A stretch of DNA of 64,000 nt from Giardia intestinalis (Eukaryota): NCBI GenBank assembly GCA_000002435.2, contig CM018792.1. One strand, 5' to 3'. Of this stretch, positions 1 to 64,000 are shown one piece after another. The translations under genes were made by a program, and so were the position numbers. The notes beneath the pieces were generated by a model, which saw only the letters and a list, made by a program, of their open reading frames with translations, did no database searches and had not been told where the DNA came from. The first letter of the stretch is position 1. The number at the start of each line of letters is the position of its first letter.

Positions 1-155
1 TGTTTTTAAACGACTATAATTTCCCATACACCCTTGCAAAGCCTCTCAGCTTCAATGCACAAAATTATTGGAGCCAAAACATTCGCGCACAGTCAGAGTC
101 GCTTTTCAAAGTGTTGGCTGAGGCGTACCCCGACGTTTGTAAAAGTGTTGACGAC

Positions 156-1034
156 ATGTTCTTCCAAGAACTGATTGCGCACGAACACCTGAAGACTGCA
201 CGGAGGCAAAAGTGGGATGACATTGCCAAGCTCTGCGACAAGAGCTTAGGGGGATCAGGAGAACTCTCTGAAGAATACTTGCGTCGCATGAATTTTGTTG
301 AGCAACGAGACATGATTGGAGAGTGCGTTGATGAGGACGAAGAACTCGGCAGTATGCAGTCAGGAACTAGCACTGCAAATTACCTGAGCCTCAACGCATT
401 CACGTGCGGAGACAATGTCCATGAGATAGAAAGCTGCGGCCCCGCAAGTCAAAGCAACACAGAGCTATGGGGCGCGGAAACACACAGCCACGAGCCAGCC
501 ATGCTGGAGTCTGACTATCCCATCAAGGAAATGTCCCTCAACCCTAACACAATACCGTTCGACCGATTGAGGACTGCATTTGTTCCTGGATACAAGGAGG
601 AGCTTGTGCAGCCTGGAAATGTTGCACTGGCCATGGTTCCCGTGGACCCTTTGAACCGCACCATCGGATGTGGTCTTAAAGCGTACAACTTGACCGTTTC
701 TCGTTTGCGCCGCTTGGTGGAGCTAGTCAATGAAGAAGCCAGAGGTGGCAACTTCGATAAGCTTCCGATTAAGAATATCGCGCTTAGAAATCAACTTCTG
801 ACCCCTCGAAGTGAGCCCCTCGCCACTGACGCTGACGCAAAGGTCACCATCGCAGCTCCTGCGAACAGCAAGAAGTTGGCCTCTCGACGCACAACCACTA
901 ACCAAGCGCCTGCAGGAGGAGTCAGGCGAAAGTCAATGACTCCCCTAACGTTTGAGGTAAAGGTGGCGAAGGATGAACTTAAGAATTACGTGTCCCCATC
1001 AGAAGGCATCAGCAGTCACGTCGAAAGTAAATAA
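156..1034 (+). CDS. hypothetical protein; reading frame is open back to window position 3, so the gene may be 5'-partial
   Basis: Long ORF with no stop in frame from nt 3. Track start at 111 is GTG; first in-frame ATG is at 156. No recognisable domain. Confidence 0.4.
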   Translation: MFFQELIAHEHLKTARRQKWDDIAKLCDKSLGGSGELSEEYLRRMNFVEQRDMIGECVDEDEELGSMQSGTSTANYLSLNAFTCGDNVHEIESCGPASQSNTELWGAETHSHEPAMLESDYPIKEMSLNPNTIPFDRLRTAFVPGYKEELVQPGNVALAMVPVDPLNRTIGCGLKAYNLTVSRLRRLVELVNEEARGGNFDKLPIKNIALRNQLLTPRSEPLATDADAKVTIAAPANSKKLASRRTTTNQAPAGGVRRKSMTPLTFEVKVAKDELKNYVSPSEGISSHVESK

Positions 1035-1038
1035 GGTG

Positions 1039-1644
1039 TCATCCATCCAGTGGATACAAAGTAGAGACGAGATCGTGCAGGGCCGTACCCTTAGGGAAGT
1101 GGTAGAGCTTTGGATGGGCGCGCTCAATGACTTTGGCTTCATCTATCTTCCCCGTTAGAATAAGCGGAACCAGGACAAAGTCGGCCCAGATGGCGAGGGC
1201 CGGCTCACAGGGCCTAAGGGCGAGATATGCTTCCATAATCTTTAGTTGAATGGCAGTGGCCTTCGAGACAGGCACGCCACCGGCTGAAAGCTCTAGCTCT
1301 TCAGACAAGATGGTATCCAGAGTGCTAAGAACAGCAAGGAAAATATTAAGCGCTGTGGTTTCCTCAGGTAGACTAGTATACGGTGGGGTGAGAGCTGGTG
1401 CGTAATGCGTATCCAATAGCTCCTTGAAGATGGGACGAGCGACATCCTTCGAGAGAAGCCATAGAGCATCCATAAGAGACATCAGGAGACCAATGGATTC
1501 TCGCACGGTAGAGCCATCTCCTGCTTCGTCGACCAGTGCTGCCAGGGTAGTCGGCGATGCTATGAGAGCTCTAAGACGAGCTGCGCCGCCGAGCAGGTCT
1601 CCCTGTTCAAGCAAGCTCTGGATAACCGCAAAGGCATGTTGCAT
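1039..1644 (-). CDS. hypothetical protein, 201 aa
   Basis: ATG-initiated ORF (cat at 1642-1644). Semi AT-rich stretch immediately upstream on the minus strand. Convergent with the previous gene; stops are 4 nt apart. Confidence 0.45.
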   Translation of the reverse strand: MQHAFAVIQSLLEQGDLLGGAARLRALIASPTTLAALVDEAGDGSTVRESIGLLMSLMDALWLLSKDVARPIFKELLDTHYAPALTPPYTSLPEETTALNIFLAVLSTLDTILSEELELSAGGVPVSKATAIQLKIMEAYLALRPCEPALAIWADFVLVPLILTGKIDEAKVIERAHPKLYHFPKGTALHDLVSTLYPLDG

Positions 1645-1754
1645 TTTCCCGGTTCAACAAAACATTTACTAGCACGTACCGCGAGACCATCAATGTAGAT
1701 TATGCTATGATAAATAGCTAATCAGTTTTATGCTCCACACATTCGGGACCATTG

Positions 1755-3590
1755 TCAACACTGACGGGAAAGTTCGTGCTCTTGTAGAGTCTCCACAGAA
1801 AGTGCTTCCGAAGCGGCATCAAGTCTGGGTGATCTGCGGCGAAAGATGAAGAAAAGCCCAATACCAATGCACGCCAAGAGAACCAAAACGGTAGCACTAA
1901 CAGATGATATTAAAACCGTTCTTCTTCCTACGCGCACAATTTCTTTGCATTGGCCATAAGCAGTCAGCTCTCCGAAAGAACACTGTGTACAGATCTCAAT
2001 ACTCTTTCCTGTTCTGGAATCTGTGCGAAAGCTGCAACTAGAGCAATCACTAATTGTACAAGGATAGCAGAGAGCCCCCTGCATTCCATATCCAACGCCA
2101 CAGGCGCTGCACTCACCAGTGGATTGATTGCAATCGATACAGTTAGTATCTGGGCAAGCTACAACACAGGCCTTTTCATTTGCATTCCATAGGTAGCCGC
2201 TAGAACACGTGGCACAAACGTCTCGGCTGTTGGCCAGGCACGCCAGACAGTTTGAGATGCTGCAGGAGTCCACGTCTACGTCTGGGGAATTCAATACGCA
2301 AACGTCGGCCGTCAACGTATAACCGTCCTCGCACGCAACACAGATGCTTGCGCTCTTACAGTCGAGGCAGTTCCCGACACAACGTGCACACCTGCCCCCA
2401 ACAACATAATATCCCTTTTGGCAACGCTTGCAAGTCTCTGTTCTCTCTGTGACGGTGCAGCTTCTGCAGTTGGGGCTCTGGCATCCATTGACAGGAACGC
2501 ACTCCTTATTATCGAGCATAAAGCCTGCAGCACACTGAACGCACGCTCCATCATCTCCACAGAATCTACAGTCGTCAACAAGGGTTAGTTGATCAGCTGT
2601 GCACTTTGTCCCCACACAGTTTGGCCCGCCTTTGCCATCAGGGCACGGCGTGCAAGAGCCCGTCTCATTGGGACTATAACCATTGAAGCAAAGTCGACAT
2701 GCCGTTCCACTTTCTGCACATGTCTGACAATTCTCCTGGCGGGTCCCAGAACACAACACCGCATTGCATGTAATCCCATCACTCAATCTATTGTCTGGAC
2801 ACGGTGTACAAGTAATGGAGTTACTAGACTCCTTGTAGTACCCATCTTTGCAAACTTTGCATGCCCCTGGCTCCAAGATTGCATCTTCAGCTGAGTAGCA
2901 AGTCGCACAATTCTCGGATATCTTTCCATTGCATTTAGTCTTCTCGCAATTGTAGCCACCGGTATTCCCTTGACATTGAACACACTTTCCAAGCTCATTA
3001 GGATGAAAGTCGTCGTAACACCGGCTGCAACGATTCGTCCCAGAAAGACACTCGAGGCAATAGTCTCTGGTTGTGGCCAGACACCTCATCGAAATGCACT
3101 CTGGTCCGATTCGGCCATCGGGGCATGCTTCGCACTTATTGGTCTCTGGAATCAGCTTGTAAGAATCCTTGCAAAGACCACAAGCATCTCTCGTTGCACT
3201 ACTACAAACTTCGCAGTTTGGTAGTGTAACATTACCGCAACGGAGGTCCTGACACTCATAGCCTCCGGTGCCTTCTGCACACGCACCACAGCCCCCATAC
3301 CACGTCACATAGTACCCGTCTTCACAGGTCCAACATCGATCTGTATAGCCACATTCTAGACAATGTACGCGTGTGGTGAACCAGCACTTGCGTGTGGAAC
3401 ACCTGGGACCCCATGTACCCTTTGGGCATGGAACGCACTTGCCCGTTTCCACGTCTAGCTTATAGTCATCCTGGCATATCATGCAGTTATCGGGGTAGTC
3501 TGGGACGCACTCGGTGCAGTAGTCAACCTCACAACTGGCAGATGCAGAAGACCGCACCAGAAGAAGCACGATTGACATAGACATCAACAT
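1755..3590 (-). CDS. high cysteine membrane protein (HCMP-type, non-VSP)
   Basis: Signal peptide MLMSMSIVLLLVRSSASAS, then dozens of CXXC / CxC motifs. C-terminal TM helix (VLVLLACIGIGLFFIF) followed by a long charged tail RRRSPRLDAASE... rather than CRGKA. Track start was TTG at 3617; first ATG is at 3588-3590, preceded by AAAACCGCAATAAA. Confidence 0.8.
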   Translation of the reverse strand: MLMSMSIVLLLVRSSASASCEVDYCTECVPDYPDNCMICQDDYKLDVETGKCVPCPKGTWGPRCSTRKCWFTTRVHCLECGYTDRCWTCEDGYYVTWYGGCGACAEGTGGYECQDLRCGNVTLPNCEVCSSATRDACGLCKDSYKLIPETNKCEACPDGRIGPECISMRCLATTRDYCLECLSGTNRCSRCYDDFHPNELGKCVQCQGNTGGYNCEKTKCNGKISENCATCYSAEDAILEPGACKVCKDGYYKESSNSITCTPCPDNRLSDGITCNAVLCSGTRQENCQTCAESGTACRLCFNGYSPNETGSCTPCPDGKGGPNCVGTKCTADQLTLVDDCRFCGDDGACVQCAAGFMLDNKECVPVNGCQSPNCRSCTVTERTETCKRCQKGYYVVGGRCARCVGNCLDCKSASICVACEDGYTLTADVCVLNSPDVDVDSCSISNCLACLANSRDVCATCSSGYLWNANEKACVVACPDTNCIDCNQSTGECSACGVGYGMQGALCYPCTISDCSSCSFRTDSRTGKSIEICTQCSFGELTAYGQCKEIVRVGRRTVLISSVSATVLVLLACIGIGLFFIFRRRSPRLDAASEALSVETLQEHELSRQC

Positions 3591-3903
3591 TTTATTGCGG
3601 TTTTCAACAAATAGCAACGTGATAATTTCCCCGTAATCTATCGTCGGTTACTACGCGTGGTCTCCAGGGAGCTACCACTGAAGTGGCTGTGCTTGTTTTT
3701 TACCTAAAATGCAGCCGAGTCTTACATTCTTCCAGTCAATAAGTTTGTAAAAATAAAAGCACAACCCCGAAACGTCCGACCTACTTACAAGCGCGTGCAT
3801 AATGTGGTCGACGGAGAGCATATGAAGCATAGCTGATGTCTCCATGCGCGGATCTCCGCTTCGGCGTTAACTAATAACAGCCCCGTACTAAATGAAGGGT
3901 GGC

Positions 3904-6900
3904 CTACTTAACTCTACCAAGGTCAAGATAGCGACATATCTCAGATTGGATTTCAGGTCGGAGAGCCGCCGGCGCCGTAGAGCCTGCGGCTAGCTTCTGT
4001 AGTGCTGTCTCTCCGAACTGTGGGGCACAAGCTGGAGCTAGGATCCTTATGCACGACAGTTGTCCGTACTTCACTGCAAGATCGAGAGCCGATTGGTCAT
4101 TCTCATCAACCAGGTCTAGCTCGTAGGGGACGAGATACTTGACTATGTTTGGATGATCCCACGCCGCAGCGTGCATTAGCGCTGTCCAGCCTAAAGAGTC
4201 CTGCTCGCCCGCTTCGGCGCTTCGCAAAACTTGAACTGCCTCGACGTGCCCCACCTGCGCTGCAATCATGAGAGACGTCATCTGCTGCTTGGTTTCTGTC
4301 ATCTTTTTTTCATACTCGCCCAGCCACTTCAGGCATCGTACGCTTTTCGCGACGATTGCCAGCATCAGCGCTACTGGCTTTCCGATCTCTTGTTTGTTGC
4401 TCAGGTGTATATTGCTGGATATGCGTATCCCTGACTCATGAGGCGCCAGGAGCCGGCATGCTTCTGCATTATCCTTCTCCGCAGCAATCATGAGCGCAGT
4501 TCGACCGTCCGGTCTCCGCATCCCCTTCTCACTGGCGATCAAGTGCTTGATTGCTGGGATGTTATTGCTATACACAGCGATCATCAGGGCTGTGTGTCCA
4601 TCTTTTGTACGCCGGCGAATGCTATCCTTGTATTGCACCAGTGGCTCTGCAGAGCGCATTGCTACGGCTATCATCAGCTGCGTAAAACCATCTTCCTCCA
4701 ACAGGCACTTTTCATGTGTGATAAGCAGCTTCAAGCACGCAACTCGACCCATCTCTATGGCGTAGCGTGAAGCGCACCAGCTCATACTATCGCGTCTTCC
4801 GGCCTGGTACGGTATCAGAATCTTTAATCTCGCACAGTCTCCTTCCCGTGCAGCCAACATCAAGAGGGTTCTACCTGTTGCAGATCCCTCGAGAATAGGT
4901 ATTGGTAGGTCAGCTTCGTACTTACAGAGCCTTTCCATAACATTTAGGTTCTTGTTCTCATATGCATGATAGAGGGCAGTCTTTCCTTTGAAGTCGGCAA
5001 GGCCCTTCTCATAAGGTCCGAGGACATCAATGAGACGCAGTGACTGGCGGTCAATGCAGTACATAAGAGCGGTCTTCTGGAGAGAATCCTGGACTCCGTG
5101 TTCATGCCGTGCCAGGATCATTGCAATGTCGTAGTAGCTTTTGCGGAGCGCAAGCATAAGTGCTGTGCACCCCTTATCGTCACGGCGTTTGGCGTGTGTT
5201 TTCCTTAACGAAAAAACAGCATCAATGTCGTTATTAGCCACCGCTTGAAATAATGCGTCCGGTCCAGGAGCAGAGATAGCCGTGTTCCAAATTTTCATTA
5301 TATTGGGGCTGAGTAGATATTGTGCTGTGGCTCTCTTGACATCGCCCTTGTTCACCGATCCAGGCGACTGAAGAGTCTCCGAATCAAGGGTGCATTTAGC
5401 TCCAGGAAGAGTCGGGGTTGATCTAGACAATGAAAATGGCGTACCGGCTAATGACTGTGAAGATTCACGAATAGGGGAATTCTTACCAGGAATCTGTGGG
5501 CTTGTCATTGTGTGTGAACTACTGGACGGATCAGTCAAACTATTATTGCTAATGAAGCTTGCTAGAACGCCCTTCATAGATGCACTGTTAGAGTGAATGT
5601 CCTGCTTAGGTAGAATCTCCTCGTAATAGTTAATGATTGTATTGATTGCGTCTGTGCTTCCATGCCGTAGTGCAAGAATAAATGGGGTGGTTCCGTTGGC
5701 TAGCACGAGATCTCCTTCCTCGGGCAATAGAGCTTCCACAGCATCTTTGCGATTGAAGATACACGCAAACATAAGAGCGGTGTAACCAAACGAGTCTGTT
5801 TTCCCCGCAAAACTCTTTTGCATCACTTTGAAAGAATTGATGTTATAACAGGCAACTGCCTTCATCAAAGGTGTGAACTTGCACTTCTTTAAAAGGTCCT
5901 TTTCATAGCTCAGTAGAACACTGATAGAGTCTTCAGCTCTGGAAGTAAATGCTAAATGCAACGCAAACTCTTCAGAATCTGTTTCCATGCCTGCCTCCAT
6001 CTCGGCAAGAGCCTTCACCAACGTCTTATTGTTATTCATAGATGCGTACATTAAAGCTGTCATCCCATCAGGTCCTCTGATTCCTGCTTCAACACTGACT
6101 AGCTCGAGTCCCTCTTCTGTGCGCCCTCTTTCACAAGCCAACATAAGAGCCGTCATCCCATTATTATTCATCTTCTTAGCCATGTAAGGAATCAGCGTCC
6201 GTATTAGCTCGATATCCCCCATTTCTACGGCACGCATAAGATACGTTGTGTTTGTTGCCTCATTTGTTGTGAGCTGCGCTACAATTCCTTGCGCGTGGCT
6301 TGCGCTGAGCAAAATCCGCAAAATGTCGATGTTCTGATTTTGAAGCGCGATCATGAGGGGGCTTCGGCTTCCTAATTCCCGCAAGCCTAGCTCTAAACTT
6401 GCAAGCAAACGCACTATCTCTAGGTTAGAATGCTCTACAGCTATTAGCAACGCCGTTTCTTTCTTTTTATTCCGTAGGCCAGCCTCCGACTTTAGTAGAA
6501 GCTTCGCCACATCAGCCGCGCCAGTTCGGGCACAATACATTAGAGCACTATTTCCTGCAGAATCGCGTATACCTGATTGGTAAATGTAGTCTTGAGCTAG
6601 CAGAACATCGTTACTTATGGCTGCTTTCATTAGCGAGGTGACTCCCATACCATCAGGATAAAACGTAGTTCGAAGAAAGTTTTCAACAGTTCGGAGAGGC
6701 TCCATGACGAGCATTGTGGAAATCCATGGAAATCTGTCGGGGAAATATTTTAGAACAGCCTCATTTATCGTGGGCCATTTCTTCTTTGTGCTATCTTCGC
6801 TGTCCTCACTATCCTCGCTATAAGTAGTGCTTCTTGACCCTTCAACGACAATACCGCATGGTTGAACTGCCACACATACGGTAGAATTCAAGCTATTAAG

Positions 6901-8103
6901 AATTAGTGTACCCGCATAGCCAACTTTCTCGCAACAATCTGTGTCAATTGAAGAACATGATAATAAGCTGCTGGTGACTGTTCTTCCAGCAATCTCCTCC
7001 AGAATCTGTTGAGGCCTTAAAACTTGACGAAAGTTGCTCGAAAGAGATCCACGGATAATGCTGAGCGCAATATCTGGATTCTTCTCGCAAGACAGCTGGA
7101 AGGGAAGCTGGGGCACGACAATAATCATAATCATAAGCTGATTGATAAGTTGGAGAAGAGCCTCTTCTGCAGCCTTTCGTGCCTGAACAGCTTTATTGTT
7201 AGACACAGTAGACGCTGCCCTAGAAAGTGAGCGGTGCGAAGAAACCAAAGACCCAAGCGAGCAATATGACCCTGCAAGGTTTGTGGTAGATAAAGATAGG
7301 TTAGTGCGATTCAGGGAGCTTGTGGTCAATAGTGAGTTGACGGAGTCCGACCGAGCAGAAGAATTTCCTCCGTAGATAGTTGATGTTGCACGAAGCCCAG
7401 GTCCTATGGAGGGACCTCTGCTTAAAGATAGTTCATTAAAAACGGGAGTTAGTTCAGAAAAACCGGTACTATCTGCGAGGCATTCGAGAGTCGAAGACAG
7501 GTACGCTAGGTATGCTTCGACGGTGTGTATTTTGATAAGCTCGCGAGTCTTGAACAAAGTCACTTTTGGGTCTATTAGATATGGCATTAACGCTGAAGGA
7601 AGAGACTTTTGCTCTGAAAGGTACTCGGCAATATGTAGGTATTGCAAATACAATGGAAGCAACTCCTGCTCAGTCATTGCTCGTCTCGTTATCACGCCAT
7701 CTTGAAGGATGGCTTGGAGTGTGATTGTCGGGGGACACTCGGTCGTAATTAACAGAGAATTGGTCTCCTCATCTCTGTGTATTCCATATATCTTTAGAAA
7801 ATTGTAACCATCCAAGCGTGCAAGTGCTTCAATGGTTCGTACTGTATCTGCAATTACAGGCTTGGAAAAACCACTTAGAAAGACGGTATAAACAAAACAT
7901 GGCTCATCACTTTCTTTCATACTAGCTCCAGTGCACCCGAAAAGCTTCCCTTGAGCATTTTTGGCCTGAAACAGAGCAATCGCTGGAGGAGATGTGTGTT
8001 TCTCAGTTAATTTAAACACCGGAAGAGCCCTGTGCGTTGAGGACACTAGCTCTGACTTTGTCAGTGAAAGAGCGGACTCAGCAATGCTTGGGGTTTGCTT
8101 CAT
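3904..8103 (-). CDS. protein 21.1 family ankyrin-repeat protein (~1399 aa) with a non-ankyrin N-terminal domain and Ser-rich / SEDSED low-complexity tracts
   Basis: Many 33-aa repeats with the Giardia 21.1 signature (TALMxAA, GxTALMxA, DxxGxTAL). Track start was GTG at 8121; first ATG is at 8101-8103. Confidence 0.8.
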   Translation of the reverse strand: MKQTPSIAESALSLTKSELVSSTHRALPVFKLTEKHTSPPAIALFQAKNAQGKLFGCTGASMKESDEPCFVYTVFLSGFSKPVIADTVRTIEALARLDGYNFLKIYGIHRDEETNSLLITTECPPTITLQAILQDGVITRRAMTEQELLPLYLQYLHIAEYLSEQKSLPSALMPYLIDPKVTLFKTRELIKIHTVEAYLAYLSSTLECLADSTGFSELTPVFNELSLSRGPSIGPGLRATSTIYGGNSSARSDSVNSLLTTSSLNRTNLSLSTTNLAGSYCSLGSLVSSHRSLSRAASTVSNNKAVQARKAAEEALLQLINQLMIMIIVVPQLPFQLSCEKNPDIALSIIRGSLSSNFRQVLRPQQILEEIAGRTVTSSLLSCSSIDTDCCEKVGYAGTLILNSLNSTVCVAVQPCGIVVEGSRSTTYSEDSEDSEDSTKKKWPTINEAVLKYFPDRFPWISTMLVMEPLRTVENFLRTTFYPDGMGVTSLMKAAISNDVLLAQDYIYQSGIRDSAGNSALMYCARTGAADVAKLLLKSEAGLRNKKKETALLIAVEHSNLEIVRLLASLELGLRELGSRSPLMIALQNQNIDILRILLSASHAQGIVAQLTTNEATNTTYLMRAVEMGDIELIRTLIPYMAKKMNNNGMTALMLACERGRTEEGLELVSVEAGIRGPDGMTALMYASMNNNKTLVKALAEMEAGMETDSEEFALHLAFTSRAEDSISVLLSYEKDLLKKCKFTPLMKAVACYNINSFKVMQKSFAGKTDSFGYTALMFACIFNRKDAVEALLPEEGDLVLANGTTPFILALRHGSTDAINTIINYYEEILPKQDIHSNSASMKGVLASFISNNSLTDPSSSSHTMTSPQIPGKNSPIRESSQSLAGTPFSLSRSTPTLPGAKCTLDSETLQSPGSVNKGDVKRATAQYLLSPNIMKIWNTAISAPGPDALFQAVANNDIDAVFSLRKTHAKRRDDKGCTALMLALRKSYYDIAMILARHEHGVQDSLQKTALMYCIDRQSLRLIDVLGPYEKGLADFKGKTALYHAYENKNLNVMERLCKYEADLPIPILEGSATGRTLLMLAAREGDCARLKILIPYQAGRRDSMSWCASRYAIEMGRVACLKLLITHEKCLLEEDGFTQLMIAVAMRSAEPLVQYKDSIRRRTKDGHTALMIAVYSNNIPAIKHLIASEKGMRRPDGRTALMIAAEKDNAEACRLLAPHESGIRISSNIHLSNKQEIGKPVALMLAIVAKSVRCLKWLGEYEKKMTETKQQMTSLMIAAQVGHVEAVQVLRSAEAGEQDSLGWTALMHAAAWDHPNIVKYLVPYELDLVDENDQSALDLAVKYGQLSCIRILAPACAPQFGETALQKLAAGSTAPAALRPEIQSEICRYLDLGRVK

Positions 8104-8144
8104 TGAAGTGCTGAGGTGCACTGATATTTTTTAAACTGGTGCAT

Positions 8145-10424
8145 TTACTGAGAGTTGAGCAAACGAGGGATAAAATCATTAAGAATCAGGTCCACTATTA
8201 TAGGTTCTGGTCTGAAATCGGTGACGTACTTCATGATCATATCAATCAGGGTAGATTGCCCCACTATGGACGCCTCCTCTAGCAGCTCCGTCACAATCTC
8301 GGCGTGTCCTCTGGTAGCTGCGTAGAACAGGGCTGTTTCTCCGCTATCGTTCTTCATCCCCAGCTCGTAAGGCTTAAGTAATCGCACACACTCCAGTGAG
8401 CCCAGACGTGCTGCACTCATGAGTGCGGTATTCTTTGTGTCATCAGCCATACCTGCCTCTTCCAGAAGAAGGGAGACTGTCTCCGGGGAGCGAGCCGATG
8501 CAGCATACTTGAGCGCAGTAGAACAAACAGCCGACTGCTTCATCACGTACTCTTGCCTGTACTGAAGCGTGCCCTCTACGTCCCCGCAAAATGCCGACCA
8601 GATCAATGGATTTATCTTGGTCTTCCTCACCTCTGCATCTGATGAGTATAACAGTTTAGCTACTTCTACGTGTCCTTCTTGCATAGCCAGTGCAAGAGCA
8701 GTGTACTTCTCACTGGTGATAAACCCTGCCTCTTCATGCATCAAAATTCTAACTATTTCTATGTGATTATTATAGGATGCCACCATCAACGATGTATATC
8801 CATTGAAATTGGGTATTCCTTGCTCATAGCTAGCTAAGAGCTTTACTGCCTCCAAGTTATTATGGATGACGGCATGCATGAGAGCAGTTCGCCCAGACAG
8901 ATCCTGGGCGCCCACCTCCAGGTGTAGAAGACCTCGCAAATAAGAAATATTTCCCCGATGTGCAGCATACATAAGAGCAGTCATCCCTTGGTCATCTTTA
9001 TTTCCGTGTTCGGCAACAAGATACGGGAAAGCATCAAATAGGATTGGAGAGTCAGTCATGCTTGCTGCCAGCATAAGCGAAGTCCTATGGTGGGAGTATG
9101 TCATCCCCAGCTCCCCAAGTAAAAAGGGAATGTATTCATAGTTCGCAGTCAAAATCAGTACTTGGAGGGCCGAAAGCGGCAATGGAAATAGATTGGTAGA
9201 AACAATCCCGATTTCCTCCCGAAAGAAAATATAATCGTCGGGAGTTCCTTGCATAATTGATTCTATCAGATGCGTGACAGTGCCTTGTATACTGAGTGGG
9301 TCTCTTATGCTGATTTTGTAGTGCTCAGGTTTGTATCCCTTCCTTATGTTGATATCGAGACAAAATGCCATAAGATCTAGATTTCTCGAAGAGACGGCAA
9401 CAGCAAACGCATTGTTTCTATCTCCAAATGTTGCCTCCATCTCCTTTTCATAGAGAAGACTTGCTAGGGGCATGTTATGCGTCATAAACGCATAACAGAA
9501 GGCCATGTATCCCGAGTGATCTCGCAGGCCTGCTTCCCTTTCTATAAGTAGGTCGATAGTGTGCTGAGGATTGGTGTTTGTTTGCCCACAGTACATTAGT
9601 GCTGTCCGCTTGTGAAAGTCCCTCTTCGTTGCCCAGGTATCCAGATCAGTCGTACTTATGGGTTGCCCAAGAGCTACCTTGTACATCAAGGGTGTCGTTT
9701 GAAGAGCGGTATTCGTGCTACTCAGCATTGTAAGTGCGTTCGTAAGGCACATGCTCCAACCAATGCTTAGCTCCATGTCGTTATTACAGAAGAGATTGGA
9801 AAACAAATGCGGTCTTTGGTGAATAAGGAATGATGTAGACAGCAGCTGACTCTGCTTTATGGCCAACTGAAGCACGCCGATAAATGAAAAATCCTCTAGA
9901 GTTTGCTCATTCACAAATAAGTACTCCAAACACTTAATGTTGCCGTAAAGGGAAGCAAACATTGTTGCCGTGTATCCATTAAGGTCCTTCTTATCGAGGT
10001 ATCTAGTATTTAGAAGTAGCTGGTCGCAATCACCTAGTGCGGCTGCTTGCATCAACGGAGTAATGCCAGATAGTTGTCCCTCATACGGACACAAGAAGAA
10101 TGCGCACGAAAACCGCTCTGCTGCTATGGCTCTCGAAAGAGCTGTCACGCCTCTCTCGTCCACCATTCCAGCCTCCCCCGCTTCTGCTAATAACTTGCAA
10201 CATTCTAGGTGTCCATTTTCGGCAGCCAACATTAGCGCTGTCCTATCATGACGGGCCACACGTGCCTCATGCAAATTGGCGCCAACCTTGTCTATCTGCC
10301 CTGCTCGAGCGGCATGCATCAGCTGTGTGGGGCGATCTGCCCTAGCAATAGGAACCTTTGGAGCGCGCTCATGAGGAAAAAATAAAGTGTGGATCTCTAT
10401 TAAGGCTCTAGTCAGTGAGCTCAT
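8145..10424 (-). CDS. protein 21.1 family ankyrin-repeat protein (759 aa)
   Basis: ATG at 10422-10424. Repeated TALMLAAENGH / TALMYAAHRGN / TALMHAVIHNN ankyrin units. Confidence 0.8.
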   Translation of the reverse strand: MSSLTRALIEIHTLFFPHERAPKVPIARADRPTQLMHAARAGQIDKVGANLHEARVARHDRTALMLAAENGHLECCKLLAEAGEAGMVDERGVTALSRAIAAERFSCAFFLCPYEGQLSGITPLMQAAALGDCDQLLLNTRYLDKKDLNGYTATMFASLYGNIKCLEYLFVNEQTLEDFSFIGVLQLAIKQSQLLSTSFLIHQRPHLFSNLFCNNDMELSIGWSMCLTNALTMLSSTNTALQTTPLMYKVALGQPISTTDLDTWATKRDFHKRTALMYCGQTNTNPQHTIDLLIEREAGLRDHSGYMAFCYAFMTHNMPLASLLYEKEMEATFGDRNNAFAVAVSSRNLDLMAFCLDINIRKGYKPEHYKISIRDPLSIQGTVTHLIESIMQGTPDDYIFFREEIGIVSTNLFPLPLSALQVLILTANYEYIPFLLGELGMTYSHHRTSLMLAASMTDSPILFDAFPYLVAEHGNKDDQGMTALMYAAHRGNISYLRGLLHLEVGAQDLSGRTALMHAVIHNNLEAVKLLASYEQGIPNFNGYTSLMVASYNNHIEIVRILMHEEAGFITSEKYTALALAMQEGHVEVAKLLYSSDAEVRKTKINPLIWSAFCGDVEGTLQYRQEYVMKQSAVCSTALKYAASARSPETVSLLLEEAGMADDTKNTALMSAARLGSLECVRLLKPYELGMKNDSGETALFYAATRGHAEIVTELLEEASIVGQSTLIDMIMKYVTDFRPEPIIVDLILNDFIPRLLNSQ

Positions 10425-10440
10425 TTTTAAAAGGCATTAG
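10425..10440. promoter_or_regulatory. 16-bp AT-rich bidirectional initiator region between divergent ATGs (CATTTTTAAAAGGCATTAGATG)
   Basis: Minus-strand ATG at 10424 and plus-strand ATG at 10441 are separated only by TTTTTAAAAGGCATTAG. Giardia promoters are short AT-rich elements directly abutting the ATG. Confidence 0.45.
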
Positions 10441-11031
10441 ATGGAGCACGCTACACGACGAGCGATTCTCAATAGCCCACTTTATTTAATGGAATTCAAG
10501 CACCTTGGTGTTATCGGCCTTCTCAAAGATGTACTTGTGACTCGTAACATAGATTTAGAGTACGGCCAAGAACCTTCGCGGCTCTTATGTTCGCTTGTAC
10601 GGCTATATATGCTTCGTCCAGACAGATCCATCGTCCATGAAATACTCTCCGCAAGGGGCTTTGCATATGCAACAGCCTTCGCAGCCATTCACGTCCGCAG
10701 CTACTGGTCCTCTCTGGACATTCACAAGGCTCTGACACCTCTACTAAACAACTATACTAAAATCCGCGTCTCCGGCCTGAAGACGCTAGGTCTACAAGGA
10801 CACGTTCCCCTCGACGTTTTTGTTGAAGCCCTCCTGCATCAGCCTTCCACCTTATCTACATGCAGTGGAACCTTCGCACCTATGGGCTGCCTCCGCCTTC
10901 CCCTCCTGACGAAGCGGGAACTCTTCGAACTCTCTGGGAAGCTGCGTCCATTCAGTGAAGAGCTGCAAGAGATGTTAAGAGAGAAAGCAGCAGAGAATGG
11001 TTCACATGCAGAAATGAATGTTGTCAGTTGA
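10441..11031 (+). CDS. hypothetical protein, 196 aa
   Basis: ATG-initiated ORF with an AT-rich initiator. No recognisable motif. Confidence 0.45.
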   Translation: MEHATRRAILNSPLYLMEFKHLGVIGLLKDVLVTRNIDLEYGQEPSRLLCSLVRLYMLRPDRSIVHEILSARGFAYATAFAAIHVRSYWSSLDIHKALTPLLNNYTKIRVSGLKTLGLQGHVPLDVFVEALLHQPSTLSTCSGTFAPMGCLRLPLLTKRELFELSGKLRPFSEELQEMLREKAAENGSHAEMNVVS

Positions 11032-11037
11032 TATCTC

Positions 11038-11625
11038 CTATGTAAATATAGCAGCGTCGTCTTCCGGTGCCATTAGAGTGCCTCCAAACATCCGCTTTCC
11101 CGCATTTCTAGGGGCCATCTGAGCGGGAATCTCACACTTGGCCAACTTTAGAAGAGCAGGACGCAACACCTGGTTCAGAAGAAGCACAATAACTGAAGCG
11201 GATACTGCACTGGGATCATGGCCTTCGGGAAGACCACGTTGCAGAAAGCGACTGAAAGGCGGGACAGATAGGGGAAAGTAAAAAGGAAGGTAGCCCCCCA
11301 GTGTATCGTTCTTCACAGAGAGTAGCTTGTTGAATAAACGGAGGATAACAGCGCTAATAATGTACGTCCCGATCCAAGAGGTCCACTTCATACGTGTAAG
11401 CTTGGCCGATAACACTTCAAGGCGCTTGACTACTTGCTCCTTCTGCAGGCGTTGTGCCTCTGTGATGATGACAAAACTGTCAATCTTATCCAGAATTACA
11501 TAATCCTCCTTCATCTTACCTGCTAACTCTTGGAAGTCTTTTCGCCGATACATCAACAAGTAAGAGGCTCCGATAGCGCTCAAAGTCCCCACGAGACTCT
11601 GGAGGAAGAGGTAGAGGAGTGCCAT
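11038..11625 (-). CDS. candidate GET1/WRB-like tail-anchored protein insertion receptor subunit (3-TM membrane protein with a cytosolic coiled coil)
   Basis: 195 aa. TM1 (LLYLFLQSLVGTLSAIGASYLL), then a ~55-aa charged coiled coil. The sequence RMKW precedes TM2 (WTSWIGTYIISAVILRLF), as KIKW precedes TM2 in WRB. An SVP-containing loop follows, then TM3 with an internal polar N/Q (VIVLLLNQVL), as in WRB. ATG at 11623-11625. Confidence 0.5.
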   Translation of the reverse strand: MALLYLFLQSLVGTLSAIGASYLLMYRRKDFQELAGKMKEDYVILDKIDSFVIITEAQRLQKEQVVKRLEVLSAKLTRMKWTSWIGTYIISAVILRLFNKLLSVKNDTLGGYLPFYFPLSVPPFSRFLQRGLPEGHDPSAVSASVIVLLLNQVLRPALLKLAKCEIPAQMAPRNAGKRMFGGTLMAPEDDAAIFT

Positions 11626-11679
11626 GGAATTTTTACTCCGTCATAAATTAATAACTTCTACAATTGGGGGTTTGCAATC

Positions 11680-14600
11680 ATGAACAGCGCTCCCCTTGAC
11701 GGTGTCCGCCTCAGGGCAGAACTATATAAGAGCATCCAGGCACAGAGCAGGTTAGAAAGCCTCTATGGAACAGCATACAGGCTTCCCGCAACACAGCAGG
11801 CTGGTAGAGCGAATGGCACTACCCTAGGAGTTAGCACAGTCTATACCCAGGCATCTAGCATCAATGGGTATGAACAGGATCGAACGGCAAATGATCTACA
11901 CGTCCAGCTCATGGAGACAAAGTCACGCTCTCTTCATGACCTTACCGAAAAGAGGATGGTTGAGCTAAAGTTAGATCAGGTGGTCCAAGAAAATGAAAAA
12001 CTTAAGCAGAAAGTATTACAGCTGGATGGAGAACTCCAGGCAGCCATTCGTCAGTGCGAAGAGCTTTCTCAATATAAGGATGCTAGGGCAATCATAGAGA
12101 ATAATAGGCATCAGATAGAAGAGCTTGAACATTGCCTAGCTGATAAGGAAAAACAACTTGAGACGCTACAGCTTCAGCTTATTGATCAGCAGAATGAGAA
12201 CAGAGTGCTCAGCATAGGGAAGCACAAGCAAATCGAAGAGCTCATCGCCATTAATGCCTCGCAGGCGCTGCAATTGAAGCAGTTTGAGTTTGAAAATGTT
12301 CCGGGACTGCACAAGCAAGTCGAGGCCCAAGAGCTCGAGCTTAAAAACATGCAAGCACGCATTTCTTCGCTAGAATCAAGCGGTAAAACTCTTAAGGCAG
12401 AGTATGAGGAGTTCCTTTTATCAATAGTGGAGGAATTTAATAGATTACATGCATGGATGTGTAACTATAGAAGCAAAGCAGCCACCCTGGGAGGTGCCTC
12501 AGGAAAAACAGCTGCTACCTCTGCGTCCTTGGGAGCTTCCCTGCGATGCGATGATCTAGGCTCTAGGGGTGCAGATCTAGAGCAAGATTTACTTATTAGT
12601 CAGTTGTCTGAAGGCATGAAGCAAATGTATTACAAACTGGGATTGTCAGCAAACTCTGGGCCTCTCTCGTGGAGCGAAAAGCTAGTCCGCGAGGTATGTC
12701 TCCGTCTAGCACGGGTGCTAGATGATGTGCAGCAGTTCTCACAGATGAATAAAGAGCTTTCTGTAGCATACAGCGCCAAGGATGACGAAGTGCTTGAATT
12801 GACTCGTCGTCTTGAAGACTCTGAGCGACAGGTTGGCGTGCTCCAGTCCCACCTAGTATCCAAGGACACTGAGATTCAAGACTGCAGGCGTGCATGTCGA
12901 GAATGTGAAGATAAGCTCTCACTTCAAGAAGCAGAGCTCTCTTCCTTGCGCTCTATTTCTGACGAATTTGATGGCATCAAGATTGTCGCTCTGAAATTGG
13001 TCGATCAATTGGCAATGCCAGACACGTCGAACCTTAGCGCTTCCGCAGTGCTTAAATCGTCACAAAATAAGGGTCCATTACTATCTCATTCTAATGCTTT
13101 TAGTGCAACTTCAGGCCCAACCGACACGCGTATCCGTTATGCTTCCTCAAAAGGAATCGATGTTCGCTCCATTTTGGTTGACACATGCCTTGCGCTTCAG
13201 GATGCTCAGGAAAGCAAGGTCTCTGCAGCCTTGGAGCTGCAATCTCTAGAGGCACGTCTGAGAACTGTGTCCGACGATCTGCTATTTCAACAAAATAAAT
13301 GCCAAGAGATAGAACAGCGAGGCTATGATTCCGTCGAGACAGTGAGAAGCGACATGACTAGACAGATCAAGGAACTGGAACTGGAGATCAAGCAGACGTC
13401 TGAGTCATACGCTGCCCAGGTCGCGTCGCTTACTGAGGATGTAGCACATCGCCAACAGAAGCTATCCATATTTGCATTTGTCATATACTCTCTATGCAAG
13501 GTAATTGAGTTTGATCGTTATTCACTGCGTCGTATACTACTTGACTACAAACTACTCCTTGGAATGTATAACCATCAAGAAAAAGCTATCGAAAAGCTGA
13601 GGCACCTTAATGATAAGATTGAGAAAAGCATTCACGGAATAGTTATTGCTGTGGACCCTGCAACGGGTGTGCAGGTTGAACGGGAAAACGAACAGTATCT
13701 TTTCATCTTAAAGAGCCGAAGAGACATCATTAAGAGGCGAAAGAAGCAAGCACTTATCCATATGGTTGTATTCTGTAGCTACCTTCTCTCGGCTGATACT
13801 CTTGTTCATGGCCCCCGTGGCTCTAGTCTCGTGCGACCGCGAACTACCATGTCAGCTTCGTTGCAGCAAAGTCACGGGCCTCGTGATGACTTCTTTGTGG
13901 GCCTGGATAGGCTATTCTCCATCTTAAACCGCAACAATACGGTACCCGTGGAATTTTACGGTTTCTCAACCAGCTACTCCAGTATCTCTGGTACAGATGC
14001 CGTTCAGATGGATGGAACCATCAAAGAGAGAGATCTCGCTGGAGTACAACAAGCAGGAAGCCCTTCAATCCTAGAGTTGATGAGCCTTCCTAGCCCATCG
14101 CCCGCAGGGGGTACAATGAGTACGCCACTTTATTTGCAGACAGAAATGGCAGCTATTATGAAGGTGACTGGATACCTGTCCTCAATTTTCACCGACTCCT
14201 TTATGTTTTCAAATCTCTTTGACTTCTCCAACCGCTTAGGAAAAGCAACTGTCCATATAACATCTATTTCAAACCACTATACCTCTGCAAATGCGCACCT
14301 TAACGATTCGCTAGCTCTGAATCTATGTGATCTAAAGCTTCTCGTCAACAACCTTCACCTCTGTTTCAATACCCAGACTGACCTGCTCCTAGAAGCACGC
14401 ATGAATTATACAGTAACATACCAGCAGGCACTGGCTTCACAAGGAGCAATCGTTGAGCTGGAGAATCTAAGGGCTCAGCAAGCATATGAAATTACAGAGC
14501 TGACGTCTCAAGTACAGACCCTAACCCTTGAAAAGAGCAGGCTACCCACAGAAGAGGAATACGGAGCACTAAAAGCCGAGAATGTGGATTTAGCGTCTCG

Positions 14601-15456
14601 CTTGCGTGATACCACCAATATGCTGAATGCCGAGAGGTCACTCCATAATACCCTTCAGCAGGAGCATGAGCATGGGTTCAGCCAGATGACCCTTGAACTC
14701 CAGACTCTTCGGGAAGAGAAATCCAGGCTGTCTATGGAGGTTGAGGAGCTCAATCTTAAACTGCAACGCTCACATAAGTCCCTGGATACTCTTGAAACAA
14801 AGCCTGTCCAGTCCCTTTCTAAGGAGAGTGCGAAGGATTTACTAAGTCGGTTATCTGGAGACAAGAAGCTTCAAAGAAGTCAATCAGCCACTGGTCCCGG
14901 AACTGTACGCTTCGCTGACTCACTTCCATCTGATAGCTCCACGCTTGAACAAGATACATTATCGTCTAATTCGGGCGCGTCCTTCCGCTCAACTCGCGAT
15001 AGCATATGCCTGGCTGACATGGACATCGTAATCGCTCCAAATAGCGAGCTACCGCCAAGCACTCATGCTCCTCCGAGGCCTGCTCCACAGGCACCCCCTC
15101 ACCCACCTCTATATCCCGCCCCCTCTACTTTACAGGCAGCTTCTGCAAACACAAAGGCTCCAGACGCCCCCGCTCTGTCTTCCACTACTACCGACTATTC
15201 GCGATTGATTAAGAGGTACGATATCGGGGCCGACTCGGCTGGACCCACTGAGGCAGAAGAAATAGAGTCTCTTAACCGTCAGTATATAAGGCCCGACCCC
15301 ACGGTCCCGTCACTAGACAACTTCAGCACGTCTCAGGTGACAGATTTGGTCAACCAACTAAACGTACACAAAAACACAGATGAAATGTTCCAGGACCCGA
15401 CTTTGCGTGATGCTAATATCACTCAGTATATCGAAAATTTGACGATCAAGCACTAG
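11680..15456 (+). CDS. large coiled-coil protein (1258 aa) with a Pro-rich C-terminal region
   Basis: ATG at 11680. Long heptad-like Q/E/L/K-rich segments throughout. PPSTHAPPRPAPQAPPHPPLYPAP tract near the C-terminus. Confidence 0.7.
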   Translation: MNSAPLDGVRLRAELYKSIQAQSRLESLYGTAYRLPATQQAGRANGTTLGVSTVYTQASSINGYEQDRTANDLHVQLMETKSRSLHDLTEKRMVELKLDQVVQENEKLKQKVLQLDGELQAAIRQCEELSQYKDARAIIENNRHQIEELEHCLADKEKQLETLQLQLIDQQNENRVLSIGKHKQIEELIAINASQALQLKQFEFENVPGLHKQVEAQELELKNMQARISSLESSGKTLKAEYEEFLLSIVEEFNRLHAWMCNYRSKAATLGGASGKTAATSASLGASLRCDDLGSRGADLEQDLLISQLSEGMKQMYYKLGLSANSGPLSWSEKLVREVCLRLARVLDDVQQFSQMNKELSVAYSAKDDEVLELTRRLEDSERQVGVLQSHLVSKDTEIQDCRRACRECEDKLSLQEAELSSLRSISDEFDGIKIVALKLVDQLAMPDTSNLSASAVLKSSQNKGPLLSHSNAFSATSGPTDTRIRYASSKGIDVRSILVDTCLALQDAQESKVSAALELQSLEARLRTVSDDLLFQQNKCQEIEQRGYDSVETVRSDMTRQIKELELEIKQTSESYAAQVASLTEDVAHRQQKLSIFAFVIYSLCKVIEFDRYSLRRILLDYKLLLGMYNHQEKAIEKLRHLNDKIEKSIHGIVIAVDPATGVQVERENEQYLFILKSRRDIIKRRKKQALIHMVVFCSYLLSADTLVHGPRGSSLVRPRTTMSASLQQSHGPRDDFFVGLDRLFSILNRNNTVPVEFYGFSTSYSSISGTDAVQMDGTIKERDLAGVQQAGSPSILELMSLPSPSPAGGTMSTPLYLQTEMAAIMKVTGYLSSIFTDSFMFSNLFDFSNRLGKATVHITSISNHYTSANAHLNDSLALNLCDLKLLVNNLHLCFNTQTDLLLEARMNYTVTYQQALASQGAIVELENLRAQQAYEITELTSQVQTLTLEKSRLPTEEEYGALKAENVDLASRLRDTTNMLNAERSLHNTLQQEHEHGFSQMTLELQTLREEKSRLSMEVEELNLKLQRSHKSLDTLETKPVQSLSKESAKDLLSRLSGDKKLQRSQSATGPGTVRFADSLPSDSSTLEQDTLSSNSGASFRSTRDSICLADMDIVIAPNSELPPSTHAPPRPAPQAPPHPPLYPAPSTLQAASANTKAPDAPALSSTTTDYSRLIKRYDIGADSAGPTEAEEIESLNRQYIRPDPTVPSLDNFSTSQVTDLVNQLNVHKNTDEMFQDPTLRDANITQYIENLTIKH

Positions 15457-15525
15457 CTGGATCTCCAATCCGTGATAGGAAGGTTACTAGCAGAAGTGAA
15501 TCTGTCTCTAAAAAAGTTAAGTGGC

Positions 15526-17856
15526 ATGTTTTCCGAGACGATCGGACGGCTCTACAAGAACCACGTCGTCATAGGGAATGGTTCGTTTGGAAAGGTTTTT
15601 AGCGCCCAACGGGTATCAGACAGCAAAACAGTGGCCGTGAAGGAGGTTGACACAACTGGTGCTGGACTCGCAGAGCGGATGATTATCCTCGCTGAATACA
15701 CATATTACCCGCACATTGTTGATCCTAATGTTGTCACATGTTATACAACACACTTCGATAAGGAGTCCGGACAGCTATACCTCGAGATGGAATATTGTCC
15801 CGGTGGATCTCTTTCAGACCTGATCAAGAGCCAACGAGTGAGGAAGCAACCCCTCCCCGAGCGGACTATTTGGCAGATTTTCAAAGGATTGGCCTCAGCA
15901 CTTGTTTATCTTCATTCCCCAGAAAAGAAACCCACCGTGGGTGCAATCATCCACAGAGACATTAAACCGACCAATATTGTCTTTACCAAGGATGGTATCG
16001 CTAAGATATGTGACTTCGGCCTCTCTCGAGGGCTGCACGAACTGTCGATGGCCTCTAGCAGAGTAGGAACAGATGCTTACATGGCTCCAGAGGTCAATGA
16101 CGGCGAGTACAATGAAAAAGTAGACGTATGGTCGCTAGGATGCGTCATTTTGGAACTGTGCAGCCTTCATAAGCCAAAGCCCCGCGACCCCATCATCCTG
16201 GAGGCATACTCACCACAGCTAGCATCAATACTTAGAAACTGTCTGACAGTCTCACCAGACGATCGCATATCCAGCGCTAGGCTGCTCCACTTACTATCGA
16301 CGCAAGAGTCCGAAGCATTGTCACGCAAGCCATCCACATACTATGGTTTAGATGACAATGACGAAGATACTGAAGAGGACGCGGGGGACTTAGAGCTACG
16401 AGAACAGAAGGAGAAGATCCGCGCTCAGGAACAGATGCAGCAGGAATGCAACGCAGAGGCGGTAGTAGAGGAAAATGAAAATGCAAGAACAGAAGCAGAC
16501 GCCGAGATGGAATCCTTGGTCTTTTTCGACCAAAACATCACTCTTCCAACTACACATAGTACAGAAGCTGAAGACGACAATGAGCACTGTTCTCAATTGG
16601 ATGCAACGTCTGTCATTCATGAAGTCCCAGAATTGACGGCTACATCTATCCTTAAGCAGTTAGATTTTGCCAGCAAAGACCCAGAACTGGTTCGATCGTT
16701 ACTGTTACAGTATGCATCTGCTTTGGAGACCCGTGACAACGAGATTGCTCAGCTCAAGGGTCTGCTCAGTTTCCAGAATCAACGACTCCCCTTGTCCACG
16801 GCACGCCCCAGTATAGAGACACCGATCTGCATGAGCACTGACACTCATGCAGAGTCCATAGACTTCACTGTCAAAGAGCCGACACAGTTTGGTACTATTA
16901 CCGAGAAAGAATCAATCTGTCCATCTCCACGGTCTTTTGATTGCAGCATGGGGATTGTGCTAGATGATTTGGTTGCAAATCAGCATAGATTGAAGACGAA
17001 TATAGAGATAGATATCTTGCAACGCTCTATTAAAGCCAAGGACGCCATTATTGATAGTATGAAGAAGCAATCGGAAGCAGATGCCAAAGGAACAAAGGTC
17101 TTTATAGATGCTCTTTATAAAGACATCAATACTTTAGAATCCGAGGTGCGAGAAAAGAACATTATCATTGATGAGCTTTGCGAGGCTATTGAAAAGAATA
17201 GTACACTGTTGGACTCCGCCAAACGAAGGGGAAGTCTAGGCATGTCCACAGATGGCTCATTTACAGACAGAAGCAAGTCTGCCACACCCGAAGGTAGGCG
17301 TCCCCGTAGAAATTCACTATACAGTTCTGATATGGCCGACAAGGAGCAGGAGATCCAGCACTTGAAGGACGAGCTTATCAAGCAGCAGGCAGAAAGCGCC
17401 GCCCTCAGGGAACAGAAGTTTATCAAGCAGGAGTGCATCATCCAAGACTTGACCGCGTCTCTCCGCGCAGCTACCGCCGAGATAGACTCTCTTCGACAAA
17501 AGGTTGCACTGCAAAGCCCAGTGCAAAGCAGCTTGTCTTCAAGCACGCTTACTGTGGTTAAAATGCCGAGCCTTGAGCTATCACAGTATGTATTCCAAAT
17601 CAATGAGTTGGAGCAAATTAAGGAAACACTCTCAGAGGAGCTAGAAGCAAAGGACTCAACAATACAGCAACTACGCGAAGCAATACTGCACCAGGAGATC
17701 TCCTTTACTAAGTTGCGCGAGGCCTCAGAGGCCACCCAAGCAGAAAATAGGAAGCTTCATGACACCATCAGGATGCAGGCTGGTACCATCTCGGCCTTGG
17801 TTCGGAAGAGGAGCCCTCAATTATCCTCAAATGCAAGCCCCCCTGGTAAGCAATAA
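15526..17856 (+). CDS. NEK-family Ser/Thr protein kinase with a C-terminal coiled-coil region; catalytic residues intact
   Basis: GNGSFGKV glycine loop, VAVKEV, HRDIKPTNIVF, DFGLSRG and YMAPEV motifs. Track start was GTG at 15472; first ATG is at 15526. Confidence 0.8.
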   Translation: MFSETIGRLYKNHVVIGNGSFGKVFSAQRVSDSKTVAVKEVDTTGAGLAERMIILAEYTYYPHIVDPNVVTCYTTHFDKESGQLYLEMEYCPGGSLSDLIKSQRVRKQPLPERTIWQIFKGLASALVYLHSPEKKPTVGAIIHRDIKPTNIVFTKDGIAKICDFGLSRGLHELSMASSRVGTDAYMAPEVNDGEYNEKVDVWSLGCVILELCSLHKPKPRDPIILEAYSPQLASILRNCLTVSPDDRISSARLLHLLSTQESEALSRKPSTYYGLDDNDEDTEEDAGDLELREQKEKIRAQEQMQQECNAEAVVEENENARTEADAEMESLVFFDQNITLPTTHSTEAEDDNEHCSQLDATSVIHEVPELTATSILKQLDFASKDPELVRSLLLQYASALETRDNEIAQLKGLLSFQNQRLPLSTARPSIETPICMSTDTHAESIDFTVKEPTQFGTITEKESICPSPRSFDCSMGIVLDDLVANQHRLKTNIEIDILQRSIKAKDAIIDSMKKQSEADAKGTKVFIDALYKDINTLESEVREKNIIIDELCEAIEKNSTLLDSAKRRGSLGMSTDGSFTDRSKSATPEGRRPRRNSLYSSDMADKEQEIQHLKDELIKQQAESAALREQKFIKQECIIQDLTASLRAATAEIDSLRQKVALQSPVQSSLSSSTLTVVKMPSLELSQYVFQINELEQIKETLSEELEAKDSTIQQLREAILHQEISFTKLREASEATQAENRKLHDTIRMQAGTISALVRKRSPQLSSNASPPGKQ

Positions 17857-18116
17857 AGTGGGGCTTTTGGATTTTCTATCAATCGTTCTATGGAAAAATA
17901 TAATTCAACAGCATCTAAAACCGGTTAATCTGGAGGTGAAAATATAGTGTTGTGAAATCCTGAAACCCTTTGTCTAGCTTATCTTAGCGGCTGCTTGTTA
18001 CACAGCAGTAAATTACTCTCTCCCGGACGATCCAGTAATGACAAACATGTCTTTCGCGTGAGAGGTGTCTCTAGATGATGATTCATAATTAACTTGAACA
18101 TAAAAGTCAGCAATCT

Positions 18117-18713
18117 CTAGAACGATTCCTGGAACGTTCGTGACTGTTCTTCCAGGACCACAATCGGCACGCTGACCCGCGGAGAGTAGCAAATGCGGTG
18201 GAAGACAGACCAGTCGAGGGCCCCGGAGCTCGCGATTGTCAGGTCCTGGATGAGGGGCGGGAGCTGGAGGATATCCCCGAGTAGAATGATCTTGTCGAAA
18301 GGGGCGACCAAGAAGGGCGCAAACTCGTGCTCTGAAAGGCGCGCCGCCTCCTCGACAATCAGGTACCTGCGGTGGCCACCTTCGTCTGCGATAGACGCAG
18401 TAGTACTTCTCACCAACTTGGAATGGTGGGAGATGTGATTAGAGGAAATGTGGTCATAGTCGACCAGAATGTCGTTGTAACTATTCGTTCGCGATATATG
18501 GGACCCGCCACTGAAGCAAGAAAGTTGATTGTACATTGATCTGCCATATCCACCGTAGACCTTTGAGCTACCCTTTAAGGGATCAAAGGAAAGGGAATCT
18601 TCAAGGCCATCTGTGGCCACGTCAGTGAAGTAGCGCAGATATATGCTAAATCCAGAGGTGGTGTTGACGATGATGGTCGCCGAGCTCAAGAGTTTGTGAT
18701 TGAAGAAATTCAT
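18117..18713 (-). CDS. small hypothetical protein carrying a degenerate Upf1/Dna2-type SF1 helicase motif II-III remnant
   Basis: Segment RYLIVEEAARLSEHEFAPFLVAPFDKIILLGDILQLPP matches the SF1 pattern hIDEAaQ ... vILvGDxxQLPP, but DEAQ is EEAAR. No Walker A upstream. ATG at 18711-18713 with an AT-rich initiator. Confidence 0.4.
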   Translation of the reverse strand: MNFFNHKLLSSATIIVNTTSGFSIYLRYFTDVATDGLEDSLSFDPLKGSSKVYGGYGRSMYNQLSCFSGGSHISRTNSYNDILVDYDHISSNHISHHSKLVRSTTASIADEGGHRRYLIVEEAARLSEHEFAPFLVAPFDKIILLGDILQLPPLIQDLTIASSGALDWSVFHRICYSPRVSVPIVVLEEQSRTFQESF

Positions 18714-18842
18714 TTTCTGGAACTCTAAACTCTAAATTCAAAGATTAAAGATTGGCCTCGGGATTGGGGTCGAGTGAGATTAATCTAGCGTTAAGTATGC
18801 AGTTGCCAATAGCTTTCCGTGGAGACTCAGTAGCAGATGAAT

Positions 18843-20759
18843 TTAGAGGCACGTAAATCCAAAGAAGGAAAAGATCAAAGCGTAGATGTTGTCCTCTGTC
18901 GGATATGTGGTCATTGCCTTTGTTTTTGCGTATAGCTTTTTATAGCATGATTCTATAGTTGCACCATCGCCGTTTGCTTGGGTGGAAATTGCCAGATGAA
19001 CTTCGTCTAGCTTCTTCGCTAACAACTCAGGGGAAAGGTGAAGTAGGATCTTCCCTATATGTGCTCGAAATGCACGCTCGTACTTCTGAACGTTATCACC
19101 TCGTGGTTGTGTGTCAGTAGGAGCGTTAGATGCTGCGATCTTCTGTACACCAGGGCATTCGGTGGGCACCGTGAGGCACTGTGCCTTTAGGTTCTTCTGC
19201 TTCAACGACGGTTCCTGATCGTTCTGAGTGGTTAAGAGTTGGCTGAGACACCCCAAAAACCTGTCCCCCTTGTCGTTTTTATAATAGGAGAGCTTTCCTA
19301 CAACACCATCAAGAATGTCTGAATAAGCTGTGGTCAACGGTGGAGACCGTCCACTGCAGAAGTCACAGCACCATGCTGGGTCTGTGGAATGGTCCTCAAC
19401 ACCACTATTGAAGTAATCTAACAAAACGCGGCGTCTGCACTTCCGTTGTAAGCAGAAGGAGAAGAAGCTATACAAAGAATACAACTCAAAATCGGATCCA
19501 TCTCTCTGGATACGTGTGACAGCGCCGGATACGTCTGCGCTGTCAAACAAGACAAGGCTGAGGGCTGGCTCTGAGTCACGCCCTGCTCGCCCAGACTCCT
19601 GATAGAACCCCTCCATGGAGCGGGGGATATTATAGTGAACCACTAATCTGACGTTAGATCTATCTATCCCCATGCCAAATGCAATAGTGGCAACGATTAT
19701 CTGCATGTCACTGGGGTCCCCAGCTTCTGACGTTTGCTTGCTTGAATCGTCCTTGACCCAATCCATGAGAATTTGCATCTTAGTGTCCTGGGAAAGCTTT
19801 GCATGGAAGTGCTGCGCATTAAAGCCCTCATCAGCGAGGCGCCTAGCAACGGCTTCTGTCTCGTCTCTGGTATAACAATAAACTATGACTGCACCAAGCG
19901 ATTTAGGATACTCCGCCGAACAGGACCTGTGCCTACTTCTTTGCTCAGGTCGCGTGTGCCTCGAGGCAGCAAGGCCACGGGGACCTGCTACGCATGCTTG
20001 ATAATTTTTAAGATAATCCAGAAGGAGCGCAATCTTAGACGAATTGGGCCCAACATACATGATACGATAGTAGAGATTTCTTCTATCAAACGACCTGATA
20101 AAGAGCTTAAACGAACTGTTAAGCTGCAAGCATGAGACAATGTCGATGGCCGTGTACTTTGTGGCTGTTGCCGTCAACGCTATGATTGGTATTTCAGGAA
20201 AATTTGTGCGTAGCGAAGACAGTCCACGGTAGCTAGATCGAAAGGTATTGCCCCAATCGGTTAAAACGTGACACTCATCCACTGCAATGAAGCCCACCAT
20301 GCCATTTGTCACCATGGCTTTGAGAAGATGCACAAACTCTTCAAGGCGGAATGTCTCTGGGGTGACATAGAGCAAGGAGATGGACCCAGGGTTTGTTCGC
20401 ATCCTATCGAATGCTTGAATCCGCGTATTCATGGAGGTGGAGGAGTTAACGGTGAATGCGGTGATACCAAGAGAACGAAGCTTGGTCACCTGGTCATCCA
20501 TGAGAGAAATCAACGGAGAAATGACGACCGCTGTCTTCTTGCTGTATACTGCGGCCAGCTGGTATATTAGTGATTTGCCGGCCCCTGTGGGGAAAATAAC
20601 CAACGTATCATTGCCCTCTACAATGGAGATGATTGCCTCTAGCTGCTGATCTCTGAATTGGGCCAATCCAAACACAGTGTGTAACACCTCGTGATACCTG
20701 GTTAGGTGTTCCGCTACATCTGCAGTGTGTCCATCAGAGGCATCTGTGTCTACAGACAT
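18843..20759 (-). CDS. RecQ-family ATP-dependent DNA helicase
   Basis: Motifs FRDQQLEAI, PTGAGKSLIYQLAA (Walker A), VDECHVLTDWGNTFR (DExH), ATIAFGMGID, ESGRAGRD, and a C-terminal Cys-rich RecQ zinc module (CRRRVLLDYF...WCCDFC). Track start was TTG at 20783; first ATG is at 20757-20759. Confidence 0.85.
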   Translation of the reverse strand: MSVDTDASDGHTADVAEHLTRYHEVLHTVFGLAQFRDQQLEAIISIVEGNDTLVIFPTGAGKSLIYQLAAVYSKKTAVVISPLISLMDDQVTKLRSLGITAFTVNSSTSMNTRIQAFDRMRTNPGSISLLYVTPETFRLEEFVHLLKAMVTNGMVGFIAVDECHVLTDWGNTFRSSYRGLSSLRTNFPEIPIIALTATATKYTAIDIVSCLQLNSSFKLFIRSFDRRNLYYRIMYVGPNSSKIALLLDYLKNYQACVAGPRGLAASRHTRPEQRSRHRSCSAEYPKSLGAVIVYCYTRDETEAVARRLADEGFNAQHFHAKLSQDTKMQILMDWVKDDSSKQTSEAGDPSDMQIIVATIAFGMGIDRSNVRLVVHYNIPRSMEGFYQESGRAGRDSEPALSLVLFDSADVSGAVTRIQRDGSDFELYSLYSFFSFCLQRKCRRRVLLDYFNSGVEDHSTDPAWCCDFCSGRSPPLTTAYSDILDGVVGKLSYYKNDKGDRFLGCLSQLLTTQNDQEPSLKQKNLKAQCLTVPTECPGVQKIAASNAPTDTQPRGDNVQKYERAFRAHIGKILLHLSPELLAKKLDEVHLAISTQANGDGATIESCYKKLYAKTKAMTTYPTEDNIYALIFSFFGFTCL

Positions 20760-21068
20760 AACGACTCTTCCAACGCCAAGCAAGTATGCGAGTATGGAAA
20801 GCTTGCTGGGGCAGGAAACAGGTCAAGGCCCAATTTTAATTAATCTTGCATAAGGAGGCCTGCTCTCCTACACTACACCCACTCCCGGCTTGCCTGTATA
20901 TCTTCTTTGTCCGTTCCATGCACTGGAGCATCCAGAAGAATCCAGAAGCATGAAATCCGATGCATTAAAATTATACGTTCGCTTGCTAATTTGCTATGTC
21001 CTTTAAAACAGTTTAATAATGATTATTAATAATGAAATTTTTGACAGTAAAATTTCTCCCTAGATAGC

Positions 21069-22901
21069 ATGCCAGTCCAAGGACGGATGGTTGAATTTAT
21101 ACCAGACCGGCTTTATTATGCGACCATCACCGGATCCAGTTCCGATACAGCCGATACGCATTATTTTACCACAGACTCCACGCTAGTATACTATCCTTTT
21201 GAGCAGGACTTTGGCCCCTTGAACCTGGGACAGACCTATGTGTTTTTTGCGCAGCTATCCAACAAGTTAAAGGATCCTAACTTGAAAGCGAAGAAGATCG
21301 TCTATTATTCTAGCTCAAACTTTAGCCATCGGGCCAACTCAGTGACCCTGATAGGGTTATTCATGGTTTGCGTTCTGCAGAAGTCAGCAAAAGACATTGC
21401 AGATTTAATATCCAAGAATGTCCAACCGGCTCTGGTTCCGTTTCGCGACGCGTGCATGGGTCCGTGCTCGTACGGGATGACCGTGGCTGATTGCCTGTTT
21501 GCGATGGAGAAGGCGATGAGCAAGGGTCTCTTCAACCTCAACACCTTTAAGTATGATGACTACTACTTTTATTCTCAAGTGGAAAATGGTGATCTTACGT
21601 GGATGCTTCTCGATAAATTTGTCGCGTTTGCTGGACCGGTGTCCCAGTCTCATCCGTTCTTTCGCTATCACCCCTTCACTCCGGCGTCATACATACCGCT
21701 ATTCCAGTCTAGAAACATCACGGCAGTAATACGACTCAATGAGGCCTGCTACAATAGGACAGATTTCATCAAAGCAGGGATCCACCACTATGATTTGCCA
21801 TTTCCCGACGGGTCTTGTCCGCCCGACAAGATTATAAAGCAGTTTATTGAGATTACAGACAAAGAAACGGGAGGAGTTGCTGTCCACTGCAAGGCTGGGT
21901 TAGGGAGAACGGGGTCCCTCATTGCGCTTTATATGATGCAGAGATACGACTTCACTGGCCGCGAGATCATCGCATGGCTCCGCATTCTTCGCCCTGGGTC
22001 TATATTGGGTCAGCAACAGCAGTTCCTTATATCTATGGAGAGCAAGATCAAGGCGTACTATCGGCAGAAGGCCGCTGCGGCTCAGGAGGGGAGCGCGGCT
22101 GACCAGCACGACCAGGCTGTCACTATTCCCATATCTGCGAGTCCGTCTCGGGGTACTGCAGCGCACCCAGGTTTGGGATCCAGCAACATGACTGGAGCCT
22201 TGGCTAACACTACAAGCCCAGATAGGCATGCAGCAACGTCTCGCTCTGGCGCTTCTGGATCCAACCCCATGCATTCCCCATCTCGTAGCTCTCCAACAAG
22301 GGGAGTGGTGAACTCATCGCCGTCTAGACAGCCAGATATTGCGAGGACATCCGGAACAGATAGAGTTCGACAGAAGTTAGCTGACTATCTAAAGAATTCC
22401 CCTACACGCACAGCGAACACAAGGTCGTCAAACTACGATGGGGCAACATCCAAGTCCTCCTACCAAGGCGCGTTAACAACGGGAAGAGTAGGCTCATCAG
22501 TCCGCGCTATGACCCCAGGGACGGGAGCCCCTGGGAGCCCCATGAATCTAGGCGGTGGAATGTACCCGAGTAGCGTAAATAGGCCGGGCATAGCCTCTGG
22601 GCGTGGAGGAAGGCAAGGGGCATCTGGTACATATGGAAGCGTAACCAGGGTTCCACGCACAGGCAACATGCCGCGAACTCCTGGGGTTGGTGAGCGTAAA
22701 GAGGAGATGGTTTCATATGGCTTTGGAGCCAACGGAAGGGTGCATCCAGACGTAGTGCAGACCCCTAAAAGCCAGCTCGGTAGACATACGCCCTCACGCA
22801 GTACAACGTCGTCTGTCAACGTTAAGGGTGGACGAACAAATGAGCTACCAACTCTCAAGCCTGGGCGACAGGCTGTTCGTCCGGTAACGGAAATGTATTA
22901 A
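21069..22901 (+). CDS. CDC14: CDC14-type dual-specificity protein phosphatase with a long RG/S/T/P-rich C-terminal tail
   Basis: N-terminal Cdc14 domain (YYPFEQDFGPLNLG) and catalytic loop VHCKAGLGRTG. ATG at 21069, preceded by an AT-rich 310-bp intergenic region. Confidence 0.85.
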   Translation: MPVQGRMVEFIPDRLYYATITGSSSDTADTHYFTTDSTLVYYPFEQDFGPLNLGQTYVFFAQLSNKLKDPNLKAKKIVYYSSSNFSHRANSVTLIGLFMVCVLQKSAKDIADLISKNVQPALVPFRDACMGPCSYGMTVADCLFAMEKAMSKGLFNLNTFKYDDYYFYSQVENGDLTWMLLDKFVAFAGPVSQSHPFFRYHPFTPASYIPLFQSRNITAVIRLNEACYNRTDFIKAGIHHYDLPFPDGSCPPDKIIKQFIEITDKETGGVAVHCKAGLGRTGSLIALYMMQRYDFTGREIIAWLRILRPGSILGQQQQFLISMESKIKAYYRQKAAAAQEGSAADQHDQAVTIPISASPSRGTAAHPGLGSSNMTGALANTTSPDRHAATSRSGASGSNPMHSPSRSSPTRGVVNSSPSRQPDIARTSGTDRVRQKLADYLKNSPTRTANTRSSNYDGATSKSSYQGALTTGRVGSSVRAMTPGTGAPGSPMNLGGGMYPSSVNRPGIASGRGGRQGASGTYGSVTRVPRTGNMPRTPGVGERKEEMVSYGFGANGRVHPDVVQTPKSQLGRHTPSRSTTSSVNVKGGRTNELPTLKPGRQAVRPVTEMY

Positions 22902-23367
22902 TGCCTTGTTCATGTTGTAAATGCGCAGACACAATCTTTTCCCACTCTCCTCTTTCGACGGCCTTCGCTGCATCAAGGTTCAGTGGATGCTCAAGTCCTG
23001 GTTCCTCGACAACACACAAGATAGCCATCAGTAGACTAACCAGCGTATAGCTAGGCTCATAGTCGTCCCGCAGCAAGTTTAGACAAACGCGACCATCTGA
23101 TGATACATTTGGATGGAACATTCGTCGATAGCCACAGAGAAACCGTGGAGGAATCTGCGGCCATTTGTGCGGCACGTCTACCATGAACGTTAGTTGGCGC
23201 CCTAAATACGCTCCTTTGGAAACTTTCATGGTGACATAGAAGGTGTTAATGTAGCCGCTTGATGGCAAAGTCAAGATCACTCCTGCTTCTCTACTGAGTA
23301 AGTGCAACTCCCGTAACAAGCGCTCAGTGCGTGCTCCCTCCGACAGAAACTCTGCAGTTGGCTCCAT
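22855..23367 (-). CDS. ubiquitin-like conjugating enzyme E2, UBC12 (NEDD8-conjugating)-like
   Basis: UBC fold ending FHPNVSSDGRVCLNLLRDDYEPSYTLVSLLMAILCVVEEPGLEHPLNLDAA, which aligns with UBE2M [27 protein letters not shown]...EPNPEDPLNKEAA. Start set at the ATG at 23365-23367, immediately preceded by TTTTAAGTTTTTTC. An alternative upstream ATG at 23467-23469 would add 34 aa. 3' end overlaps the CDC14 3' end by 47 nt. Confidence 0.7.
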   Translation of the reverse strand: MEPTAEFLSEGARTERLLRELHLLSREAGVILTLPSSGYINTFYVTMKVSKGAYLGRQLTFMVDVPHKWPQIPPRFLCGYRRMFHPNVSSDGRVCLNLLRDDYEPSYTLVSLLMAILCVVEEPGLEHPLNLDAAKAVERGEWEKIVSAHLQHEQGINTFPLPDEQPVAQA

Positions 23368-23380
23368 GAAAAAACTTAAA
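23368..23380. promoter_or_regulatory. 13-bp AT-rich bidirectional initiator (AAAAAACTTAAAA) between divergent ATGs of the E2 and TTLL genes
   Basis: CATG at 23365-23368 gives the minus-strand ATG; AAAAAACTTAAA then ATG at 23381 gives the plus-strand ATG. Both ORFs have long open frames through this region, but only these ATGs have AT-rich initiators. Confidence 0.5.
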
Positions 23381-25705
23381 ATGTACTCCGCCAAACCAGC
23401 CAGCAAGTCTCCACGCCGTCTTATGCGACCGCTATCAGCAAACCTGGGTGTTGCCGTTTCGTATGACATGGTAGTGATAGGGCACGGGGCGGGAGGGCAG
23501 TCAAAGTCCCACTTTTCGCGGACAGCTTCCGATGTGAAAGCACGGAGTAATAGCTCGAAGCAGCAGAAGATCACAGTATCGAGACCAAACACTTCACAGG
23601 GGAGTCTTAAAACCGTTGCTAGAACACCATTACAACGACCTGCTCCTCGGCCACGATCGACCAATTTGGCCGTACGGCCGCTCTTGACCCAAAGCCTAGC
23701 ACATGATAGAATACGTGACAAAGCACATGACAATACGGTAGAGCCAAAACTCTCGTTACCAACAGCTAACGATCTGAGGATAGCAAGTCAGGTGCTCAAG
23801 CAAACCCCTCTTCTGCGGCCCAGCACAGCTACTACAATTTCTGCTATAATGGCTAGCAGGACTTTGAGAGCACGGGGCAAAGTAGACCTAACGCCACAAC
23901 TCACAACCAAGCAGAGTGTAATTACTCCTAGCCCCACCGACACACCCGCATGCTCGCCACTCCATGCATATTGCAATATAGAGCCCTGCAGCAGTATCCT
24001 CTCCACTTCTCCACCATCAGCAACTGAATCTAGATGTGGTGCAGATGCGCCGTCTTACAAGGGGATAGATGCTCTACTCCTGCAGTTGAAGAAGGAAGCT
24101 GTCACACCCACAGAGCTCCCAAGCTCACCTACGTCAGAGCTGCCATTGACACACACCGTTTGCGGGGGTGTGTCATCGGAAAACGTTAGGGCGGAGTTTA
24201 GATTTACTGACGTGGGCAACTCAGTGGATAGCTTGGGGGCTGATCTGATGTTAGTAGCAGAACAAACCAAGAGCGATACTGTTACAGATTCCAGCCTAAT
24301 TGAGATTCAACGTGTCAACACACCACAAGCGCGTTGTAAAACGCCGAGAAGTGCAGCAAGAAGATCTGTTAGCAATCGCCTGCACCTTATCAGGCAACCC
24401 GGCTCAACCAAGTCGGCATCTGATGAGACGCTGATTAACACGGAGGAGGTAGAAAGTGGGTATCAGCTCCTCCTTTTAGAGTGCCCAACCGACATTGTAA
24501 CTACTTTTCTGATAGGGCTCGACTGGTTCCATCGAGAAAAGTCTCTGGAGACCTTCATAGTAACAAGAGGACTGGATGTGTTGCCCCCAGTATTCACCCT
24601 TGTTCATAAGTCGCACTTCTATACCTATTCTGCAATACTAAAGTACGACTTCCGGGTCTTCTGGTCGTGGCGGACCAAACTGGATCGCGACTTTTATAGC
24701 GCCTTGCACCCAGACCAGTTGGTTAACCACTTTCCAAATATCACCAATATAACGCGTAAGGACATGCTTTGGAAGGGTTATCAGCTCTTACGTACCTGCA
24801 CGCCTGCCGCCTCCAAAGCTTTGCCGGAGACCTTTCTCTTGCCAGCAGACTACCCAAAGCTGAAGGCCTATGTTGCCGGAAAAGGAGAGATGCCCCCCAG
24901 CTTCAATAGGGATTCGCTCATTTTCATAGTAAAGCCTCTTGCTCTATCACGGGGTCGCCAAATACAGCTCTTCCGGGACCCATCGGAAATAGAATACAGT
25001 GTCCCGTCCTTGGCCCAGATTTACATTACCAACGCCATGCTGATAAACCGACGCAAGGTCGACTTTCGCCTCTATGTGGGCTTGTTCTTTAACGCTCAGG
25101 AACGCTCATATAGTGCGTTCTTGTTTAGAGATGGTATCGCACGCCTCTGTAGCAGAGAGTATGATATAAATAACATCCAGTGCCTCCGTGCTCATTTGAC
25201 CAACACAAGTATCAACGGTGAGCATGAAACAGCCTTCTTGAAGGCACGGATGCCGTACACAGACGCTCTATCAATTCTCTCTGTGACATACAATGTTGAT
25301 AAGGCCATCATGGAGGCCTTAATCAAGAGAGTTATCATTATCGGCATACTAACTGGCATAGTCGGCACTTCCAATATTGGAGGTATGCATCAGATGGAGG
25401 CCTGCTTCGAGCTTTTGGGCGCCGATATATTGCTGTCATATGATGCAAAGACAAGGGCACCCCATGCACACTTGCTGGAGTTTAATGCCAGCCCGTCTTT
25501 GGCCATTAACTGCCCTCTTGACAAGGAAGTCAAGCCCAAAATAGTCTCTGCCATGCTCTCGCTCGCCGTAGCCAACGCTAGTGGCTTCCTTTCAGAATTT
25601 GCAGAGGTTATCAAGGAGCAAGTTGACCCACTAATTCCAAGCAAGCAATATGAAGTGCTACGGACATCCATCAAAAGGGGGTCAGCTTCTGGTCTCATAA
25701 TTTAA
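23381..25705 (+). CDS. tubulin tyrosine ligase-like (TTLL) family protein with an S/T/P-rich N-terminal extension
   Basis: TTL core: NHFPNITNITRKDMLW, FIVKPLALSRGRQIQLF, ITNAMLINRRKVDFRLYVGLF, FLFRDGIARLCSREYD, HLTNTSINGEHE, FELLGADILLSYDAKTRAPHAHLLEFNASPSL. Track start was GTG at 23327; start chosen at ATG 23381 with an AT-rich initiator. Confidence 0.75.
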   Translation: MYSAKPASKSPRRLMRPLSANLGVAVSYDMVVIGHGAGGQSKSHFSRTASDVKARSNSSKQQKITVSRPNTSQGSLKTVARTPLQRPAPRPRSTNLAVRPLLTQSLAHDRIRDKAHDNTVEPKLSLPTANDLRIASQVLKQTPLLRPSTATTISAIMASRTLRARGKVDLTPQLTTKQSVITPSPTDTPACSPLHAYCNIEPCSSILSTSPPSATESRCGADAPSYKGIDALLLQLKKEAVTPTELPSSPTSELPLTHTVCGGVSSENVRAEFRFTDVGNSVDSLGADLMLVAEQTKSDTVTDSSLIEIQRVNTPQARCKTPRSAARRSVSNRLHLIRQPGSTKSASDETLINTEEVESGYQLLLLECPTDIVTTFLIGLDWFHREKSLETFIVTRGLDVLPPVFTLVHKSHFYTYSAILKYDFRVFWSWRTKLDRDFYSALHPDQLVNHFPNITNITRKDMLWKGYQLLRTCTPAASKALPETFLLPADYPKLKAYVAGKGEMPPSFNRDSLIFIVKPLALSRGRQIQLFRDPSEIEYSVPSLAQIYITNAMLINRRKVDFRLYVGLFFNAQERSYSAFLFRDGIARLCSREYDINNIQCLRAHLTNTSINGEHETAFLKARMPYTDALSILSVTYNVDKAIMEALIKRVIIIGILTGIVGTSNIGGMHQMEACFELLGADILLSYDAKTRAPHAHLLEFNASPSLAINCPLDKEVKPKIVSAMLSLAVANASGFLSEFAEVIKEQVDPLIPSKQYEVLRTSIKRGSASGLII

Positions 25706-26286
25706 CCGAGGCTTTGAATACTTACAACACCTTTGCTCATAGAGCCTGTCCCGTTGCAGTAGTTGATAATTTCCCCCATCAGGCTAAACAGCATGACTCT
25801 AGAACTCATTATGCTGCTCTCCGTCTGGCCTATTGATAAGTTTAGTGCCACCTCAGAAAGAGTAGTGTGTTCTATTCTGTAATCATGCGAACGACACAAA
25901 ACAGTTCTTAATGCAAGCGCGCGTCTCATCTGAACCTTCGTGAATGACTCCAGAGATGCCTCTATAGATCCACTGGCAAGAGCTTTTCCTTGCAATGTAT
26001 TCTCTTTAGCGCAATCCAGTAAACACAGCAATACCCTCAGTGCTTCAGGAGTATGGTCCAGGTCTGTGGGCGCTCGTGATAGAAGAAGGTCGCAGGCTGA
26101 GCTTTTGAGGCTTCTATCCACAAGGACAGCATCTTGAACGCCAAGGGGCCATATGCCAGTGAAACACCGGTAGCAGAGATTTTGCAACGAAAAGACAATA
26201 GAGGCTCGATGAAAGGATAGCTCAACTAGGCATGAGAGAAGATCTGCATTCATCTCTTGAATAGCCTCAGAGGCCACTACAAACAT
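25702..26286 (-). CDS. hypothetical protein; ORF is open to 26469 but has no ATG before 26284-26286
   Basis: Track ORF starts with TTG at 26469. Its first 61 codons contain no ATG. The stop overlaps the TTLL stop in a TTAA palindrome (25702-25705). Confidence 0.3.
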   Translation of the reverse strand: MFVVASEAIQEMNADLLSCLVELSFHRASIVFSLQNLCYRCFTGIWPLGVQDAVLVDRSLKSSACDLLLSRAPTDLDHTPEALRVLLCLLDCAKENTLQGKALASGSIEASLESFTKVQMRRALALRTVLCRSHDYRIEHTTLSEVALNLSIGQTESSIMSSRVMLFSLMGEIINYCNGTGSMSKGVVSIQSLG

Positions 26287-26483
26287 ATCGTATTCCCAGA
26301 GCGCAGGAGCAGAAAGACTAGACGCATCTACTACGGAACCCTCTATGGAGCAGCCCCGTTGCAGTTCCTGTGCAAGAAGAGATAGCCATTGCTTCACGCA
26401 TACCACACCTAGCGAACTGTCGCTGGACACAAGGAGCACTCTTGAGACGCTATTCCCCTCCACTACCAAAAGAAAATAAATAA

Positions 26484-27608
26484 ATGCAGCAGGATCTGCC
26501 TTCTATTGACCTTCCTCTTGTTCAGAGAATCAGGGATAGCAAGGCCATGCACCAGCAAGATACAGCTGCACTCCTAAACGCACTCCACGCCTTTCATGAC
26601 TACGCTGTTTCCTTTTCCATTGCTCCTCAGCCGTTATACATTGAGGATCTCCACTTAGAGCAGATATGGGAACAGATGGAGACTAACTATATGGGGCTAC
26701 CTGAGAAAGAAGAGGAAATGGAAGCAGGAGACGAAGAGACAGATAATATTGGCGGTTCAGACCTCGAAACAGTCGAGGAATTAGAAGAGGCAGACGACGA
26801 AGAAATGACATATTCCAGTGAACAGGAGGAAGACCTATGGCAAGAAAATATGACAGAAGCACAAGCACGCGCAATCGAGGCCGAAATCAGAGCAGCAGAC
26901 GACTATCAGGATGAGGAGGAATCGGAGGAAGAGGATGAAGAGAATGAAGACACCAAGCTTGCAGTTGATGGGCTAGATGACGAACTTTATGTCAAAGAAC
27001 CAAATATCAAGCAGACAGAACCTCGCAAGCCAGATGTTTATTCAGACTTTGAGCTGGCAAGGATGCGTCTGCAAGCAACAATAAAGAGGATAGAGGATGA
27101 CATGATGAACAGGCCCACATGGGACATGGCAGGAGAAATTTCTGCGCATCAGCGTCCGACAGATGCTCTACTTCGCAAGATAGATGACATAGATTTTGAT
27201 GTGAAGCAGCGGCCGCGAATCCAACTTTCTGAAGAGTTGAATGAAAACATTGAGAAGCTCATTAGCATTCGCTGTCGCGACGAACTCTTTGACGACCCCA
27301 TATACGTCAACGCAGATAGCAAGAAAGAACGGAGGGAAGTGGTAATAAGTGATGCACGAAGCCACAAGTCGCTTGGAGATGACATTAGGGACGCTGGTGT
27401 TGATAAGATCGGAGCACTCCGCGACGGAGAACTAGACAATGGGCCAGCTGCCATGGAAAAGGAGCGTCTCGGAGATGTATTGATCACTGGATCCAACGCA
27501 ACCAGCGACGCCATACGTGCAAAGGAAGACGAGTGCTACTCGTTCTTTGCAGAACTCGAGCGGGACCTGCACGCATACACAAGCTTTTATTCTACGGCCG
27601 TGAAATAG
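26484..27608 (+). CDS. Mpp10-like acidic nucleolar protein (U3 snoRNP / SSU processome component candidate)
   Basis: Long D/E-rich tracts, then RPTWDMAGEISAHQRPTDALLRKIDDIDFDVKQRPRIQLSEELNENIEKLISIRCRDELFDDP. This matches the Mpp10 signature W..GEv.A..RP.NSLLE..LdFe...RP.P.iT.E.t..LE.lIk.RI....FDDV. ATG at 26484 after AAAATAAATAA. Confidence 0.5.
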   Translation: MQQDLPSIDLPLVQRIRDSKAMHQQDTAALLNALHAFHDYAVSFSIAPQPLYIEDLHLEQIWEQMETNYMGLPEKEEEMEAGDEETDNIGGSDLETVEELEEADDEEMTYSSEQEEDLWQENMTEAQARAIEAEIRAADDYQDEEESEEEDEENEDTKLAVDGLDDELYVKEPNIKQTEPRKPDVYSDFELARMRLQATIKRIEDDMMNRPTWDMAGEISAHQRPTDALLRKIDDIDFDVKQRPRIQLSEELNENIEKLISIRCRDELFDDPIYVNADSKKERREVVISDARSHKSLGDDIRDAGVDKIGALRDGELDNGPAAMEKERLGDVLITGSNATSDAIRAKEDECYSFFAELERDLHAYTSFYSTAVK

Positions 27609-27625
27609 GGTTCCAAAATCCAAAA

Positions 27626-28663
27626 ATGTTTAACTACACTATTTATGAGCGCCCCATCACTCTCGCCATCTTCAAAGAGTGCGTGGGGGTGGGCGGAGAA
27701 GATATTATTCCGGTGCTTATGGAGCTGGAGCGTGCCAATATGCAAGGGAAGAGCCTAACCTCTCTTGATGGACTGGACATGTGTTCCCAGCTGAAGTGCG
27801 CAGATCTCTCCCACAATCTGATCTCGTCCATTGATCCTCTTGTTTTGGAGATCATACCAACTCTAGAAACTCTGAATCTTTCCCACAATAAACTGACCAA
27901 TAGTCTCGACCTGTCCTGCCTGCCGGAGCACCACAAGCTCAGACACTTGAATATTGCATTCAACCCTATCAAGGCCTTGGATGTGTCACGGCTCCCGCGC
28001 TCCTTAGAAATTCTCTGTGTTTCTGAGGGGCAGCTGGCAACTATCGACAAGGATGTCATCAAGAACCAGTGCCCTAACATAAAGGAAGTTATTCTAATTG
28101 AAGGGGAAGGCCACGAAGGTGTCCAGGTGGTGAATGCCATAGCAGAAAAGATCGAAAAGGACGCTGTACTAGGCACGGGCGTGGCCGCCGATACCGTGCG
28201 GTTTGATTCCGATCATAATATCATTGTGCCATCTACAAAGCAAAAAGCCTCAGCAGCAGCCGTGACAGCTAAAGCTCCCCTCAGCGGGTCACGAGGTCCG
28301 CCATCGAGATCATTAGGCGGCGTATCAGGGGCGGGCACCAGACAGAAAACAGTAACATCGACAGCAGGGGTGTCATCTGCCAAACCCAAGCCCGTATCTG
28401 CTGCCGGCCATGGAGCCGTGCGTGCAGGTTCACAACAGACAGCAGAGACCATTCCTGCAGCTCTGGACAATGCCGTGTCGAAGAAGGAAAAGACTGCTCA
28501 AGAGGCTCTTGACGGGCTCGAAGCAAAGCTTAACACTGCGCTGGACGTTGTAGATTCGATGGACCGGGAGTTTCTGCAGATAGAGGAGCTAGTAGAGGTT
28601 ACTCTCGAAAATTCTCGAAAACGGGAACTGGACCTCTTTGAGGCGCTGAGCAAAGCCAAATGA
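27626..28663 (+). CDS. leucine-rich repeat protein
   Basis: LxxLxLxxN repeats (LDGLDMCSQLKCADLSHNLISSI, LETLNLSHNKLTNSLDLSCL, LRHLNIAFNPIKALDVSRL). Track start was GTG at 27533; first ATG is at 27626 after CCAAAATCCAAAA. Confidence 0.65.
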   Translation: MFNYTIYERPITLAIFKECVGVGGEDIIPVLMELERANMQGKSLTSLDGLDMCSQLKCADLSHNLISSIDPLVLEIIPTLETLNLSHNKLTNSLDLSCLPEHHKLRHLNIAFNPIKALDVSRLPRSLEILCVSEGQLATIDKDVIKNQCPNIKEVILIEGEGHEGVQVVNAIAEKIEKDAVLGTGVAADTVRFDSDHNIIVPSTKQKASAAAVTAKAPLSGSRGPPSRSLGGVSGAGTRQKTVTSTAGVSSAKPKPVSAAGHGAVRAGSQQTAETIPAALDNAVSKKEKTAQEALDGLEAKLNTALDVVDSMDREFLQIEELVEVTLENSRKRELDLFEALSKAK

Positions 28664-28961
28664 ACTTTTCGTTAATGTACGTATTGGTGCGTCGACCTTT
28701 ACCACACCGATGAGAATATACTGCATCTATGTATGCTTACTCTTGGAACCAATATTCTCTCTATAATTATTTGAAAATGTCAATCTATTCTTCTTGTATC
28801 AAAGTGACCCCATCTCGTTCATCAAGTGACCGCTGTTTGCACTTATCTTGTCAGGGTTGCACCCTATCAGTCGCACTTCGTCTCCTAGATTTTCAAAGTG
28901 AATATCCTCGTGAAGTGCGCCATCAGTGAAGCGTGGCCTTGCTCTTTACGGGTGCGGATGT

Positions 28962-30374
28962 TTACTTCTCGCATCTGAGACCGTCTGCGGATGGCTTGTA
29001 GTCACCATAGCACTCACAGAAGCCCAGCTCCCCACTAAAGACCTCATGGGAGTGCTCTGGACACGTAGAGATGCAGCAATTTTTACCTGGGCTAATGTAG
29101 TTAAACCTTAAGAGGCAGGTAGTACAGACAGAGACGTCACCATCACAGGTCCGGCACCCTTCACCGCACAAGTTGCACATACCACTTTCCAGTCCATAGC
29201 CAGCCTTGCATATATTGCAAACTGACGAGCTGGAGGTGCATACTTCGCAGTTATCCACGGCACATCTTTCGCAGACGCCCTCTGCCAGGCGATAGCCCGA
29301 CACACACTTAACACATTCATCATTGCGGCCATAGCTGTGGCATCCCTCTAGTTCGGTCACGCAGCGGTTGGAGTAATGTATCTTATTCTTAGGGCAGGAG
29401 ACAACGCAGCTGGTCTGAGTTCTGTCCTCAGAGATCAGCAAGTAAAAACCACCGGCGCACTCAGTACAAAATGCAGCCATATCAGAAGTACCCGGGTGTG
29501 GTGGCAAACATACTTGACAGTTCGGCACACCTGCATATCCATCTCCTCCCTTGTCGCAGGAAACACAGTGACCAGATGCCTTCAAGAATCCGGCAAAGAA
29601 GCCCCTCGCACACGAAGTACACTCTTCATCTGTAAGGCATGTTTCACAGTTCCTGATGGGATTACACGGTACGCATGCGCCTTTGCCGTCGTGCATGTCG
29701 CGATCGAGGTAGTATCCGTCGTGGCAAACCTCACAGTTAGACATGCTGACTCCGCACTTGCGACAATTTATGTCCTCACAGGCCAAACACGTACCTTTAT
29801 ATGTTTCATAACCAGCAAGACAAGCTCCACAGTGTCCAATGTGCTCTACGGCAGAAGAGTCGGCACAGATCTTGTTCCCAGGAAAGCGGTTCTTCCGGTA
29901 GCATCCCCCGTTGTGGTAGAAGTACCCAGTCCCGCAAGTTTCACAGACTCCCTCGTAGCCGGTTGTCCCACAGCGGTTCCCCTGGGCCTTTTTGGTGCAG
30001 GATCCGTCAATCGGGAACTCCCCGTAGACAACGCACTTTCTGCAAAGCGCTGTGCCGTCAACATAAAAAACGTCTTCAGATTTGCAGATAAAATTACCTG
30101 GATCCTCTCCGACCCGGTAGCATCCACCCCGGTAGCTTAAATATGGCCCGGCACAAGAGTCACATGTCCCGTTTCCGAAGGAGTGACGGCATGTATTGTC
30201 TACATTTGTGGATAGGCACTGGCCATCGATTAGAAACTCTGTCATTGCTGTGCAAACAGAACAATAAACTTGGTCCAGGATGACGTCGCAGCTTAGTAGG
30301 AAGCAGTCACCGTCAAGGATTCCCTCTCTGCATGATGCCAGCGCACCGGCGAGGACAATCCAGACGAATATCAT
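28962..30374 (-). CDS. secreted high-cysteine protein (CXXC/GGCY-rich, no C-terminal TM)
   Basis: Signal peptide MIFVWIVLAGALASC, many CXXC motifs, and GGCY motifs (YRGGCYRVGEDPG, YHNGGCYRKNRFPG). Ends ...ADGLRCEK without a TM helix or CRGKA. ATG at 30372-30374 with an AT-rich initiator. Confidence 0.75.
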   Translation of the reverse strand: MIFVWIVLAGALASCREGILDGDCFLLSCDVILDQVYCSVCTAMTEFLIDGQCLSTNVDNTCRHSFGNGTCDSCAGPYLSYRGGCYRVGEDPGNFICKSEDVFYVDGTALCRKCVVYGEFPIDGSCTKKAQGNRCGTTGYEGVCETCGTGYFYHNGGCYRKNRFPGNKICADSSAVEHIGHCGACLAGYETYKGTCLACEDINCRKCGVSMSNCEVCHDGYYLDRDMHDGKGACVPCNPIRNCETCLTDEECTSCARGFFAGFLKASGHCVSCDKGGDGYAGVPNCQVCLPPHPGTSDMAAFCTECAGGFYLLISEDRTQTSCVVSCPKNKIHYSNRCVTELEGCHSYGRNDECVKCVSGYRLAEGVCERCAVDNCEVCTSSSSVCNICKAGYGLESGMCNLCGEGCRTCDGDVSVCTTCLLRFNYISPGKNCCISTCPEHSHEVFSGELGFCECYGDYKPSADGLRCEK

Positions 30375-30448
30375 AACTATAATTAATTTCCCACTTTCTC
30401 AACATGGCAATAGCTGTTGCCAAACTTTATGCAAAGCAATTTATTGAT

Positions 30449-33400
30449 CTACTTTTGGGACGCAGGGGATAAATGGAGATTTCGCTGAGCCAACTCTGCT
30501 CGCGAAAGGGTCGATTTGTTCTCCAGATACAGGTAAGTGTCCGCTGCAAAGTTAGCCCTGATGGCGACGTACTTAGGAGATGCCTGTCGGAAAGGCAAAA
30601 GCTGTGGATCCCACGAATTGATTCGTATCACGGTAGCTGCGTAGACACTCATTTTGTAGACGATTGGCCACGGGTCCATTGAGCAATCCACCACTGATTG
30701 ATTATGTGTGTCATACCCTACATTGTGTAGCTCTATGTTTGTGATATGAACATACCCCAGTCTCGACGCATCAGCCATCGCATCTGTAGCTTCCGATACA
30801 TGCCTAAGTACTCCACCGGTGTAGAGCATCCCTTTATAGACAACGTAGCGTGTGTTGGGCTGCGGAGGCTCTGGAAGTAGAACAGAGCAGAGATTAGCAT
30901 ACGGGACATTACCTCGGGCTAGCTGATGGCGCTTGGCGGTCAATATGAAGTCTAGAAATCTCCAGCATCGATTTGCCTCGCAGATAAGAACTCCGGCATG
31001 ATCCATGACTGCCATGCTCAGGTCTATTATCGGTTTTGCAAGCATGACAGCGTTAGCAAGCAATGAGTTAATAACATAGCCCTCTGCGCTGTGTACGGAA
31101 GTCGTTTGCAGACCTATTGACAGAGGTGTATGCATAGCCTGTACAGAGACTCTGTCAAGGATGTCAGCTGATTCAGTGAATGCCATGCTCCGCAAGCCAG
31201 GAAACGACCTTATCTCCTTGATGGTGATAAGGTTCTGGGGCTTTGATAGAGGAATCACATCACGAGTATCATCCTTCTGAATTAGTGACACAATTTGCGA
31301 AGGGCTTAGCCTTCCTTCGTCAGAGTACAGAGTGAGGGAGTAGAGATACTGTTTGCAAAGCTCCTTAAAGGCAGTGGGGTCAGCTACTCTTTCTTCTGTG
31401 AACACGCATGGTAACTGGACTGCTTGTTGTGATAGCTTTTGCACTTCTTCCAGATAACTGTTAAGCGCAGTTATAGCTTGCTCTCCGCTCTCCTCCCTTT
31501 TTGACTGCTGGGATCTACTTGTTTCTAAAACTAGCGCGTGATGAAGGTTTAACAGTCGAGCTGACGGGCCATACACTCGAAATTCTCGTGGATTGCCTAC
31601 TACTTGTAGGTCATCATCTGATTGTTTGTACCGATTCCTTTCTGTGTCACACAAGTTCTCCTTGCGTATGAACTTCTTTTCTAGAGATATGCTAAGGCCC
31701 AGGCCTGACCCGAGCCTATGTGACCCTAGTAGCACATCCTTTGACATGTCAACTTCAGATTGCTGTGATGTACGCGCCACGTCATCTACGCTATAAATTC
31801 TAGTAAGCTCAGTTGAGTGTTGAGGATCGCTTTTCAAGGTATCTGTATCAGACAATCCTTGGGTCCCCTCTGTGTGCAAGGATGTCAAAGCATTAGCCGT
31901 GCAGTTAGATGAGTCTGATAAGTCTGAGTCACTGCTCACAGCAAGTTCTGAGATGGCCTCATCGCTTACTGTTGCTCCTTGTGGCATTTCAACAATCAGG
32001 TTGTGGGCCAGAGTAACCTTGTCTTGCAGTTCGTGACATAATGAGAAAATACAATGCTTCAGAAAGCGAGAGTGCAGCAGCGAGCCCGGAGATGTGTATA
32101 TTTTCTCATAGACAGACACGTGGTCTAGCTTGTGGAACACACGTGCATATGATACTAGCAACTGGTTGTAGAGCTCTGTCAGACGGCGATTTAGTGGGTG
32201 ATATGATGCCCTCTCGGGGTCGTATCGACGAATCGCGGAGATGGTAGCCCAGATAGCCGCGTATAGATTCTGGATTTTCTCTATAATCGCAGGGTGAACG
32301 CGAAGACGAGTCCGGAGTGTATTTACCAAAGCCTGCATGTGCTCTGACTCTATCACTGCCTGAAACAAGAGGGCTGCTGCTGAGTCTAAAGTTGTATACG
32401 TGTCAGATATGCGAATGTGAGGGCAATCTGGAGGGGGGCTCTGCGTGACAAAGAAGATGAGCAAACCTAGAAGAGTGCGGCTAGAAATTATCGGCAGCTT
32501 GAGCGTACCTGCCTCTAAAGCCAAGGCCTTATCAGTGGAGTGTCTAGTGGCAAAGTGTATCTGCTGTATGCGAAACAGGGTGAAATAATGATGAATCTTT
32601 TCGATTTTACCTATTGGAGCGTTAAAGACAACCAGCTCCGGCGCAAATGCAGCACAAAGATGGCCAATAAGCACTCTGGAAAGCGCTGGAGCAGAATAAG
32701 AAGTTGGAATTAAGATTATCAACCCATGCTTAGGCCTTACCGGCTTGCTAATGAACAATTGGACCAACCATTCTACGCTCTTGTTCCCATCAGATAGAAC
32801 TACAACAAGGTAGGAGAGCAAGTCGGCGTGAGTGGGCTTTGTTTTATAAACGACAGGAGCAGTCAGCAGAAGCTGATCAACTAGATATTCGAACGCAAAA
32901 GAGATGAGTGTAAGAATGTCCAACGTGGAATCGAAGAAGATGGCGACTGTTTTGGATGCACACATAGGACACATCTCTTCTAACAAAGACTGCTTGGATG
33001 CATGAGAAAGTGGTTGCCCATTATCGCTGAAAAACATTCCATAGGATAACTTTTCAGATGGAGGAAAATCCTGTGACCAAAGCTGGCTGCGATAAAAAGC
33101 AGCAATGAATTTGCTGATGGATCCAGTGAGAGACTTTAAAGGACACTGCAAGAACTTAGAGAGGAGCTCGTCATCTCGGTCAGAGCTGAATACGTCAACT
33201 AGACTGAAGCTAGCGGAGTTCGTTAGCTTGCTTACCTTCATAAGAAGGTTGAGGTCCTCCTGCAAATGAGTTGGATTGAGACATATGCTTAAAAGAAAAG
33301 CTATCCACACGCCATTTGCTGAAGGTGACTGAATTGAAATAGGAAAATTACCCAGGGTCATATCATCTTTCAGTTCCATAATCAGCTCATCGGGGATTAA

Positions 33401-36400
33401 TCGCTCATAGACTGAGTCAGTATTGTTATGTAGCTGCATGGAATTTTCAAAATTAGCCGACTTTCCCTTATCTTGGTGCGTGGTTTTTACAGAGAAACCG
33501 GCGGTCTCTGCCCTCTTTAGCATGGCTGTCATAGATCTCCTTGACATGCTTATGTGCTTTCTTGCCTTAGTTGCTGTTTTGGCTTGTAAGCTTGGGTGCA
33601 TATTCTCACTGTCTGCATAATCATAATCAAACATAGCATCATAATCCTCGTCAGTGAGCGAAGCCACCGAACCTTCTGAACTAGTGTCATCATCTGAATT
33701 GATAGTCTTCTTATCCGTGACTTTGTATGAGTTATAGTCCCCTGGGTGCGTGTTGGCGATTGGCTCTTTTACAGGCACTGTTCCAGACCCATATACAGCT
33801 TTGTTAGAAGTACTGCTCCAAGCAGGAACGATCCCTGTCTCTGATGTGAAGCCTCCAAAGAGCTCAACGATGTTGTATTCATGCACGGCTGACTTAAGAA
33901 GTGCATGCGGCGCCAGGAAAGTTTCTGCAGAAAGCCTATTAGAGTGCTTGGAAGATCTCTCTACGTAGGCGTAGTGACCAAGCACCTTCCGGAAGAAACT
34001 CGAGCCCCGAACATATGTCAAATACTGCGTTTTCTGGGTAGAAAAGAAGGCCACCCACTCCTTCGCAAGATCTGGGGCAATGAAGACCAAGCTGCAGAGC
34101 TTGTTCCACCTTTCTATTGCAAGGCTATCTGCGGTGTTTGGCAAGAATGAGTCCATGGCCCGTCCGTTGTCTAGAAAGCCTACTGGCTTAGAAAGTGACT
34201 GATCGGTAACAATAGATGAGAAGAGCAGCATATGCTTCTGTACATTGCACTGTCCTGAAATAGATTCCAAGCATGAGATCATTCCCAGAAGCGACTTCAT
34301 ATATGCCTGCGGAACAATAGCGGATATCTTTGATAAGAGATGATGCACAATCGTGGGGAGCAACTCAGTCATGCGTCGTTCAGAGGTGTGCTTCGGAAGC
34401 AAGCGGCGATGGTGTAAGGCGGAGTGGTCCACTCCTTGTAGGTCTACGATCACGGACGTTACTAAAGAGAAGAAAAATGTATCTGTAAAGGCCACTGAAA
34501 GCGCCTCAAATCTCTCGGACAATTTCCAAAGAAGCTCGTAGACTGAGAGCAGGGTCCTGGCACGTGTTCTTATTCCTTGCTTGATAGATAGCGGTATAAT
34601 AGTAAAGTCAGTAAGCTTCTGAAGTTCTGCGTGTATGTGCTTGATGTATGCTAAGAACAGCTCGACATCAGTTAGTGTTACAGGATTCTGAGGTGCAGAG
34701 AGACCTTCGAGGTACCTATTGAACTCACTTAGGACGCCAACGATTTTATTTTTTCTCAGCAAGAATTGACTTATGCGAATGATTGGAAGATTCAAATGGA
34801 TTGCCTCATACGTAAAAATAATAGTAAGCTCTTCGATAATATAGTCATAAAGGACCGTTTGCCTGTGCCTTTGGAGCTTTTCAATTGCAGATAAGCCTAT
34901 TGCAGGAAAATTGGACTGCGGGGTCCCTTCAGAAGTTGACGTTTCCGATCCAACGTAGTACTGTAAGGTGGCTACGGGACTATGAAGTATATGGAGTCTG
35001 TGATTAAACTCCAAGAGATACAGCGATTCATAAGGATCTGCAAGAGATAGGTACATCCGGCGCATTCTGGGGTGGTATGCAAGGGTCGCCTGCACTGCGT
35101 CGTCGATGCTTAGCGACGCGTGAAATGGCTTGGTATCCCCAAATTCATCCGGCTGTGGCAGCGGAGAATTTACCAACGTAAGTAACGAGCGCAACAATCG
35201 TGCTAGGCTACGGTTATTATCTGTGCACGACGGGGCGAACATGTTATATAAGCATAACGGATGGTCTGCGGCGCCGGAGCAGGAGAGTGCCAGACGCAGT
35301 CGAGAGATAAACTCATCATGTTGCATACTACAATCTATGAACTCAAAGCTATATGCTCTCTTGATCTGGTCAGCAGACGCTGGGTGCTGCAAGTTCTTGG
35401 TCTCTTCAATGTGGCGGAGCGTCTCAGCCATGTACAGAACAGGAAGAAAGAGAGAACACGGGAGAACAGGTATCTTCTCCTGTCCCCTGCTGAAGAGCGT
35501 GTGACATAGAAAGCTGTGCACAGTGCTTTTACGAAACAGAAGGTAACGGGAGTACTCAATGGAAATCCTACCATTTAAAAGGTCTTGCGACATGCCAAAC
35601 CGCATCTCTAGAGCGAGGTCTGCGTACCGGAGAAGGAGTGGAAGGTTTATCTGAAACGTGTCTAAGGCCAACATTAACGAGCGCTCAATGCCAGCGGAGT
35701 CCATCTCAGTAACAAAGTGATTCATGAAGGATCTATTGCTCACTTCAGCAGGCTTTTGGCCCTTGTTTTGGAAGCCTTTATACTCCACAGCTCCTCCTTC
35801 GATATGAGCCAAATAACGATTCGCTTGGGTGCTGTACTCACTGGTAGTGATAGACTTGACAAGGTCTGCGTCTATAGCAGCATTCATAATAAGGACCTCA
35901 AGAGCGTTACTGTGTTGAAGGGTGGGAAGAAGCTGATGCTTAAATACAAGGCTACTGACCGCTATTACCGAATCAACAATAACCCTACGAACAATTGCCG
36001 CAAAGTCATCCATAATTTCGTTGATAATAGTCAAAATATCTTCGCTCTGTGTGGCTAGTACAATGTCGTTGAACTTGGTTGAGCTTCGACTCCTGTGAGA
36101 AATGCTTGTCAATTTAGATGAGAATCTTCCTAGGATACCCCGAGGTGTGATGGAATCATCTGCAGCTTCGGGAGAAATTAATGGTGCCTTGGCGTGCTGT
36201 TTAGACTCAAGCATAAGGGGGAGTAAGGAATTAGTATTACACGTACCTTCTGGTACTGCTGCAAGAATATTAGTCTTGCTTGGTCCTTGCATGCCAGGCC
36301 TGGATTGCATGTGCGCTTCGTCTGTAGCAGTAGCGCCCAGACACACCCTTTGAAATTTGCTCTTGAGTGCCTCTGAGCGAAGATTATTGGCCAGAGTATA

Positions 36401-39400
36401 TAGTGTTATTGCAAACCCACTATACATCCCCATGCGCAAATAACAAAAACGCCAAACATGCTCTGTGTATGCGCTAAACGTCAAGGTATAATTCAGAGTG
36501 CTGGTCTGGAGGTATTGGAGGCAGATTGCATAGCCTATCGTGCATGCAAGAATAAGCGTTCCTCTAAACTCGCCGAAAATGTCGGGTGGCAGCACAGAGT
36601 TTGATTCAGGTAGATAAAGAGTTTTCTTGCTTGTTACTGAAAAACACCTCAAAAGAGGCTCTGCAACAGAAGAGAACATGATGTTGAGGGACTTCTCCAG
36701 GTTATGGAAGTAGTTGGTCGTGAAGGAGACACTGGTAAAGCTGTCTGTTCCGCTCAAGCACGTTCCGTTCACGACATACTTTTGTATAGCCTGGTCACCA
36801 ATTGACGGGAGAATAGTAAGGCATTTCAAAATATCTAGGGAAATGGATACGGTGTCATTAAGGACCAAAATGCTGAAGTTTCTAGAGAGAAGCCACATTA
36901 GCTCCTGATCGCAGAGTAAGAAATCAAGCTCATAATAGCAGCTCACAAGTAGGCTGATGAACCGGAGCTCTTCCTCCAGAAAAACCGCAGTAAGTGTATG
37001 AGGAAGAGAAGCAATAGAACTAAGGATATCCAGCTTCCCAACGAGGAGATTACTATGCAGAACCAATAATATATCAACAGGCTCTGGAAGAAAGAAGTCT
37101 CGGATGGATGCTCTTCCTAGGTGCTTCTTCACAAGCGAAGAATCAATAGAATTCCACACACCCATGCCTGAGGATGTCTCTGTGTTGTAAAACTCATTTA
37201 TCCTCAGAAGAGAAAGATCCTTGAGCCCCAGAGATGGACTAAATCCCAAGGCCATCAGCAGGTAGGCTCTAACGATGTAGTATGTAAGCACAGAAACATC
37301 CTTAGACGTTTTATAGACACCAACGAGGTCTACGAGAAAATCCAATCTCAGCCCGGTTAGTGGAAGGGAAAACCCGTTAACCGGTTCTCGCTCGACACAG
37401 TATTTATTGACCTCCCTGAAAATGTAATAGTACGGGTCGCTTTTCGAAAGCTTGCCAGAGTAGGTCATGACTGGCTTTTCGGCCCTAAGGAATGGGCGAG
37501 AATCTGGAGTGAAGACGGACTTCTTTTTGAGAGTTCGTAGGATGCGCGGATTGGTCTGCGCAATAAAGTCGTCTTCATCAGACGAGTCTGAATAGTAAGA
37601 GCTCTTTATTGGCTTCAGAGATTTGCGTATAGACAACTCCACGTCTCCTATCTCTGCCTCAATTGCAAGGATCCCAACCAGGGTAATCAGCTGGTAGGAA
37701 TTGATGAGATATCGGTGGTATCTGGTAAAGAGAAGATGAATTGCGAAGTTCGTATACATTCCTTGATGAATGTTGAGCAAGGAGACACTGCAATCCTTGG
37801 GTTGCTTAGGCTTAGATTTAGTTGAGGTCGGAGCCATCGATCCTCGCTGCCCATCTTTTGGTATTCGCACAGTACCGTCGTGTGGAGAATAGTATAAGCC
37901 GGTGATGAAGCCCATGAAGTCCAGGGAATTGACAAGCTTGAAATTGCCCAGAAGGGCAATAAACTGGAGCATATGATGTGTGTCCTCTACATAATTGTGC
38001 AGATTGCTTAGCTGAAGGTAGGAGATAAGAATCTTAGGAGGATTATAGACTCGACTGAACTGATTAAATTGGGTCATGCCATTGGCTGGACCAAATCTGA
38101 GCGTAGATAGATACTCATATATTTTGATGCAGTTTCGATGCCACATTATCTCTGTGATGAGGTATGCACGGATAAGTATTATAGCTACATGGCTTGAAAG
38201 ATGTGTAACCTCACGGATATCTCTGTACTTGACCAGTAGGCGAACAATGGTGGTACTGGGGCGTTTATCTTCGAAGTCCTGGACTAGTTGATGTTGAGTG
38301 AGGTCCAAGTCATGACTCTGCTCTTGCTCCTGCTCTGATCGGTCTCTAGCTGTGCTAACGTTGTCATTCCTCAAAAAGCCTTGGGCATAGTCAGAATATG
38401 TGGCCCGAATAGCAGTATTAGCAGCTGAGGTAAGCTCGCCACGCCTTTCGAGAAGATCGGGTCTATGCTCAGATCTGTCGGTGCTTTCGAGTGTCATACT
38501 AGATGAGTCATCAGAGCTGGAATCGGAGTCGAAGAAGTCTAGCCCAGCCCTGGTGAGCATAGATGTAAGGTGGATGTCTTGGAACTTGGACATCTTGCTT
38601 AGCATGGTAAGTGCAGCGTTCTTCTTAGATTCAGCCCTCTCTCTTGGTTTCTCAGCAGCGCTGACAGCAGTAGGCAGCAGTGGCTCATGCTTCGGGCCGT
38701 CATCCACAGATAGCTCGTCAATCAGATCGCCGGTGAACTTCAGCACGTCAACGGAGTACGCCTTGTCTATGTTAAGAATCTTGTTGTATCGAAAGTCTTT
38801 TCGTGCACTTACTGGGATCCTTCGTTGTAGCTCAAATCTGTGACGAGTGAAGTAGTCTCCATTAAAGATCAAAACAGGGGCATGCCTTGAGTTAGGCGTT
38901 GAAACCTTAGAATCTCTGCTAGATACAGGCATGGAGAGGGCGCTATGGGATGGCCCATCCGGATCGATGACCGTTTTGAGACAAGTCTCCCACGAAAAGT
39001 GTAGCATTATACTTATGGTATCTGCTCTACCATTGTCGGAGTAACTGAAAGGGATAAGAAAGGGATACATGCGCTTAAATGCTTCTGCATACTCCGGAGT
39101 AAGGACGCTAAAAACAGATGTCGAAGAGAGAGTGCCAACGGAGAATGCAGACACTAACTCGGAATAGACCCGTGTAGACACGGATATAGGGACAGAACCA
39201 TGTCGAAGAAGCGCCGAGAAAAGACTATTTGCAGAGGGAACTAGCATATGTAGATTCTCTAGAAAACTGGATGGAGGATAGCCGAAAACGTTTCTTACGT
39301 CGGTATCATCAAAGTACACATTCTGCTTCATGCTGCACAAGAGCTCGAGAAGAGATATAGGGAGGAGAGGCCTTATTAGTAGTAACCCTTCGGCAAAGGA

Positions 39401-42400
39401 CTTGACGAGGGTACGTATTACGATAGACATGGGCGCATACTTAGTCAACTGGGGTCTGTGGTCGCTCTGAAGGGCATCTATGTTTCCTGCTATGGACTCG
39501 GCAGATAGCTTTGGAAAGCGCTTGATGCCTCTGGCTGCAAACACTCTTGCTGTTATGGGCTGGAAGACCTTCGGATAATGAAAGCGGGGGGAGACTGGCA
39601 AGAGTGCAGTAAGGGGGTCGTCTACATCATAGTGGATCGCATGGTAGTTGGCGACGCTCTTTTCCATCGAGCAGTAGGCATCTTGTATTAGGTGGTCGTA
39701 CACAAAGTTGCGATAGACCAGGCTGTGGAAGAATGTGGGCTTACTAGTCGCAGAGAACGTTGACACATATACAGACATGTCCATCAAGCGTCTTGCCGTC
39801 CTTTCTGTGCATGAGCTAGATACTTCATAGATCACCACAGAATCACGGAGGAATATGCGGCCGCAAAAGCCCCCAATGGCCTTTGAAACATCACGCTGTG
39901 AAATATCGACGTAAATGACATGCTCGAGGAGCGGAAGGCTTAGGAACTCCAATAGATTTGCGTGAGTAAGGCCTGAGATATGTAAGATATTAAATTTGCC
40001 ATTAACAGATTGTGCTGTGTATAGATTTCCTGCTCGAGAAATTTCTGGTCGAAGGAGATAGCTTTTTCTGAGTATTTGTACTTGCAAATCAGCAATGGTC
40101 TTGATAGTACTATTGCCCACGTAGAACGTTTGGAGGGACACCCTGTCGGAGCCTATCAGCGAAGCGGCAATCTGCAAAATAGTGGTTTTTCCGCTAAAGG
40201 AGTCCCCCAGAATAACAAAGGACTCTCCAGATAACATACATCCTGCGTAATAGACTGCGTACGCAGACATGTCATTGGTGATCACTAGCTGGAGAGAGTT
40301 CGACGTATCTGCGTAGCTATTCTGCATAGTTAGGAGGCTGGTGCTAACAAAGATCTCTTCCCCTACTCTATAGGGAACTTCTAATATAGGCATGTACCTT
40401 CTAATGAATGAAACCACGTACTTATCATCTTGTGAGCCAGTTTTTTCGGGCACTGAGTCTAACTGAAGATGCTTCAGCCTTCCCAAGCGCGCCCGTGATG
40501 TCGTCTTTGGCGTCCCAGCAGAAGCAAGGTTATCCCCTTCTAGTTGGTGAGGAGCAGATGAAATACGAGAACCTTTGGTAGGTAAACTTTGACACTCTAA
40601 AGATGTAAGAACCCTTGTTGAAACACGCTGAAGAGATTGCCCCGTGGATGTAGACGAAGCAACCTTCCGAAGCACTGCAGAAAAGTCAGTGCAGTCTGCG
40701 TTCAGTTCTGCTTTTTCTGGCAACAAAGAAGTGTTGTTAACAGGCCGAGAGATGTCTAGGCGTTGTGCTTGAGAATTGTTCTTGATCTTGTTGACTGATG
40801 ACGCTGACATTCCCGTGGGAATTGTCGATTGTGTTTCTTTCAATCTGCTGATTCTTAATTGGTCGGCTCTTTTGCTCAAACTTTCCATGCACTTCTTTCT
40901 ATATTGTGGCAGAGACACTTGCTCCAATTCATAGATAATCTCGGCTGTGAGCCCGAGCTTCTTTGCAATCGTCAACAAAAGCCTGTCCGACAAGTATGAC
41001 GTAATCGCTATAAAGCTATATGTACTGCCACCCCACATCGACTTGAAATTAGAATCAGATACTGTTTTTTCTGGCTTAGCAGCAAACTGGTCATCTGGAA
41101 CGGAAAAGGCCTCAACAGAAGCCTCTCCACGTGCCGCAGCCCCCATGTCTGACACATTAGCGTATGTCTCACAATAGTTTGGTCCTCTACTGAGAGTTGA
41201 CGAACCAGTGGAGGACCCAGTGGAATGTGCTACCTTAGGGTTCAACGATTCAGCATGCCTCTTCGCAAACAGTGCTGAGAAGGTAGGATAGGTTTCAGCA
41301 TTCGTAAAGAAATATGTTTGGCTCACATAAAGGTCCTGGAGGGACATGATTGCATTGTCGCAGAACAAATGCATCCACTTGCTCAAGCGAAAACCGTCCT
41401 TTCTATAAAAAACATGCTGCTCGAAAAATTCGGACTCCAAAGTTAGAGAAAATGTAGGTATATAGCTCAGAAGAGACGCGTATAGTCGGTAGTAGGACAA
41501 GCTATTGAAGAGCAGCCCTCCGTTGATGTATTCCATGCGGTATAATAACATAAATGCACTAAAAACAGTGCTAATAACACTATAGTGCAGGATGTCTGCA
41601 ATATGGCGGCTGTTTGATGTCAGGAGCAGGCGTGAAATGAACGACTGTGTGAATTGGGCCGATGTTTGGTTTAGCATTGTGCTGTATGCAGTTTCAAATG
41701 ACACCGATCTGTGGTTTAGATTGTGGGCACCGGGGTTGGACTGCAAGGATTCACCGCGGAGGTCTGCGAAAGAATGGGCAAGAGAAATGGGTTCGCTGAA
41801 GTAAGAAAAGTGGGACCCTAAGGCATCGTTAATGTTGAACTCTAAGGGCTTGGTAGAAGCTTCTCTCAAATCCTTCTGTTGCTTGAAGCTTATTGGGTTC
41901 TTTGCGTCGGTGTAAGATCGAATAGATAGCTCATGATACAGATTCATGGTGTCTGTAGAAAGCTCCTCCTCAGTTGACAGGGTAGGGCGATGAGAGTCAT
42001 TCCCAGTCTGCACGTCTAGAATGCCATAGTACCGGAAGAAAAGGTGTATTAGCGCCTTGATAATGCGCCAGTGGCGTAGCGTAAGAGTAAGATGTGCACC
42101 AATCTCAGTGGAGATGAACATAACAAAGTTGAACACGAGGAAATTGAAGTAGCTTATGTAGAGGCCGAGCTTCGTCCGTGTCAAGAAAGAGCTGGTGTAG
42201 ATGTGATAATCAGCGTCAAAATTGGCGTAGATATACTGCATTAGTTTATCATACGATGAGATGCTTGCCAGGGTAGGTGCTTGGATTGAAATCAAGTGAC
42301 TTATATTCAATTGTGAAAGATTGCCAAAACTCATAAAATAAAAGCCTATGTCGGAGAGGTGCAAGTTTCTGCTAAGCGAAAACTTTCTGATGCTAAGCTG

Positions 42401-45400
42401 GAGGATTCTTGCATCACGAGCTCGAGCTACAATGATAACATGAACGGGAGCCTTGAATGTATAAGTTTTGTTATTCTCGGAGTAAATGGTCTGCCTTGCA
42501 GCCAACATGCCAAGAATGTTTTGGTAAAGTAGGAGATCAGAGTGCTGATCCAAGACAATAGCCAGTGCATAGCGATTTGGAAAGGCAGATAATAGGTCAG
42601 CATAGAAGTGTATATCTGCAGATGAATAGGCAAGCAGAAATGTCAACGCCGAGGCCCTGGAGAGGATTGCATGGACATACTCAAAGAATTGCTGTGCCAT
42701 GCTCGTGGTTAGAATAGCAAACGGTTCCTTGGCTGCCAAAAGGTCCATCATCACTGTAGCCATATACGCCCCAAACTCAGAGAGGATGCCTGCTGATCGC
42801 TGAAGGCCGTGTAGAGACTCTAGGTACTTGGGGGAAGAAGAACGCCTTATCATATAAGCCATGGAATCCGATGTGACACGAGAGCCCGAATGTTCAAACG
42901 TGGTTGCATTAGCTGGTGACAGGCCAAACACAGAAATAAGGCACGAGATGAGTATGCTGAGTTTGTGTTGCAGATTAATAGCTGCATGCGGAGCCTCTGA
43001 TTTGACTTCTTCATGAGTTGCGCCATCACTCTGGAGGAGATCTGAGTTTATGTCATCGACTAAGCAAAACGACTCCTCGGTGGCTAAGTACATGCATGAG
43101 ACCAGGTACACAAACGTTTGGGTGCACGCTGCAGTCCTGTTTGCATCCGGTGCCAGTCTATGCTGAATAAGCATAAAATCGAGCCCCAATAGCTTTGGAA
43201 AATCGTTAGACAAGTTGCTAAGAAACACATGAAGATGATAAAACGAGTCCTGATAGAGTCCTGGCAGCGATCTGAAGAGTCGTTGAAATGGAGAAATTGT
43301 GCAGCAACTATCTCCCAAGTTTTTGTCGGCTCTAACGACTATTTGGTGCTTTAGCGACTCTACGTGTTCCATGTATACTTCTAAAACAATACTCTTGTAG
43401 GCAGAAAAGTTCTTGGTGAAGGTTGTTTGATCAACAAGAGATGCCGATGCACAGACTAACTGAGTTGTTCTGAATTCATGTGTAGATTGCAAGGTAGAAA
43501 TATAAGGAATAAAGGGAAGATACATCATGTATGCCTTTCGAAACTTTTGAGTTACTCGCTCTGCATGGGGATGTACTTGATAGATATAGTGCTCATCAAC
43601 GATATGTGGGCCTGAAGACGATCTCTGGCTGTGAGAACTAGGGCTGGATGTCATAGTCGTGGTCACGCTGCACTCCTGGGGCATTGCCCCAGCTAGCCAA
43701 ATAATCAGTCTGCAAAACGAATGGTCTATGTCACTATCGATGGGAATCCAGCCCTGAGACGAATATGATCTACTGCTGCGGCTGTAGGGATTAAATTCCA
43801 GCCTTGTTTCGGAAGAGATCGAATAACTAGAAAAATCCTCAAACCCGTACGATAGAGTTGTTGTTGCAAATGTGGTTGAGAGCATTTCCAGATGCTCCTT
43901 TGTCAAGGTATCAACTCCGTACAAAATCACTAGGTATCTCGAGATGAGTAGCTCGCGAAGACGGTTATACTGTGGTAAAAAGCTAGCATCTGTTATTGGA
44001 ATAAAAAGAACGTGAGAAGATAGATATCTAGCTACTAGATGCGCTAAGTAATAAACCTCTAGGGCAAAGTATCCCCTAGCCCAGTCGGTGAGAAGAAGTG
44101 CGACAGATTTGCTACGCAGAGCAGATATTAATCGTGCTGCTTTCAGCCTCATGGTGTGCGATATGTACATGGAGTCGTATTCATTGGCAGGATTAAAGTA
44201 TGACGAAGATATACTAATAAGCTGCCCCGACAACACAATGTTAACTAAGGTCTCGCTGAGTGGCGCTGTCGGCATTCTGAAGTCGGTTATGTTTGTGTCG
44301 CAATTCAAAGCTATGGAGGAGACGGGTGTAGCGTATGCCATTTTATCATCTAAATTTGCAGTGGAAACGGTGGCTTGATTGAGTTTAGACAAGGACTCAG
44401 GGGTCCTAAAAAGCTCCATAGTAAGTGCAGCGAAGTCATCGAAAGCCACATTATCATTCCCCTTTGTGTCTCGAGGCTCCGTTCCCTCAGGTGCATCGCT
44501 GTTGGATGTTAGCAGGCTGACGGACTCAGTGCGTGCTTGTAGCCGCGCCTTTGCGTTTTTGATCAGGGTCTTCTCCTCTGCTGTGTATGTGAGATCCAGC
44601 ATAGGTAAATCTACGCGGCGATTAGCTCCATTTCCAAGCAAGGTATCGGAAGCAAGGCTATAGACTAGAGCAGATGTTTGCCGATTGGTTGCAATGGAAA
44701 GACTGACTCCATGTTCCAAACCACTGAGCACAAGGCCGCGATTCCGCCCATAAAGCAAAAGGATATCCCAACAGAGTCGAGCATCGAATTGATCTGTTAG
44801 GGATGGAATCCTTTCTGGTGGCAAGATATTGCGCGCAATGACGTGCTGGACAACAGTAAGGGCCATGATATCCAGTGTTTCTTTGTGCTCGAGAAGCCGT
44901 GCATAGAGAGCCTTCAGCATAAGAATCCTGGAGCTTGTTGCCGAAAACGTAGACCCCACCTGAAACGACCCCTGTGCCCTCAACTTCCCTGTGCCCCTAA
45001 TTAAGTCATATGTCTCTTCCTCAAGAATCCGTATCATTGAGCATATTACATTCTCGTAGCAATAGATGAACGATTCGGAGCGGCCATCACAATATAAGTA
45101 GACGATACAGGAGAGCGCATAGACAATGGCTTGATATGTGCAAAACAGAAGAGCCTCGCGGTAGCGCTCGTTGAGGAAAAGTAGTGCTGCCTTGCGATAG
45201 TTATGAACTATATGCTGAGAGTGAAGGGAGCCCTCTGTGAAGAGGTAGCAATCCTTGACGCGTGCATTCGCCTTGATAATTGTTTGGTAAAAGATGTTTT
45301 CATGGCCCTTGAATATACCGAAGAAGTTACCAGTGGAATCTATGAGATTAGAGAGAAGACTATATGACAGCTGTGGGCCGTGTTTTACGTCAGTCATGTC

Positions 45401-48400
45401 GCGAGGAGGCTCGTCTTCAAAGCCATCTTCCACGCTGGATTCGTCCGTGTCCACAATCAATGGAGAAAAAACAGAGTTGAATAAGGCATCAGTCAGGACG
45501 CCAGTGAGTGGAACTGTAGTTAGTTGAGAATAGAGGACCGCAAACGAAAGCGGAAGACGTGCGTAGGGTGCACAGATTCTGTACTGCTGATTGGCATAAA
45601 TAGTTGTCACCACTGGATGTGAAGAGAGGTTGCGTCTGCAGCGTGAGAGTAGTTCCTCTGCGGCCAGCACATTTGTCATAAATGACTGGACCTTTGCAAG
45701 AATATCGCGAGCAAAAAGATTCATAAATTGGAAACAGTTTGGATTGGGACTCTCATCTGTATAGAATTTCGGAACAGAAAGCCGAGTCCCGCAGCGTCTT
45801 CTGTCCAGAAGATTAAGGTTGTCCAGAAATGAGATGAACGGAAGGGTGTAAACAGATTCGTGTTCATGAACGTTTTGCTGTCCCATACTATTGAGCTTCC
45901 ACACAACTTCATGCTTTGATTTTGCAAAAATACAGATATGCTTCAAACAGCTTAATATCTCAATCGTCACTTTCTTAACATCATTTGGAGAAAGCTTGAG
46001 TAGCGTGAGGTCGGCTATCCCATCATAGATTGCGTTTGTCAGGGCAATAAGCTCTGGGAGAAGCTTTCTAACATTGCCAATAGCTATGACGAAATTTCTG
46101 CAGAAGATCAGTTTGTCCTCTATTATGCGAGCCATCTTTGCAACCTTAGGTATAACTCCTTTGTCAGCCAAAATAGCTGTCACAATGAAGATACCTTCTC
46201 GCAGAGCCTTCAATAGATAGGGGTGTGTGTTAAAGAATGGTAGTGTAATGCGTGCGGGTCCATCATAGCTACGCCTCTTCCTGATAAGGGGTGCCCTGGT
46301 TCGTTGGTTGCCCAGCAAGACCTTGGATTGGACGTGCCTTTGATCCCTGGAGATTAATATTGATTTAGCGCGTGCCTGCTTAGTAGTATCGTTCGTTTCC
46401 TTAATGGGAGTTTGTGAGCTAAGTGTTGAGTTGCCCGGTTGATGCGACAATGAAGCATCATCATCTCTGGATGCAATCGATGGTTGAGGTGCAATAATGG
46501 TGAGAGCCTTGATGCGAGGTTTTAGCAACGGAAGCGTTGTCTTTCTGTTGGTGCACCCAGCTATCCTTCCGAACGGTGTCTCAAACAGATCAAAGGCGTC
46601 CTCATCTGAAGAATCGGTGCAATGCCGGTGCTGGTCTTTGAATGCCTCCGCCAAATCGCTCTTGGTCTCACTTCCTGGTGCAGTGGCGTCTTCAATCACT
46701 TCTGTGACACCAACAGTCCTTCTAGGTAAAAGAATGCCACTTTTCTGAACTACGGGGACAAGAGAATTAGAGTCAGAGATTTCTGTTTTAATAGCCTCTG
46801 CTGCATCGGCATTGTGCTCACCAAAAGTGAAGTCAAGATCTCCAAGCACACGTGCAATCTCGTCATTTAGATGCAGATTGATCGTGTAATATGTTATAAA
46901 AATATCTATATTATGCAGCCAGTAGTATATTTCTAGCAATCTATTTTCTGCAGAATAATTTAGGAGATATTGCTTATTAATCTGGCTTGCCAGCTGATGA
47001 TTAAATGGAGAAATGAGCTCCAGACTATCCCGGATGCTTATGGAGGAGTGATCAGAAAAGCCTTTCCAGTCTTGGCTCAAGGTAGTTGGTTCATCAAATG
47101 TACATGCATGCTCTAAGCATTGATTCAGAAAGTAGGAAGCAAAGTGGTTAGAATTGAAAAGAAGCCGAATGGTGGAGAGAAATGAAAAATGCTGGATACC
47201 GTACAGAAGAAGTGAGACGACTAATAGGCGCAGTGTGGGTATCCATGTCCTATAGTTACATTCTAAGCGACAACACTCAAAGAGTGCGGTATTTTTAAAA
47301 CTATTAATCGTTTCTAATATTTTTGCAGAGATGATATCGGGCGAGTTATCCTTCAGTTTGATCACTGTTCGCACGTCCTTTTGCTTAACATATAGCGTTT
47401 GGAAGTACTTTATTTTGACGGGAAGCTTGATTACGTTCATGTGCATAGCAACATCCCGCAGTGACTGTAGGCCAGTGTTGGAAAGCAAGGTAAGCACTGG
47501 CGCATCGCGGATAGAGTTATCTAGAATAAACTGGCTGGCACGACTGGCGTTGGATATAGCCAATCTCGAGCCAGCTGCTATTGCAGAGACAACGCTAGTG
47601 ATCACAGTCTTCGCTGGAGCTCCATGAATGCTTGAAACGTTCGGTGGCGTATCTCCAACTGAGACGTGTTGATTGAATTGGCATTTAGCGGAGCGTACAG
47701 AGCGTGCAGTATCAATTGAAAAGCTATTTGCTGAAACTTCTCCAGCGGGCAACGGCAGTCCAAGTTGTGCGGTAGATATCTCAGAGGTGGTGTCACAGGC
47801 TGCTTGATCGTGGTCTTCGTGCAAGTTTTGGGCATGCTTAAGCAGTCTATCATCAAACGTGATAATCTGAGACGACTGGGACGGAGACGGTGGTGAAGTA
47901 GATTCTTTGTAAATAGAATCCCTAACCTTAGCAGCTGTTGGAGCAACTGATGAATCGATCATGGAGCCCGCTCCTTCAAGGTTTTCTTCCTGTACAACGG
48001 AAAGCTCCTGTTTGGCAGCTCGTGCTGTAAGTATAGATGGAAGCGATGAGGTTTTCGGTTTCTCCTTAGAACGCTGCGAGATTTGGAGCGTGCTCTGCTG
48101 CTTCAGTGTATATCCTGCCGAAATTTTTTCCCCATCAAGCAAGCTAAGAATAAACTTCATCCCTCTTGTTACGAAGGTATTGCTCTGTGTGTTCTTCTCA
48201 GAAATTAATACGGTGAGGTCATCCATACCTTTGGAAAGTAACTCTTCGTGACGGGGTGTATCAATGTTGGTCGTCAAGCCCTTAGGGGCATCGGCATCGA
48301 TACCATCAGTGGTAAAAATGGATGTTTCAAGGATTACTTGGTGTCTAGGATCATAGTCTTCATTGATTAAAAACTCTGCGGTGCTAGGTTCTATGAGTCT

Positions 48401-51400
48401 GTGGGCTGTGCTCTGATGATACGAATATTCCGAGTTGTATTGATCATGTCTGTCATTAAGGCTAGGTGCTGCATGGGCCAACATTGAAATGTTGCTACGC
48501 TCGGCCACATGCATCTTTCGGCTGCACAAAAAGATTGTGTCTATATATGTTAGGAAAAGTGACGGATTAAAAGCCGTCACTGGCTGATGCATTATTCGTG
48601 TGTAGGAGGCAAACATATCCACAATTGAAACGAGAAGTTGACAAGGGCTTTCAACCACTGAAAGAATGTCTCGAAAGCTTGGCTCCTCGATAGCCAAGGT
48701 GATCCCGAGAATCTCGCTCCATTGGGTTATTGCACCAAATATCTTAACAGTCTCCTTAACGAGAACATGTACCTCCGTGAAGATCGCATAGAGGTCATAG
48801 TACGGCGACGTATTACCTGTCTGCTTTTGGTCTGCAGACTGCTTCATTATAAGTGTGTTACCCGAGGCATGACTCATCTTTATCGTTCCCGATCTCGAGT
48901 CCTCGTCTAATTCATATATGCACTTTACCAGGAATCGAAAGAGCGACTCCAAATCGGTAATTAGTGGGTTGCTGCATAGATAGTCGTCTGTCGGCCGAGT
49001 ATAAAGAGTGATCATATGCCTCTGAAATGAACTGTGTCGCGTTATCGCCAAATTGGTGTGGCTTTGTACAAACTTTATGAATGCATAGGCGTCCTCCCCG
49101 TTTTGAGATTTAAAGTACTGTTCGAGTCTATTCAACACAATATTGCTCGTCAGGCGTGGATATTTTTCCTTGAACTCATGCGGTCGAGCCACAGAAGATA
49201 TCAGATCAGACGTTGTGAGCCGTGTTACTTCGTTCGCAAGGCCTATGCACAGTTGGCGCAAGTAGAGAAGATATTCTACACTGAGATAAATGAAATTAGA
49301 AAACGACTGGAGTCTCCGATCGATGTTTCTTTTGCAGGTGTTAATAAGTCGCCTGAAGTTGAGGATTTTTTCTATGAACGAAAGAATAAGATAATTATGC
49401 GCATATCCCCGAAGTTGCAGTTGAGAAAGCCTCATTGAAACAAGAATGGAGACCTTGGGCAGAGTTGCTTGACACTTAACTGCCTTTTCGAAGGGGAGCT
49501 TGGCAGGATCAATCTTGTTGCTTGCAACACGCTTCAGGTAGCGTGTCTTCCTTCGCTCATACTTACTACGATCCTTAGAGATCCTAGTCCAGAGCTGGAT
49601 GTCGAAGGCATGATCAAGCATCTGCTCAAACGTAATACGGTCCTCTGGAATAAATAGTAGATCTTTCTGGAGAAGATACCGGTGCACACTTAGGTCATGA
49701 AGCGAGTCCATGTCAGCAGCAGCGTGCTGATTGGTACGCTCGACTTCCGCTGGACTATCTTCTCTAGCTCCGTCTGTATGTACGGTGATGTCTTCCTTTT
49801 TATCAGCGGACCCTTCAGAATCTGAGTCGTCGCTTTGATGAATCGTCCCCTGTGATTCAGTCTGGACACCTGCCTTTAATTTGGCACTAACACCCAGATA
49901 CTCAAAGAGGCTTTGGACGTCTGTAATAGACGCAGTACTCTCAATGTAGGACAAGAGAGGTAGAAGATCTATGAGCATCTTGATCGCCGGGATCCAGCCA
50001 CATATGAACTTCTGGGCATCATCTAGGCCAGTGATGACCATATCCAAGTTATCCGGAGTGTCCATGTCGAGGCAGATCCTGTTCTCAAAGAAGGAAATGG
50101 TAGCAAAGGGTGTCTGTAAAACCTCACTGATTGTCTGGCGAACATGTTCACGAACGTGCTCGATTACAGCGATGAGCTTATTTATCAGTTGCTTCTTCAT
50201 TAGGGTGGTGTCATACATAATAAAATTGATATAGAATCGCGGATTGATTGGCAAGATTTCTTTTCTAATGTAATTTAGTATTCTATTAATTACTATAGTA
50301 GCGTTATCAACAATCACGTAAAGAAGGGAAGCCTCACGGTGCCGCTTTCTTATAGAATTCTTCTCTGATGAAGGCTTCCCCAGCCGTGGGAAAGGACAGT
50401 CAGATATGTGCGGCTCTTTGCTGGAACTCTGTTGTTGGGTGGTGGTAGCTAAGGACGCCGTCTCTGACCTGTCTGAGTGCTGTTCCTGTTCGCTATCCTG
50501 TTCTTCAACAGTACCAGGAATTGGAGTGGCAGCACTTGAGGAAGACTCCTTAGTAGGGTCACAAAGACCATATGAATTTAGATACTCGCCTGTAGTGAGT
50601 TGTACACTGAAGAGGGGGTTATTAAAGGTAAGTATTTCATCATGTAATATGTTAGTCATATCTGCCTGCTCTTCAACGACTAACTTGGCAGGACTCTGAT
50701 AAAGGAAGAGGGGTGGAGTAAATATAGACTCCGGTAACGAGTTATCTGTCTCCTGGGTGCTTGCATCATCCAGTAACCTCTTGAGCTGTTCGGCATCTTC
50801 GCTTGCAGTTAGATATCGATGTCGCAGGACATTATGCAATGCAATAGTGTGCAGTTTGTTCCGTTCTAGCTCTCTTGTGATGTTCTCTGAACATAGAAAG
50901 GCAGCTGAATAAATATTAGAAAGCAACTGGTCAAACTGCCGAAAAAACTGGCGATTGTAAGATATTATTAACAAATTTGACTTAGATCCCATTGAACTGG
51001 GCGGGCATCGGTATAGTATTTCCTTCAATGACGTGATATTGTTGAAGTTTTCTTCGAGGAGCTGCGCATAGCTGAGTCGAAGCCTCTTCCGTTCCTCAAA
51101 ATAGGCTAGCTCAAAGTCCGAATAACGTGATGCTATGATATCTTCCAGGTACACCTCTCGCTGAAGACGATCCTGAAATGTCTTGGGCTTAATAATATTG
51201 AAGGAGGTTAGATCTTGTTGTATGAGCTCAAGCTCCTTATGAACCAGTTGTTTGCAGTATCGCTTAAGTGGCGGTAGCTCAGAGTAGCCTTTCACGATGC
51301 TTTTAGATAAGAAAATCAAATTGGTAGTGAGGTGGTACTCGAGATCAGTATTAAGTCGATGTAAGGAGTGCACTAAATTGGTGACGACAGTCCGGATCAT

Positions 51401-53965
51401 AGTAACTTGGGCAACGCAATCCACTGTGAATCCAACTACCAGATTAGCCAGCCCATTAAGATCTTCTCTGCGCTGGTAGGGCTTGAACACATCTGGCTTT
51501 CGAAAACATACGAAGTCCAGCTTAACAAGTGGCTTATGAGGCAGTTTAATAGTAGAAACATTCTGAGTCGTTATTGCTGCTTCTATGGAGCTGGTGGATC
51601 GCAATTGATTCATAGATTCTTCGGTTGCATAGGCATACTCTGCACGGCACAACTCCAAGAGGTTCTCCTGAATCATATCTAGGTCTTCAGAGAATGTACG
51701 CTGTAGAAAGAGAACGACCTGATAGTTAAATATCTCGTAGGCAAGAACTGGGTTTTCTTCCAAGCGTCTATTACTCTCTTGTATCTTGTTTAAGTTGAAG
51801 TCCCTAAAGAATAGCGCAGAAATAAGCGGGACAACATCGGTGATGAAGAGTGCAAAGAGCTTGCTGTACAAAAATGCGTACCTTAATGTGTCAGAGTACT
51901 GATCACTATCGAGAGGAAGATCATAGTAGAAATCAGCGTGCGCCGAACCAGTAGACTGCTCAAGAATGCTCTTCACAATACTCTTTTGGGCCTCCTTAAC
52001 AATAGCCACATTGGCATGCTCATCTTTCAATTGTAGGGCAGGCTTACTCTCGTCGTCGTCATCATCAGATATCACATCCAGATTGTGATAAACATGAGGT
52101 GGCTCAAGATGTATTCGCTGAGAAATGTACTTTTCGACATATATATGGGGAGATTTTAGCGTACGGCGTCTCAACATGGGAAGAATTAAGGGATCTAACA
52201 AGAAGTCAACTGTGCGAGGAAAAGCGGAGAACTCCTTTAGCAAGGATTGGGTCTCCGATGATTCACGCTTGATCACCTCATAGATCTGTCGCTTTACAGA
52301 GACGAAGTTATACCCAAGCTCTCTATACCTTAGCTCCAGTTCTGCGAACAACTCATTGTATTGTCGTAAAAGAATCCGTGACGAGGAAAACGCATCTAAT
52401 AGCCCTGCAATAGAGAGATTGATTGGTGCACAAAACCTTGATAGAAGTTGAAGAAACGTGTTTGACAGCTTTATAAACTTTGACGAATACCTGGGAAGAT
52501 CCAATAGAACAGTGTGCTGAGCTATGAATGGCCTTTTGCTGAGAGAAATTGCTGATTTGGAATAGAACGAAAAGGTGGTAGATCCACGTGCCCGTCGACT
52601 AACCATCGAGTGGAAGATCCGCCTGGTCTCACGAGAGTACAGAATAATACCATACCGTAAACAATCATTGTAGAGCGCATGCAACTCTACACTAATAGAA
52701 GTTGAGTCTGCACATGGGAGGTTTGGTGGTGTGCTATTTGCAAAATAAGAGCTGGTAGTATTGGTACCATTGTTCTGGTCTTCACCGTCTGGTAACAAAT
52801 CGCTTAATCCCTTCAAAATCAACGCAATCTTTTGAAGATCACAGGATTTGCGAGGTGCAAGCACACGCGTTTCTTCATTGACATCGTCAATTGTGCAGAG
52901 ACGCATCAGCGTATAGCTCACTGCTTGAGAATAGAAAACAGAGTAGTCAGAGATAATGCCCTCTAGCGCAGCTGGTAACACAGGACACAATAAAAGAAGT
53001 AGGCCATGTGCCTCTGTGCTATAAAGATCACCAGTAAGAAGAAGGGACTTCTGCTCAGTAGTGAGTTGGGACGATAGAGGGGTAGAGAGAAGTGAACGAA
53101 GGACTGCCCTATTGTCTCTAAGAAAGAGCCAAATTGTTTTTGGGTTAATCAGTAGGGAGGTCGATCGTTCAACATCTTTTTTAGCTCGTTCGAAGTCAGC
53201 TAATGATGGCGAAAGATCCAAGCTAAAGTGCTGACTCTGCACCTGAAGTTGCGATTTGACGTAGTCATTAGAAAATAAGTGAAGGTTGAAGAGGAGGCAT
53301 ACCGAATTAATAACCAAGCGCCGTATGTGTGTATGTAACGTATGCTCCAGATATGTGACCCGCTTGTCCTCGTTGACAAAGCGATCAGAGGAGGAACGGT
53401 TTCTAAGAGTTAGTAAGGTATCTGCAGTGGTAATAACAAGAAAGTTATCAATCAGGTAGCGAGCAGATTGTTCGTATGAGGAGTATATCCCATTATTATA
53501 GAGATTGTAAGAGAAGCGTGCGTCCTTATCATCCTGGAGGCTACCGTAGCAGTCTAAATGTATAAGTTGCAGATTAACCTCATGGAATGACCTGGTGCAC
53601 GCATCCCAATCTGTAGAATCTCTGCCAGTGGACAAGGCTACCAAAGCATAGTTCCTTGCAACATCTATTGCTAGGAGGCGGATGGGAACAAGGGTGAATT
53701 GATTATATTCATAAAATGCAGGATGGCCACGAAGAGCTGGATTGTCAATTGAAGATTGAACAACACGAATTGTAATAGTAGTAAGACTGAGGGTAGGTGC
53801 GCTCTCCTGGAGCTCTGCATAAGACCGAGTAATATTCTTTAATGAAAGAGATGGAGATGCAGGGGAGGTTTGTGTTGGAGACGCGCGATGAAGGGTCGAA
53901 GGCTCCCGCTGGCCTATATGCAATAACTTGCAAAAGACTATGGGAATTCGAAAGCTGACACTCAT
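30449..53965 (-). CDS. giant hypothetical protein (~7838 aa from first ATG), predominantly helical/Leu-rich, with a single Walker A P-loop
   Basis: Uninterrupted 23.5-kb ORF; the track start was TTG at 54007 and the first ATG is at 53963-53965. The P-loop VILGDSFSGKTTILQIAASLIG lies at about residue 4590 (nt ~40190), with a candidate Walker B VIYVD shortly after. Ser-rich and acidic low-complexity islands. No dynein-, midasin- or VPS13-type signature recognised. Confidence 0.75.
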   Translation of the reverse strand: MSVSFRIPIVFCKLLHIGQREPSTLHRASPTQTSPASPSLSLKNITRSYAELQESAPTLSLTTITIRVVQSSIDNPALRGHPAFYEYNQFTLVPIRLLAIDVARNYALVALSTGRDSTDWDACTRSFHEVNLQLIHLDCYGSLQDDKDARFSYNLYNNGIYSSYEQSARYLIDNFLVITTADTLLTLRNRSSSDRFVNEDKRVTYLEHTLHTHIRRLVINSVCLLFNLHLFSNDYVKSQLQVQSQHFSLDLSPSLADFERAKKDVERSTSLLINPKTIWLFLRDNRAVLRSLLSTPLSSQLTTEQKSLLLTGDLYSTEAHGLLLLLCPVLPAALEGIISDYSVFYSQAVSYTLMRLCTIDDVNEETRVLAPRKSCDLQKIALILKGLSDLLPDGEDQNNGTNTTSSYFANSTPPNLPCADSTSISVELHALYNDCLRYGIILYSRETRRIFHSMVSRRARGSTTFSFYSKSAISLSKRPFIAQHTVLLDLPRYSSKFIKLSNTFLQLLSRFCAPINLSIAGLLDAFSSSRILLRQYNELFAELELRYRELGYNFVSVKRQIYEVIKRESSETQSLLKEFSAFPRTVDFLLDPLILPMLRRRTLKSPHIYVEKYISQRIHLEPPHVYHNLDVISDDDDDESKPALQLKDEHANVAIVKEAQKSIVKSILEQSTGSAHADFYYDLPLDSDQYSDTLRYAFLYSKLFALFITDVVPLISALFFRDFNLNKIQESNRRLEENPVLAYEIFNYQVVLFLQRTFSEDLDMIQENLLELCRAEYAYATEESMNQLRSTSSIEAAITTQNVSTIKLPHKPLVKLDFVCFRKPDVFKPYQRREDLNGLANLVVGFTVDCVAQVTMIRTVVTNLVHSLHRLNTDLEYHLTTNLIFLSKSIVKGYSELPPLKRYCKQLVHKELELIQQDLTSFNIIKPKTFQDRLQREVYLEDIIASRYSDFELAYFEERKRLRLSYAQLLEENFNNITSLKEILYRCPPSSMGSKSNLLIISYNRQFFRQFDQLLSNIYSAAFLCSENITRELERNKLHTIALHNVLRHRYLTASEDAEQLKRLLDDASTQETDNSLPESIFTPPLFLYQSPAKLVVEEQADMTNILHDEILTFNNPLFSVQLTTGEYLNSYGLCDPTKESSSSAATPIPGTVEEQDSEQEQHSDRSETASLATTTQQQSSSKEPHISDCPFPRLGKPSSEKNSIRKRHREASLLYVIVDNATIVINRILNYIRKEILPINPRFYINFIMYDTTLMKKQLINKLIAVIEHVREHVRQTISEVLQTPFATISFFENRICLDMDTPDNLDMVITGLDDAQKFICGWIPAIKMLIDLLPLLSYIESTASITDVQSLFEYLGVSAKLKAGVQTESQGTIHQSDDSDSEGSADKKEDITVHTDGAREDSPAEVERTNQHAAADMDSLHDLSVHRYLLQKDLLFIPEDRITFEQMLDHAFDIQLWTRISKDRSKYERRKTRYLKRVASNKIDPAKLPFEKAVKCQATLPKVSILVSMRLSQLQLRGYAHNYLILSFIEKILNFRRLINTCKRNIDRRLQSFSNFIYLSVEYLLYLRQLCIGLANEVTRLTTSDLISSVARPHEFKEKYPRLTSNIVLNRLEQYFKSQNGEDAYAFIKFVQSHTNLAITRHSSFQRHMITLYTRPTDDYLCSNPLITDLESLFRFLVKCIYELDEDSRSGTIKMSHASGNTLIMKQSADQKQTGNTSPYYDLYAIFTEVHVLVKETVKIFGAITQWSEILGITLAIEEPSFRDILSVVESPCQLLVSIVDMFASYTRIMHQPVTAFNPSLFLTYIDTIFLCSRKMHVAERSNISMLAHAAPSLNDRHDQYNSEYSYHQSTAHRLIEPSTAEFLINEDYDPRHQVILETSIFTTDGIDADAPKGLTTNIDTPRHEELLSKGMDDLTVLISEKNTQSNTFVTRGMKFILSLLDGEKISAGYTLKQQSTLQISQRSKEKPKTSSLPSILTARAAKQELSVVQEENLEGAGSMIDSSVAPTAAKVRDSIYKESTSPPSPSQSSQIITFDDRLLKHAQNLHEDHDQAACDTTSEISTAQLGLPLPAGEVSANSFSIDTARSVRSAKCQFNQHVSVGDTPPNVSSIHGAPAKTVITSVVSAIAAGSRLAISNASRASQFILDNSIRDAPVLTLLSNTGLQSLRDVAMHMNVIKLPVKIKYFQTLYVKQKDVRTVIKLKDNSPDIISAKILETINSFKNTALFECCRLECNYRTWIPTLRLLVVSLLLYGIQHFSFLSTIRLLFNSNHFASYFLNQCLEHACTFDEPTTLSQDWKGFSDHSSISIRDSLELISPFNHQLASQINKQYLLNYSAENRLLEIYYWLHNIDIFITYYTINLHLNDEIARVLGDLDFTFGEHNADAAEAIKTEISDSNSLVPVVQKSGILLPRRTVGVTEVIEDATAPGSETKSDLAEAFKDQHRHCTDSSDEDAFDLFETPFGRIAGCTNRKTTLPLLKPRIKALTIIAPQPSIASRDDDASLSHQPGNSTLSSQTPIKETNDTTKQARAKSILISRDQRHVQSKVLLGNQRTRAPLIRKRRSYDGPARITLPFFNTHPYLLKALREGIFIVTAILADKGVIPKVAKMARIIEDKLIFCRNFVIAIGNVRKLLPELIALTNAIYDGIADLTLLKLSPNDVKKVTIEILSCLKHICIFAKSKHEVVWKLNSMGQQNVHEHESVYTLPFISFLDNLNLLDRRRCGTRLSVPKFYTDESPNPNCFQFMNLFARDILAKVQSFMTNVLAAEELLSRCRRNLSSHPVVTTIYANQQYRICAPYARLPLSFAVLYSQLTTVPLTGVLTDALFNSVFSPLIVDTDESSVEDGFEDEPPRDMTDVKHGPQLSYSLLSNLIDSTGNFFGIFKGHENIFYQTIIKANARVKDCYLFTEGSLHSQHIVHNYRKAALLFLNERYREALLFCTYQAIVYALSCIVYLYCDGRSESFIYCYENVICSMIRILEEETYDLIRGTGKLRAQGSFQVGSTFSATSSRILMLKALYARLLEHKETLDIMALTVVQHVIARNILPPERIPSLTDQFDARLCWDILLLYGRNRGLVLSGLEHGVSLSIATNRQTSALVYSLASDTLLGNGANRRVDLPMLDLTYTAEEKTLIKNAKARLQARTESVSLLTSNSDAPEGTEPRDTKGNDNVAFDDFAALTMELFRTPESLSKLNQATVSTANLDDKMAYATPVSSIALNCDTNITDFRMPTAPLSETLVNIVLSGQLISISSSYFNPANEYDSMYISHTMRLKAARLISALRSKSVALLLTDWARGYFALEVYYLAHLVARYLSSHVLFIPITDASFLPQYNRLRELLISRYLVILYGVDTLTKEHLEMLSTTFATTTLSYGFEDFSSYSISSETRLEFNPYSRSSRSYSSQGWIPIDSDIDHSFCRLIIWLAGAMPQECSVTTTMTSSPSSHSQRSSSGPHIVDEHYIYQVHPHAERVTQKFRKAYMMYLPFIPYISTLQSTHEFRTTQLVCASASLVDQTTFTKNFSAYKSIVLEVYMEHVESLKHQIVVRADKNLGDSCCTISPFQRLFRSLPGLYQDSFYHLHVFLSNLSNDFPKLLGLDFMLIQHRLAPDANRTAACTQTFVYLVSCMYLATEESFCLVDDINSDLLQSDGATHEEVKSEAPHAAINLQHKLSILISCLISVFGLSPANATTFEHSGSRVTSDSMAYMIRRSSSPKYLESLHGLQRSAGILSEFGAYMATVMMDLLAAKEPFAILTTSMAQQFFEYVHAILSRASALTFLLAYSSADIHFYADLLSAFPNRYALAIVLDQHSDLLLYQNILGMLAARQTIYSENNKTYTFKAPVHVIIVARARDARILQLSIRKFSLSRNLHLSDIGFYFMSFGNLSQLNISHLISIQAPTLASISSYDKLMQYIYANFDADYHIYTSSFLTRTKLGLYISYFNFLVFNFVMFISTEIGAHLTLTLRHWRIIKALIHLFFRYYGILDVQTGNDSHRPTLSTEEELSTDTMNLYHELSIRSYTDAKNPISFKQQKDLREASTKPLEFNINDALGSHFSYFSEPISLAHSFADLRGESLQSNPGAHNLNHRSVSFETAYSTMLNQTSAQFTQSFISRLLLTSNSRHIADILHYSVISTVFSAFMLLYRMEYINGGLLFNSLSYYRLYASLLSYIPTFSLTLESEFFEQHVFYRKDGFRLSKWMHLFCDNAIMSLQDLYVSQTYFFTNAETYPTFSALFAKRHAESLNPKVAHSTGSSTGSSTLSRGPNYCETYANVSDMGAAARGEASVEAFSVPDDQFAAKPEKTVSDSNFKSMWGGSTYSFIAITSYLSDRLLLTIAKKLGLTAEIIYELEQVSLPQYRKKCMESLSKRADQLRISRLKETQSTIPTGMSASSVNKIKNNSQAQRLDISRPVNNTSLLPEKAELNADCTDFSAVLRKVASSTSTGQSLQRVSTRVLTSLECQSLPTKGSRISSAPHQLEGDNLASAGTPKTTSRARLGRLKHLQLDSVPEKTGSQDDKYVVSFIRRYMPILEVPYRVGEEIFVSTSLLTMQNSYADTSNSLQLVITNDMSAYAVYYAGCMLSGESFVILGDSFSGKTTILQIAASLIGSDRVSLQTFYVGNSTIKTIADLQVQILRKSYLLRPEISRAGNLYTAQSVNGKFNILHISGLTHANLLEFLSLPLLEHVIYVDISQRDVSKAIGGFCGRIFLRDSVVIYEVSSSCTERTARRLMDMSVYVSTFSATSKPTFFHSLVYRNFVYDHLIQDAYCSMEKSVANYHAIHYDVDDPLTALLPVSPRFHYPKVFQPITARVFAARGIKRFPKLSAESIAGNIDALQSDHRPQLTKYAPMSIVIRTLVKSFAEGLLLIRPLLPISLLELLCSMKQNVYFDDTDVRNVFGYPPSSFLENLHMLVPSANSLFSALLRHGSVPISVSTRVYSELVSAFSVGTLSSTSVFSVLTPEYAEAFKRMYPFLIPFSYSDNGRADTISIMLHFSWETCLKTVIDPDGPSHSALSMPVSSRDSKVSTPNSRHAPVLIFNGDYFTRHRFELQRRIPVSARKDFRYNKILNIDKAYSVDVLKFTGDLIDELSVDDGPKHEPLLPTAVSAAEKPRERAESKKNAALTMLSKMSKFQDIHLTSMLTRAGLDFFDSDSSSDDSSSMTLESTDRSEHRPDLLERRGELTSAANTAIRATYSDYAQGFLRNDNVSTARDRSEQEQEQSHDLDLTQHQLVQDFEDKRPSTTIVRLLVKYRDIREVTHLSSHVAIILIRAYLITEIMWHRNCIKIYEYLSTLRFGPANGMTQFNQFSRVYNPPKILISYLQLSNLHNYVEDTHHMLQFIALLGNFKLVNSLDFMGFITGLYYSPHDGTVRIPKDGQRGSMAPTSTKSKPKQPKDCSVSLLNIHQGMYTNFAIHLLFTRYHRYLINSYQLITLVGILAIEAEIGDVELSIRKSLKPIKSSYYSDSSDEDDFIAQTNPRILRTLKKKSVFTPDSRPFLRAEKPVMTYSGKLSKSDPYYYIFREVNKYCVEREPVNGFSLPLTGLRLDFLVDLVGVYKTSKDVSVLTYYIVRAYLLMALGFSPSLGLKDLSLLRINEFYNTETSSGMGVWNSIDSSLVKKHLGRASIRDFFLPEPVDILLVLHSNLLVGKLDILSSIASLPHTLTAVFLEEELRFISLLVSCYYELDFLLCDQELMWLLSRNFSILVLNDTVSISLDILKCLTILPSIGDQAIQKYVVNGTCLSGTDSFTSVSFTTNYFHNLEKSLNIMFSSVAEPLLRCFSVTSKKTLYLPESNSVLPPDIFGEFRGTLILACTIGYAICLQYLQTSTLNYTLTFSAYTEHVWRFCYLRMGMYSGFAITLYTLANNLRSEALKSKFQRVCLGATATDEAHMQSRPGMQGPSKTNILAAVPEGTCNTNSLLPLMLESKQHAKAPLISPEAADDSITPRGILGRFSSKLTSISHRSRSSTKFNDIVLATQSEDILTIINEIMDDFAAIVRRVIVDSVIAVSSLVFKHQLLPTLQHSNALEVLIMNAAIDADLVKSITTSEYSTQANRYLAHIEGGAVEYKGFQNKGQKPAEVSNRSFMNHFVTEMDSAGIERSLMLALDTFQINLPLLLRYADLALEMRFGMSQDLLNGRISIEYSRYLLFRKSTVHSFLCHTLFSRGQEKIPVLPCSLFLPVLYMAETLRHIEETKNLQHPASADQIKRAYSFEFIDCSMQHDEFISRLRLALSCSGAADHPLCLYNMFAPSCTDNNRSLARLLRSLLTLVNSPLPQPDEFGDTKPFHASLSIDDAVQATLAYHPRMRRMYLSLADPYESLYLLEFNHRLHILHSPVATLQYYVGSETSTSEGTPQSNFPAIGLSAIEKLQRHRQTVLYDYIIEELTIIFTYEAIHLNLPIIRISQFLLRKNKIVGVLSEFNRYLEGLSAPQNPVTLTDVELFLAYIKHIHAELQKLTDFTIIPLSIKQGIRTRARTLLSVYELLWKLSERFEALSVAFTDTFFFSLVTSVIVDLQGVDHSALHHRRLLPKHTSERRMTELLPTIVHHLLSKISAIVPQAYMKSLLGMISCLESISGQCNVQKHMLLFSSIVTDQSLSKPVGFLDNGRAMDSFLPNTADSLAIERWNKLCSLVFIAPDLAKEWVAFFSTQKTQYLTYVRGSSFFRKVLGHYAYVERSSKHSNRLSAETFLAPHALLKSAVHEYNIVELFGGFTSETGIVPAWSSTSNKAVYGSGTVPVKEPIANTHPGDYNSYKVTDKKTINSDDDTSSEGSVASLTDEDYDAMFDYDYADSENMHPSLQAKTATKARKHISMSRRSMTAMLKRAETAGFSVKTTHQDKGKSANFENSMQLHNNTDSVYERLIPDELIMELKDDMTLGNFPISIQSPSANGVWIAFLLSICLNPTHLQEDLNLLMKVSKLTNSASFSLVDVFSSDRDDELLSKFLQCPLKSLTGSISKFIAAFYRSQLWSQDFPPSEKLSYGMFFSDNGQPLSHASKQSLLEEMCPMCASKTVAIFFDSTLDILTLISFAFEYLVDQLLLTAPVVYKTKPTHADLLSYLVVVLSDGNKSVEWLVQLFISKPVRPKHGLIILIPTSYSAPALSRVLIGHLCAAFAPELVVFNAPIGKIEKIHHYFTLFRIQQIHFATRHSTDKALALEAGTLKLPIISSRTLLGLLIFFVTQSPPPDCPHIRISDTYTTLDSAAALLFQAVIESEHMQALVNTLRTRLRVHPAIIEKIQNLYAAIWATISAIRRYDPERASYHPLNRRLTELYNQLLVSYARVFHKLDHVSVYEKIYTSPGSLLHSRFLKHCIFSLCHELQDKVTLAHNLIVEMPQGATVSDEAISELAVSSDSDLSDSSNCTANALTSLHTEGTQGLSDTDTLKSDPQHSTELTRIYSVDDVARTSQQSEVDMSKDVLLGSHRLGSGLGLSISLEKKFIRKENLCDTERNRYKQSDDDLQVVGNPREFRVYGPSARLLNLHHALVLETSRSQQSKREESGEQAITALNSYLEEVQKLSQQAVQLPCVFTEERVADPTAFKELCKQYLYSLTLYSDEGRLSPSQIVSLIQKDDTRDVIPLSKPQNLITIKEIRSFPGLRSMAFTESADILDRVSVQAMHTPLSIGLQTTSVHSAEGYVINSLLANAVMLAKPIIDLSMAVMDHAGVLICEANRCWRFLDFILTAKRHQLARGNVPYANLCSVLLPEPPQPNTRYVVYKGMLYTGGVLRHVSEATDAMADASRLGYVHITNIELHNVGYDTHNQSVVDCSMDPWPIVYKMSVYAATVIRINSWDPQLLPFRQASPKYVAIRANFAADTYLYLENKSTLSRAELAQRNLHLSPASQK

Positions 53966-54103
53966 TAGGAAAACTTTACGCCCTGAGTGACTGAAATATA
54001 TGCTCAAACAGGATAGGGACAGGACACGAGCTGACTAGTCCAGGACGCGATGCAAAGGTCTTAAAAAAATCTCCGCTTCAGGTAGCTCGACTTGTGTACG
54101 TCC

Positions 54104-54808
54104 ATGGCGATACGCGAACTGGAGCTGTTTCTAAATCACTCTTTGACAGACGAGATTCGATCGCAGCTCATAACCAAGGTCACAGAGATGCTCACCATGC
54201 CCGAGCTCGTCCACTTCCGTTGCTCACTACAGTCAGACTATGGTATTGCTGCACCTATAGGTCTCTACGACATTCTTCGGAGGATTCCCCTGTTTGCTGA
54301 CCATGCCTTTATGACCATCGGAGAGGTCTTTAGTGGCCTTTTTGCTGTAGCAGACTCCTTTCATGAGGTCATTACAGAGATTCAACCGTCTCTCGAGCAA
54401 TACGAAGGCCATATTTTGTGGCTCCTAACAGACACTTATAGTAGCCTCATGCACCAATCCCGTAGCTTCAAAGATTTGGGGATTCCCGTGAAGCGGATTA
54501 AGATGATTCTCAAAACAGCTTATAAGTTTACCCCAGCGCTTCCCAAGACCATTCATGACTTGGATGCCGATACAATGTCCCAGGTTCCGTCCCATGATGA
54601 GCTTAACAAACTACGCGAATACGTTGACCAGCTCCCTAACGCACAAGCCCGAGCGTTAGTGTTTGGTAAACTCTTAAGAGAGATAGGGAGGCGCCCCGAG
54701 GAAATAATCCTCAATGGGAACCAATTAAATCTAGAACTCACTGACCTGCCCTCCTTCGCATTCTGGGTCCTACTGGATGCTGCACAAGCGTATGCAACTC
54801 CATCATAG
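54104..54808 (+). CDS. hypothetical protein, 234 aa
   Basis: Track start was TTG at 54092; first ATG is at 54104. No recognisable motif. Confidence 0.45.
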   Translation: MAIRELELFLNHSLTDEIRSQLITKVTEMLTMPELVHFRCSLQSDYGIAAPIGLYDILRRIPLFADHAFMTIGEVFSGLFAVADSFHEVITEIQPSLEQYEGHILWLLTDTYSSLMHQSRSFKDLGIPVKRIKMILKTAYKFTPALPKTIHDLDADTMSQVPSHDELNKLREYVDQLPNAQARALVFGKLLREIGRRPEEIILNGNQLNLELTDLPSFAFWVLLDAAQAYATPS

Positions 54809-56254
54809 CAATCGTGGCCGACCTTGTGTTTGGTGAAGGTATTAGGTGGACTTAAGCTCGCTAGCTAAATGGTCACTGAATTCTCTGAGCAAAAGGGCAC
54901 GAGGTTCTGTAAATGCCGTTTTCTCTAGCTGGCTTTCAAATAAAGTTATCTCATCTATAGCCTCCTGGTGAGAAAGGCTGCGCGGGTCCTCTGAGAAGGT
55001 TATTTCCATTTTAAAAATAGATCTATTCTATCTCCTTACTTATCAATGCGTATTTGCACAGATAAAGTGTACGTATGTACGTGATTAATATCTGAATGTC
55101 CAGAGTAGATAATTACTTAACCTCGAATGTACGTTTTCACCTCATCATGAACGTGGTGCGTGGAAGAACGACACTAATACCCTTCATGACTCAGACTATT
55201 TACTAGAGGGTTCTATGCCGTTTCAGATGAGACAGCATCATTCGCTGAGCCAGGTGCTTGGATCTGTACGTTTACTCTCTCCGTTTCACCGAGGTGGGGT
55301 TGCCATCTGCCACCTGAGCAATCCCCTCCATGCGAGCCACCGCCACTCTGGGTAGGCGGGTCCCTCCCGCCCTTGCACCAGCTGAGATCCAGAGTCCAGA
55401 GTCTAGAAACCAAAATCTGAGAATATGAGCTCAGATGTCAAGCGATTCCGGTGGGAGAAGAAGAAGTTTTCCACTTTCCCTCTCGGGAGTCTCTGTCGCT
55501 CTTCGCGGTGCCTTCCGAGGCTCTCCCATCTTCTGGCCTTTCGGGTCAGCTGTCGTCTGATATCTAGTGAGCACCCGTTGTCTCGGGCTTTTCCGTCAGC
55601 CACAGCAGTCTGGCCTCAGAAGCAGCTGACCCTGGCCATGTACTCCAGAGTCGCCTTGGTGCTGGTACTCTATCACGAAGATCGCATACGCCACGAACCT
55701 CAGGTGTCGATCCCTAGGTCCCTGAGGTGCTCCCTCGTCTTCTCGTGGAGGGTGCCGTCAGTCCCGAGTATGATCGGGAGGGTGCTCCCCGTATGCCTCT
55801 ATCTTAGAGTGGTAGTACGAGCTCATGGACGCCGGCTGGACCACTCCTATGTCGACGGCCTGGCTGGTGTCTGGAAAGAAGAGGTCCGGCTCTGGTTCTC
55901 CTTGTCATGGTCAACCCATACCTTCTGCTCGTGGATCACAGTGCACCTCTTCTTCGACATTATGTGATCAGTCATCCAACACGAGATCATGTCGACGCTC
56001 ACCCTATGCAGTGCGTCTGGCTCAGTGACGATGTGGTCTGCATCTCCTTGCATCGCACAGCACACTTGGAGGTGATGCTTTGGTCTGCCGAGACAGTCGG
56101 TCCAAGCCCGCATCTTTTCGAGAGGCGGCGGAAGGCGTCGTCCGGAAGCATCAGGAACGATCCGAAGACATGATTGATGTACGAGCCTGTGCTCACCGTT
56201 AGGTCGTCTCGCTCAGCAACCGGTTCGCGATGCTCCGTCGTCACGTCGAAGGTG

Positions 56255-56815
56255 TTAAATGCATCGCGCAGTTGCTTGTGATAGACGCCCGGCAGGTGGA
56301 CTCCCAGGCCGCCACTCTTCTTCGGTGCCGCCAGGAACGATCCACCTCTTCGGGTCAGAGCCGAGTATCCCTCCAAGGGCCTCTCCGACCTGCCTGTCGA
56401 AGGATTCATATTGTTCAACTGGTGAGTCCATCTCGACGAGCGGTGCGTAGCCGGCCATCGGAATGGCGTTGATCCTGGCCAGCGTCAGCTTGGCGTGGTG
56501 GGTGATCGGCGCGTCCATCACCAGCTTCAAGCTCTCTGCTGCCTTCTCTATCGCCCTGGGGGCTATGGACTGCTTCTCCTTCGAGACCGGGGCCCCCGGG
56601 AAGGAGACCTCCTGTCCTCTTTGGGTGCTCTTGCACTTGTCAATGTTGACTGTCAAACCATATCGTTTCGCCAGGGCTGTCGCCTCTGTGATTATCCCCG
56701 TCGCGTCGCTGTCGTTGGCATGGAAGCTGAGTGCGTCGTCAGTGTAGGCAATGAGTAGGGTATCTCTCCTTCGGCTCCTGGTGAGCAGGTTCTGTCCCCC
56801 GCAGCACAGAAGCAT
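56255..56815 (-). pseudogene. reverse-transcriptase fragment of retroelement copy A
   Basis: Translation contains LLIAYTDDALSF (YxDD motif C) followed by GLTVNIDKCKSTQRG (non-LTR RT motif D/E pattern GLxlNxxKT). Flanked by stops and frame breaks. Confidence 0.6.
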
Positions 56816-57279
56816 GCTCAGGGCCCTGAGGGACCGAGTCCAGGGGTGCAGCGTGGCGCAATTAGAGGAAGGCCTCGATGTAGTTCTCAGGATGAAGGGT
56901 ACACTCGCCTGGCCGAGGCCGTCTGCTGTTGGGGCTCTCGTTATGTCGAGCGAGGCCGCTGTGTTCCGTCAATCTGCATCTCCATGTATGCCATGCGGAC
57001 ACCACCCATGTGCGTTCAGGTGGAGTGCATCTGCTCGGTCTCTAGAAAGGCCAGTGTCTGGGTCTCCAGGGGGCTCAGCAGTATCTGTGAAACACAGCCA
57101 TGATCGTCCACTGATTGTGCTTGTCCTGTCTCATCATTGGGAAGAGGGTAGAACAAGAGTTCTTCCGCTCTCCAGACCTGGTTGACATCTGATCTTCGGG
57201 CTCTGGACGTGGATCTCAGGCGATGTATGGACAGGAGGTACCCGCTTGCCTAAGGCGGTGGCTCGCATGAGGGGATCAT
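56756..57279. repeat. copy 1 of a near-identical ~520-bp inverted repeat (partner at 61912-62432)
   Basis: Direct comparison: 56756-57279 equals the reverse complement of 61912-62432, apart from a few mismatches near 56760-56790. The identical 142-144-aa ORFs 56751-57185(+) and 62006-62434(-) reflect this. Confidence 0.85.
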
Positions 57280-57465
57280 TCCAGGAAGATGGAACCGTTA
57301 CATTATATCTACTGCTGTTCAGCTGTGATATTACATTAGAACTTGATTCTATTAATTTCGATAAAGTAACATTAGACACCGAGAAGGAAGCAATGTACAC
57401 AAAAACTGACACACATCCACAAACAGCACGAAAGCGTAGTGAAATGGTCGCTATTCACTCTAGGA

Positions 57466-58497
57466 TCATTTCGAGAGGATATCTACTATCTCTTTGTGAC
57501 CCTTCTTCTTAGCGATGTCAAGGGCAGTAGTACGGGGCGGGTAACCACAGTAGTCATAGACTGTCATCAGCTGCCTCTCCCCTAAGAGTAACTCAACACA
57601 CTCTATGTGGTCACCCCACACCGCATTCATAAGAGCTGTCCATCCTTTATCATTCTTCATGCCACTTTCTCTTCCTAACAGAAGCCTGACACACTCTGGA
57701 TGGCCATTACGTGCTGCCCACATGAGAGCAGTTTGACCGGTATTATTCTCCATGCCACTCTCTTTTTTGAGCAGCTCTACAACCCCTCTGTGCCCTTGCG
57801 CTGCCGCATACATAAGCGCTGTCCATCCACCAGCATCCTGGCCCCTCCTCATGTGAAGGTTGTTTCTGACTGCACCGATATCACCACGGTAAGCGGCGTA
57901 TATGAGTCCTGTCCACCCTGAGACACTGCTCTCATACCCCACCAGAAGCTCAACGCACCTAGGATAGTCTACCAGGGGGTCATTGGAACGGCCACTCCGT
58001 GCCGCGAATACGAGAGCGGTCCAACCGCCTACTTTCGCACCTCCTTCGTAACCCGCTAGCAGTTCTACTATTTCTGCGTATCCATGTGCCGCAGCCATCA
58101 TCAGCGCGGTTCCCCCCTTGTACATGGTCATCTCATCTATCTTGAAGCCTCCGGACGCCTTCTGTCCTTCCTGAAGGGGAGCAAGCGCCTTCACAGTACC
58201 TACATCATTTCTGTCAACAGCTCTCATGAGGGCAGTAAATCCGTTTTTGTCGGTGGGGTCGAGGAGCTCAACGATGTTCTTGTGTCCTGCCCTCGCAGCT
58301 ATGATCAGCGCTGTATCCCCCTCGCTGTTCTTCTTGTCTTTGTCTGAGAGATGCTTCTCGGCTGCCTCGAAGTCTCCGTCCGCAGCAGCGTGCATGAGAG
58401 GCGTCCAGGACAAATCCCTTGTGAACTGAGGTCCTGCATCGACATCCCCTTGACCAGAACTGCCTACTCGCGACCCTCCGCGTTCGTTGCGTGCCAT
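57466..58497 (-). CDS. protein 21.1 family ankyrin-repeat protein (343 aa)
   Basis: ATG at 58495-58497. Repeats GDTALIIAARAGH, GFTALMRAVDRND, GGTALMMAAAHGY, GWTALVFAARSGR, GWTALMYAAAQGH, GQTALMWAARNGH, GWTALMNAVWGDH. Confidence 0.75.
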   Translation of the reverse strand: MARNERGGSRVGSSGQGDVDAGPQFTRDLSWTPLMHAAADGDFEAAEKHLSDKDKKNSEGDTALIIAARAGHKNIVELLDPTDKNGFTALMRAVDRNDVGTVKALAPLQEGQKASGGFKIDEMTMYKGGTALMMAAAHGYAEIVELLAGYEGGAKVGGWTALVFAARSGRSNDPLVDYPRCVELLVGYESSVSGWTGLIYAAYRGDIGAVRNNLHMRRGQDAGGWTALMYAAAQGHRGVVELLKKESGMENNTGQTALMWAARNGHPECVRLLLGRESGMKNDKGWTALMNAVWGDHIECVELLLGERQLMTVYDYCGYPPRTTALDIAKKKGHKEIVDILSK

Positions 58498-59469
58498 TCC
58501 TTATTTTTCTTGCCGAAGAAAGGGGCTAAAACACCTGTAATTCACACTGTAATCTACAGCTCAGTCAAATGATGTCCATACATGTATTCCTATATAACTT
58601 TGGCCCTTGCTGATTCTTTCTGTTGCATATAACTGTATGTAGTGTTATGCGTCCATGCCCGGCCTCTGCTCCTTCGTGCTGCGGCTAGCTGGGATCTTGT
58701 GAAGTACTAGGCTAGAGCCATTAACAGCGTGGAACACTGGTGGGCTTTCATCTCACCCGCAAAGTGCAGTGCGCTATGCTCTGTCTGTGAGCACTCATGC
58801 TTGACTACCCGAATGGGCTGCGTGATGTAGACTACTCTGAGACTGTAACCAAGGATTCGTGCTCAGTGCTAATTCATCTGCCGCTGTCGTTGGACCTCGT
58901 GGCAGCCATGATCTCAGATGCCTTGTGCTTACATCTGTAAGTCTTCTATGGTTGAAGAAAGTGTCTGTACGAACAGCGGGGGGCTCTCCCATGGGTTGCA
59001 GCTATGCCCATTGCAGGACCTTCAGGTCTCCTTGGACGTAGCCTGCCCAAGCTCAGTGGACTGCTGTGCAGAGAGTGTAGTCGCTCTTCGCCTGTTACGC
59101 TTTCTCCTGAAGAAGGCACGTTGCGGGAGCACTTCAAGCCCTACACTAGTGGAAAGCGCCATCGGCAGAACGCAGTCCACTGAATTCTCACGAAAGAAGC
59201 CGCTTCCACAGGATGCCCGTGGAGAGCGGCGCAGACGGCCCCCGCTCTATCTACACATGCAAGCTGGCCCCTTCGGCACACACGTTCTGCACCTTGTACG
59301 AGGCAGAGGGGTCCTGATGGGATAAAGTACCGACGCGTGTTACGGTGTGAGTGGGACGAATGACGAAGAACCAAAAAACGGTCTTACACATGCTAACAGC
59401 GTTGAACAGTGTACACTGTGGTCTCTATAGACCCACAAAGCCATCACAAAAAACGAGGAAACGACCCTG

Positions 59470-59904
59470 ATGAGCCAGGACGAGGGCAAAGCGGCAGAAG
59501 AATCCTTTGGCCGCTGGTTTTCTGCTGCACAGCGCGGAGATTGCGCCTATCTAAAACAGCATATAGCGACCATGCGGCGAGCCGTGGACTCCCGAGGAAT
59601 GACTGCGCTGATGCATGCAGCGGATGCAGGTCACGCATCGTATGTCCAAGCACTGGTTAGTGAAGCGTGCGAAATCAGCTCTGAGGGGTTCAAGGCTCTT
59701 AGGTACGCAATCCGCGCGTCCTCGATTGATGCTGCAGGAGTCTTGCTTCCGTATGAGGGCTCTGTTGAGACCTCTTCCGGTCTTTCTCCACTCCTTATGT
59801 TATTGAAGCGCAAGCAGGACACCATTGCACATATGTGCTTTGAGCATATGGATTCGTCTAAAGATCTGGCTCAAGGGAAGGATGGGGAGTTAGAAAGATA
59901 TTAA
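59470..59904 (+). CDS. short ankyrin-repeat (21.1-like) ORF, 144 aa; possibly the N-terminal fragment of a split gene
   Basis: ATG at 59470. Contains GMTALMHAADAGHASYVQALV. Its stop overlaps the next ATG in TAATG (59902-59906). Confidence 0.5.
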   Translation: MSQDEGKAAEESFGRWFSAAQRGDCAYLKQHIATMRRAVDSRGMTALMHAADAGHASYVQALVSEACEISSEGFKALRYAIRASSIDAAGVLLPYEGSVETSSGLSPLLMLLKRKQDTIAHMCFEHMDSSKDLAQGKDGELERY

Positions 59905-61148
59905 TGTTTGCTACTGAGCTGAACGACTACGGGCTCCTGCAGGATGCCATCCGTCGCTGTCATAAGCTGCCTGCGGGCGATATAGCTGAAGTACTTTCTC
60001 TCGAAACAGCTACCGGCCCAACCTTTTGCATAACGTACCTCATGGGTGTGCTTGACGGATTCGCACACCGGGATGACTCAAGGCGCCAACACGCTTCTCC
60101 CACACTGATCACAACGACTCCAGATGTTGTAAAGGGTGGCCCCAAAGTAGATGAGAACGGCAACACTCTCTTGATGAGGGCAGTCATGACCTTCAACTAT
60201 AAGAAGATGCCCGACTATTCTTCTATCCTGTGCAGAAGCGTGAACAGGGAGGGGAAGACTGCGCTCATGATCGCGGCAGAAATAGGCAATGAGTCCGCTG
60301 CGGCAATACTCAGGAAATACGAGGCGAAGATCCAAGATCCTGCTGGAATGACGGCCCTGATGTTCGCCGTGAACAAGGGAAATTTAAAGCTCGTCCAGAC
60401 GCTGTTAAAGTATGAGGTTGGTCTGAAGGACGTTGCAGGCCGGACGGCGCTGATGCATGCAGTACTATCAAACAAGCAGCCTATTATTCAGGAACTTATC
60501 AAGTGTGAGACTAGCAACCAAGACTTTCAGGGCAAAACAGCCCTTATCTATGCCGTAGAGCAGAACCTTTATCAAGCCTGCAAGGCGCCCATTCCTTATG
60601 AAGCGGGCTTGGTGGACCATAGGGGTCTGCGTGCAATAGATTATGCCAAGCTCTTCGACAATATGGAGCTGATAGATCTTTTAGAGGACTCAGAAGGAAT
60701 TTCACGAAACTCTCTTCAGCAGATCCTGCTTCGTCACGGGTGGCTAGCGCCACGCATATCCAGGCCCAGCCCCAGTCGTAGTAGCCCTAAGCCGGCTCTC
60801 TCTGGTTCCACTGTGAGCAAGCCCACTACTTCAACACAAGATAAGCAGCACACTACTGTAGATGTGAATAAAGAAGGCTCACTGCCTGAAGACGCGAAGG
60901 TATTTTCCACCGATCTTATCTCTGCTGTCCACGCCAGTAGGTACTATGACATCGGTGTTCTAGCCCCACATCTTGCCAACATGAGAGATCACCACAACCT
61001 CACGGCACTCCACTACGCTATCTACCAGAATAAACGAGTGGCAGTACGCATCTTGCTTCCTCACGAATACGAATCCCTTAATGGGTTTACTATTCCACCA
61101 GAGACGCGACCAGAGATAGTTGAGATGATAAACCTCTATAGGAAGTGA
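59904..61148 (+). CDS. protein 21.1 family ankyrin-repeat protein (414 aa)
   Basis: ATG at 59904 (frame +2 relative to the previous ORF). Repeats GNTLLMRAV, GKTALMIAAEIGN, GMTALMFAVNKGN, GRTALMHAVLSNK, GKTALIYAVEQN, LTALHYAIYQNK. Confidence 0.65.
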   Translation: MFATELNDYGLLQDAIRRCHKLPAGDIAEVLSLETATGPTFCITYLMGVLDGFAHRDDSRRQHASPTLITTTPDVVKGGPKVDENGNTLLMRAVMTFNYKKMPDYSSILCRSVNREGKTALMIAAEIGNESAAAILRKYEAKIQDPAGMTALMFAVNKGNLKLVQTLLKYEVGLKDVAGRTALMHAVLSNKQPIIQELIKCETSNQDFQGKTALIYAVEQNLYQACKAPIPYEAGLVDHRGLRAIDYAKLFDNMELIDLLEDSEGISRNSLQQILLRHGWLAPRISRPSPSRSSPKPALSGSTVSKPTTSTQDKQHTTVDVNKEGSLPEDAKVFSTDLISAVHASRYYDIGVLAPHLANMRDHHNLTALHYAIYQNKRVAVRILLPHEYESLNGFTIPPETRPEIVEMINLYRK

Positions 61149-61208
61149 AGCTCTCATATAAGTACCCATTCAATCTGTATAGGCAGGCCTGTGAGGTATC
61201 TATGGAAC

Positions 61209-61865
61209 TCATTTCTTTTTACCGCCACGTGAGTTGTTCTTGAAGAAGATTATGTCCCCATCTTCAACAACGTAGTTCTTCCCTTCGGTGCGGACCTTCC
61301 CGGCTGCCTTGGCCTCTGCTTCGGACCCTAACCTCTTGAGATCCTTATAAGTGTAAACCTCTGCACATATAAAATAGTCGCGGAAGTCGCTGTGGATAAC
61401 CGCGCCTGCGTCCGGTGCCTTGGTGTATTTTCTGACCGTCCAGCATCTAACTTCGTCTGCACCACATGTGAAGAAATGACAGAGGTTCAATGCCTTATAT
61501 CCCGTCTTGATGATCTTATCGAGAGCCAACTCCACAACGGAACCGTCAGGGAGCTTGTATTTTGAGGGGAGCTCTCTGAGGTAAGCATTTCTAGCCTCTG
61601 CAGAGCCTAGCTCCAAAAGTGTCGCCTCTAGCTTGGCGCTGTACGGCACTATATGCGCAGTCTCGTTTTTGGCCGTTATCCGTTCCTGTATCTTAGTAAG
61701 GAACTTATTCTTCTTCTTACTATAATCTGCCTCACTCATGTTCAAAAGGTAGACCACAGGCTTGCAACTAAGCAACTGCAGCTCGTTGAGAATCTCCACC
61801 TCACGGGACGACCAGCCCTGGGCAAAGAGGTCCTTCTTTTCCTTGAGTAGTCCCTCTATTTTTAG
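61209..61865 (-). pseudogene. 5'-truncated OLA1/YchF (Obg-like ATPase) fragment: C-terminal half only, G-domain missing
   Basis: Translation aligns with human OLA1 residues ~200-396 (KPVVYLLNMSEADYSKKKNKF, ALNLCHFFTCGADEVRCWTVRKYTKAPDAGAVIHSDFRDYFICAEV, GKNYVVEDGDIIFFK). The track ORF starts with GTG at 61883, inside retroelement ITR sequence. No Walker A / G1-G4 region and no ATG until codon 49. Homology stops exactly where the ITR of copy B begins. Confidence 0.6.
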
Positions 61866-61911
61866 GTTTACTTTCCGGTTCACCGGGGTAGGGTTGTCAC
61901 CTGCTGCTTGG

Positions 61912-62432
61912 ATGATCCCCTCATGCGAGCCACCGCCTTAGGCAAGCGGGTACCTCCTGTCCATACATCGCCTGAGATCCACGTCCAGAGCCCGAAGATC
62001 AGATGTCAACCAGGTCTGGAGAGCGGAAGAACTCTTGTTCTACCCTCTTCCCAATGATGAGACAGGACAAGCACAATCAGTGGACGATCATGGCTGTGTT
62101 TCACAGATACTGCTGAGCCCCCTGGAGACCCAGACACTGGCCTTTCTAGAGACCGAGCAGATGCACTCCACCTGAACGCACATGGGTGGTGTCCGCATGG
62201 CATACATGGAGATGCAGATTGACGGAACACAGCGGCCTCGCTCGACATAACGAGAGCCCCAACAGCAGACGGCCTCGGCCAGGCGAGTGTACCCTTCATC
62301 CTGAGAACTACATCGAGGCCTTCCTCTAATTGCGCCACGCTGCACCCCTGGACTCGGTCCCTCAGGGCCCTGAGCATGCTTCTGTGCTGCGGGGGACAGA
62401 GCCTGCTCACCAGGAACTGAAGGAGATACTCC
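61912..62432. repeat. copy 2 of the near-identical ~520-bp inverted repeat (partner at 56756-57279)
   Basis: Reverse complement matches 56756-57279 almost base for base. Flanking retroelement sequence is only ~80-85% similar. Confidence 0.85.
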
Positions 62433-62463
62433 ACTCAGTGTCTATATTGACGACAGTGACGCG

Positions 62464-62655
62464 ATGGGGACAGTCACAGAGGCGACAGGCCTGGCGAAGC
62501 AACATGGCTTGACGGTCAGCACTGGGTGTAGGAGCACTGAGGGGCAGGAGGCCTCCTTCCTGGCCGGTCTCAAGGATCCCCCAAGACAACCGAAGGCCGA
62601 AGCCAGTGATGGCACCAATCACTCGCCAAGCTGGCCGGGATGGACCCACACGTGA
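62464..62655 (+). pseudogene. reverse-transcriptase fragment of retroelement copy B
   Basis: TVTEATGLAKQHGLTVSTGCRSTEGQEASF parallels copy A's IITEATALAKRYGLTVNIDKCKSTQRGQEVSF. The upstream YIDD box is in another frame. Confidence 0.45.
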
Positions 62656-63127
62656 CCCATGTGAATCCCTCGACAGGCAAGTCGGGATCCTTGGGGTGCT
62701 TGGCTGGCAGAGGCGGACTGATCCTGCCTGCACCGAAGAGTGGTGGCGGCTCGCATGAGAAATCACTCAGATAACAGATGAGAGTAAATCAGGGGACTTT
62801 GTTGAAAAAGAAACGGCGACTCGAACTTCACCCACCACGAAGGAAGACCAAGGATAGGCGCCACCGGTAGACCAGAGAGTCTACAAGAAGGCCTGAATTC
62901 AAGGTAGATCGATGTGTACACCCAGACAGAGCATATCCTCATGGAGCAGCCGAGGAGCGCCCAGATTCTGAATGTGTCACTAAAGAGGACTCTCTCGTCA
63001 TGTTATTCGCAACCAACCCTCATCTTTGGATGACCAGGACTTAAATGAAAGCTTACCCGTGAGATCCTTGAATGCACTTGCGGGCAGGCCCCAGCAACAC
63101 ATCTACATGAGCTACATACGGTGACGC

Positions 63128-63134
63128 GTTTACT
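63128..63134 (-). terminator. Giardia polyadenylation signal AGTAAAC (AGTRAAY class) 13 nt downstream of the VSP stop codon
   Basis: Minus-strand sequence after the TAG stop reads GTACTTAGGTAGTAAACGCG. Confidence 0.55.
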
Positions 63135-63146
63135 ACCTAAGTACAT

Positions 63147-64000
63147 CTACGCCTTGCCCCTGCAGATGAACCACCAGCAGAGGAATCCGACGAGGCCTCC
63201 TACAACAACAATCACAGCGACGGAGATCCCCGCGATGGCCCCCGTGGAAAGGCCACTCCTGTTGGTGCTGTCTCCTCCAGTATCTCCGCCGGTGCCATCG
63301 TCAGCCTTTTGTTGCGTTACGTAACAGGTGACAGGGCCATTGCCACCAGCTGGCGGGGCACAGCTTATGCAGTTTTCTACACCAGTTATTGCATTAGAGC
63401 TAGCCTTATCACTATCCGTGCATTTGAAGCATTTATCACCGGCACCTTTGTAATACCCTGCTAAGCAATCTGTGCAGGTTTCCTTACTACCCGCACACTT
63501 CACACATCCTTCAGTACACGCCGGACATTTTCCTCCAGCTGGGCTTTGTCCATTGGCACACGTTTGGCATTGTCCCTTATTCTGTGCAGCCGTACACACA
63601 GAGCTACCAGGAAGCTTCTGTGTGTTGTAGCATCCGCCCGATAACAGAGCGTAGTTTGCCCCACACTCAGTGCATTTCCCGCCACTTGCCTTACATCCGG
63701 AGGCATCTCTCGCTGTTGCAGGTATGGATGTGCAGACGCCGTCGACTGGGGCGTACCCCTCCTCGCACTGATCGCAGTACTTCGAGCCTCCGACGTTCAG
63801 TGAGCAGCCGTCGGCCTTGCAGTGGGCCATAAAGTCTCCCGTGCACTCCTTTATACAGGTACCCTTAGCATTCGTCTCATCACGCTTCAACACGTATCCC
63901 GGATAGCAGGCCGTGCACGACGTTTCTGCGTTAGTACTACAGCTTGCGCACGATTCGTGGCACAGATTACAAACGTTAGCGTCAGTGCGAGTTCCCGCGG
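63147..64000 (-). CDS. variant-specific surface protein (VSP); 3' portion only, N-terminus lies beyond the window end
   Basis: CXXC-rich ectodomain and Gly/Thr-rich spacer, then TM helix AIAGISVAVIVVVGGLVGFLCWWFI and the invariant C-terminal CRGKA. The frame is open to nt 64000. The track's M at 63893 is GTG (Val). Confidence 0.85.
   Translation of the reverse strand, partial: AGTRTDANVCNLCHESCASCSTNAETSCTACYPGYVLKRDETNAKGTCIKECTGDFMAHCKADGCSLNVGGSKYCDQCEEGYAPVDGVCTSIPATARDASGCKASGGKCTECGANYALLSGGCYNTQKLPGSSVCTAAQNKGQCQTCANGQSPAGGKCPACTEGCVKCAGSKETCTDCLAGYYKGAGDKCFKCTDSDKASSNAITGVENCISCAPPAGGNGPVTCYVTQQKADDGTGGDTGGDSTNRSGLSTGAIAGISVAVIVVVGGLVGFLCWWFICRGKA

Follow-up and report, generated by a model that had tools for sequence, protein, structure and literature searches.

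Results

A single uninterrupted reading frame at the locus

The window, a stretch of 64,000 nucleotides from contig CM018792.1 of Giardia intestinalis (assembly GCA_000002435.2), carries on its minus strand an open reading frame that runs without interruption from an ATG at position 53965 to a stop codon at 30449-30451 (Table 1). Its product is a protein of 7,838 residues with a mass of 884 kDa and a pI of 6.6, in which leucine accounts for 12.4%, serine for 10.8% and cysteine for 1.4% of residues. The longest form of the frame, 30449..54007, begins at an upstream TTG and comprises 7,852 codons; the ATG at 53965 is the first within it and is the start adopted in the WB, Logan and ENA models, while the segment upstream is probably 5' untranslated sequence. 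Over the same span the other five frames contain no ORF of more than 150 residues. Given the base composition of the coding strand, the probability of 7,852 codons free of stops is about 1e-177, which excludes a chance origin of the frame. The sequence-only reading of this DNA had proposed a real, intronless 23.5-kb gene whose leucine-rich product carries serine-rich and acidic islands, and both proposals hold: translation from the ATG at 53965 gives exactly 30449-53965, with 7,838 residues and a stop, and one such island, DSDSSSDDSSS, lies at residue 5146. The GC content, put there at about 49%, is 45.3% for the gene.

Table 1. Features of the giant gene and of its predicted product, in window coordinates; residue numbers refer to the 7,838-residue protein, and A and B denote assemblages.
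Feature	Position	Strand	Basis or remark
Complete single-exon CDS, GL50803_35487	30449..53965	-	ORF; exact protein in NCBI/UniProt; identical product on independent assemblies
In-frame 5' extension to TTG	53966..54007	-	start of the DH-isolate model (7,852 aa); probably 5' UTR
P-loop NTPase-like segment, aa 4563-4649: helix/strand, GE-strand, Walker A, helix, strand/hairpin, 'SYLLRPE'	40019..40279	-	phmmer, NCBIfam, hhalign
Walker A, GDSFSGKTT (aa 4587-4595); GNSFSGKTT in assemblage B	40181..40207	-	motif search, A/B alignment
Candidate Walker B, VIYVD (aa 4683-4687); IIYLD in assemblage B	39905..39919	-	by eye
Ordered-looking block with the P-loop, aa 4534-4975	39041..40366	-	A-B identity 83% against 71% overall; best conserved of 11 blocks
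Fast-evolving acidic/Ser-rich polar linker (example), aa 5001-5250, including DSDSSSDDSSS	38216..38965	-	composition, A-B comparison
Region 3' of the P-loop, aa 5251-6450, including conserved blocks 5522-5862 and 5988-6700	34616..38215	-	conservation; low-confidence helical prediction
C-terminal 2,383 aa (aa 5456-7838), codon comparison with the third lineage (L005)	30452..37600	-	Nei-Gojobori and synteny

The gene is not new, having already been deposited in GenBank and UniProt: it is GL50803_35487 of G. intestinalis WB, whose catalogue entry reads "hypothetical protein". The identical protein sequence has the accessions XP_001708404.1 (NCBI) and A8BAI0 (UniProt). Copies in two isolates (DH and GS-B) bear the GenBank name 'ABC transporter ATP-binding protein', a misleading label that is corrected here. 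Many independent assemblies from Logan and ENA yield the same product of 7,838 residues, which excludes the assembly chimera named as a caveat when the frame was first described. The neighbouring genes are of the VSP family and the ankyrin '21.1' type, together with Mpp10, an LRR gene and a Cys-rich gene. In the literature the gene identifier occurs in no main text, and neither the 2026 localisation atlas nor two supplements of proteome studies list it.

Expression, conservation and selection

The giant gene is transcribed. RNA-seq tables record steady expression, with RNA measured in all samples of PMC8866875, and the protein is quantified in none of the protein columns of one compiled proteomics table; the expression check proposed beforehand thus came out positive for the transcript and negative for the protein in that table.

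Orthologues and synteny had been suggested as a further check, and both are found in other Giardia. The assemblage B orthologue is intact, with 7,808 residues and 70.6% identity, and a third Giardia lineage, whose syntenic locus was reached through a protein search with the Mpp10 neighbour, has an intact gene for 7,866 residues. In the codon comparison with this third lineage (C-terminal 2,383 residues, Nei-Gojobori) pS is 0.74 and pN 0.19, and dN/dS, wherever it was computable, is about 0.05-0.18; since synonymous sites are saturated at so low a pN, selection has been purifying. By detectable sequence the protein is confined to the Giardia lineage. The searches behind this statement covered part of the protein and did not include the host: when 1.84 billion representative proteins were searched exhaustively with residues 4505-5704, the Giardia copies alone came back, and two metagenome scans, one with an alignment of the P-loop and one with a C-terminal alignment, gave no match.

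Overall architecture

The protein is composed of at least 11 conserved, ordered-looking blocks of 170-700 residues each, separated by linkers rich in serine, aspartate and glutamate; polar-rich linkers make up 36% of residues. Assemblages A and B are 76% identical in the ordered blocks and 61% identical in the linkers, where indels are twice as dense. Amphipathic periodicity resembles that of an alpha-rich control, unlike that of a WD40 control. AlphaFold2 models built with A and B alignments reach a pLDDT of 29.8 for residues 4505-5004 and 29.2 for residues 5251-6450, and both are unusable; DSSP assigns the second as almost all-helical, which at that pLDDT is indicative at most. The helical character read earlier from the letters is consistent with the periodicity and with this assignment, but the model behind the latter has a pLDDT of only 29.2. 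A transmembrane scan found no convincing segment, the best Kyte-Doolittle windows of 19 residues scoring at most 2.0 and including charged residues, and a test for internal repeats found none.

The P-loop segment

Exactly one [AG]x4GK[ST] motif occurs in the 7,838 residues (Table 1). As 0.20 such motifs are expected by chance in a protein of this length (P ~0.18), a lone Walker A is not significant, and its credibility comes from the flanking sequence. The context is canonical, with a hydrophobic strand, GxxxxGKTT and an amphipathic helix. The nearest conserved hhhhD is VIYVD, 94 residues past the Walker A lysine, which we assign by eye as the candidate Walker B; its aspartate is followed by isoleucine or valine, so that it is without the catalytic glutamate. 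The single Walker A with a nearby hhhhD described in the sequence-only reading is therefore present as described. Its conservation is no proof of function, since A-B identity exceeds 80% throughout that block.

With small home-made HMMs for ABC proteins and for the AAA_5 clade, the real segment outscores all 3,000 full shuffles; shuffles that keep the Walker A give P values of 0.01-0.04 (ABC) and 0.07-0.23 (AAA), so that the signal beyond the Walker A itself is marginal. The mapping against ABC, AAA and STAND families that had been proposed for the P-loop gives, by hhalign, 89-94% for ABC nucleotide-binding domains (NBDs; 44-69 columns), 95% for a midasin fragment and 0.5-44% for other P-loop classes. 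At the low end stands STAND (NB-ARC/NACHT), with 0.5% for APAF-1 NB-ARC, a comparator not validated with Pfam, and no Pfam match. The ABC and midasin alignments reach 20-55 residues past the motif on either side. Some 90 residues around the P-loop look like the genuine N-terminal half of a P-loop NTPase, and their hhalign values do not separate ABC ATPases (94%) from midasin AAA protomers (95%). A second NTPase module scored below 0.5% by hhalign everywhere searched, residues 4201-5400, the flanks of the query, being skipped.

Comparison with ABC ATPases

The flanks of the Walker A have the elements of an ABC domain (GE-strand, helix, hairpin), with an hhalign E value of 1.2e-7 against an alignment of eight NBDs. 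MalK alone gives 89-92% over 69 columns, up to the Q-loop position ('SYLLRPE' against 'QSYALYPH'), and HisP, FtsE and MsbA give 80-85%. In NCBIfam at least 16 of about 20 weak matches are ABC ATPases, spanning the Walker A and some 50 residues; the best, obtained with the assemblage B sequence, reaches 23 bits (E 4e-5), and scores of 11-23 bits against cut-offs of 130-970 leave all of them more than 10-fold below cut-off. The PDB yields the ABC protein BceA by phmmer at 14.6 bits in one stretch, and PADLOC a weak match to LmuB (SMC-like). Pfam ABC_tran does not match the giant protein. A genuine dynein P-loop also scores 21 bits on ABC_tran, from which it follows that short ABC matches are not specific for the class.

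The half of an ABC domain that holds the signature, Walker B and H-loop, sought in residues 4645-4769, gives 0.15% by hhalign and nothing in a PDB profile search. On these two results we rejected a candidate picked by eye, 'ISGLT-x15-VIYVD', which has the spacing of LSGGQ...hhhhDE. An ABC transporter, as the DH and GS-B entries are named, is likewise not supported: no convincing hydrophobic span was found and, outside the skipped residues 4201-5400, no second NBD.

Comparison with midasin, dynein and other giant proteins

Pfam searches at E<=1 with the whole protein and with 26 pieces of it detect no family, DHC_N2, AAA_6-AAA_9, MT, AAA_lid_11 and Dynein_C included, and PDB searches (phmmer and hmmsearch) with two large halves and six shorter segments return P-loop matches alone. 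For residues 4505-4822 the best PDB matches are midasin AAA protomers (three, phmmer E 8.5e-4), in an alignment that extends into the helix before the P-loop; the score behind this E value adds up three weak stretches at the P-loop, the best of which has 12 bits. The midasin fragment that gives 95% by hhalign (68 residues, E 4e-8) had been chosen as the best match, and the figure is accordingly subject to selection bias; RavA and BchI, of midasin's clade, give 11-25%. Pfam AAA_5 is not matched even in 302-residue pieces, and the position of the clade-7 Walker B holds ILHIS, without an acidic residue. For a VWA/MIDAS domain there is no Pfam match in the C-terminal pieces and nothing relevant in a PDB profile search with residues 7520-7838.

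The dynein comparator was the human DYNC1H1 motor, validated with Pfam, in which all 11 motor domains were matched at 84-414 bits. BLASTP of the giant protein against it scores 28.1 bits, which the reversed-sequence control also reaches, and shows no collinearity; hhalign gives 8% for AAA1-2 at the P-loop region and 0.6% for the C-terminus. A dynein likeness noted by eye ('LVIT-x23-GxxxxGKT' and five collinear C-terminal motifs) was rejected on these figures as pareidolia. VPS13/BLTP proteins have no Pfam counterpart here (Chorein-N and others), and the periodicity and the low-confidence DSSP assignment appear helical, not beta. RNF213 is matched neither by RING or AAA families in Pfam nor in the PDB, RNF213 structures included, and the giant protein has one P-loop and the low cysteine content given above. 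That the protein fits none of dynein, midasin, VPS13/BLTP and RNF213 was already proposed from the sequence; no sequence method used here places the protein as a whole, but for the P-loop segment 'matches nothing' is slightly too strong, because about 90 residues resemble midasin and ABC proteins.

Discussion

GL50803_35487 is a real Giardia gene under purifying selection, and its product would be a soluble protein of 884 kDa. The reading that we prefer, tentatively and with rather less than even confidence, is that of a giant scaffold or tether, alpha-helical for the most part, with disordered acidic and serine-rich linkers and one nucleotide-binding switch. Nucleotide binding at the single site would switch the conformation, self-association or partner binding of the protein. 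The intact Walker A and the Walker-B-like aspartate of VIYVD would permit binding, with hydrolysis that may be slow or assisted by a partner, a mode proposed because a catalytic glutamate, a membrane segment and, outside the skipped residues 4201-5400, a further NTPase module are all missing. The helical scaffold in this reading is built on crude indicators. A ring motor of the dynein or midasin type, or a transporter, appears unlikely from the comparisons made.

Several other explanations have to be set against a scaffold with one switch. That the locus is an artefact, whether through chimeric assembly, as a pseudogene or as non-coding DNA, is so improbable that it can practically be dismissed: nothing was found in its favour apart from the missing protein value in one compiled proteomics table, and against it stand the stop-free probability, the identical copies on many assemblies, the gene kept intact in three lineages although synonymous sites are saturated, and its transcription. 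Rather doubtful is the view that the Walker A is a product of chance or a relic without nucleotide function in a purely structural giant. In a protein of this length 0.2 such motifs are expected by chance (P ~0.18), neither a catalytic glutamate nor the remaining half of an NTPase domain can be recognised, the flanks beat Walker A-fixed shuffles only marginally (P 0.01-0.07), and with a local identity of 83% the A-B comparison carries no information on the motif; on the other hand the motif lies in the best-conserved block and in a canonical strand-loop-helix context, and its alignments to ABC proteins and midasin extend 20-55 residues beyond it at 89-95%, where unrelated P-loop classes reach 0.5-10%.

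The P-loop domain could also be a degenerate ATPase head of the ABC/SMC type. The giant protein would then clamp head to head on ATP, either with a second copy of itself or with a partner, in the manner of Rad50, SMC and non-transporter ABC proteins. The predominance of ABC families among the weak NCBIfam matches, the single-stretch BceA match, the hhalign values for MalK, the eight NBDs and HisP/FtsE/MsbA, the LmuB match and the GenBank name on two isolates' copies all point this way, yet we consider it unlikely, as the second half is undetectable, the Q-loop glutamine is replaced by arginine or lysine, neither LSGGQ nor a glutamate after the Walker B aspartate is present, Pfam ABC_tran and the NCBIfam cut-offs are missed, a dynein P-loop scores comparably on ABC_tran, and neither membrane domains nor, outside the skipped residues 4201-5400, a second NBD were found. 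Slightly less likely still is a hyper-divergent AAA+ mechanoenzyme of the dynein/midasin/RNF213 class, a degenerate six-module ring with one surviving site, between a huge tail and a C-terminal region, that might replace cytoplasmic dynein-1. The midasin protomers and the 68-residue fragment speak for such a ring, as does the place of the P-loop, about 60% along the protein with some 3,250 residues after it; moreover, Giardia is reported to lack DHC1, and diplomonads have unclassifiable 'orphan' dyneins (Kollmar, 2016; PMC5100056). Against it, the midasin score is built up from weak stretches and the fragment is a biased choice, no dynein, AAA_5, midasin or VWA family of Pfam is matched where the control motor matches all 11, dynein BLASTP equals its reversed control with hhalign at 8% and 0.6%, RavA and BchI remain at 11-25%, and ILHIS lacks the acidic residue of a clade-7 Walker B. 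No second AAA-like module appears outside the skipped residues 4201-5400, and residues 5251-6450 are all-helical, without alpha/beta modules, in the low-confidence model. Most ambitious, and very improbable, would be a new Giardia-restricted class of megadalton NTPase, or a dynein/midasin-type mechanoenzyme diverged past recognition, whose single site would power large-scale remodelling of a structure peculiar to the parasite, for example its ventral disc, its median body or the cytoplasmic axonemes, and which would partly replace cytoplasmic dynein-1.

In Giardia 23.5 kb of a genome of about 12 Mb are spent on this one gene, and the protein is almost certainly important to the parasite, because the frame has been kept intact under purifying selection while synonymous sites became saturated. 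A functional P-loop would be a nucleotide pocket specific to the parasite and an example of a single NTPase switch in a megadalton scaffold. Sequence comparison has yielded what it can for this protein. It counts against the preferred reading that Giardia proteins without sequence relatives have often been recognised, from their folds, as hyper-divergent representatives of known families.

Comparison with known systems

The ABC NBDs of the MalK/CysA/PotA type share with the giant protein the GE and hydrophobic strand, GxSxSGK[ST]T, the helix and hairpin and, at equal spacing, 'SYxLxP' at the Q-loop position. The giant protein differs from them in having arginine or lysine for the Q-loop glutamine, in lacking detectable LSGGQ, Walker B glutamate, D-loop and H-loop, in having neither a partner NBD nor transmembrane domains, and in carrying its P-loop at residue 4587 of 7,838. 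Dynein heavy chains, DNHD1 included, are like it very large, with a central P-loop and about 3,000 residues after it, but have four P-loops instead of one, and no test shows a likeness beyond the bare P-loop; Giardia itself is a ciliated organism reported to lack cytoplasmic dynein-1 (PMC5100056). Midasin (Rea1/Mdn1), of which Giardia reportedly has a separate canonical copy (Garbarino and Gibbons, 2002), has six AAA modules in tandem towards its N-terminus and a MIDAS domain where the giant protein has one P-loop module and no VWA match. Three of its protomers can be aligned with the giant protein over the helix before the P-loop, the Walker A and the next strand, a segment for which ABC domains score as high; both proteins are giants with long helical regions and acidic stretches.

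An intact giant gene and its neighbourhood

The giant gene GL50803_35487 of Giardia intestinalis WB lies in a single uninterrupted ORF and, from its first ATG, encodes a protein with a computed mass of 884 kDa and pI of 6.6, its coordinates and length agreeing with those assigned in a sequence-only reading of this DNA. The remaining frames across the region hold no ORF >150 aa. From the base composition of the coding strand, P(stop) is 0.051 for each codon and an ORF of this length has a chance probability of ~1e-177, which upholds the view that it is too long to have arisen by chance, although the gene has a GC content of 45.3% and not the ~49% then assumed. Six neighbouring genes have 47-54% GC; the low GC and C-rich coding strand of the giant gene reflect a product in which Leu (12.4%), Ser (10.8%) and Thr abound and Gly (3.3%) is scarce. 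On the plus strand, GC skew stays positive throughout (0.06-0.14) over nearly the whole gene (~32-54 kb), lies near zero in the initial 1.5 kb (30.4-32 kb) and changes sign outside, while GC is 43-47% across the gene vs 50-55% in the flanks; this pattern over 30001-54000 is the compositional footprint of a Ser/Leu/Thr-rich, Gly/Glu-poor protein.

An exact look-up identifies the protein as XP_001708404.1 / KAE8303497.1 / UniProt A8BAI0, 'hypothetical protein GL50803_0035487' of G. intestinalis WB. Among the 29 members of its 90% cluster are seven more full-length copies (7,838-7,852 aa), drawn from assemblies in Logan, ENA and NCBI, and an assembly chimera, previously named as a possible refutation, is therefore excluded. 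Among assemblage A isolates an EQEQEQ run differs by an insertion of 2 aa, which yields variants of 7,840 aa, so that length variation among isolates sits in low-complexity acidic linkers. The copies from the DH isolate (ESU35709.1) and assemblage B (ESU44786.1) carry the name 'ABC transporter ATP-binding protein', those of WB and GS 'hypothetical protein'; the ABC label relies on P-loop-only similarity, fails the defining features of the family and is unsupported.

The neighbours of the giant gene (a VSP-family Cys-rich protein, ankyrin-repeat proteins, Mpp10, a tubulin-tyrosine ligase, a CDC14-like phosphatase and a RecQ helicase) form a Giardia context. The VSP-family neighbour keeps its syntenic place, at similar length, even in the most divergent of the lineages sampled, a stability unusual for this family, and is therefore probably a non-variant HCMP-type protein. 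The weakly RVT_1-like ORF a short way upstream of the giant gene probably represents what is left of a dead retrotransposon. All Logan contigs with the giant gene, in either assemblage, measure ~36.9-37.4 kb, as though repeats on the two sides interrupted the assemblies. The tubulin-tyrosine-ligase model varies by assembly (loci L001, L005 and L006), with 511 aa in some Logan calls and 757-774 aa in others.

Coordinates of the giant gene, its segments and surrounding features
Feature	Window position	Strand	Detail
Tubulin-tyrosine-ligase ORF	23327-25705	+	792 aa from GTG; TTL domain at residues 461-748
VSP-family Cys-rich gene	28962-30374	-	470 aa; 74 nt downstream of giant gene
Giant ORF	30449-54007	-	7,852 codons from TTG
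Giant gene	30449-53965	-	7,838 aa from first ATG (53965)
EQEQEQ run	~38320-38350	-	aa 5205-5215
P-loop segment			aa 4563-4649
Walker A, GDSFSGKTT			aa 4587-4595
Upstream gap	53966-57465		3.4 kb
RVT_1-like ORF in gap	56258-56815	-	186 aa; E 1.5e-5, 25 bits (cut-off 29.6)
YchF-GTPase C-terminal domain ORF, near right window end	61209-61883	-	E 1e-35
VSP C-terminal part, near right window end	63147-63893	-	E 4e-63
VSP-family gene, third-lineage locus L005	10379-11782 (of L005)		467 aa

Conservation and expression

The exhaustive search was confined to aa 4505-5704: phmmer, run with this region on 1.84 billion cluster representatives, gave three matches, every one from Giardia, namely one protein of 7,808 aa (77% identity across the region) and two fragments, and brought up no relative from outside the genus. 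The 7,808-aa protein clusters with GL50581_234 of the GS isolate and hence belongs to assemblage B; identity between the A and B proteins is 70.6% over the full length and ranges from 40% to 89% across 100-aa windows. A third, more distant lineage was reached via the Mpp10 neighbour (71% identical), and here the entire neighbourhood shows synteny and includes an intact giant gene, called at 7,866 aa, so that the proposed look in other Giardia gave two orthologues, the second of them in a syntenic setting. Two metagenome scans yielded no additional relatives. In the C-terminal part, where 2,368 codons could be compared, pS is saturated at 0.74 and pN is 0.19, with dN/dS of ~0.05-0.18 where computable. 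Saturated pS against low pN, together with intact orthologues, indicates that the frame has stayed open and that constraint extends over the length of the protein.

Krakovka et al. (2022; PMC8866875) list the giant gene in supplementary tables with normalised log expression of ~7.1-8.4 in all RNA-seq samples, and with NA in all protein-level columns. A literature search found its identifier in no article main text, and it is missing from a 2026 localisation atlas and two further proteome supplements. The gene is therefore transcribed and its protein undocumented, which answers the earlier call for expression data on the RNA side only.

Family searches and architecture

Pfam assigned no family to the two halves of the protein or to 26 pieces of 302 aa (E<=1), the lone weak match being DUF927 at the P-loop (E 0.002, over 29 residues). 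Searches of the PDB with the two halves (phmmer) gave no match, and six shorter queries on conserved blocks, C-terminus included, nothing relevant. BLAST found no internal repeats, a test for repeat periodicity having been proposed earlier, and a transmembrane scan gave no convincing span. About 36% of residues fall in polar, acidic/Ser-rich stretches, with 61% identity vs 76% in the rest and twofold indel density, leaving eleven ordered-looking blocks of 170-713 aa each. Amphipathic periodicity, by a crude measure, is like that of an alpha-rich control (dynein motor) and unlike that of a WD40 control. The AlphaFold model of aa 5251-6450 is nearly all-helical at very low confidence (AlphaFold2 pLDDT 29.2, and 29.8 for aa 4505-5004, from an alignment of Giardia sequences only). 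The Leu- and Ser-rich composition with acidic islands described earlier thus stands, its helical character at that very low confidence. In the protein, variable acidic/Ser linkers separate the conserved blocks, and the best-conserved block contains a single credible nucleotide-binding segment.

The P-loop segment

Exactly one [AG]x4GK[ST] motif is present, as had been read by eye, and a conserved hhhhD (VIYVD; IIYLD in assemblage B) follows 94 residues past its lysine. Since chance alone would supply 0.2 such motifs over this protein length, the flanking context decides. Against the PDB, aa 4505-4822 gave midasin as the top five matches (E 8.5e-4, summed over three weak protomer matches, best 12 bits), followed by ABC ATPases (BceA, 14.6 bits in one stretch). 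Some 20 weak NCBIfam matches, nearly all ABC ATPases, span Walker A and ~50 residues (best 23 bits, far under cut-offs). In the hhalign comparisons the query was the alignment of the giant protein with its assemblage B orthologue, and the comparators validated with Pfam were the motor of human DYNC1H1 (every one of its 11 motor domains matched), the eight ABC NBDs, RavA and BchI.

Comparison of the P-loop segment with P-loop classes by hhalign
Comparator	hhalign (%)	Remark
Midasin, real 68-aa fragment	95	from PDB match; raw score equal
8-NBD alignment	94	E 1.2e-7
MalK	89-92	69 columns, aa 4578-4649; 'SYLLRPE' facing 'QSYALYPH'
HisP, FtsE, MsbA	80-85
Dynein AAA4	44
Rad50	33	no Pfam validation
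RavA	12-25
BchI	11
RecA	10	no Pfam validation
p97	6	no Pfam validation
Adenylate kinase	4	no Pfam validation
Ras	2	no Pfam validation
Dynein AAA1	1.5
APAF-1	0.5	no Pfam validation

The real segment outscores 3,000/3,000 full shuffles and is only marginally ahead of shuffles retaining Walker A (P 0.01-0.04 with the ABC HMM, 0.07-0.23 with the AAA HMM). Past Walker A, aa 4636-4821 have no PDB match, and in the chunks that hhalign searched, all outside aa 4201-5400 (the two chunks around the query), the module did not recur (all <0.5%). The genuine dynein P-loop likewise matches ABC_tran, STAND and T2SSE weakly in Pfam, so that short P-loop matches are unspecific. Judged by its sequence, aa 4563-4649 is predicted to be a genuine P-loop NTPase N-terminal half, ABC-like or midasin-type AAA+, with the defining features of neither family. 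The proposed mapping against ABC, AAA and STAND thus gave resemblance to ABC NBDs and midasin, next to none to APAF-1, and no single class.

Discussion

The giant gene is real, transcribed and strongly constrained; that it is an artefact is barely conceivable in view of its chance probability, full-length copies in independent assemblies, intact orthologues and RNA-seq expression. We tentatively suggest that its product may be a mainly helical megadalton scaffold or tether, which nucleotide binding at the single, probably slow or non-hydrolysing P-loop site would switch. It is unlikely, though worth weighing, that the motif is vestigial in a purely structural protein: chance expectation and the marginal lead over Walker A-keeping shuffles speak for this, whereas the resemblance of the segment to ABC NBDs and midasin and its place in the best-conserved block speak against. 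A degenerate ABC/SMC-type dimerising head is improbable, for despite the similarity to the NBD alignment and MalK and the NCBIfam matches, the region after Walker A scores 0.15% in hhalign against the signature/Walker B/H-loop half, and VIYVD is followed by I/V, with no Glu.

A hyper-divergent dynein/midasin-class AAA+ machine is distinctly improbable. Midasin heads the PDB matches and scores as well as ABC NBDs in hhalign, but RavA and BchI score low, no second module was found in the parts searched, and BLASTP of the giant protein against the validated dynein motor gave 28.1 bits, equal to the reversed-sequence control, with no collinearity. In hhalign, dynein AAA1-2 reached 8% (only the P-loop covered) and the C-terminal domain 0.6%; dynein AAA1 and C-terminal motifs first suspected by eye in this analysis were rejected by these tests. 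At the sequence level, neither VPS13/BLTP nor RNF213 showed up in Pfam or the PDB. The sequence-only reading, which recognized none of these giant families, is borne out at the sequence level by Pfam, PDB, BLASTP and hhalign, except that the P-loop segment resembles midasin.

The ORF was already in databases and reveals no new mechanism; what is established is a sequence orphan with a lone P-loop, for which the 'ABC transporter' label is unsupported. The protein would be of far greater interest only if structure or experiment revealed it as a giant NTPase of a new class or as a cryptic substitute for dynein, which we regard as very improbable. Kollmar (2016; PMC5100056) reported that Giardia is without cytoplasmic DHC1 and possesses orphan diplomonad dyneins, which are regarded there as bona fide homologues of dynein; in contrast to these, the giant protein is by sequence no dynein homologue.

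Follow-up and report, generated by a model that had tools for sequence, protein, structure and literature searches.

Two apparently dead copies of a non-LTR retroelement (copies A and B) flank, in opposite orientation, a 4.6-kb segment of a 64,000-nt stretch of Giardia intestinalis DNA (contig CM018792.1; hereafter the window), and comparison with other Giardia assemblies suggests that the two copies undergo repeated gene conversion and that the segment between them has been inverted in the window's lineage. A repeat search of the window detected the inverted arms as 520 nt of 99% complementary sequence with a 4622-nt spacer (Table 1). Base-by-base comparison revealed 515 identical positions out of 520, with the five mismatches all close to the edges and a perfect run of 489 nt, in good agreement with the near-base-identical inverted block that an earlier note on this DNA had placed at 56756–57279 and 61912–62432. 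On the inner side of the block, the identity between the copies dropped to 75% with 138 gap columns (80% over 93 nt by BLAST); the divergence claimed for the reverse transcriptase (RT) regions outside the block was therefore confirmed, at a slightly lower identity than the ~80–85% similarity proposed. On the outer side, the copies carried two distinct types of 5′ end, consisting of inverted terminal repeat (ITR) sequence and 36–38% identical to each other. The tract of near-identity (99–100% over 520 nt) sits inside older, diverged homology on both sides.

Table 1. Positions of the two retroelement copies, their parts and the segment between them
Feature	Coordinates	Strand	Remarks
Copy A, 2.03-kb ITR-bounded, 5′-truncated non-LTR retroelement remnant (GilD/Genie-2-like)	55268..57300	-	alignments, translation
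3′ ITR of copy A	55268..55441	-	element ends ...GGAGAGAGTAAAC at 55268; ITR core CCCTCCATGCGAGCCACCGCC at 55324–55344
Putative CCHC and restriction-like endonuclease remnant of copy A	55702..56090	-	spread over three frames; compared with P0215/P0216
Longest surviving copy A ORF, 186 aa, RT palm (YTDD box) and thumb	56255..56815	-	Pfam RVT_1
Arm 1 of the block	56765..57284	-	inner 5′ ITR and RT domains 1–4; perfect core 56791–57279
A-type outer 5′ end of copy A (GGTTCCATCTTCCTGG...)	57285..57300	-	8-way alignment
Segment between the elements, 4.6 kb	57301..61865		window orientation opposite to that in the DH, ENA and P15 assemblies
Intact ankyrin-repeat gene, 343 aa	57466..58497	-	Pfam Ank_2, E=1.3e-63
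Ankyrin pseudogene, 144 + 414 aa	59470..61148	+	split by a frameshift at 59904
OLA1/YchF C-terminal fragment, aa ~189–406 of 406	61209..61865	-	Pfam YchF-GTPase_C, E=1.2e-35
Copy B, same element family as copy A, internally deleted, strongly decayed downstream of the block	61866..62790	+	alignments
B-type outer 5′ ITR of copy B (GTTTACTTTCCGGTTCACC...), complete end	61866..61906	+	alignment
Arm 2 of the block	61907..62426	+	perfect core 61912–62400
Divergent RT remnant of copy B	62427..62790	+	74–77% identical to all other copies

Stitched into one translation, copy A was 66% identical over 410 aa, with full coverage, to the proteins P0215/P0216 ("Reverse transcriptase [Giardia lamblia P15]"), which passed Pfam RVT_1 (E=2.5e-21) and matched group II intron and R2 RT structures. 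The longest surviving ORF of copy A matched RVT_1 weakly (E=1.5e-5; 25.2 bits, under the 29.6-bit cut-off). P0215 carried, in this order, CVLCGAKMDTNHIVNC, RHD, KPDIFLPD...VDIGV and LPIIIGTNG, and three-frame translation of the degenerate homologous stretch in the window yielded a CCHC zinc knuckle at ~56010–56064, a PD..D core at ~55840–55895 and ...LPIILGTDG... extending to ~55705; the assignment of CCHC and PD-(D/E)xK endonuclease domains downstream of the RT was made by motif inspection only. Copy A, full length for the 2-kb form, contained many stops and frameshifts, as did copy B, and its GC content was 57–59% versus 43–49% in the flanks. A third copy of 2.1 kb with the same ends was found at another P15 locus (L023), and a longer P15 copy (L024) had zinc fingers and the RT N-terminus where the others have the 5′ ITR. 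The four loci, namely, the window/L003 pair, L023 and L024, had unrelated flanks, indicating that the elements are dispersed and lack target specificity, and (TAGGG)n repeats were absent from the window. P15 and metagenome relatives retained ORFs of 475–524 aa, none of which encoded a complete protein with zinc fingers, RT and restriction-like endonuclease (RLE). Together, these results support the notion that the window copies are dead remnants of a Giardia non-LTR retrotransposon with RT, CCHC and RLE regions.

Both copies were ~2-kb 5′-truncated derivatives bounded by ITRs of about 150–170 nt, and the limits and strands proposed earlier for them (55268–57300, minus; 61866–62790, plus) were borne out. 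ITR alignments of five copies from three loci comprised 153–198 columns with 105–128 matches, and their cofold energies (-182 to -228 kcal/mol) were at least 10 SD below those of shuffled controls (-122 to -139 kcal/mol). The ITRs belong to the element family. In copy A, inverted-repeat pairs were detected at 55324–55344/57254–57274, 55340–55391/57210–57261 and 55428–55441/57182–57195. The motif said to bound each copy, the exact 23-mer ATCCCCTCATGCGAGCCACCGCC, occurred just twice (0 expected by chance), at the 5′ ends of copies A and B inside the block, and the 3′ ends carried variants of it (CCCTCCATGCGAGCCACCGCC in copy A and the degenerate GGTGGCGGCTCGCATGAG at 62742–62759 in copy B); the ITRs of the original description thus stand, with the exact motif confined to the 5′ ends. 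The 3′ end was constant across copies (...GGAGAG(AG)TAAAC), and three different 5′ ends were observed, all within the ITR. A search for target-site duplications at 55268/57300 and 61866/62790, as the earlier note had suggested, yielded none of at least 5 nt for any pairing of the ends, and no poly(A) was present at the element ends.

Copy B lacked ~960 bp, in accordance with the internal deletion ascribed to it. The deletion was flanked by two AGAGTGGCGG-like microhomologies, one located in the RT region and the other in the 3′ ITR, with its junction at ~62730–62745 and a shortened 3′ ITR ending in ...GAGAGTAAATC. A VSP gene fragment was also found 360 bp beyond copy B. The 5′ ITR of copy A was truncated and lacked ~25 nt relative to the full end. 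This A-type end, 94–98% identical to those of the P15 copy pA and of DH locus L010, always adjoined the 343-aa ankyrin gene, and the B-type end, 91–98% identical among the window, the P15 copy pB, DH L009 and ENA L011/L012, always adjoined the OLA1 fragment. Since the 5′ truncation points differ, copies A and B look like independent insertions that were homogenized later.

The intact ankyrin-repeat gene in the segment had orthologues in DH (347 aa) and P15 (353 aa). The ankyrin pseudogene was paralogous to WB "Ankyrin repeat protein 1" (562 aa), its 414-aa part corresponding to the old gene model GL50803_115200, and window positions 60013–61870 matched the A-type parental locus L008 at 98.3% identity. 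The N-terminal half of OLA1 was not found in the window; full-length OLA1 genes were present elsewhere in WB, P15, DH and GS. The fragment differed from the WB parental gene at 9 aa; the parental genes of WB and P15 differed from each other at 3. These comparisons indicate that the OLA1 piece, on sequence grounds, belongs to a partial paralogous ankyrin–OLA1 duplication, as a pseudogene fragment, and is not a disrupted gene; the OLA1 part of the ankyrin/OLA1 segment described earlier is corrected accordingly. The fragment lost its homology to the parental gene at 61866/7, with GT microhomology, precisely where the complete 5′ end of copy B lies; the partial duplicate may thus be a copy of the parental locus made when the retroelement originally inserted.

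Window positions 55271–62576 were colinear with positions 5349–12696 of P15 locus L003 (87.5% identity), with both elements in the same inverted layout and with a P15 copy B of the full 2 kb. Since the same pair surrounds the same segment in assemblage E, the inverted pair is old. Both outer flanks of the whole unit (copy A, segment and copy B) were non-syntenic between the window and P15. At 38 sites within the block, the two window arms agreed with each other and differed from the two P15 arms, which likewise agreed with each other, and no site displayed either orthology pattern. The block differed by 8–18% from the P15 arms and by 3.6–20% from the DH arms. In addition, the P15 arms contained 100% identical tracts of 100–200 nt amid 74–92% sequence, and the DH arms were 100% identical over about 200 nt, suggesting that homogenization is a property of the locus. 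The 38:0 pattern argues for concerted evolution by repeated arm-to-arm gene conversion, in line with the recent conversion that had been proposed. A sub-block (56771–56942) was only 80–84% identical to every DH and P15 copy, including the ankyrin-side arm of DH, and may derive from a third element elsewhere instead of the partner arm.

Next, we compared the orientation of the segment between assemblies. On DH contig AHGT01000142.1, the left flank of the window and the body of copy A were joined to the OLA1 side: DH L009 ran from the window left flank (98–99% identity) through a body 90–96% identical to that of copy A and the block to a B-type end and the OLA1 fragment. An independent ENA metagenome scaffold (L011) likewise joined a copy A-like body to the OLA1 side. 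The bodies of window copy A and of DH grouped with the OLA1-adjacent copy of P15 (90 versus 43 sites; 85.2% versus 79.9% identity), and the OLA1-adjacent element of the window carried the divergent (75% identity), deleted body. In other assemblies, A-type and B-type ends ran, on separate contigs, into the same 5′ region (L010; L009/L011/L012), and a short-read contig (L013) broke ~25 nt inside the inner block edge, which argues against a collapse artefact. Because DH, the metagenome scaffold and P15 all join the left-flank body to the OLA1 side, the window's lineage probably carries the 4.6-kb segment inverted relative to DH (AII) and P15 (E), unless an assembly was mis-joined through the repeat. 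The inversion predicted for 57280–61911 is thus matched by opposite orientations in an assembly comparison, as distinct from repeat-spanning reads. A DH contig running from the ankyrin side through the block and a copy B-like body to the VSP flank was expected and was not recovered. DH contained two versions of the segment (L009 and L010; 97.35% identical), so their relation to the window segment may be paralogy instead of simple orthology.

These observations are best accommodated by the following history, to which we assign a probability of roughly 0.7. Two ancient, independent insertions would have placed elements in inverted orientation around the segment, each in a ~2-kb, non-autonomous, ITR-bounded, 5′-truncated form of a GilD/Genie-2-like lineage encoding an RLE. 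Both elements would since have died; between them lie a single ankyrin gene and a partial, decaying duplicate of the ankyrin–OLA1 locus. Being homologous and inverted, the arms could serve as substrates for intrachromosomal homologous recombination, and repeated arm-to-arm conversion keeps parts of them identical within each genome, as shown above. The latest event in the window's lineage would have copied ~520 nt, the whole uninterrupted homology, bounded by the divergence point of the two 5′ ends and by a 28-nt indel at the YxDD box. That conversion, or one near it, would have been resolved as a crossover, flipping the segment relative to AII (DH) and E (P15), as judged from the assemblies. 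The 0–1% divergence of the block compared with ~1.3% between the AI and AII flanks would date the event after the AI/AII split. That a single double-strand-break repair after this split both copied the 520-nt tract and flipped the segment by crossover is a tentative refinement, which we consider somewhat doubtful; if true, the locus would preserve, in datable form, an instance of crossover-associated homologous recombination in Giardia, and flipping of the segment might be ongoing, with both orientations present side by side in different nuclei or isolates. No function is implied; on the history given here, repeat recombination left the structure as a neutral by-product.

The rival that deserves most weight, although we consider it unlikely, is an assembly artefact in which polishing or collapse homogenized the block, or the window or DH was mis-joined across the repeat, with no real inversion. 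An assembler can mis-join a 520-nt near-identical inverted repeat; the block is crossed only by the 454 assemblies of DH and P15 and by a short-read metagenome scaffold, and short-read contigs of A-type isolates run only to the ITR (55299) or to the inner edge of the block. A contig 100% identical to the window (L021) ends at 55299, leaving the joins of the window without independent confirmation. Polishing, however, cannot explain a 170-nt sub-block that is common to both window arms and ~20% off all DH and P15 copies; identical arm tracts are also present in P15 and DH, and three independent assemblies agree in placing a copy A-like body next to OLA1. A recent inverted duplication or fresh insertion, in which one arm was newly copied in, would account for the sharp step from 99–100% to 75% identity at both ends of the block. 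It is nevertheless very improbable, as older element sequence surrounds both arms (remnants of the outer ITR on one side, the 75% identical RT region on the other), P15 already has the two elements with the same A-type and B-type junctions, and a newly arrived element would not lie in register within an older, diverged copy.

Purifying selection on a coding sequence or regulatory RNA finds nothing in its favour beyond the identity of the block itself and is scarcely credible: stops interrupt all three frames of the block, no Rfam family matched it, and the 38:0 pattern is the reverse of constraint, as the block differs between genomes whereas the arms agree within each. Equally hard to sustain is the idea that the copies are DNA transposons, or that the whole unit is a composite transposon mobilized via its terminal inverted repeats, even though ITRs of ~150–170 nt and the two outer flanks that are non-syntenic between the window and P15 speak for it. 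The coding capacity of the window elements comprises RT, CCHC and RLE only, with no transposase; target-site duplications were missing at any end pairing; a constant 3′ end with variable 5′ ends would fit target-primed reverse transcription; and flank differences are expected from recombination between dispersed copies.

GilD, reportedly described by Arkhipova and Morrison in 2001, and Genie 2, reportedly described by Burke et al. in 2002, are said to be a "dead", RLE-encoding Giardia non-LTR family of the GENIE clade. The window copies presumably belong here, as the earlier note had suggested and as their RT, CCHC and RLE remnants indicate, with the family name and ITR length taken from descriptions of the family. 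Like GilD/Genie 2, they are dispersed and non-telomeric, with ITRs of ~150–170 nt, and they carry many stops and frameshifts. Terminal inverted repeats of up to about 172 bp are reportedly a published property of Genie 2, so the ITRs of the window copies would not be a new oddity. In contrast, the 2-kb form in the window has an inverted 3′-end copy replacing the zinc-finger and RT N-terminal part of L024, and, unlike a "dead" family, the relatives in P15 and in metagenomes keep their long ORFs, suggesting that the family is not uniformly dead across assemblages. The Giardia host and the order of domains in window-type elements are shared with GilD/Genie 2; in ancient RLE clades, the RT is followed by a C-X2-C...H...C motif and then the restriction-like endonuclease (PMC2790886, PMC4640811).

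RT remnants have been described at synteny breaks and between divergently oriented VSP pairs in WB and P15 (Jerlstrom-Hultqvist et al. 2010, PMC3091692; Xu et al. 2020, PMC7000408, Table 2). Like those RT pseudogenes, the window copies are GC-rich, have non-syntenic outer flanks relative to P15 and lie near a VSP fragment; the papers report a genome-wide association. The searchable text of PMC3091692 and PMC7000408 contains no mention of this locus, the converted block or the orientation difference between AI and AII/E.

The elements also mark synteny breakpoints, and the locus is a clear but ordinary case of repeat-driven recombination, all of its features being of known kind. Non-allelic homologous recombination (NAHR) between inverted repeats, with polymorphic inversions and arm conversion occurs at human Xq28 emerin/filamin, at F8 int22h and in the Y-chromosome palindromes. 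Unlike these cases, the Giardia arms are short (0.5–2 kb), decayed and only partly homogenized, the orientation difference of the spacer is deduced from assemblies, and the host is a tetraploid, putatively asexual protist. As in the human cases, homologous inverted arms flank a spacer whose orientation appears to differ between lineages, and the arms are more alike within a genome than between orthologues.

A repeat search of the window revealed that copies A and B, two inverted retroelement remnants, share a near-identical block whose inverted arms are 520 nt each and lie 4622 nt apart, confirming what the earlier note had reported by eye. Base-by-base comparison showed a perfect core of 489 nt, with only five arm mismatches, every one close to an edge. 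Directly inside the block, 28 nt around the YxDD box are absent from copy B; past this indel the copies are 75% identical with 138 gap columns, and outside the block they differ in terminal sequence. The apparently converted tract in the window takes up all of the unbroken homology, extending between the divergence of the two types of element end (A-type and B-type) and the 28-nt indel. Two AGAGTGGCGG-like microhomologies bound the copy-B deletion. The GC content of the element bodies (55500–57000 and 62000–63000) was 56 to 59%, versus 43 to 49% in the outer flanks, as reported for the P15 RT genes. Over 11.2 kb, a short-read contig from SRR22734123 was 100% identical to the window.

Features of the inverted element pair and its surroundings in the window
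Feature	Coordinates	Strand	Description
Copy A	55268–57300	minus	whole 2.03-kb unit
Copy B	61866–62790	plus	about 960 bp lost and 3′ ITR shortened
Block arm in copy A	56765–57284		
Block arm in copy B	61907–62426		
Perfect core of block	57279–56791 = 61912–62400		
Segment with putative inversion	57285–61906		
Partial duplicate of the ankyrin–OLA1 locus	59470–61865		
Ankyrin pseudogene in duplicate	frameshift at 59904		144 + 414 aa, the longer piece being the old model GL50803_115200
OLA1-like ORF	61209–61883		YchF C-terminal domain only (Pfam)
VSP C-terminal fragment	63147–63893	minus	248 aa, CRGKA tail; Pfam VSP, E = 3.9e-63

A contig of the assemblage E isolate P15 (ACVC01000118.1) was colinear with window positions 55271–62576 at 87.5% identity and carried both elements in the same inverted layout, indicating that the pair is older than the A/E split. 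P15 copy B is a full 2 kb, and the copy-B deletion is specific to the window's lineage. An eight-way alignment distinguished two outer 5′ ends. The A-type end, found in window A, P15 A, and the DH contig L010, is truncated and always adjoins the 343-aa ankyrin gene. The complete B-type end (GTTTACTTTCC...), found in window B, P15 B, the DH contig L009, and the ENA loci L011 and L012, borders the OLA1 fragment in every case. Because the two ends are only 36 to 40% alike, copies A and B appear to have inserted independently and not to have arisen by a single inverted duplication.

Comparison of the arms across isolates supported the proposal that gene conversion had occurred between the copies. 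At 38 block sites, the two window copies agreed with each other and differed from the two P15 copies, which likewise agreed with each other; no block site displayed either orthology pattern between the window and P15. The P15 arms contained their own 100%-identical tracts of 100 to 200 nt amid 74 to 92% identity, and the DH arms were 100% identical over about 200 nt, indicating that each lineage homogenised its arms independently. Within the block, the stretch 56771–56942 was 98% identical between the window arms and 80 to 84% identical to every DH and P15 copy; its source may be an ancient, divergent lineage of which the residual copy-B body (74 to 77% identical to all other copies) is a representative, or a third element elsewhere. 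Ectopic gene conversion has recurred between the two dead elements in no fewer than three lineages (A-I, A-II, and E).

The inversion of the intervening segment that had been predicted from the window was apparent on comparing assemblies. The contig L009 (AHGT01000142.1) of DH, an assemblage A-II isolate, starts with the left flank of the window (54813–55267, 98 to 99% identity) and continues into an element body that is 90 to 96% identical to the copy-A body and shares its diagnostic indels; next come the block and a B-type end, followed by the OLA1 fragment, ankyrin pseudogene, and a 347-aa ankyrin gene, and the contig terminates at the edge of a second block copy. The window differs: there the ankyrin side connects to the copy-A body and left flank, and the divergent, deleted body lies on the OLA1 side. 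As in DH, a copy-A-like body is joined to the OLA1 side in L011, an independent metagenome scaffold, and the OLA1-adjacent copy of P15 groups with the copy-A body (90 versus 43 sites; 85.2% versus 79.9% identity). The simplest reading of these assemblies is that the 4.6-kb segment was inverted in the window's lineage by an exchange inside the block; closely related sub-assemblages seem to differ by an inversion that this element pair mediated. The flanks were about 1.3% divergent between the window and DH, and the block arms differed by 0 to 1%; a single crossover repair of a double-strand break, later than the A-I/A-II split, could have generated both the identical tract and the inversion.

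Alternatively, one of the assemblies might have been mis-joined through the repeat. Short-read contigs of A-type isolates end at the ITR or about 25 nt within the inner edge of the block, and the reciprocal DH junction, in which the ankyrin side would lead through the block into the window copy-B body, was not recovered; metagenome scans with a copy-B-specific 20-mer and a block 33-mer also gave no matches. In addition, the DH assembly contains two versions of the segment, L009 and L010 (AHGT01000167.1), which are 97.35% identical with 110 mismatches over 4489 nt and may be paralogous copies or divergent haplotypes; this 2.65% difference far exceeds the usual allelic variation of the DH isolate. 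Given the agreement of L009 with the independent scaffold and with P15, we judge an assembly artefact unlikely. We consider the best overall explanation to be that dead inverted elements underwent arm-to-arm conversion and a crossover inversion (probability about 0.72), in keeping with the earlier interpretation as a whole, and we hold the gene conversion with more confidence than the inversion.

The contents of the segment required an annotation correction. OLA1, which the earlier note had listed as a gene between the copies, is represented by a pseudogene: its N-terminal half was absent from the window, and WB, P15, DH, and GS each carry an intact 406-aa OLA1 beside a 562-aa ankyrin gene at another locus. 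The duplicate in the window is therefore a partial paralogous copy of that intact parental locus. Element-free contigs with an intact OLA1 (L004–L007), 74 to 77% identical, had suggested that copy B was an insertion that split OLA1, but this was ruled out by the full-length OLA1 kept elsewhere in all four isolates; L004–L008 represent the parental locus and not an orthologue. Over 60013–61870, identity between the duplicate and the A-type parental locus was 98.3%. The duplicated OLA1 piece has 9 aa changes relative to the WB parental gene, compared with 3 between the WB and P15 parental genes, and a protein-level comparison of duplicate and parental OLA1 copies for concerted evolution gave a roughly additive pattern of 9 to 23 differences. 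Homology to the parental locus stops at 61866/7; this boundary shows a GT microhomology and coincides precisely with the complete copy-B 5′ end (GTTTAC...), and P15 has the same junction (about position 11956 of its contig). Host DNA copied during element insertion and later recombinational loss of the other half are both possible causes. The OLA1-like and GL50803_115200 ORFs are decaying pieces of this partial duplication, not element-disrupted genes. No record matched the 343-aa ankyrin protein exactly. Inside its gene, 58035–58284 was 86 to 91% identical to both DH versions, versus 96 to 99% in the surrounding sequence; conversion from a different ankyrin paralogue may have produced this patch.

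Between the window and P15, synteny is lost on both sides of the unit (left of 55268 and right of 62790), with the breaks at the 3′ ends of the elements, which fits recombination among dispersed family copies. These flanks also fit published reports linking Giardia RT remnants to synteny breaks (PMC3091692) and to VSP gene pairs (PMC7000408, Table 2). The VSP fragment, 360 bp beyond copy B, is probably a pseudo-VSP given an in-frame stop upstream. On the other side, a single uninterrupted minus-strand ORF of 7852 aa (30449–54007) reaches to within 1.3 kb of copy A. Many Giardia contigs have it annotated as a 7838- to 7840-aa gene, which has no Pfam match on record.

Stop codons interrupt each of the three frames of copy A. 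Its stitched fragments gave a 410-aa sequence whose identity, at full coverage, to Giardia proteins including "Reverse transcriptase [Giardia lamblia P15]" was 66%; these relatives pass Pfam RVT_1 (E = 2.5e-21 to 2e-27), have structure matches to group II intron and R2 RTs, and carry a C-X2-C...H...C motif and RHD and KPD...D motifs downstream of the RT. Ancient RLE-encoding non-LTR clades, including Giardia GENIE, show this layout of RT, C-X2-C...H...C, and RLE (PMC2790886, PMC4640811). The ITRs (alignments of about 150 to 200 nt with 105 to 128 matches, far above shuffled controls) had been regarded as an oddity for such elements; they proved to be a trait of the family, and the ITR-bounded 2-kb unit is a form that exists at family level. 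The same ends are found on a third copy, which lies at an unrelated P15 locus (ACVC01000769.1, 4635–6753; 2.1 kb) adjoining a VSP gene, and a longer P15 copy (ACVC01000033.1, 1–3373) has at least 1.46 kb extra at the 5′ side, with at least three C2H2-like fingers and an RT N-terminus in place of the 5′ ITR. The 3′ end is invariant across copies (...GGAGAGAGTAAAC) while the 5′ ends vary, which hints that the ITR form itself retrotransposed. We found no poly(A) at the element ends, no TSD at copies A and B for present-day or pre-inversion end pairings, no Rfam match in 54000–64000, and no consistent strand bias when ITR mismatches were tested for G-U pairing in the sense RNA, as for a panhandle under selection. 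The copies fit GilD, reportedly described by Arkhipova and Morrison in 2001, and Genie 2, whose ITRs reportedly reach up to about 172 bp (Burke et al., 2002), and we use that family name provisionally; one review calls GilD telomeric, a misdescription.

Whether Giardia, a binucleate and tetraploid parasite, is sexual and how far it can recombine are matters of debate, and the locus suits a simple four-primer PCR assay of recombination and structural polymorphism among isolates. In other respects its repeat biology is ordinary, and nothing points to a function. The element family appears to be a known one, and inverted repeats are known to undergo both gene conversion and inversion; the findings specific to this locus seem to be unreported within the searchable literature text, and they provide a base-resolved example of how synteny breaks arise at RT remnants and VSP genes.

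Follow-up and report, generated by a model that had tools for sequence, protein, structure and literature searches.

A 5'-truncated partial duplicate of the Giardia OLA1 gene, most probably a non-functional relic, joined to the terminal repeat of a retroelement

The minus strand of the 64,000-nt stretch of Giardia intestinalis DNA analysed here (the window) holds an open reading frame (ORF) that duplicates only the 3' part of an intact OLA1 gene, GL50803_114246, and is most probably a relic without function. The frame is open from stop to stop (61209-61940, with TAA at 61938-61940 and TGA at 61209-61211); the listed ORF, 61209-61883, begins with a GTG at 61883 and encodes 224 aa, and the first in-frame ATG of the OLA1 fragment lies at 61739 (M49). 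"Pseudogene fragment", the label chosen by a first, sequence-only reading of the window, is still the best one; its explanation, a gene truncated by insertion, gives way to partial duplication, because an intact 406-aa OLA1 is present in WB, GS, DH and P15. The fragment and the features around it are listed in Table 1.

Table 1. The OLA1 fragment and the surrounding block (positions are those of the window)
Feature	Position	Strand	Description
Element copy A	55267-57284	-	~2.0 kb, degenerate; probable RT remnant in ORF 56255-56815
Inverted repeat, copies A/B	56765-57284 and 61907-62426	.	520 nt, 99% identical
Second ankyrin gene of the block	57466-58497	-	Not derived from the parent locus
Host segment from the parent locus	58495-61865	-	OLA1 3' half, intergenic DNA, protein 21.1 gene and its upstream DNA
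Duplicated protein 21.1 (ankyrin) gene	59470-61148	+	Two ORFs, split by a 1-nt deletion near 59886
OLA1/YchF fragment	61209-61865	-	Parent codons 189-406 and stop
Element copy B	61866-62789	+	~924 nt, degenerate, internally deleted, inverted relative to A
Inner (5'-end) ITR of copy B	61866-61995	.	Outermost bases form the first 6 ORF codons

What the fragment retains is the C-terminal part of the protein and nothing else, as the sequence-only reading had proposed. Its sole Pfam match is PF06071 (YchF-GTPase_C; E 1.2e-35, over the full 84-position profile), and in structure alignments that reach the last residue it matches rice OLA1 over residues 191-395 (5ee0; E 1.6e-58) and human OLA1 over residues 195-391 (2ohf). 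It comprises the second half of the coiled coil, a stretch that aligns with the G4 NxxE motif, and the TGS/YchF_C domain. N48-M49-S50-E51 of the fragment are invariant across the aligned OLA1 sequences; we take them to be the G4 motif itself, which follows the coiled-coil insertion in YchF/OLA1 structures, with G1-G3 missing. The feature that defines YchF/OLA1, an N-terminal P-loop G domain (G1 GxxxxGKS, G3 DxxG; MMR_HSR1), is absent from the ORF, and tblastn searches of the whole 64-kb window with full-length OLA1 proteins found no N-terminal half (Walker-A, DxxG). The initial statement that the G domain is gone is therefore right for G1-G3 and wrong for the G4 NxxE stretch, which is present. 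Since it lacks the defining N-terminal features, the fragment is a truncated derivative of the family rather than a member in working order; the residues that set it apart from its parent include G23, S26, L119 and A191 (ORF numbering), where the parent has S, P, S and V.

If this ORF is only a tail, has Giardia dispensed with the rest of OLA1? It has not. WB encodes an intact 406-aa OLA1 (XP_001708009.1/KAE8305284.1, that is, GL50803_114246, on a 4.0-Mb record), and the same cluster contains full-length proteins from GS (EET02224.1), P15 (EFO62172.1), DH (ESU36180.1) and further assemblage B records, together with 224-aa and 180-aa "partial" entries from DH. The full-length OLA1 of WB, GS, DH and P15 bears both MMR_HSR1 and YchF_C, and G. 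muris has a full-length OLA1 as well. These intact genes rule out a Giardia that makes do without the G-domain half of OLA1: the full-length paralogue that the sequence-only reading had envisaged exists, and the protein is not naturally short. The window fragment is 96% identical to the WB parent over their 218 shared codons (9 nonsynonymous and 20 synonymous differences) and 87% identical to the cluster representative; all 29 differences from the parent fall within 61266-61865. The supplement of the P15 genome paper groups such fragments with the 1221-nt gene GL50803_114246/GL50581_489 (PMC3091692).

The resemblance to the parent locus extends well beyond OLA1: it does not stop with the coding sequence but takes in the intergenic DNA and, on the opposite strand, a protein 21.1 gene, as far as the start codon (ATG) of the ankyrin gene that follows, the fragment having been copied along with 2.7 kb of downstream genomic DNA. 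Window positions 61865-58495 are colinear with the P15 parent locus (contig L007, 6565-9942; 90.3% identity over 3384 nt), and from 61870 the window matches a WB-type parent contig, L006, at 98.3% identity over 1858 nt, up to the contig end; within this match 61265-60013 are 100% identical to L006, itself a Logan short-read contig that may be collapsed or mosaic. Homology that continues through non-coding DNA and an antisense gene identifies the segment as a DNA-level duplicate and is incompatible with a processed retrocopy made from OLA1 mRNA. With the parent intact and the fragment copied together with its downstream DNA, no gene has been lost. The duplicated protein 21.1 gene and the second ankyrin gene both contain ankyrin domains (Pfam). 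The former carries a frameshift (GGGGAG-TTAG against GGGGAGTTTAG, with the 559-aa P15 parent-locus gene as reference) that appears in tblastn as a change of frame, and its copies elsewhere have a premature stop (DH) or are truncated (P15); the protein encoded by the latter shares 35% aa identity with its parent-locus neighbour and 77% with the copy in the P15 block. In having flanking non-coding DNA copied with it, an intact parent elsewhere, mosaic similarity that groups by genome and not by type of copy, and apparently relaxed constraint, the fragment resembles duplicated (non-processed) pseudogenes; unlike them, it has one breakpoint exactly on the terminus of a transposable element and has spread inside a larger, repeat-bounded block.

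In the window, this block (55267-62789) consists of the duplicated segment and the second ankyrin gene, enclosed by two inverted copies, A and B, of the element. The outer inverted terminal repeat (ITR) of copy A occupies 55267-55401 and the inner one is truncated at 57284; the RVT_1 match of this copy (E 1.5e-5, 25.2 bits) falls below the Pfam cut-off of 29.6 bits, and the copy is 68% identical in nucleotide sequence to a P15 element whose 618-aa ORF bears RVT_1. The P15 counterpart of copy B is full length (~2 kb); in the window, the outer ITR of copy B ends with GAGAGTAAAT at 62789, and positions 61912-62576 are 90% identical to 57279-56577 of copy A. Compared with each other, the ITRs at 55267-55401 and 61863-61990 are 74.8% identical, and the terminal motif GTTTACTCTC(TC)CGTTTCAC is found at the outer end of copy A as well as on further element ends, both in the window and in P15. 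Because it recurs at other element ends, this sequence is intrinsic to the element; the junction-like sequence in copy A lies inside the ITR, just as the first reading had placed it. The 93 nt adjoining the long inverted repeat shared by A and B are just 80% identical, and the repeat itself is a probable substrate for conversion and inversion.

What kind of element is this? A VSP-like, cysteine-rich ORF ending in CRGKA (63147-63893), presumably a VSP, lies near copy B. Judged by features rather than by alignment to a consensus, copies A and B appear to belong to the GilD/Genie-2 family, which they resemble in the probable, degenerate RT remnant, the ~135-nt terminal inverted repeats, the deleted state of copy B and the VSP neighbour. 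Genie 2 is reportedly equipped with inverted repeats; we know of no description of the family in which two inverted copies are paired around host genes. Among the non-LTR retrotransposons of Giardia, GilD/Genie 2 is the family described as "dead" (Arkhipova & Morrison 2001; Burke et al. 2002). GilD adjoins VSP genes and is disrupted by microhomology-mediated deletions (PMC2861651).

The boundary between gene and element is sharp. Alignment to full-length Giardia OLA1 genes places the start of OLA1 homology exactly at 61865, which corresponds to parent codon 189, and everything upstream, from 61866 on, is ITR of copy B; that the homology ends at the edge of this ITR, as first suggested, is thus confirmed to the base. 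The number of ITR-derived codons has to be corrected: not 10 but 24 in the stop-to-stop frame and 6 in the GTG ORF (GTG AAC CGG AAA GTA AAC). The ITR tip, in the form GTTTACTTTCCGGTTCAC, directly abuts the OLA1 homology, and the junction sequence as a whole is CCCCGGTGAAMCGGAAAGTAAACCTAAAAATAGAGGG. At the joint (marked by a slash), the parent has ...CAATATAC/CTAAAAATAGAGG and the fragment ...GGAAAGTAAAC/CTAAAAATAGAGG, with only AC common to both; such a 2-nt microhomology is compatible with integration or end-joining and with random deletion alike.

Five independent records share the identical ITR/OLA1 junction: ...GTAAAC/CTAAAAATAG is the same to the base in the window, in DH (L008) and in two P15 copies (L001 and L004), and a third P15 copy (L002) has the GTAAAC/CTAAAAATAG boundary too, with the ITR tip duplicated in tandem ahead of it. 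Its presence both in assemblage A (the WB window and DH) and in three copies from P15 (assemblage E) implies that the junction formed once, before the A/E split. That the break falls exactly on the element terminus points to integration or end-joining at an element end rather than to a random deletion.

The events behind this arrangement may be pictured as follows. A 3.4-kb piece of parent-locus DNA, which begins at OLA1 codon 189 and takes in the protein 21.1 gene beside it, was copied, and the OLA1 end of the copy is joined, with the 2-nt microhomology, to the ITR terminal base of a dead RT-bearing element. Here an element end would have met a break inside the OLA1 copy, by integration or end-joining, and the working gene would not have been disrupted. 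The block, lying between two inverted element copies, was later copied to new places; the functional parent would keep converting the 3' part of the fragment, which would drift between conversions.

Could the same structure have arisen through RNA? We consider this conceivable but unlikely. In such a 5' transduction, a read-through OLA1-ankyrin-element transcript would have been reverse-transcribed from the 3' end of the element and 5'-truncated inside OLA1, and the inverted copy B would have been added by template switching onto antisense element RNA. OLA1 and copy A do lie on one strand, the junction has its 2-nt microhomology, and the P15 parent locus contains an element relic (L007, 11316-11668) that is oriented as copy A and lies at a similar distance from OLA1 codon 189 (4751 nt for the relic, 4603 nt for copy A). 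Giardia genes are almost intron-free, so passage through RNA leaves no testable mark. The simple version of this route is nevertheless at odds with the parent homology, which does not extend beyond the start codon of the second ankyrin gene, and with the second ankyrin proteins, which are just 35% identical; in addition, the ends of the block have neither poly(A) nor a target-site duplication.

Copying of a DNA segment, followed by its joining to an element end, remains our preferred origin, and what happened to the block afterwards can be read from other isolates. The whole block, ~8.6 kb long, occurs in the three P15 records L001, L002 and L004 as a full-length element, the OLA1 fragment, the ankyrin genes and the inverted element; the outer flanks differ between the three, and L001 and L002 contain an extra 4.2-kb insertion of another RT element. 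Between WB and DH the block is inverted, and in assemblage E it has multiplied. Relative to WB, the P15 blocks have been described as "insertion of a gene segment", "putative transposon insertion" and "insertion of genes" (PMC3091692). The whole block has been copied to new places after a single origin of the junction.

Is the block then a mobile unit in its own right? That a 7.5-8.6-kb block is still moving, or still being copied whole, and so spreads host gene fragments in Giardia genomes is a speculative reading to which we give a low probability. A mobile block would account for three P15 insertions at sites reported empty in WB, and its interior, with the OLA1 fragment and two ankyrin genes, may flip by recombination between the element arms. 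The WB positions in question are CH991814:419986, CH991814:507540-513078 and CH991763:397367. In a weaker variant, the fragment may have been retained for some function of an OLA1 tail that lacks the P-loop. LINE-1 5'/3' transduction, Pack-MULEs and Helitrons offer a parallel, in that a fragment of a host gene is joined to the end of an element and multiplied with it. Unlike these capture systems, the block ends in neither a target-site duplication nor poly(A) (a search of the block ends found neither, and the 60-nt outer flanks of L004 and of the window block share no word of at least 6 nt), and its mobility is deduced from copy number and published synteny tables.

If the fragment is a relic, why does it look so well conserved? 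Comparison of the window fragment with the P15 fragments gives dN/dS of 0.16-0.23, a value from which purifying selection on the fragment had been concluded; this conclusion was withdrawn when the parents were taken into account, because they reveal concerted evolution. Fragment and parent of the same assemblage are close (dS 0.158 between the window and the WB parent, 0.099 between L001 and the P15 parent), and the A and E parents differ from each other at dS 0.40. Downstream of ~61465, nearly all informative sites group by assemblage, each fragment with its local parent; the first ~400 nt of the fragment are star-like, with one fragment-versus-parent site. These site patterns indicate probable gene conversion by the local parent, superimposed on a single old origin. 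In the coding part, the grouping by assemblage is independent of the doubt about the L006 assembly, since the translation of L006 equals the NCBI WB protein exactly and the sequences for P15 and DH come from NCBI assemblies. Conversion from a functional parent that overwrites the 3' part of the fragment would make it look both young and well conserved.

The changes that have accumulated independently of the parents have a different composition. The A and E parents differ by 3 nonsynonymous and 43 synonymous changes (omega 0.01), and changes private to the parent lineages number 0 nonsynonymous and 11 synonymous; the fragment lineages have 22 nonsynonymous and 19 synonymous lineage-specific changes (omega about 0.3), a ratio far from that of the A/E parents (22:19 against 3:43; Fisher p 1e-6). 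Their departure from neutrality is weak and confounded by conversion (binomial p 0.0005 to 0.02, according to the assumed share of nonsynonymous sites). Between conversions, the fragment copies thus appear to drift under relaxed constraint.

A working gene would be another way to read the same conservation, and there is a small chance that it is the correct one: a stand-alone protein of ~176-236 aa (partial G domain and TGS) might, for example, modulate OLA1 or bind ribosomes or RNA. The window, DH L008 and L009, and P15 L001 and L004 all have an open reading frame; omega is below 1 (about 0.3) in the fragment lineages; the window copy retains every residue that is invariant in the compared OLA1 sequences; and the fragment, or a sister copy, is among the transcribed new ORFs of WB that are supported by TSS-seq and RNA-seq (PMC3792122). 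None of this speaks for function unambiguously. Conservation and an open frame are explained by conversion from the parent, and RNA-seq reads can cross-map from a parent that is 95-100% identical. All six copies examined keep the frame open, apart from the loss of the stop in P15 L002; the P15 copies carry F138S, G128R, I124T and H136P at near-invariant OLA1 positions, along with a 3-nt in-frame deletion. Nor is the start conserved, being a GTG or an internal ATG in assemblage A and an ITR-derived ATG in P15 L001 and L004. The duplicated segment is decaying outside OLA1 too, as the protein 21.1 gene attests, and the protein would begin within a coiled-coil helix and lack a P-loop.

It is very improbable that what we see is Giardia OLA1 itself, broken by insertion of a retroelement and rearrangement that left an orphan 3' half and possibly a 5' half elsewhere. 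The break does fall exactly at the ITR tip, and the 5' half is missing, as the sequence-only reading had it, from the far side of the element: there is none in the window, nor beside the full-length elements of P15. Against this stand the intact 406-aa gene in every assemblage examined, the OLA1 of G. muris, the strong purifying selection on the parent (omega 0.01) and the co-duplication of the fragment with downstream parent-locus DNA. A variant in which the 5' half was exchanged to the outer flank of copy A by inversion was rejected: no homology is found there, and the far flanks in P15 hold unrelated genes.

Least credible of all, and close to negligible, is a split gene in which the fragment is the 3' exon of a trans-spliced, two-locus OLA1 mRNA, as is the case for the dynein heavy chains and Hsp90 of Giardia: pairing through the ITRs might in principle bring two pre-mRNAs together, and several diplomonad matches looked like C-terminal halves only, but continuous full-length OLA1 is present in Giardia, homology runs right up to the ITR, and the GTAAAC upstream of 61865 has no acceptor-like motif and differs from the branch-point/acceptor motif of Giardia introns. 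The fragment is likewise not an exon of some upstream gene, given the continuous gene and the homology up to the ITR. The short diplomonad matches are gene-calling artefacts. Hexamitid diplomonads read TAA/TAG as Gln, and the gene caller stopped at such codons, which left short proteins with the C-terminal part only. A naturally split OLA1 was discarded on the same ground: contig L003 (58% identical) encodes the whole of OLA1 in a single frame that contains TAA/TAG codons, and its OLA1 translation is 90% identical to OLA1 of Trepomonas sp. PC1.

The fragment is already recorded in the literature, as a truncated copy in one isolate and as a transcribed ORF in another. For P15, Jerlstrom-Hultqvist et al. 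2010 (PMC3091692, supplementary files 2, 3, 6) related GLP15_1987 to GL50803_114246 and called it a "putative truncated pseudogene", and the P15 fragment was described as an inserted gene segment linked to synteny breaks and reverse transcriptase genes (PMC3091692). The likeness is close: GLP15_1987 corresponds to a 224-237 aa C-terminal piece of OLA1 with the same ITR junction and the same protein 21.1 neighbour. That record, from assemblage E, includes neither the ITR junction, nor the parent-locus origin of the 3.4-kb segment, nor conversion. In WB, CH991814 199061-199591 appears as a "partial gene repeat" that resembles GL50803_114246, among ORFs supported by TSS-seq and RNA-seq (PMC3792122, Table 2). 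Its 531 nt are the exact length of window 61209-61739, from the first ATG to the stop; it may be the same locus or a sister copy, and the table entry gives no anatomy. The anatomy of the junction, the origin of the segment in the parent locus, conversion and the inversion in DH are the detail added here.

The practical consequence is for annotation: the ORF is best entered as a pseudogene, or partial duplicate, of GL50803_114246, and taken neither for a gene for a GTP-binding protein nor for a sign of OLA1 loss. A pseudogene that is converted by a parent under selection can itself look constrained; in the present case, a dN/dS of 0.16 between A and E copies, taken alone, would have pointed to function. 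Bounded by element copies, the block that carries the fragment is a modest example of repeat-associated genome plasticity near the VSP genes of Giardia.

The block that carries the OLA1 fragment (a 5'-truncated partial duplicate of the intact gene) and ankyrin genes lies between two inverted, degenerate RT-bearing elements, copies A and B, and does not have the same orientation in all assemblies. Nucleotide comparison shows that the outer flank of copy A is common to the window and a DH contig (AHGT01000142.1; its positions 1-456 match window 54813-55266 at 98.7%), whereas the block interior is reversed in the latter relative to window 55267-62789. Barring an error in either assembly, this difference looks like an inversion for which the element copies, being in inverted orientation, served as recombination partners. 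The copies themselves share long, nearly identical inverted repeat arms; identity falls from 99% over these 520 nt to only 80% in the adjoining 93 nt, a step which suggests, from sequence comparison, that copies A and B recently underwent conversion or crossover with each other.

Features of the window and of the P15 (assemblage E) loci L001, L002 (block loci) and L007 (parent OLA1 locus)
Feature	Coordinates	Strand	Length	Remarks
Inverted repeat arms, copies A/B	56765-57284 and 61907-62426		520 nt	99% identity
Duplicated protein 21.1 gene	59470-61148	+		1-nt deletion near 59886 divides it into two ORFs
Uninterrupted single ORF	window 30449-54007	-	7852 aa	ends ~1.2 kb from copy A
Cysteine-rich ORF	window 63147-64000	-		terminal CRGKA (VSP-type tail)
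Element relic, P15 parent OLA1 locus	L007 11316-11668		~350 nt	resembles an ITR; 70-81% identical to copy B
Insertion in P15 blocks	L001 12713-16895; L002 12134-16316		4.2 kb	97.9% identity between loci

At the P15 parent OLA1 locus, the element relic is found downstream of the second ankyrin gene, in the orientation that copy A has in the duplicated block, and its spacing from OLA1 codon 189 nearly equals that of copy A. Within the block, the protein 21.1 deletion, scored against the P15 and DH copies, sits in a short T run (GGGGAG-TTAG); it could be a genuine frameshift or else a sequencing error. Outside the block, the cysteine-rich ORF is located ~360 nt past the outer inverted terminal repeat (ITR) of copy B; GilD elements, a "dead" Giardia retroelement family, have a reported association with VSP genes (PMC2861651), and the VSP-type ORF near copy B fits this association.

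Short OLA1 proteins also arise by annotation. On a metagenome contig (ENA ERZ16299754; 4022-5224), an OLA1 gene 90% identical to that of Trepomonas sp. PC1 is full length, with TAA/TAG codons in frame, and was cut to 215 aa by gene calling under the standard code; the short matches P0004, P0009, and P0013 are probably truncated in the same way. The word-indexed protein search with the OLA1 fragment as query returned hundreds of ~50%-identical proteins, yet missed the full-length Giardia OLA1 cluster (25 members, representative 87% identical); its negatives are not to be taken for absence.

Two of the three P15 blocks are interrupted by the 4.2-kb insertion, which has an intact-looking RVT_1 ORF (422 and 618 aa). 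With only 68% identity to copies A and B, it is, judged by sequence, a distinct retroelement, possibly younger than they are. P15 blocks also display repeated ITR tips: in L002 (ACVC01000071.1, 9700-9900), the 18-21-nt tip is present as a tandem duplicate at the junction with OLA1, GTGAAACGGAGAGTAAAC GAC GTGAAACGGAAAGTAAAC, and in the block locus L004 (~16667-16690) GTTTACTC is partially repeated in a similar way just beyond the element, on the outer side of its outer end. These repeats may be a trace of how element ends are made or repaired.
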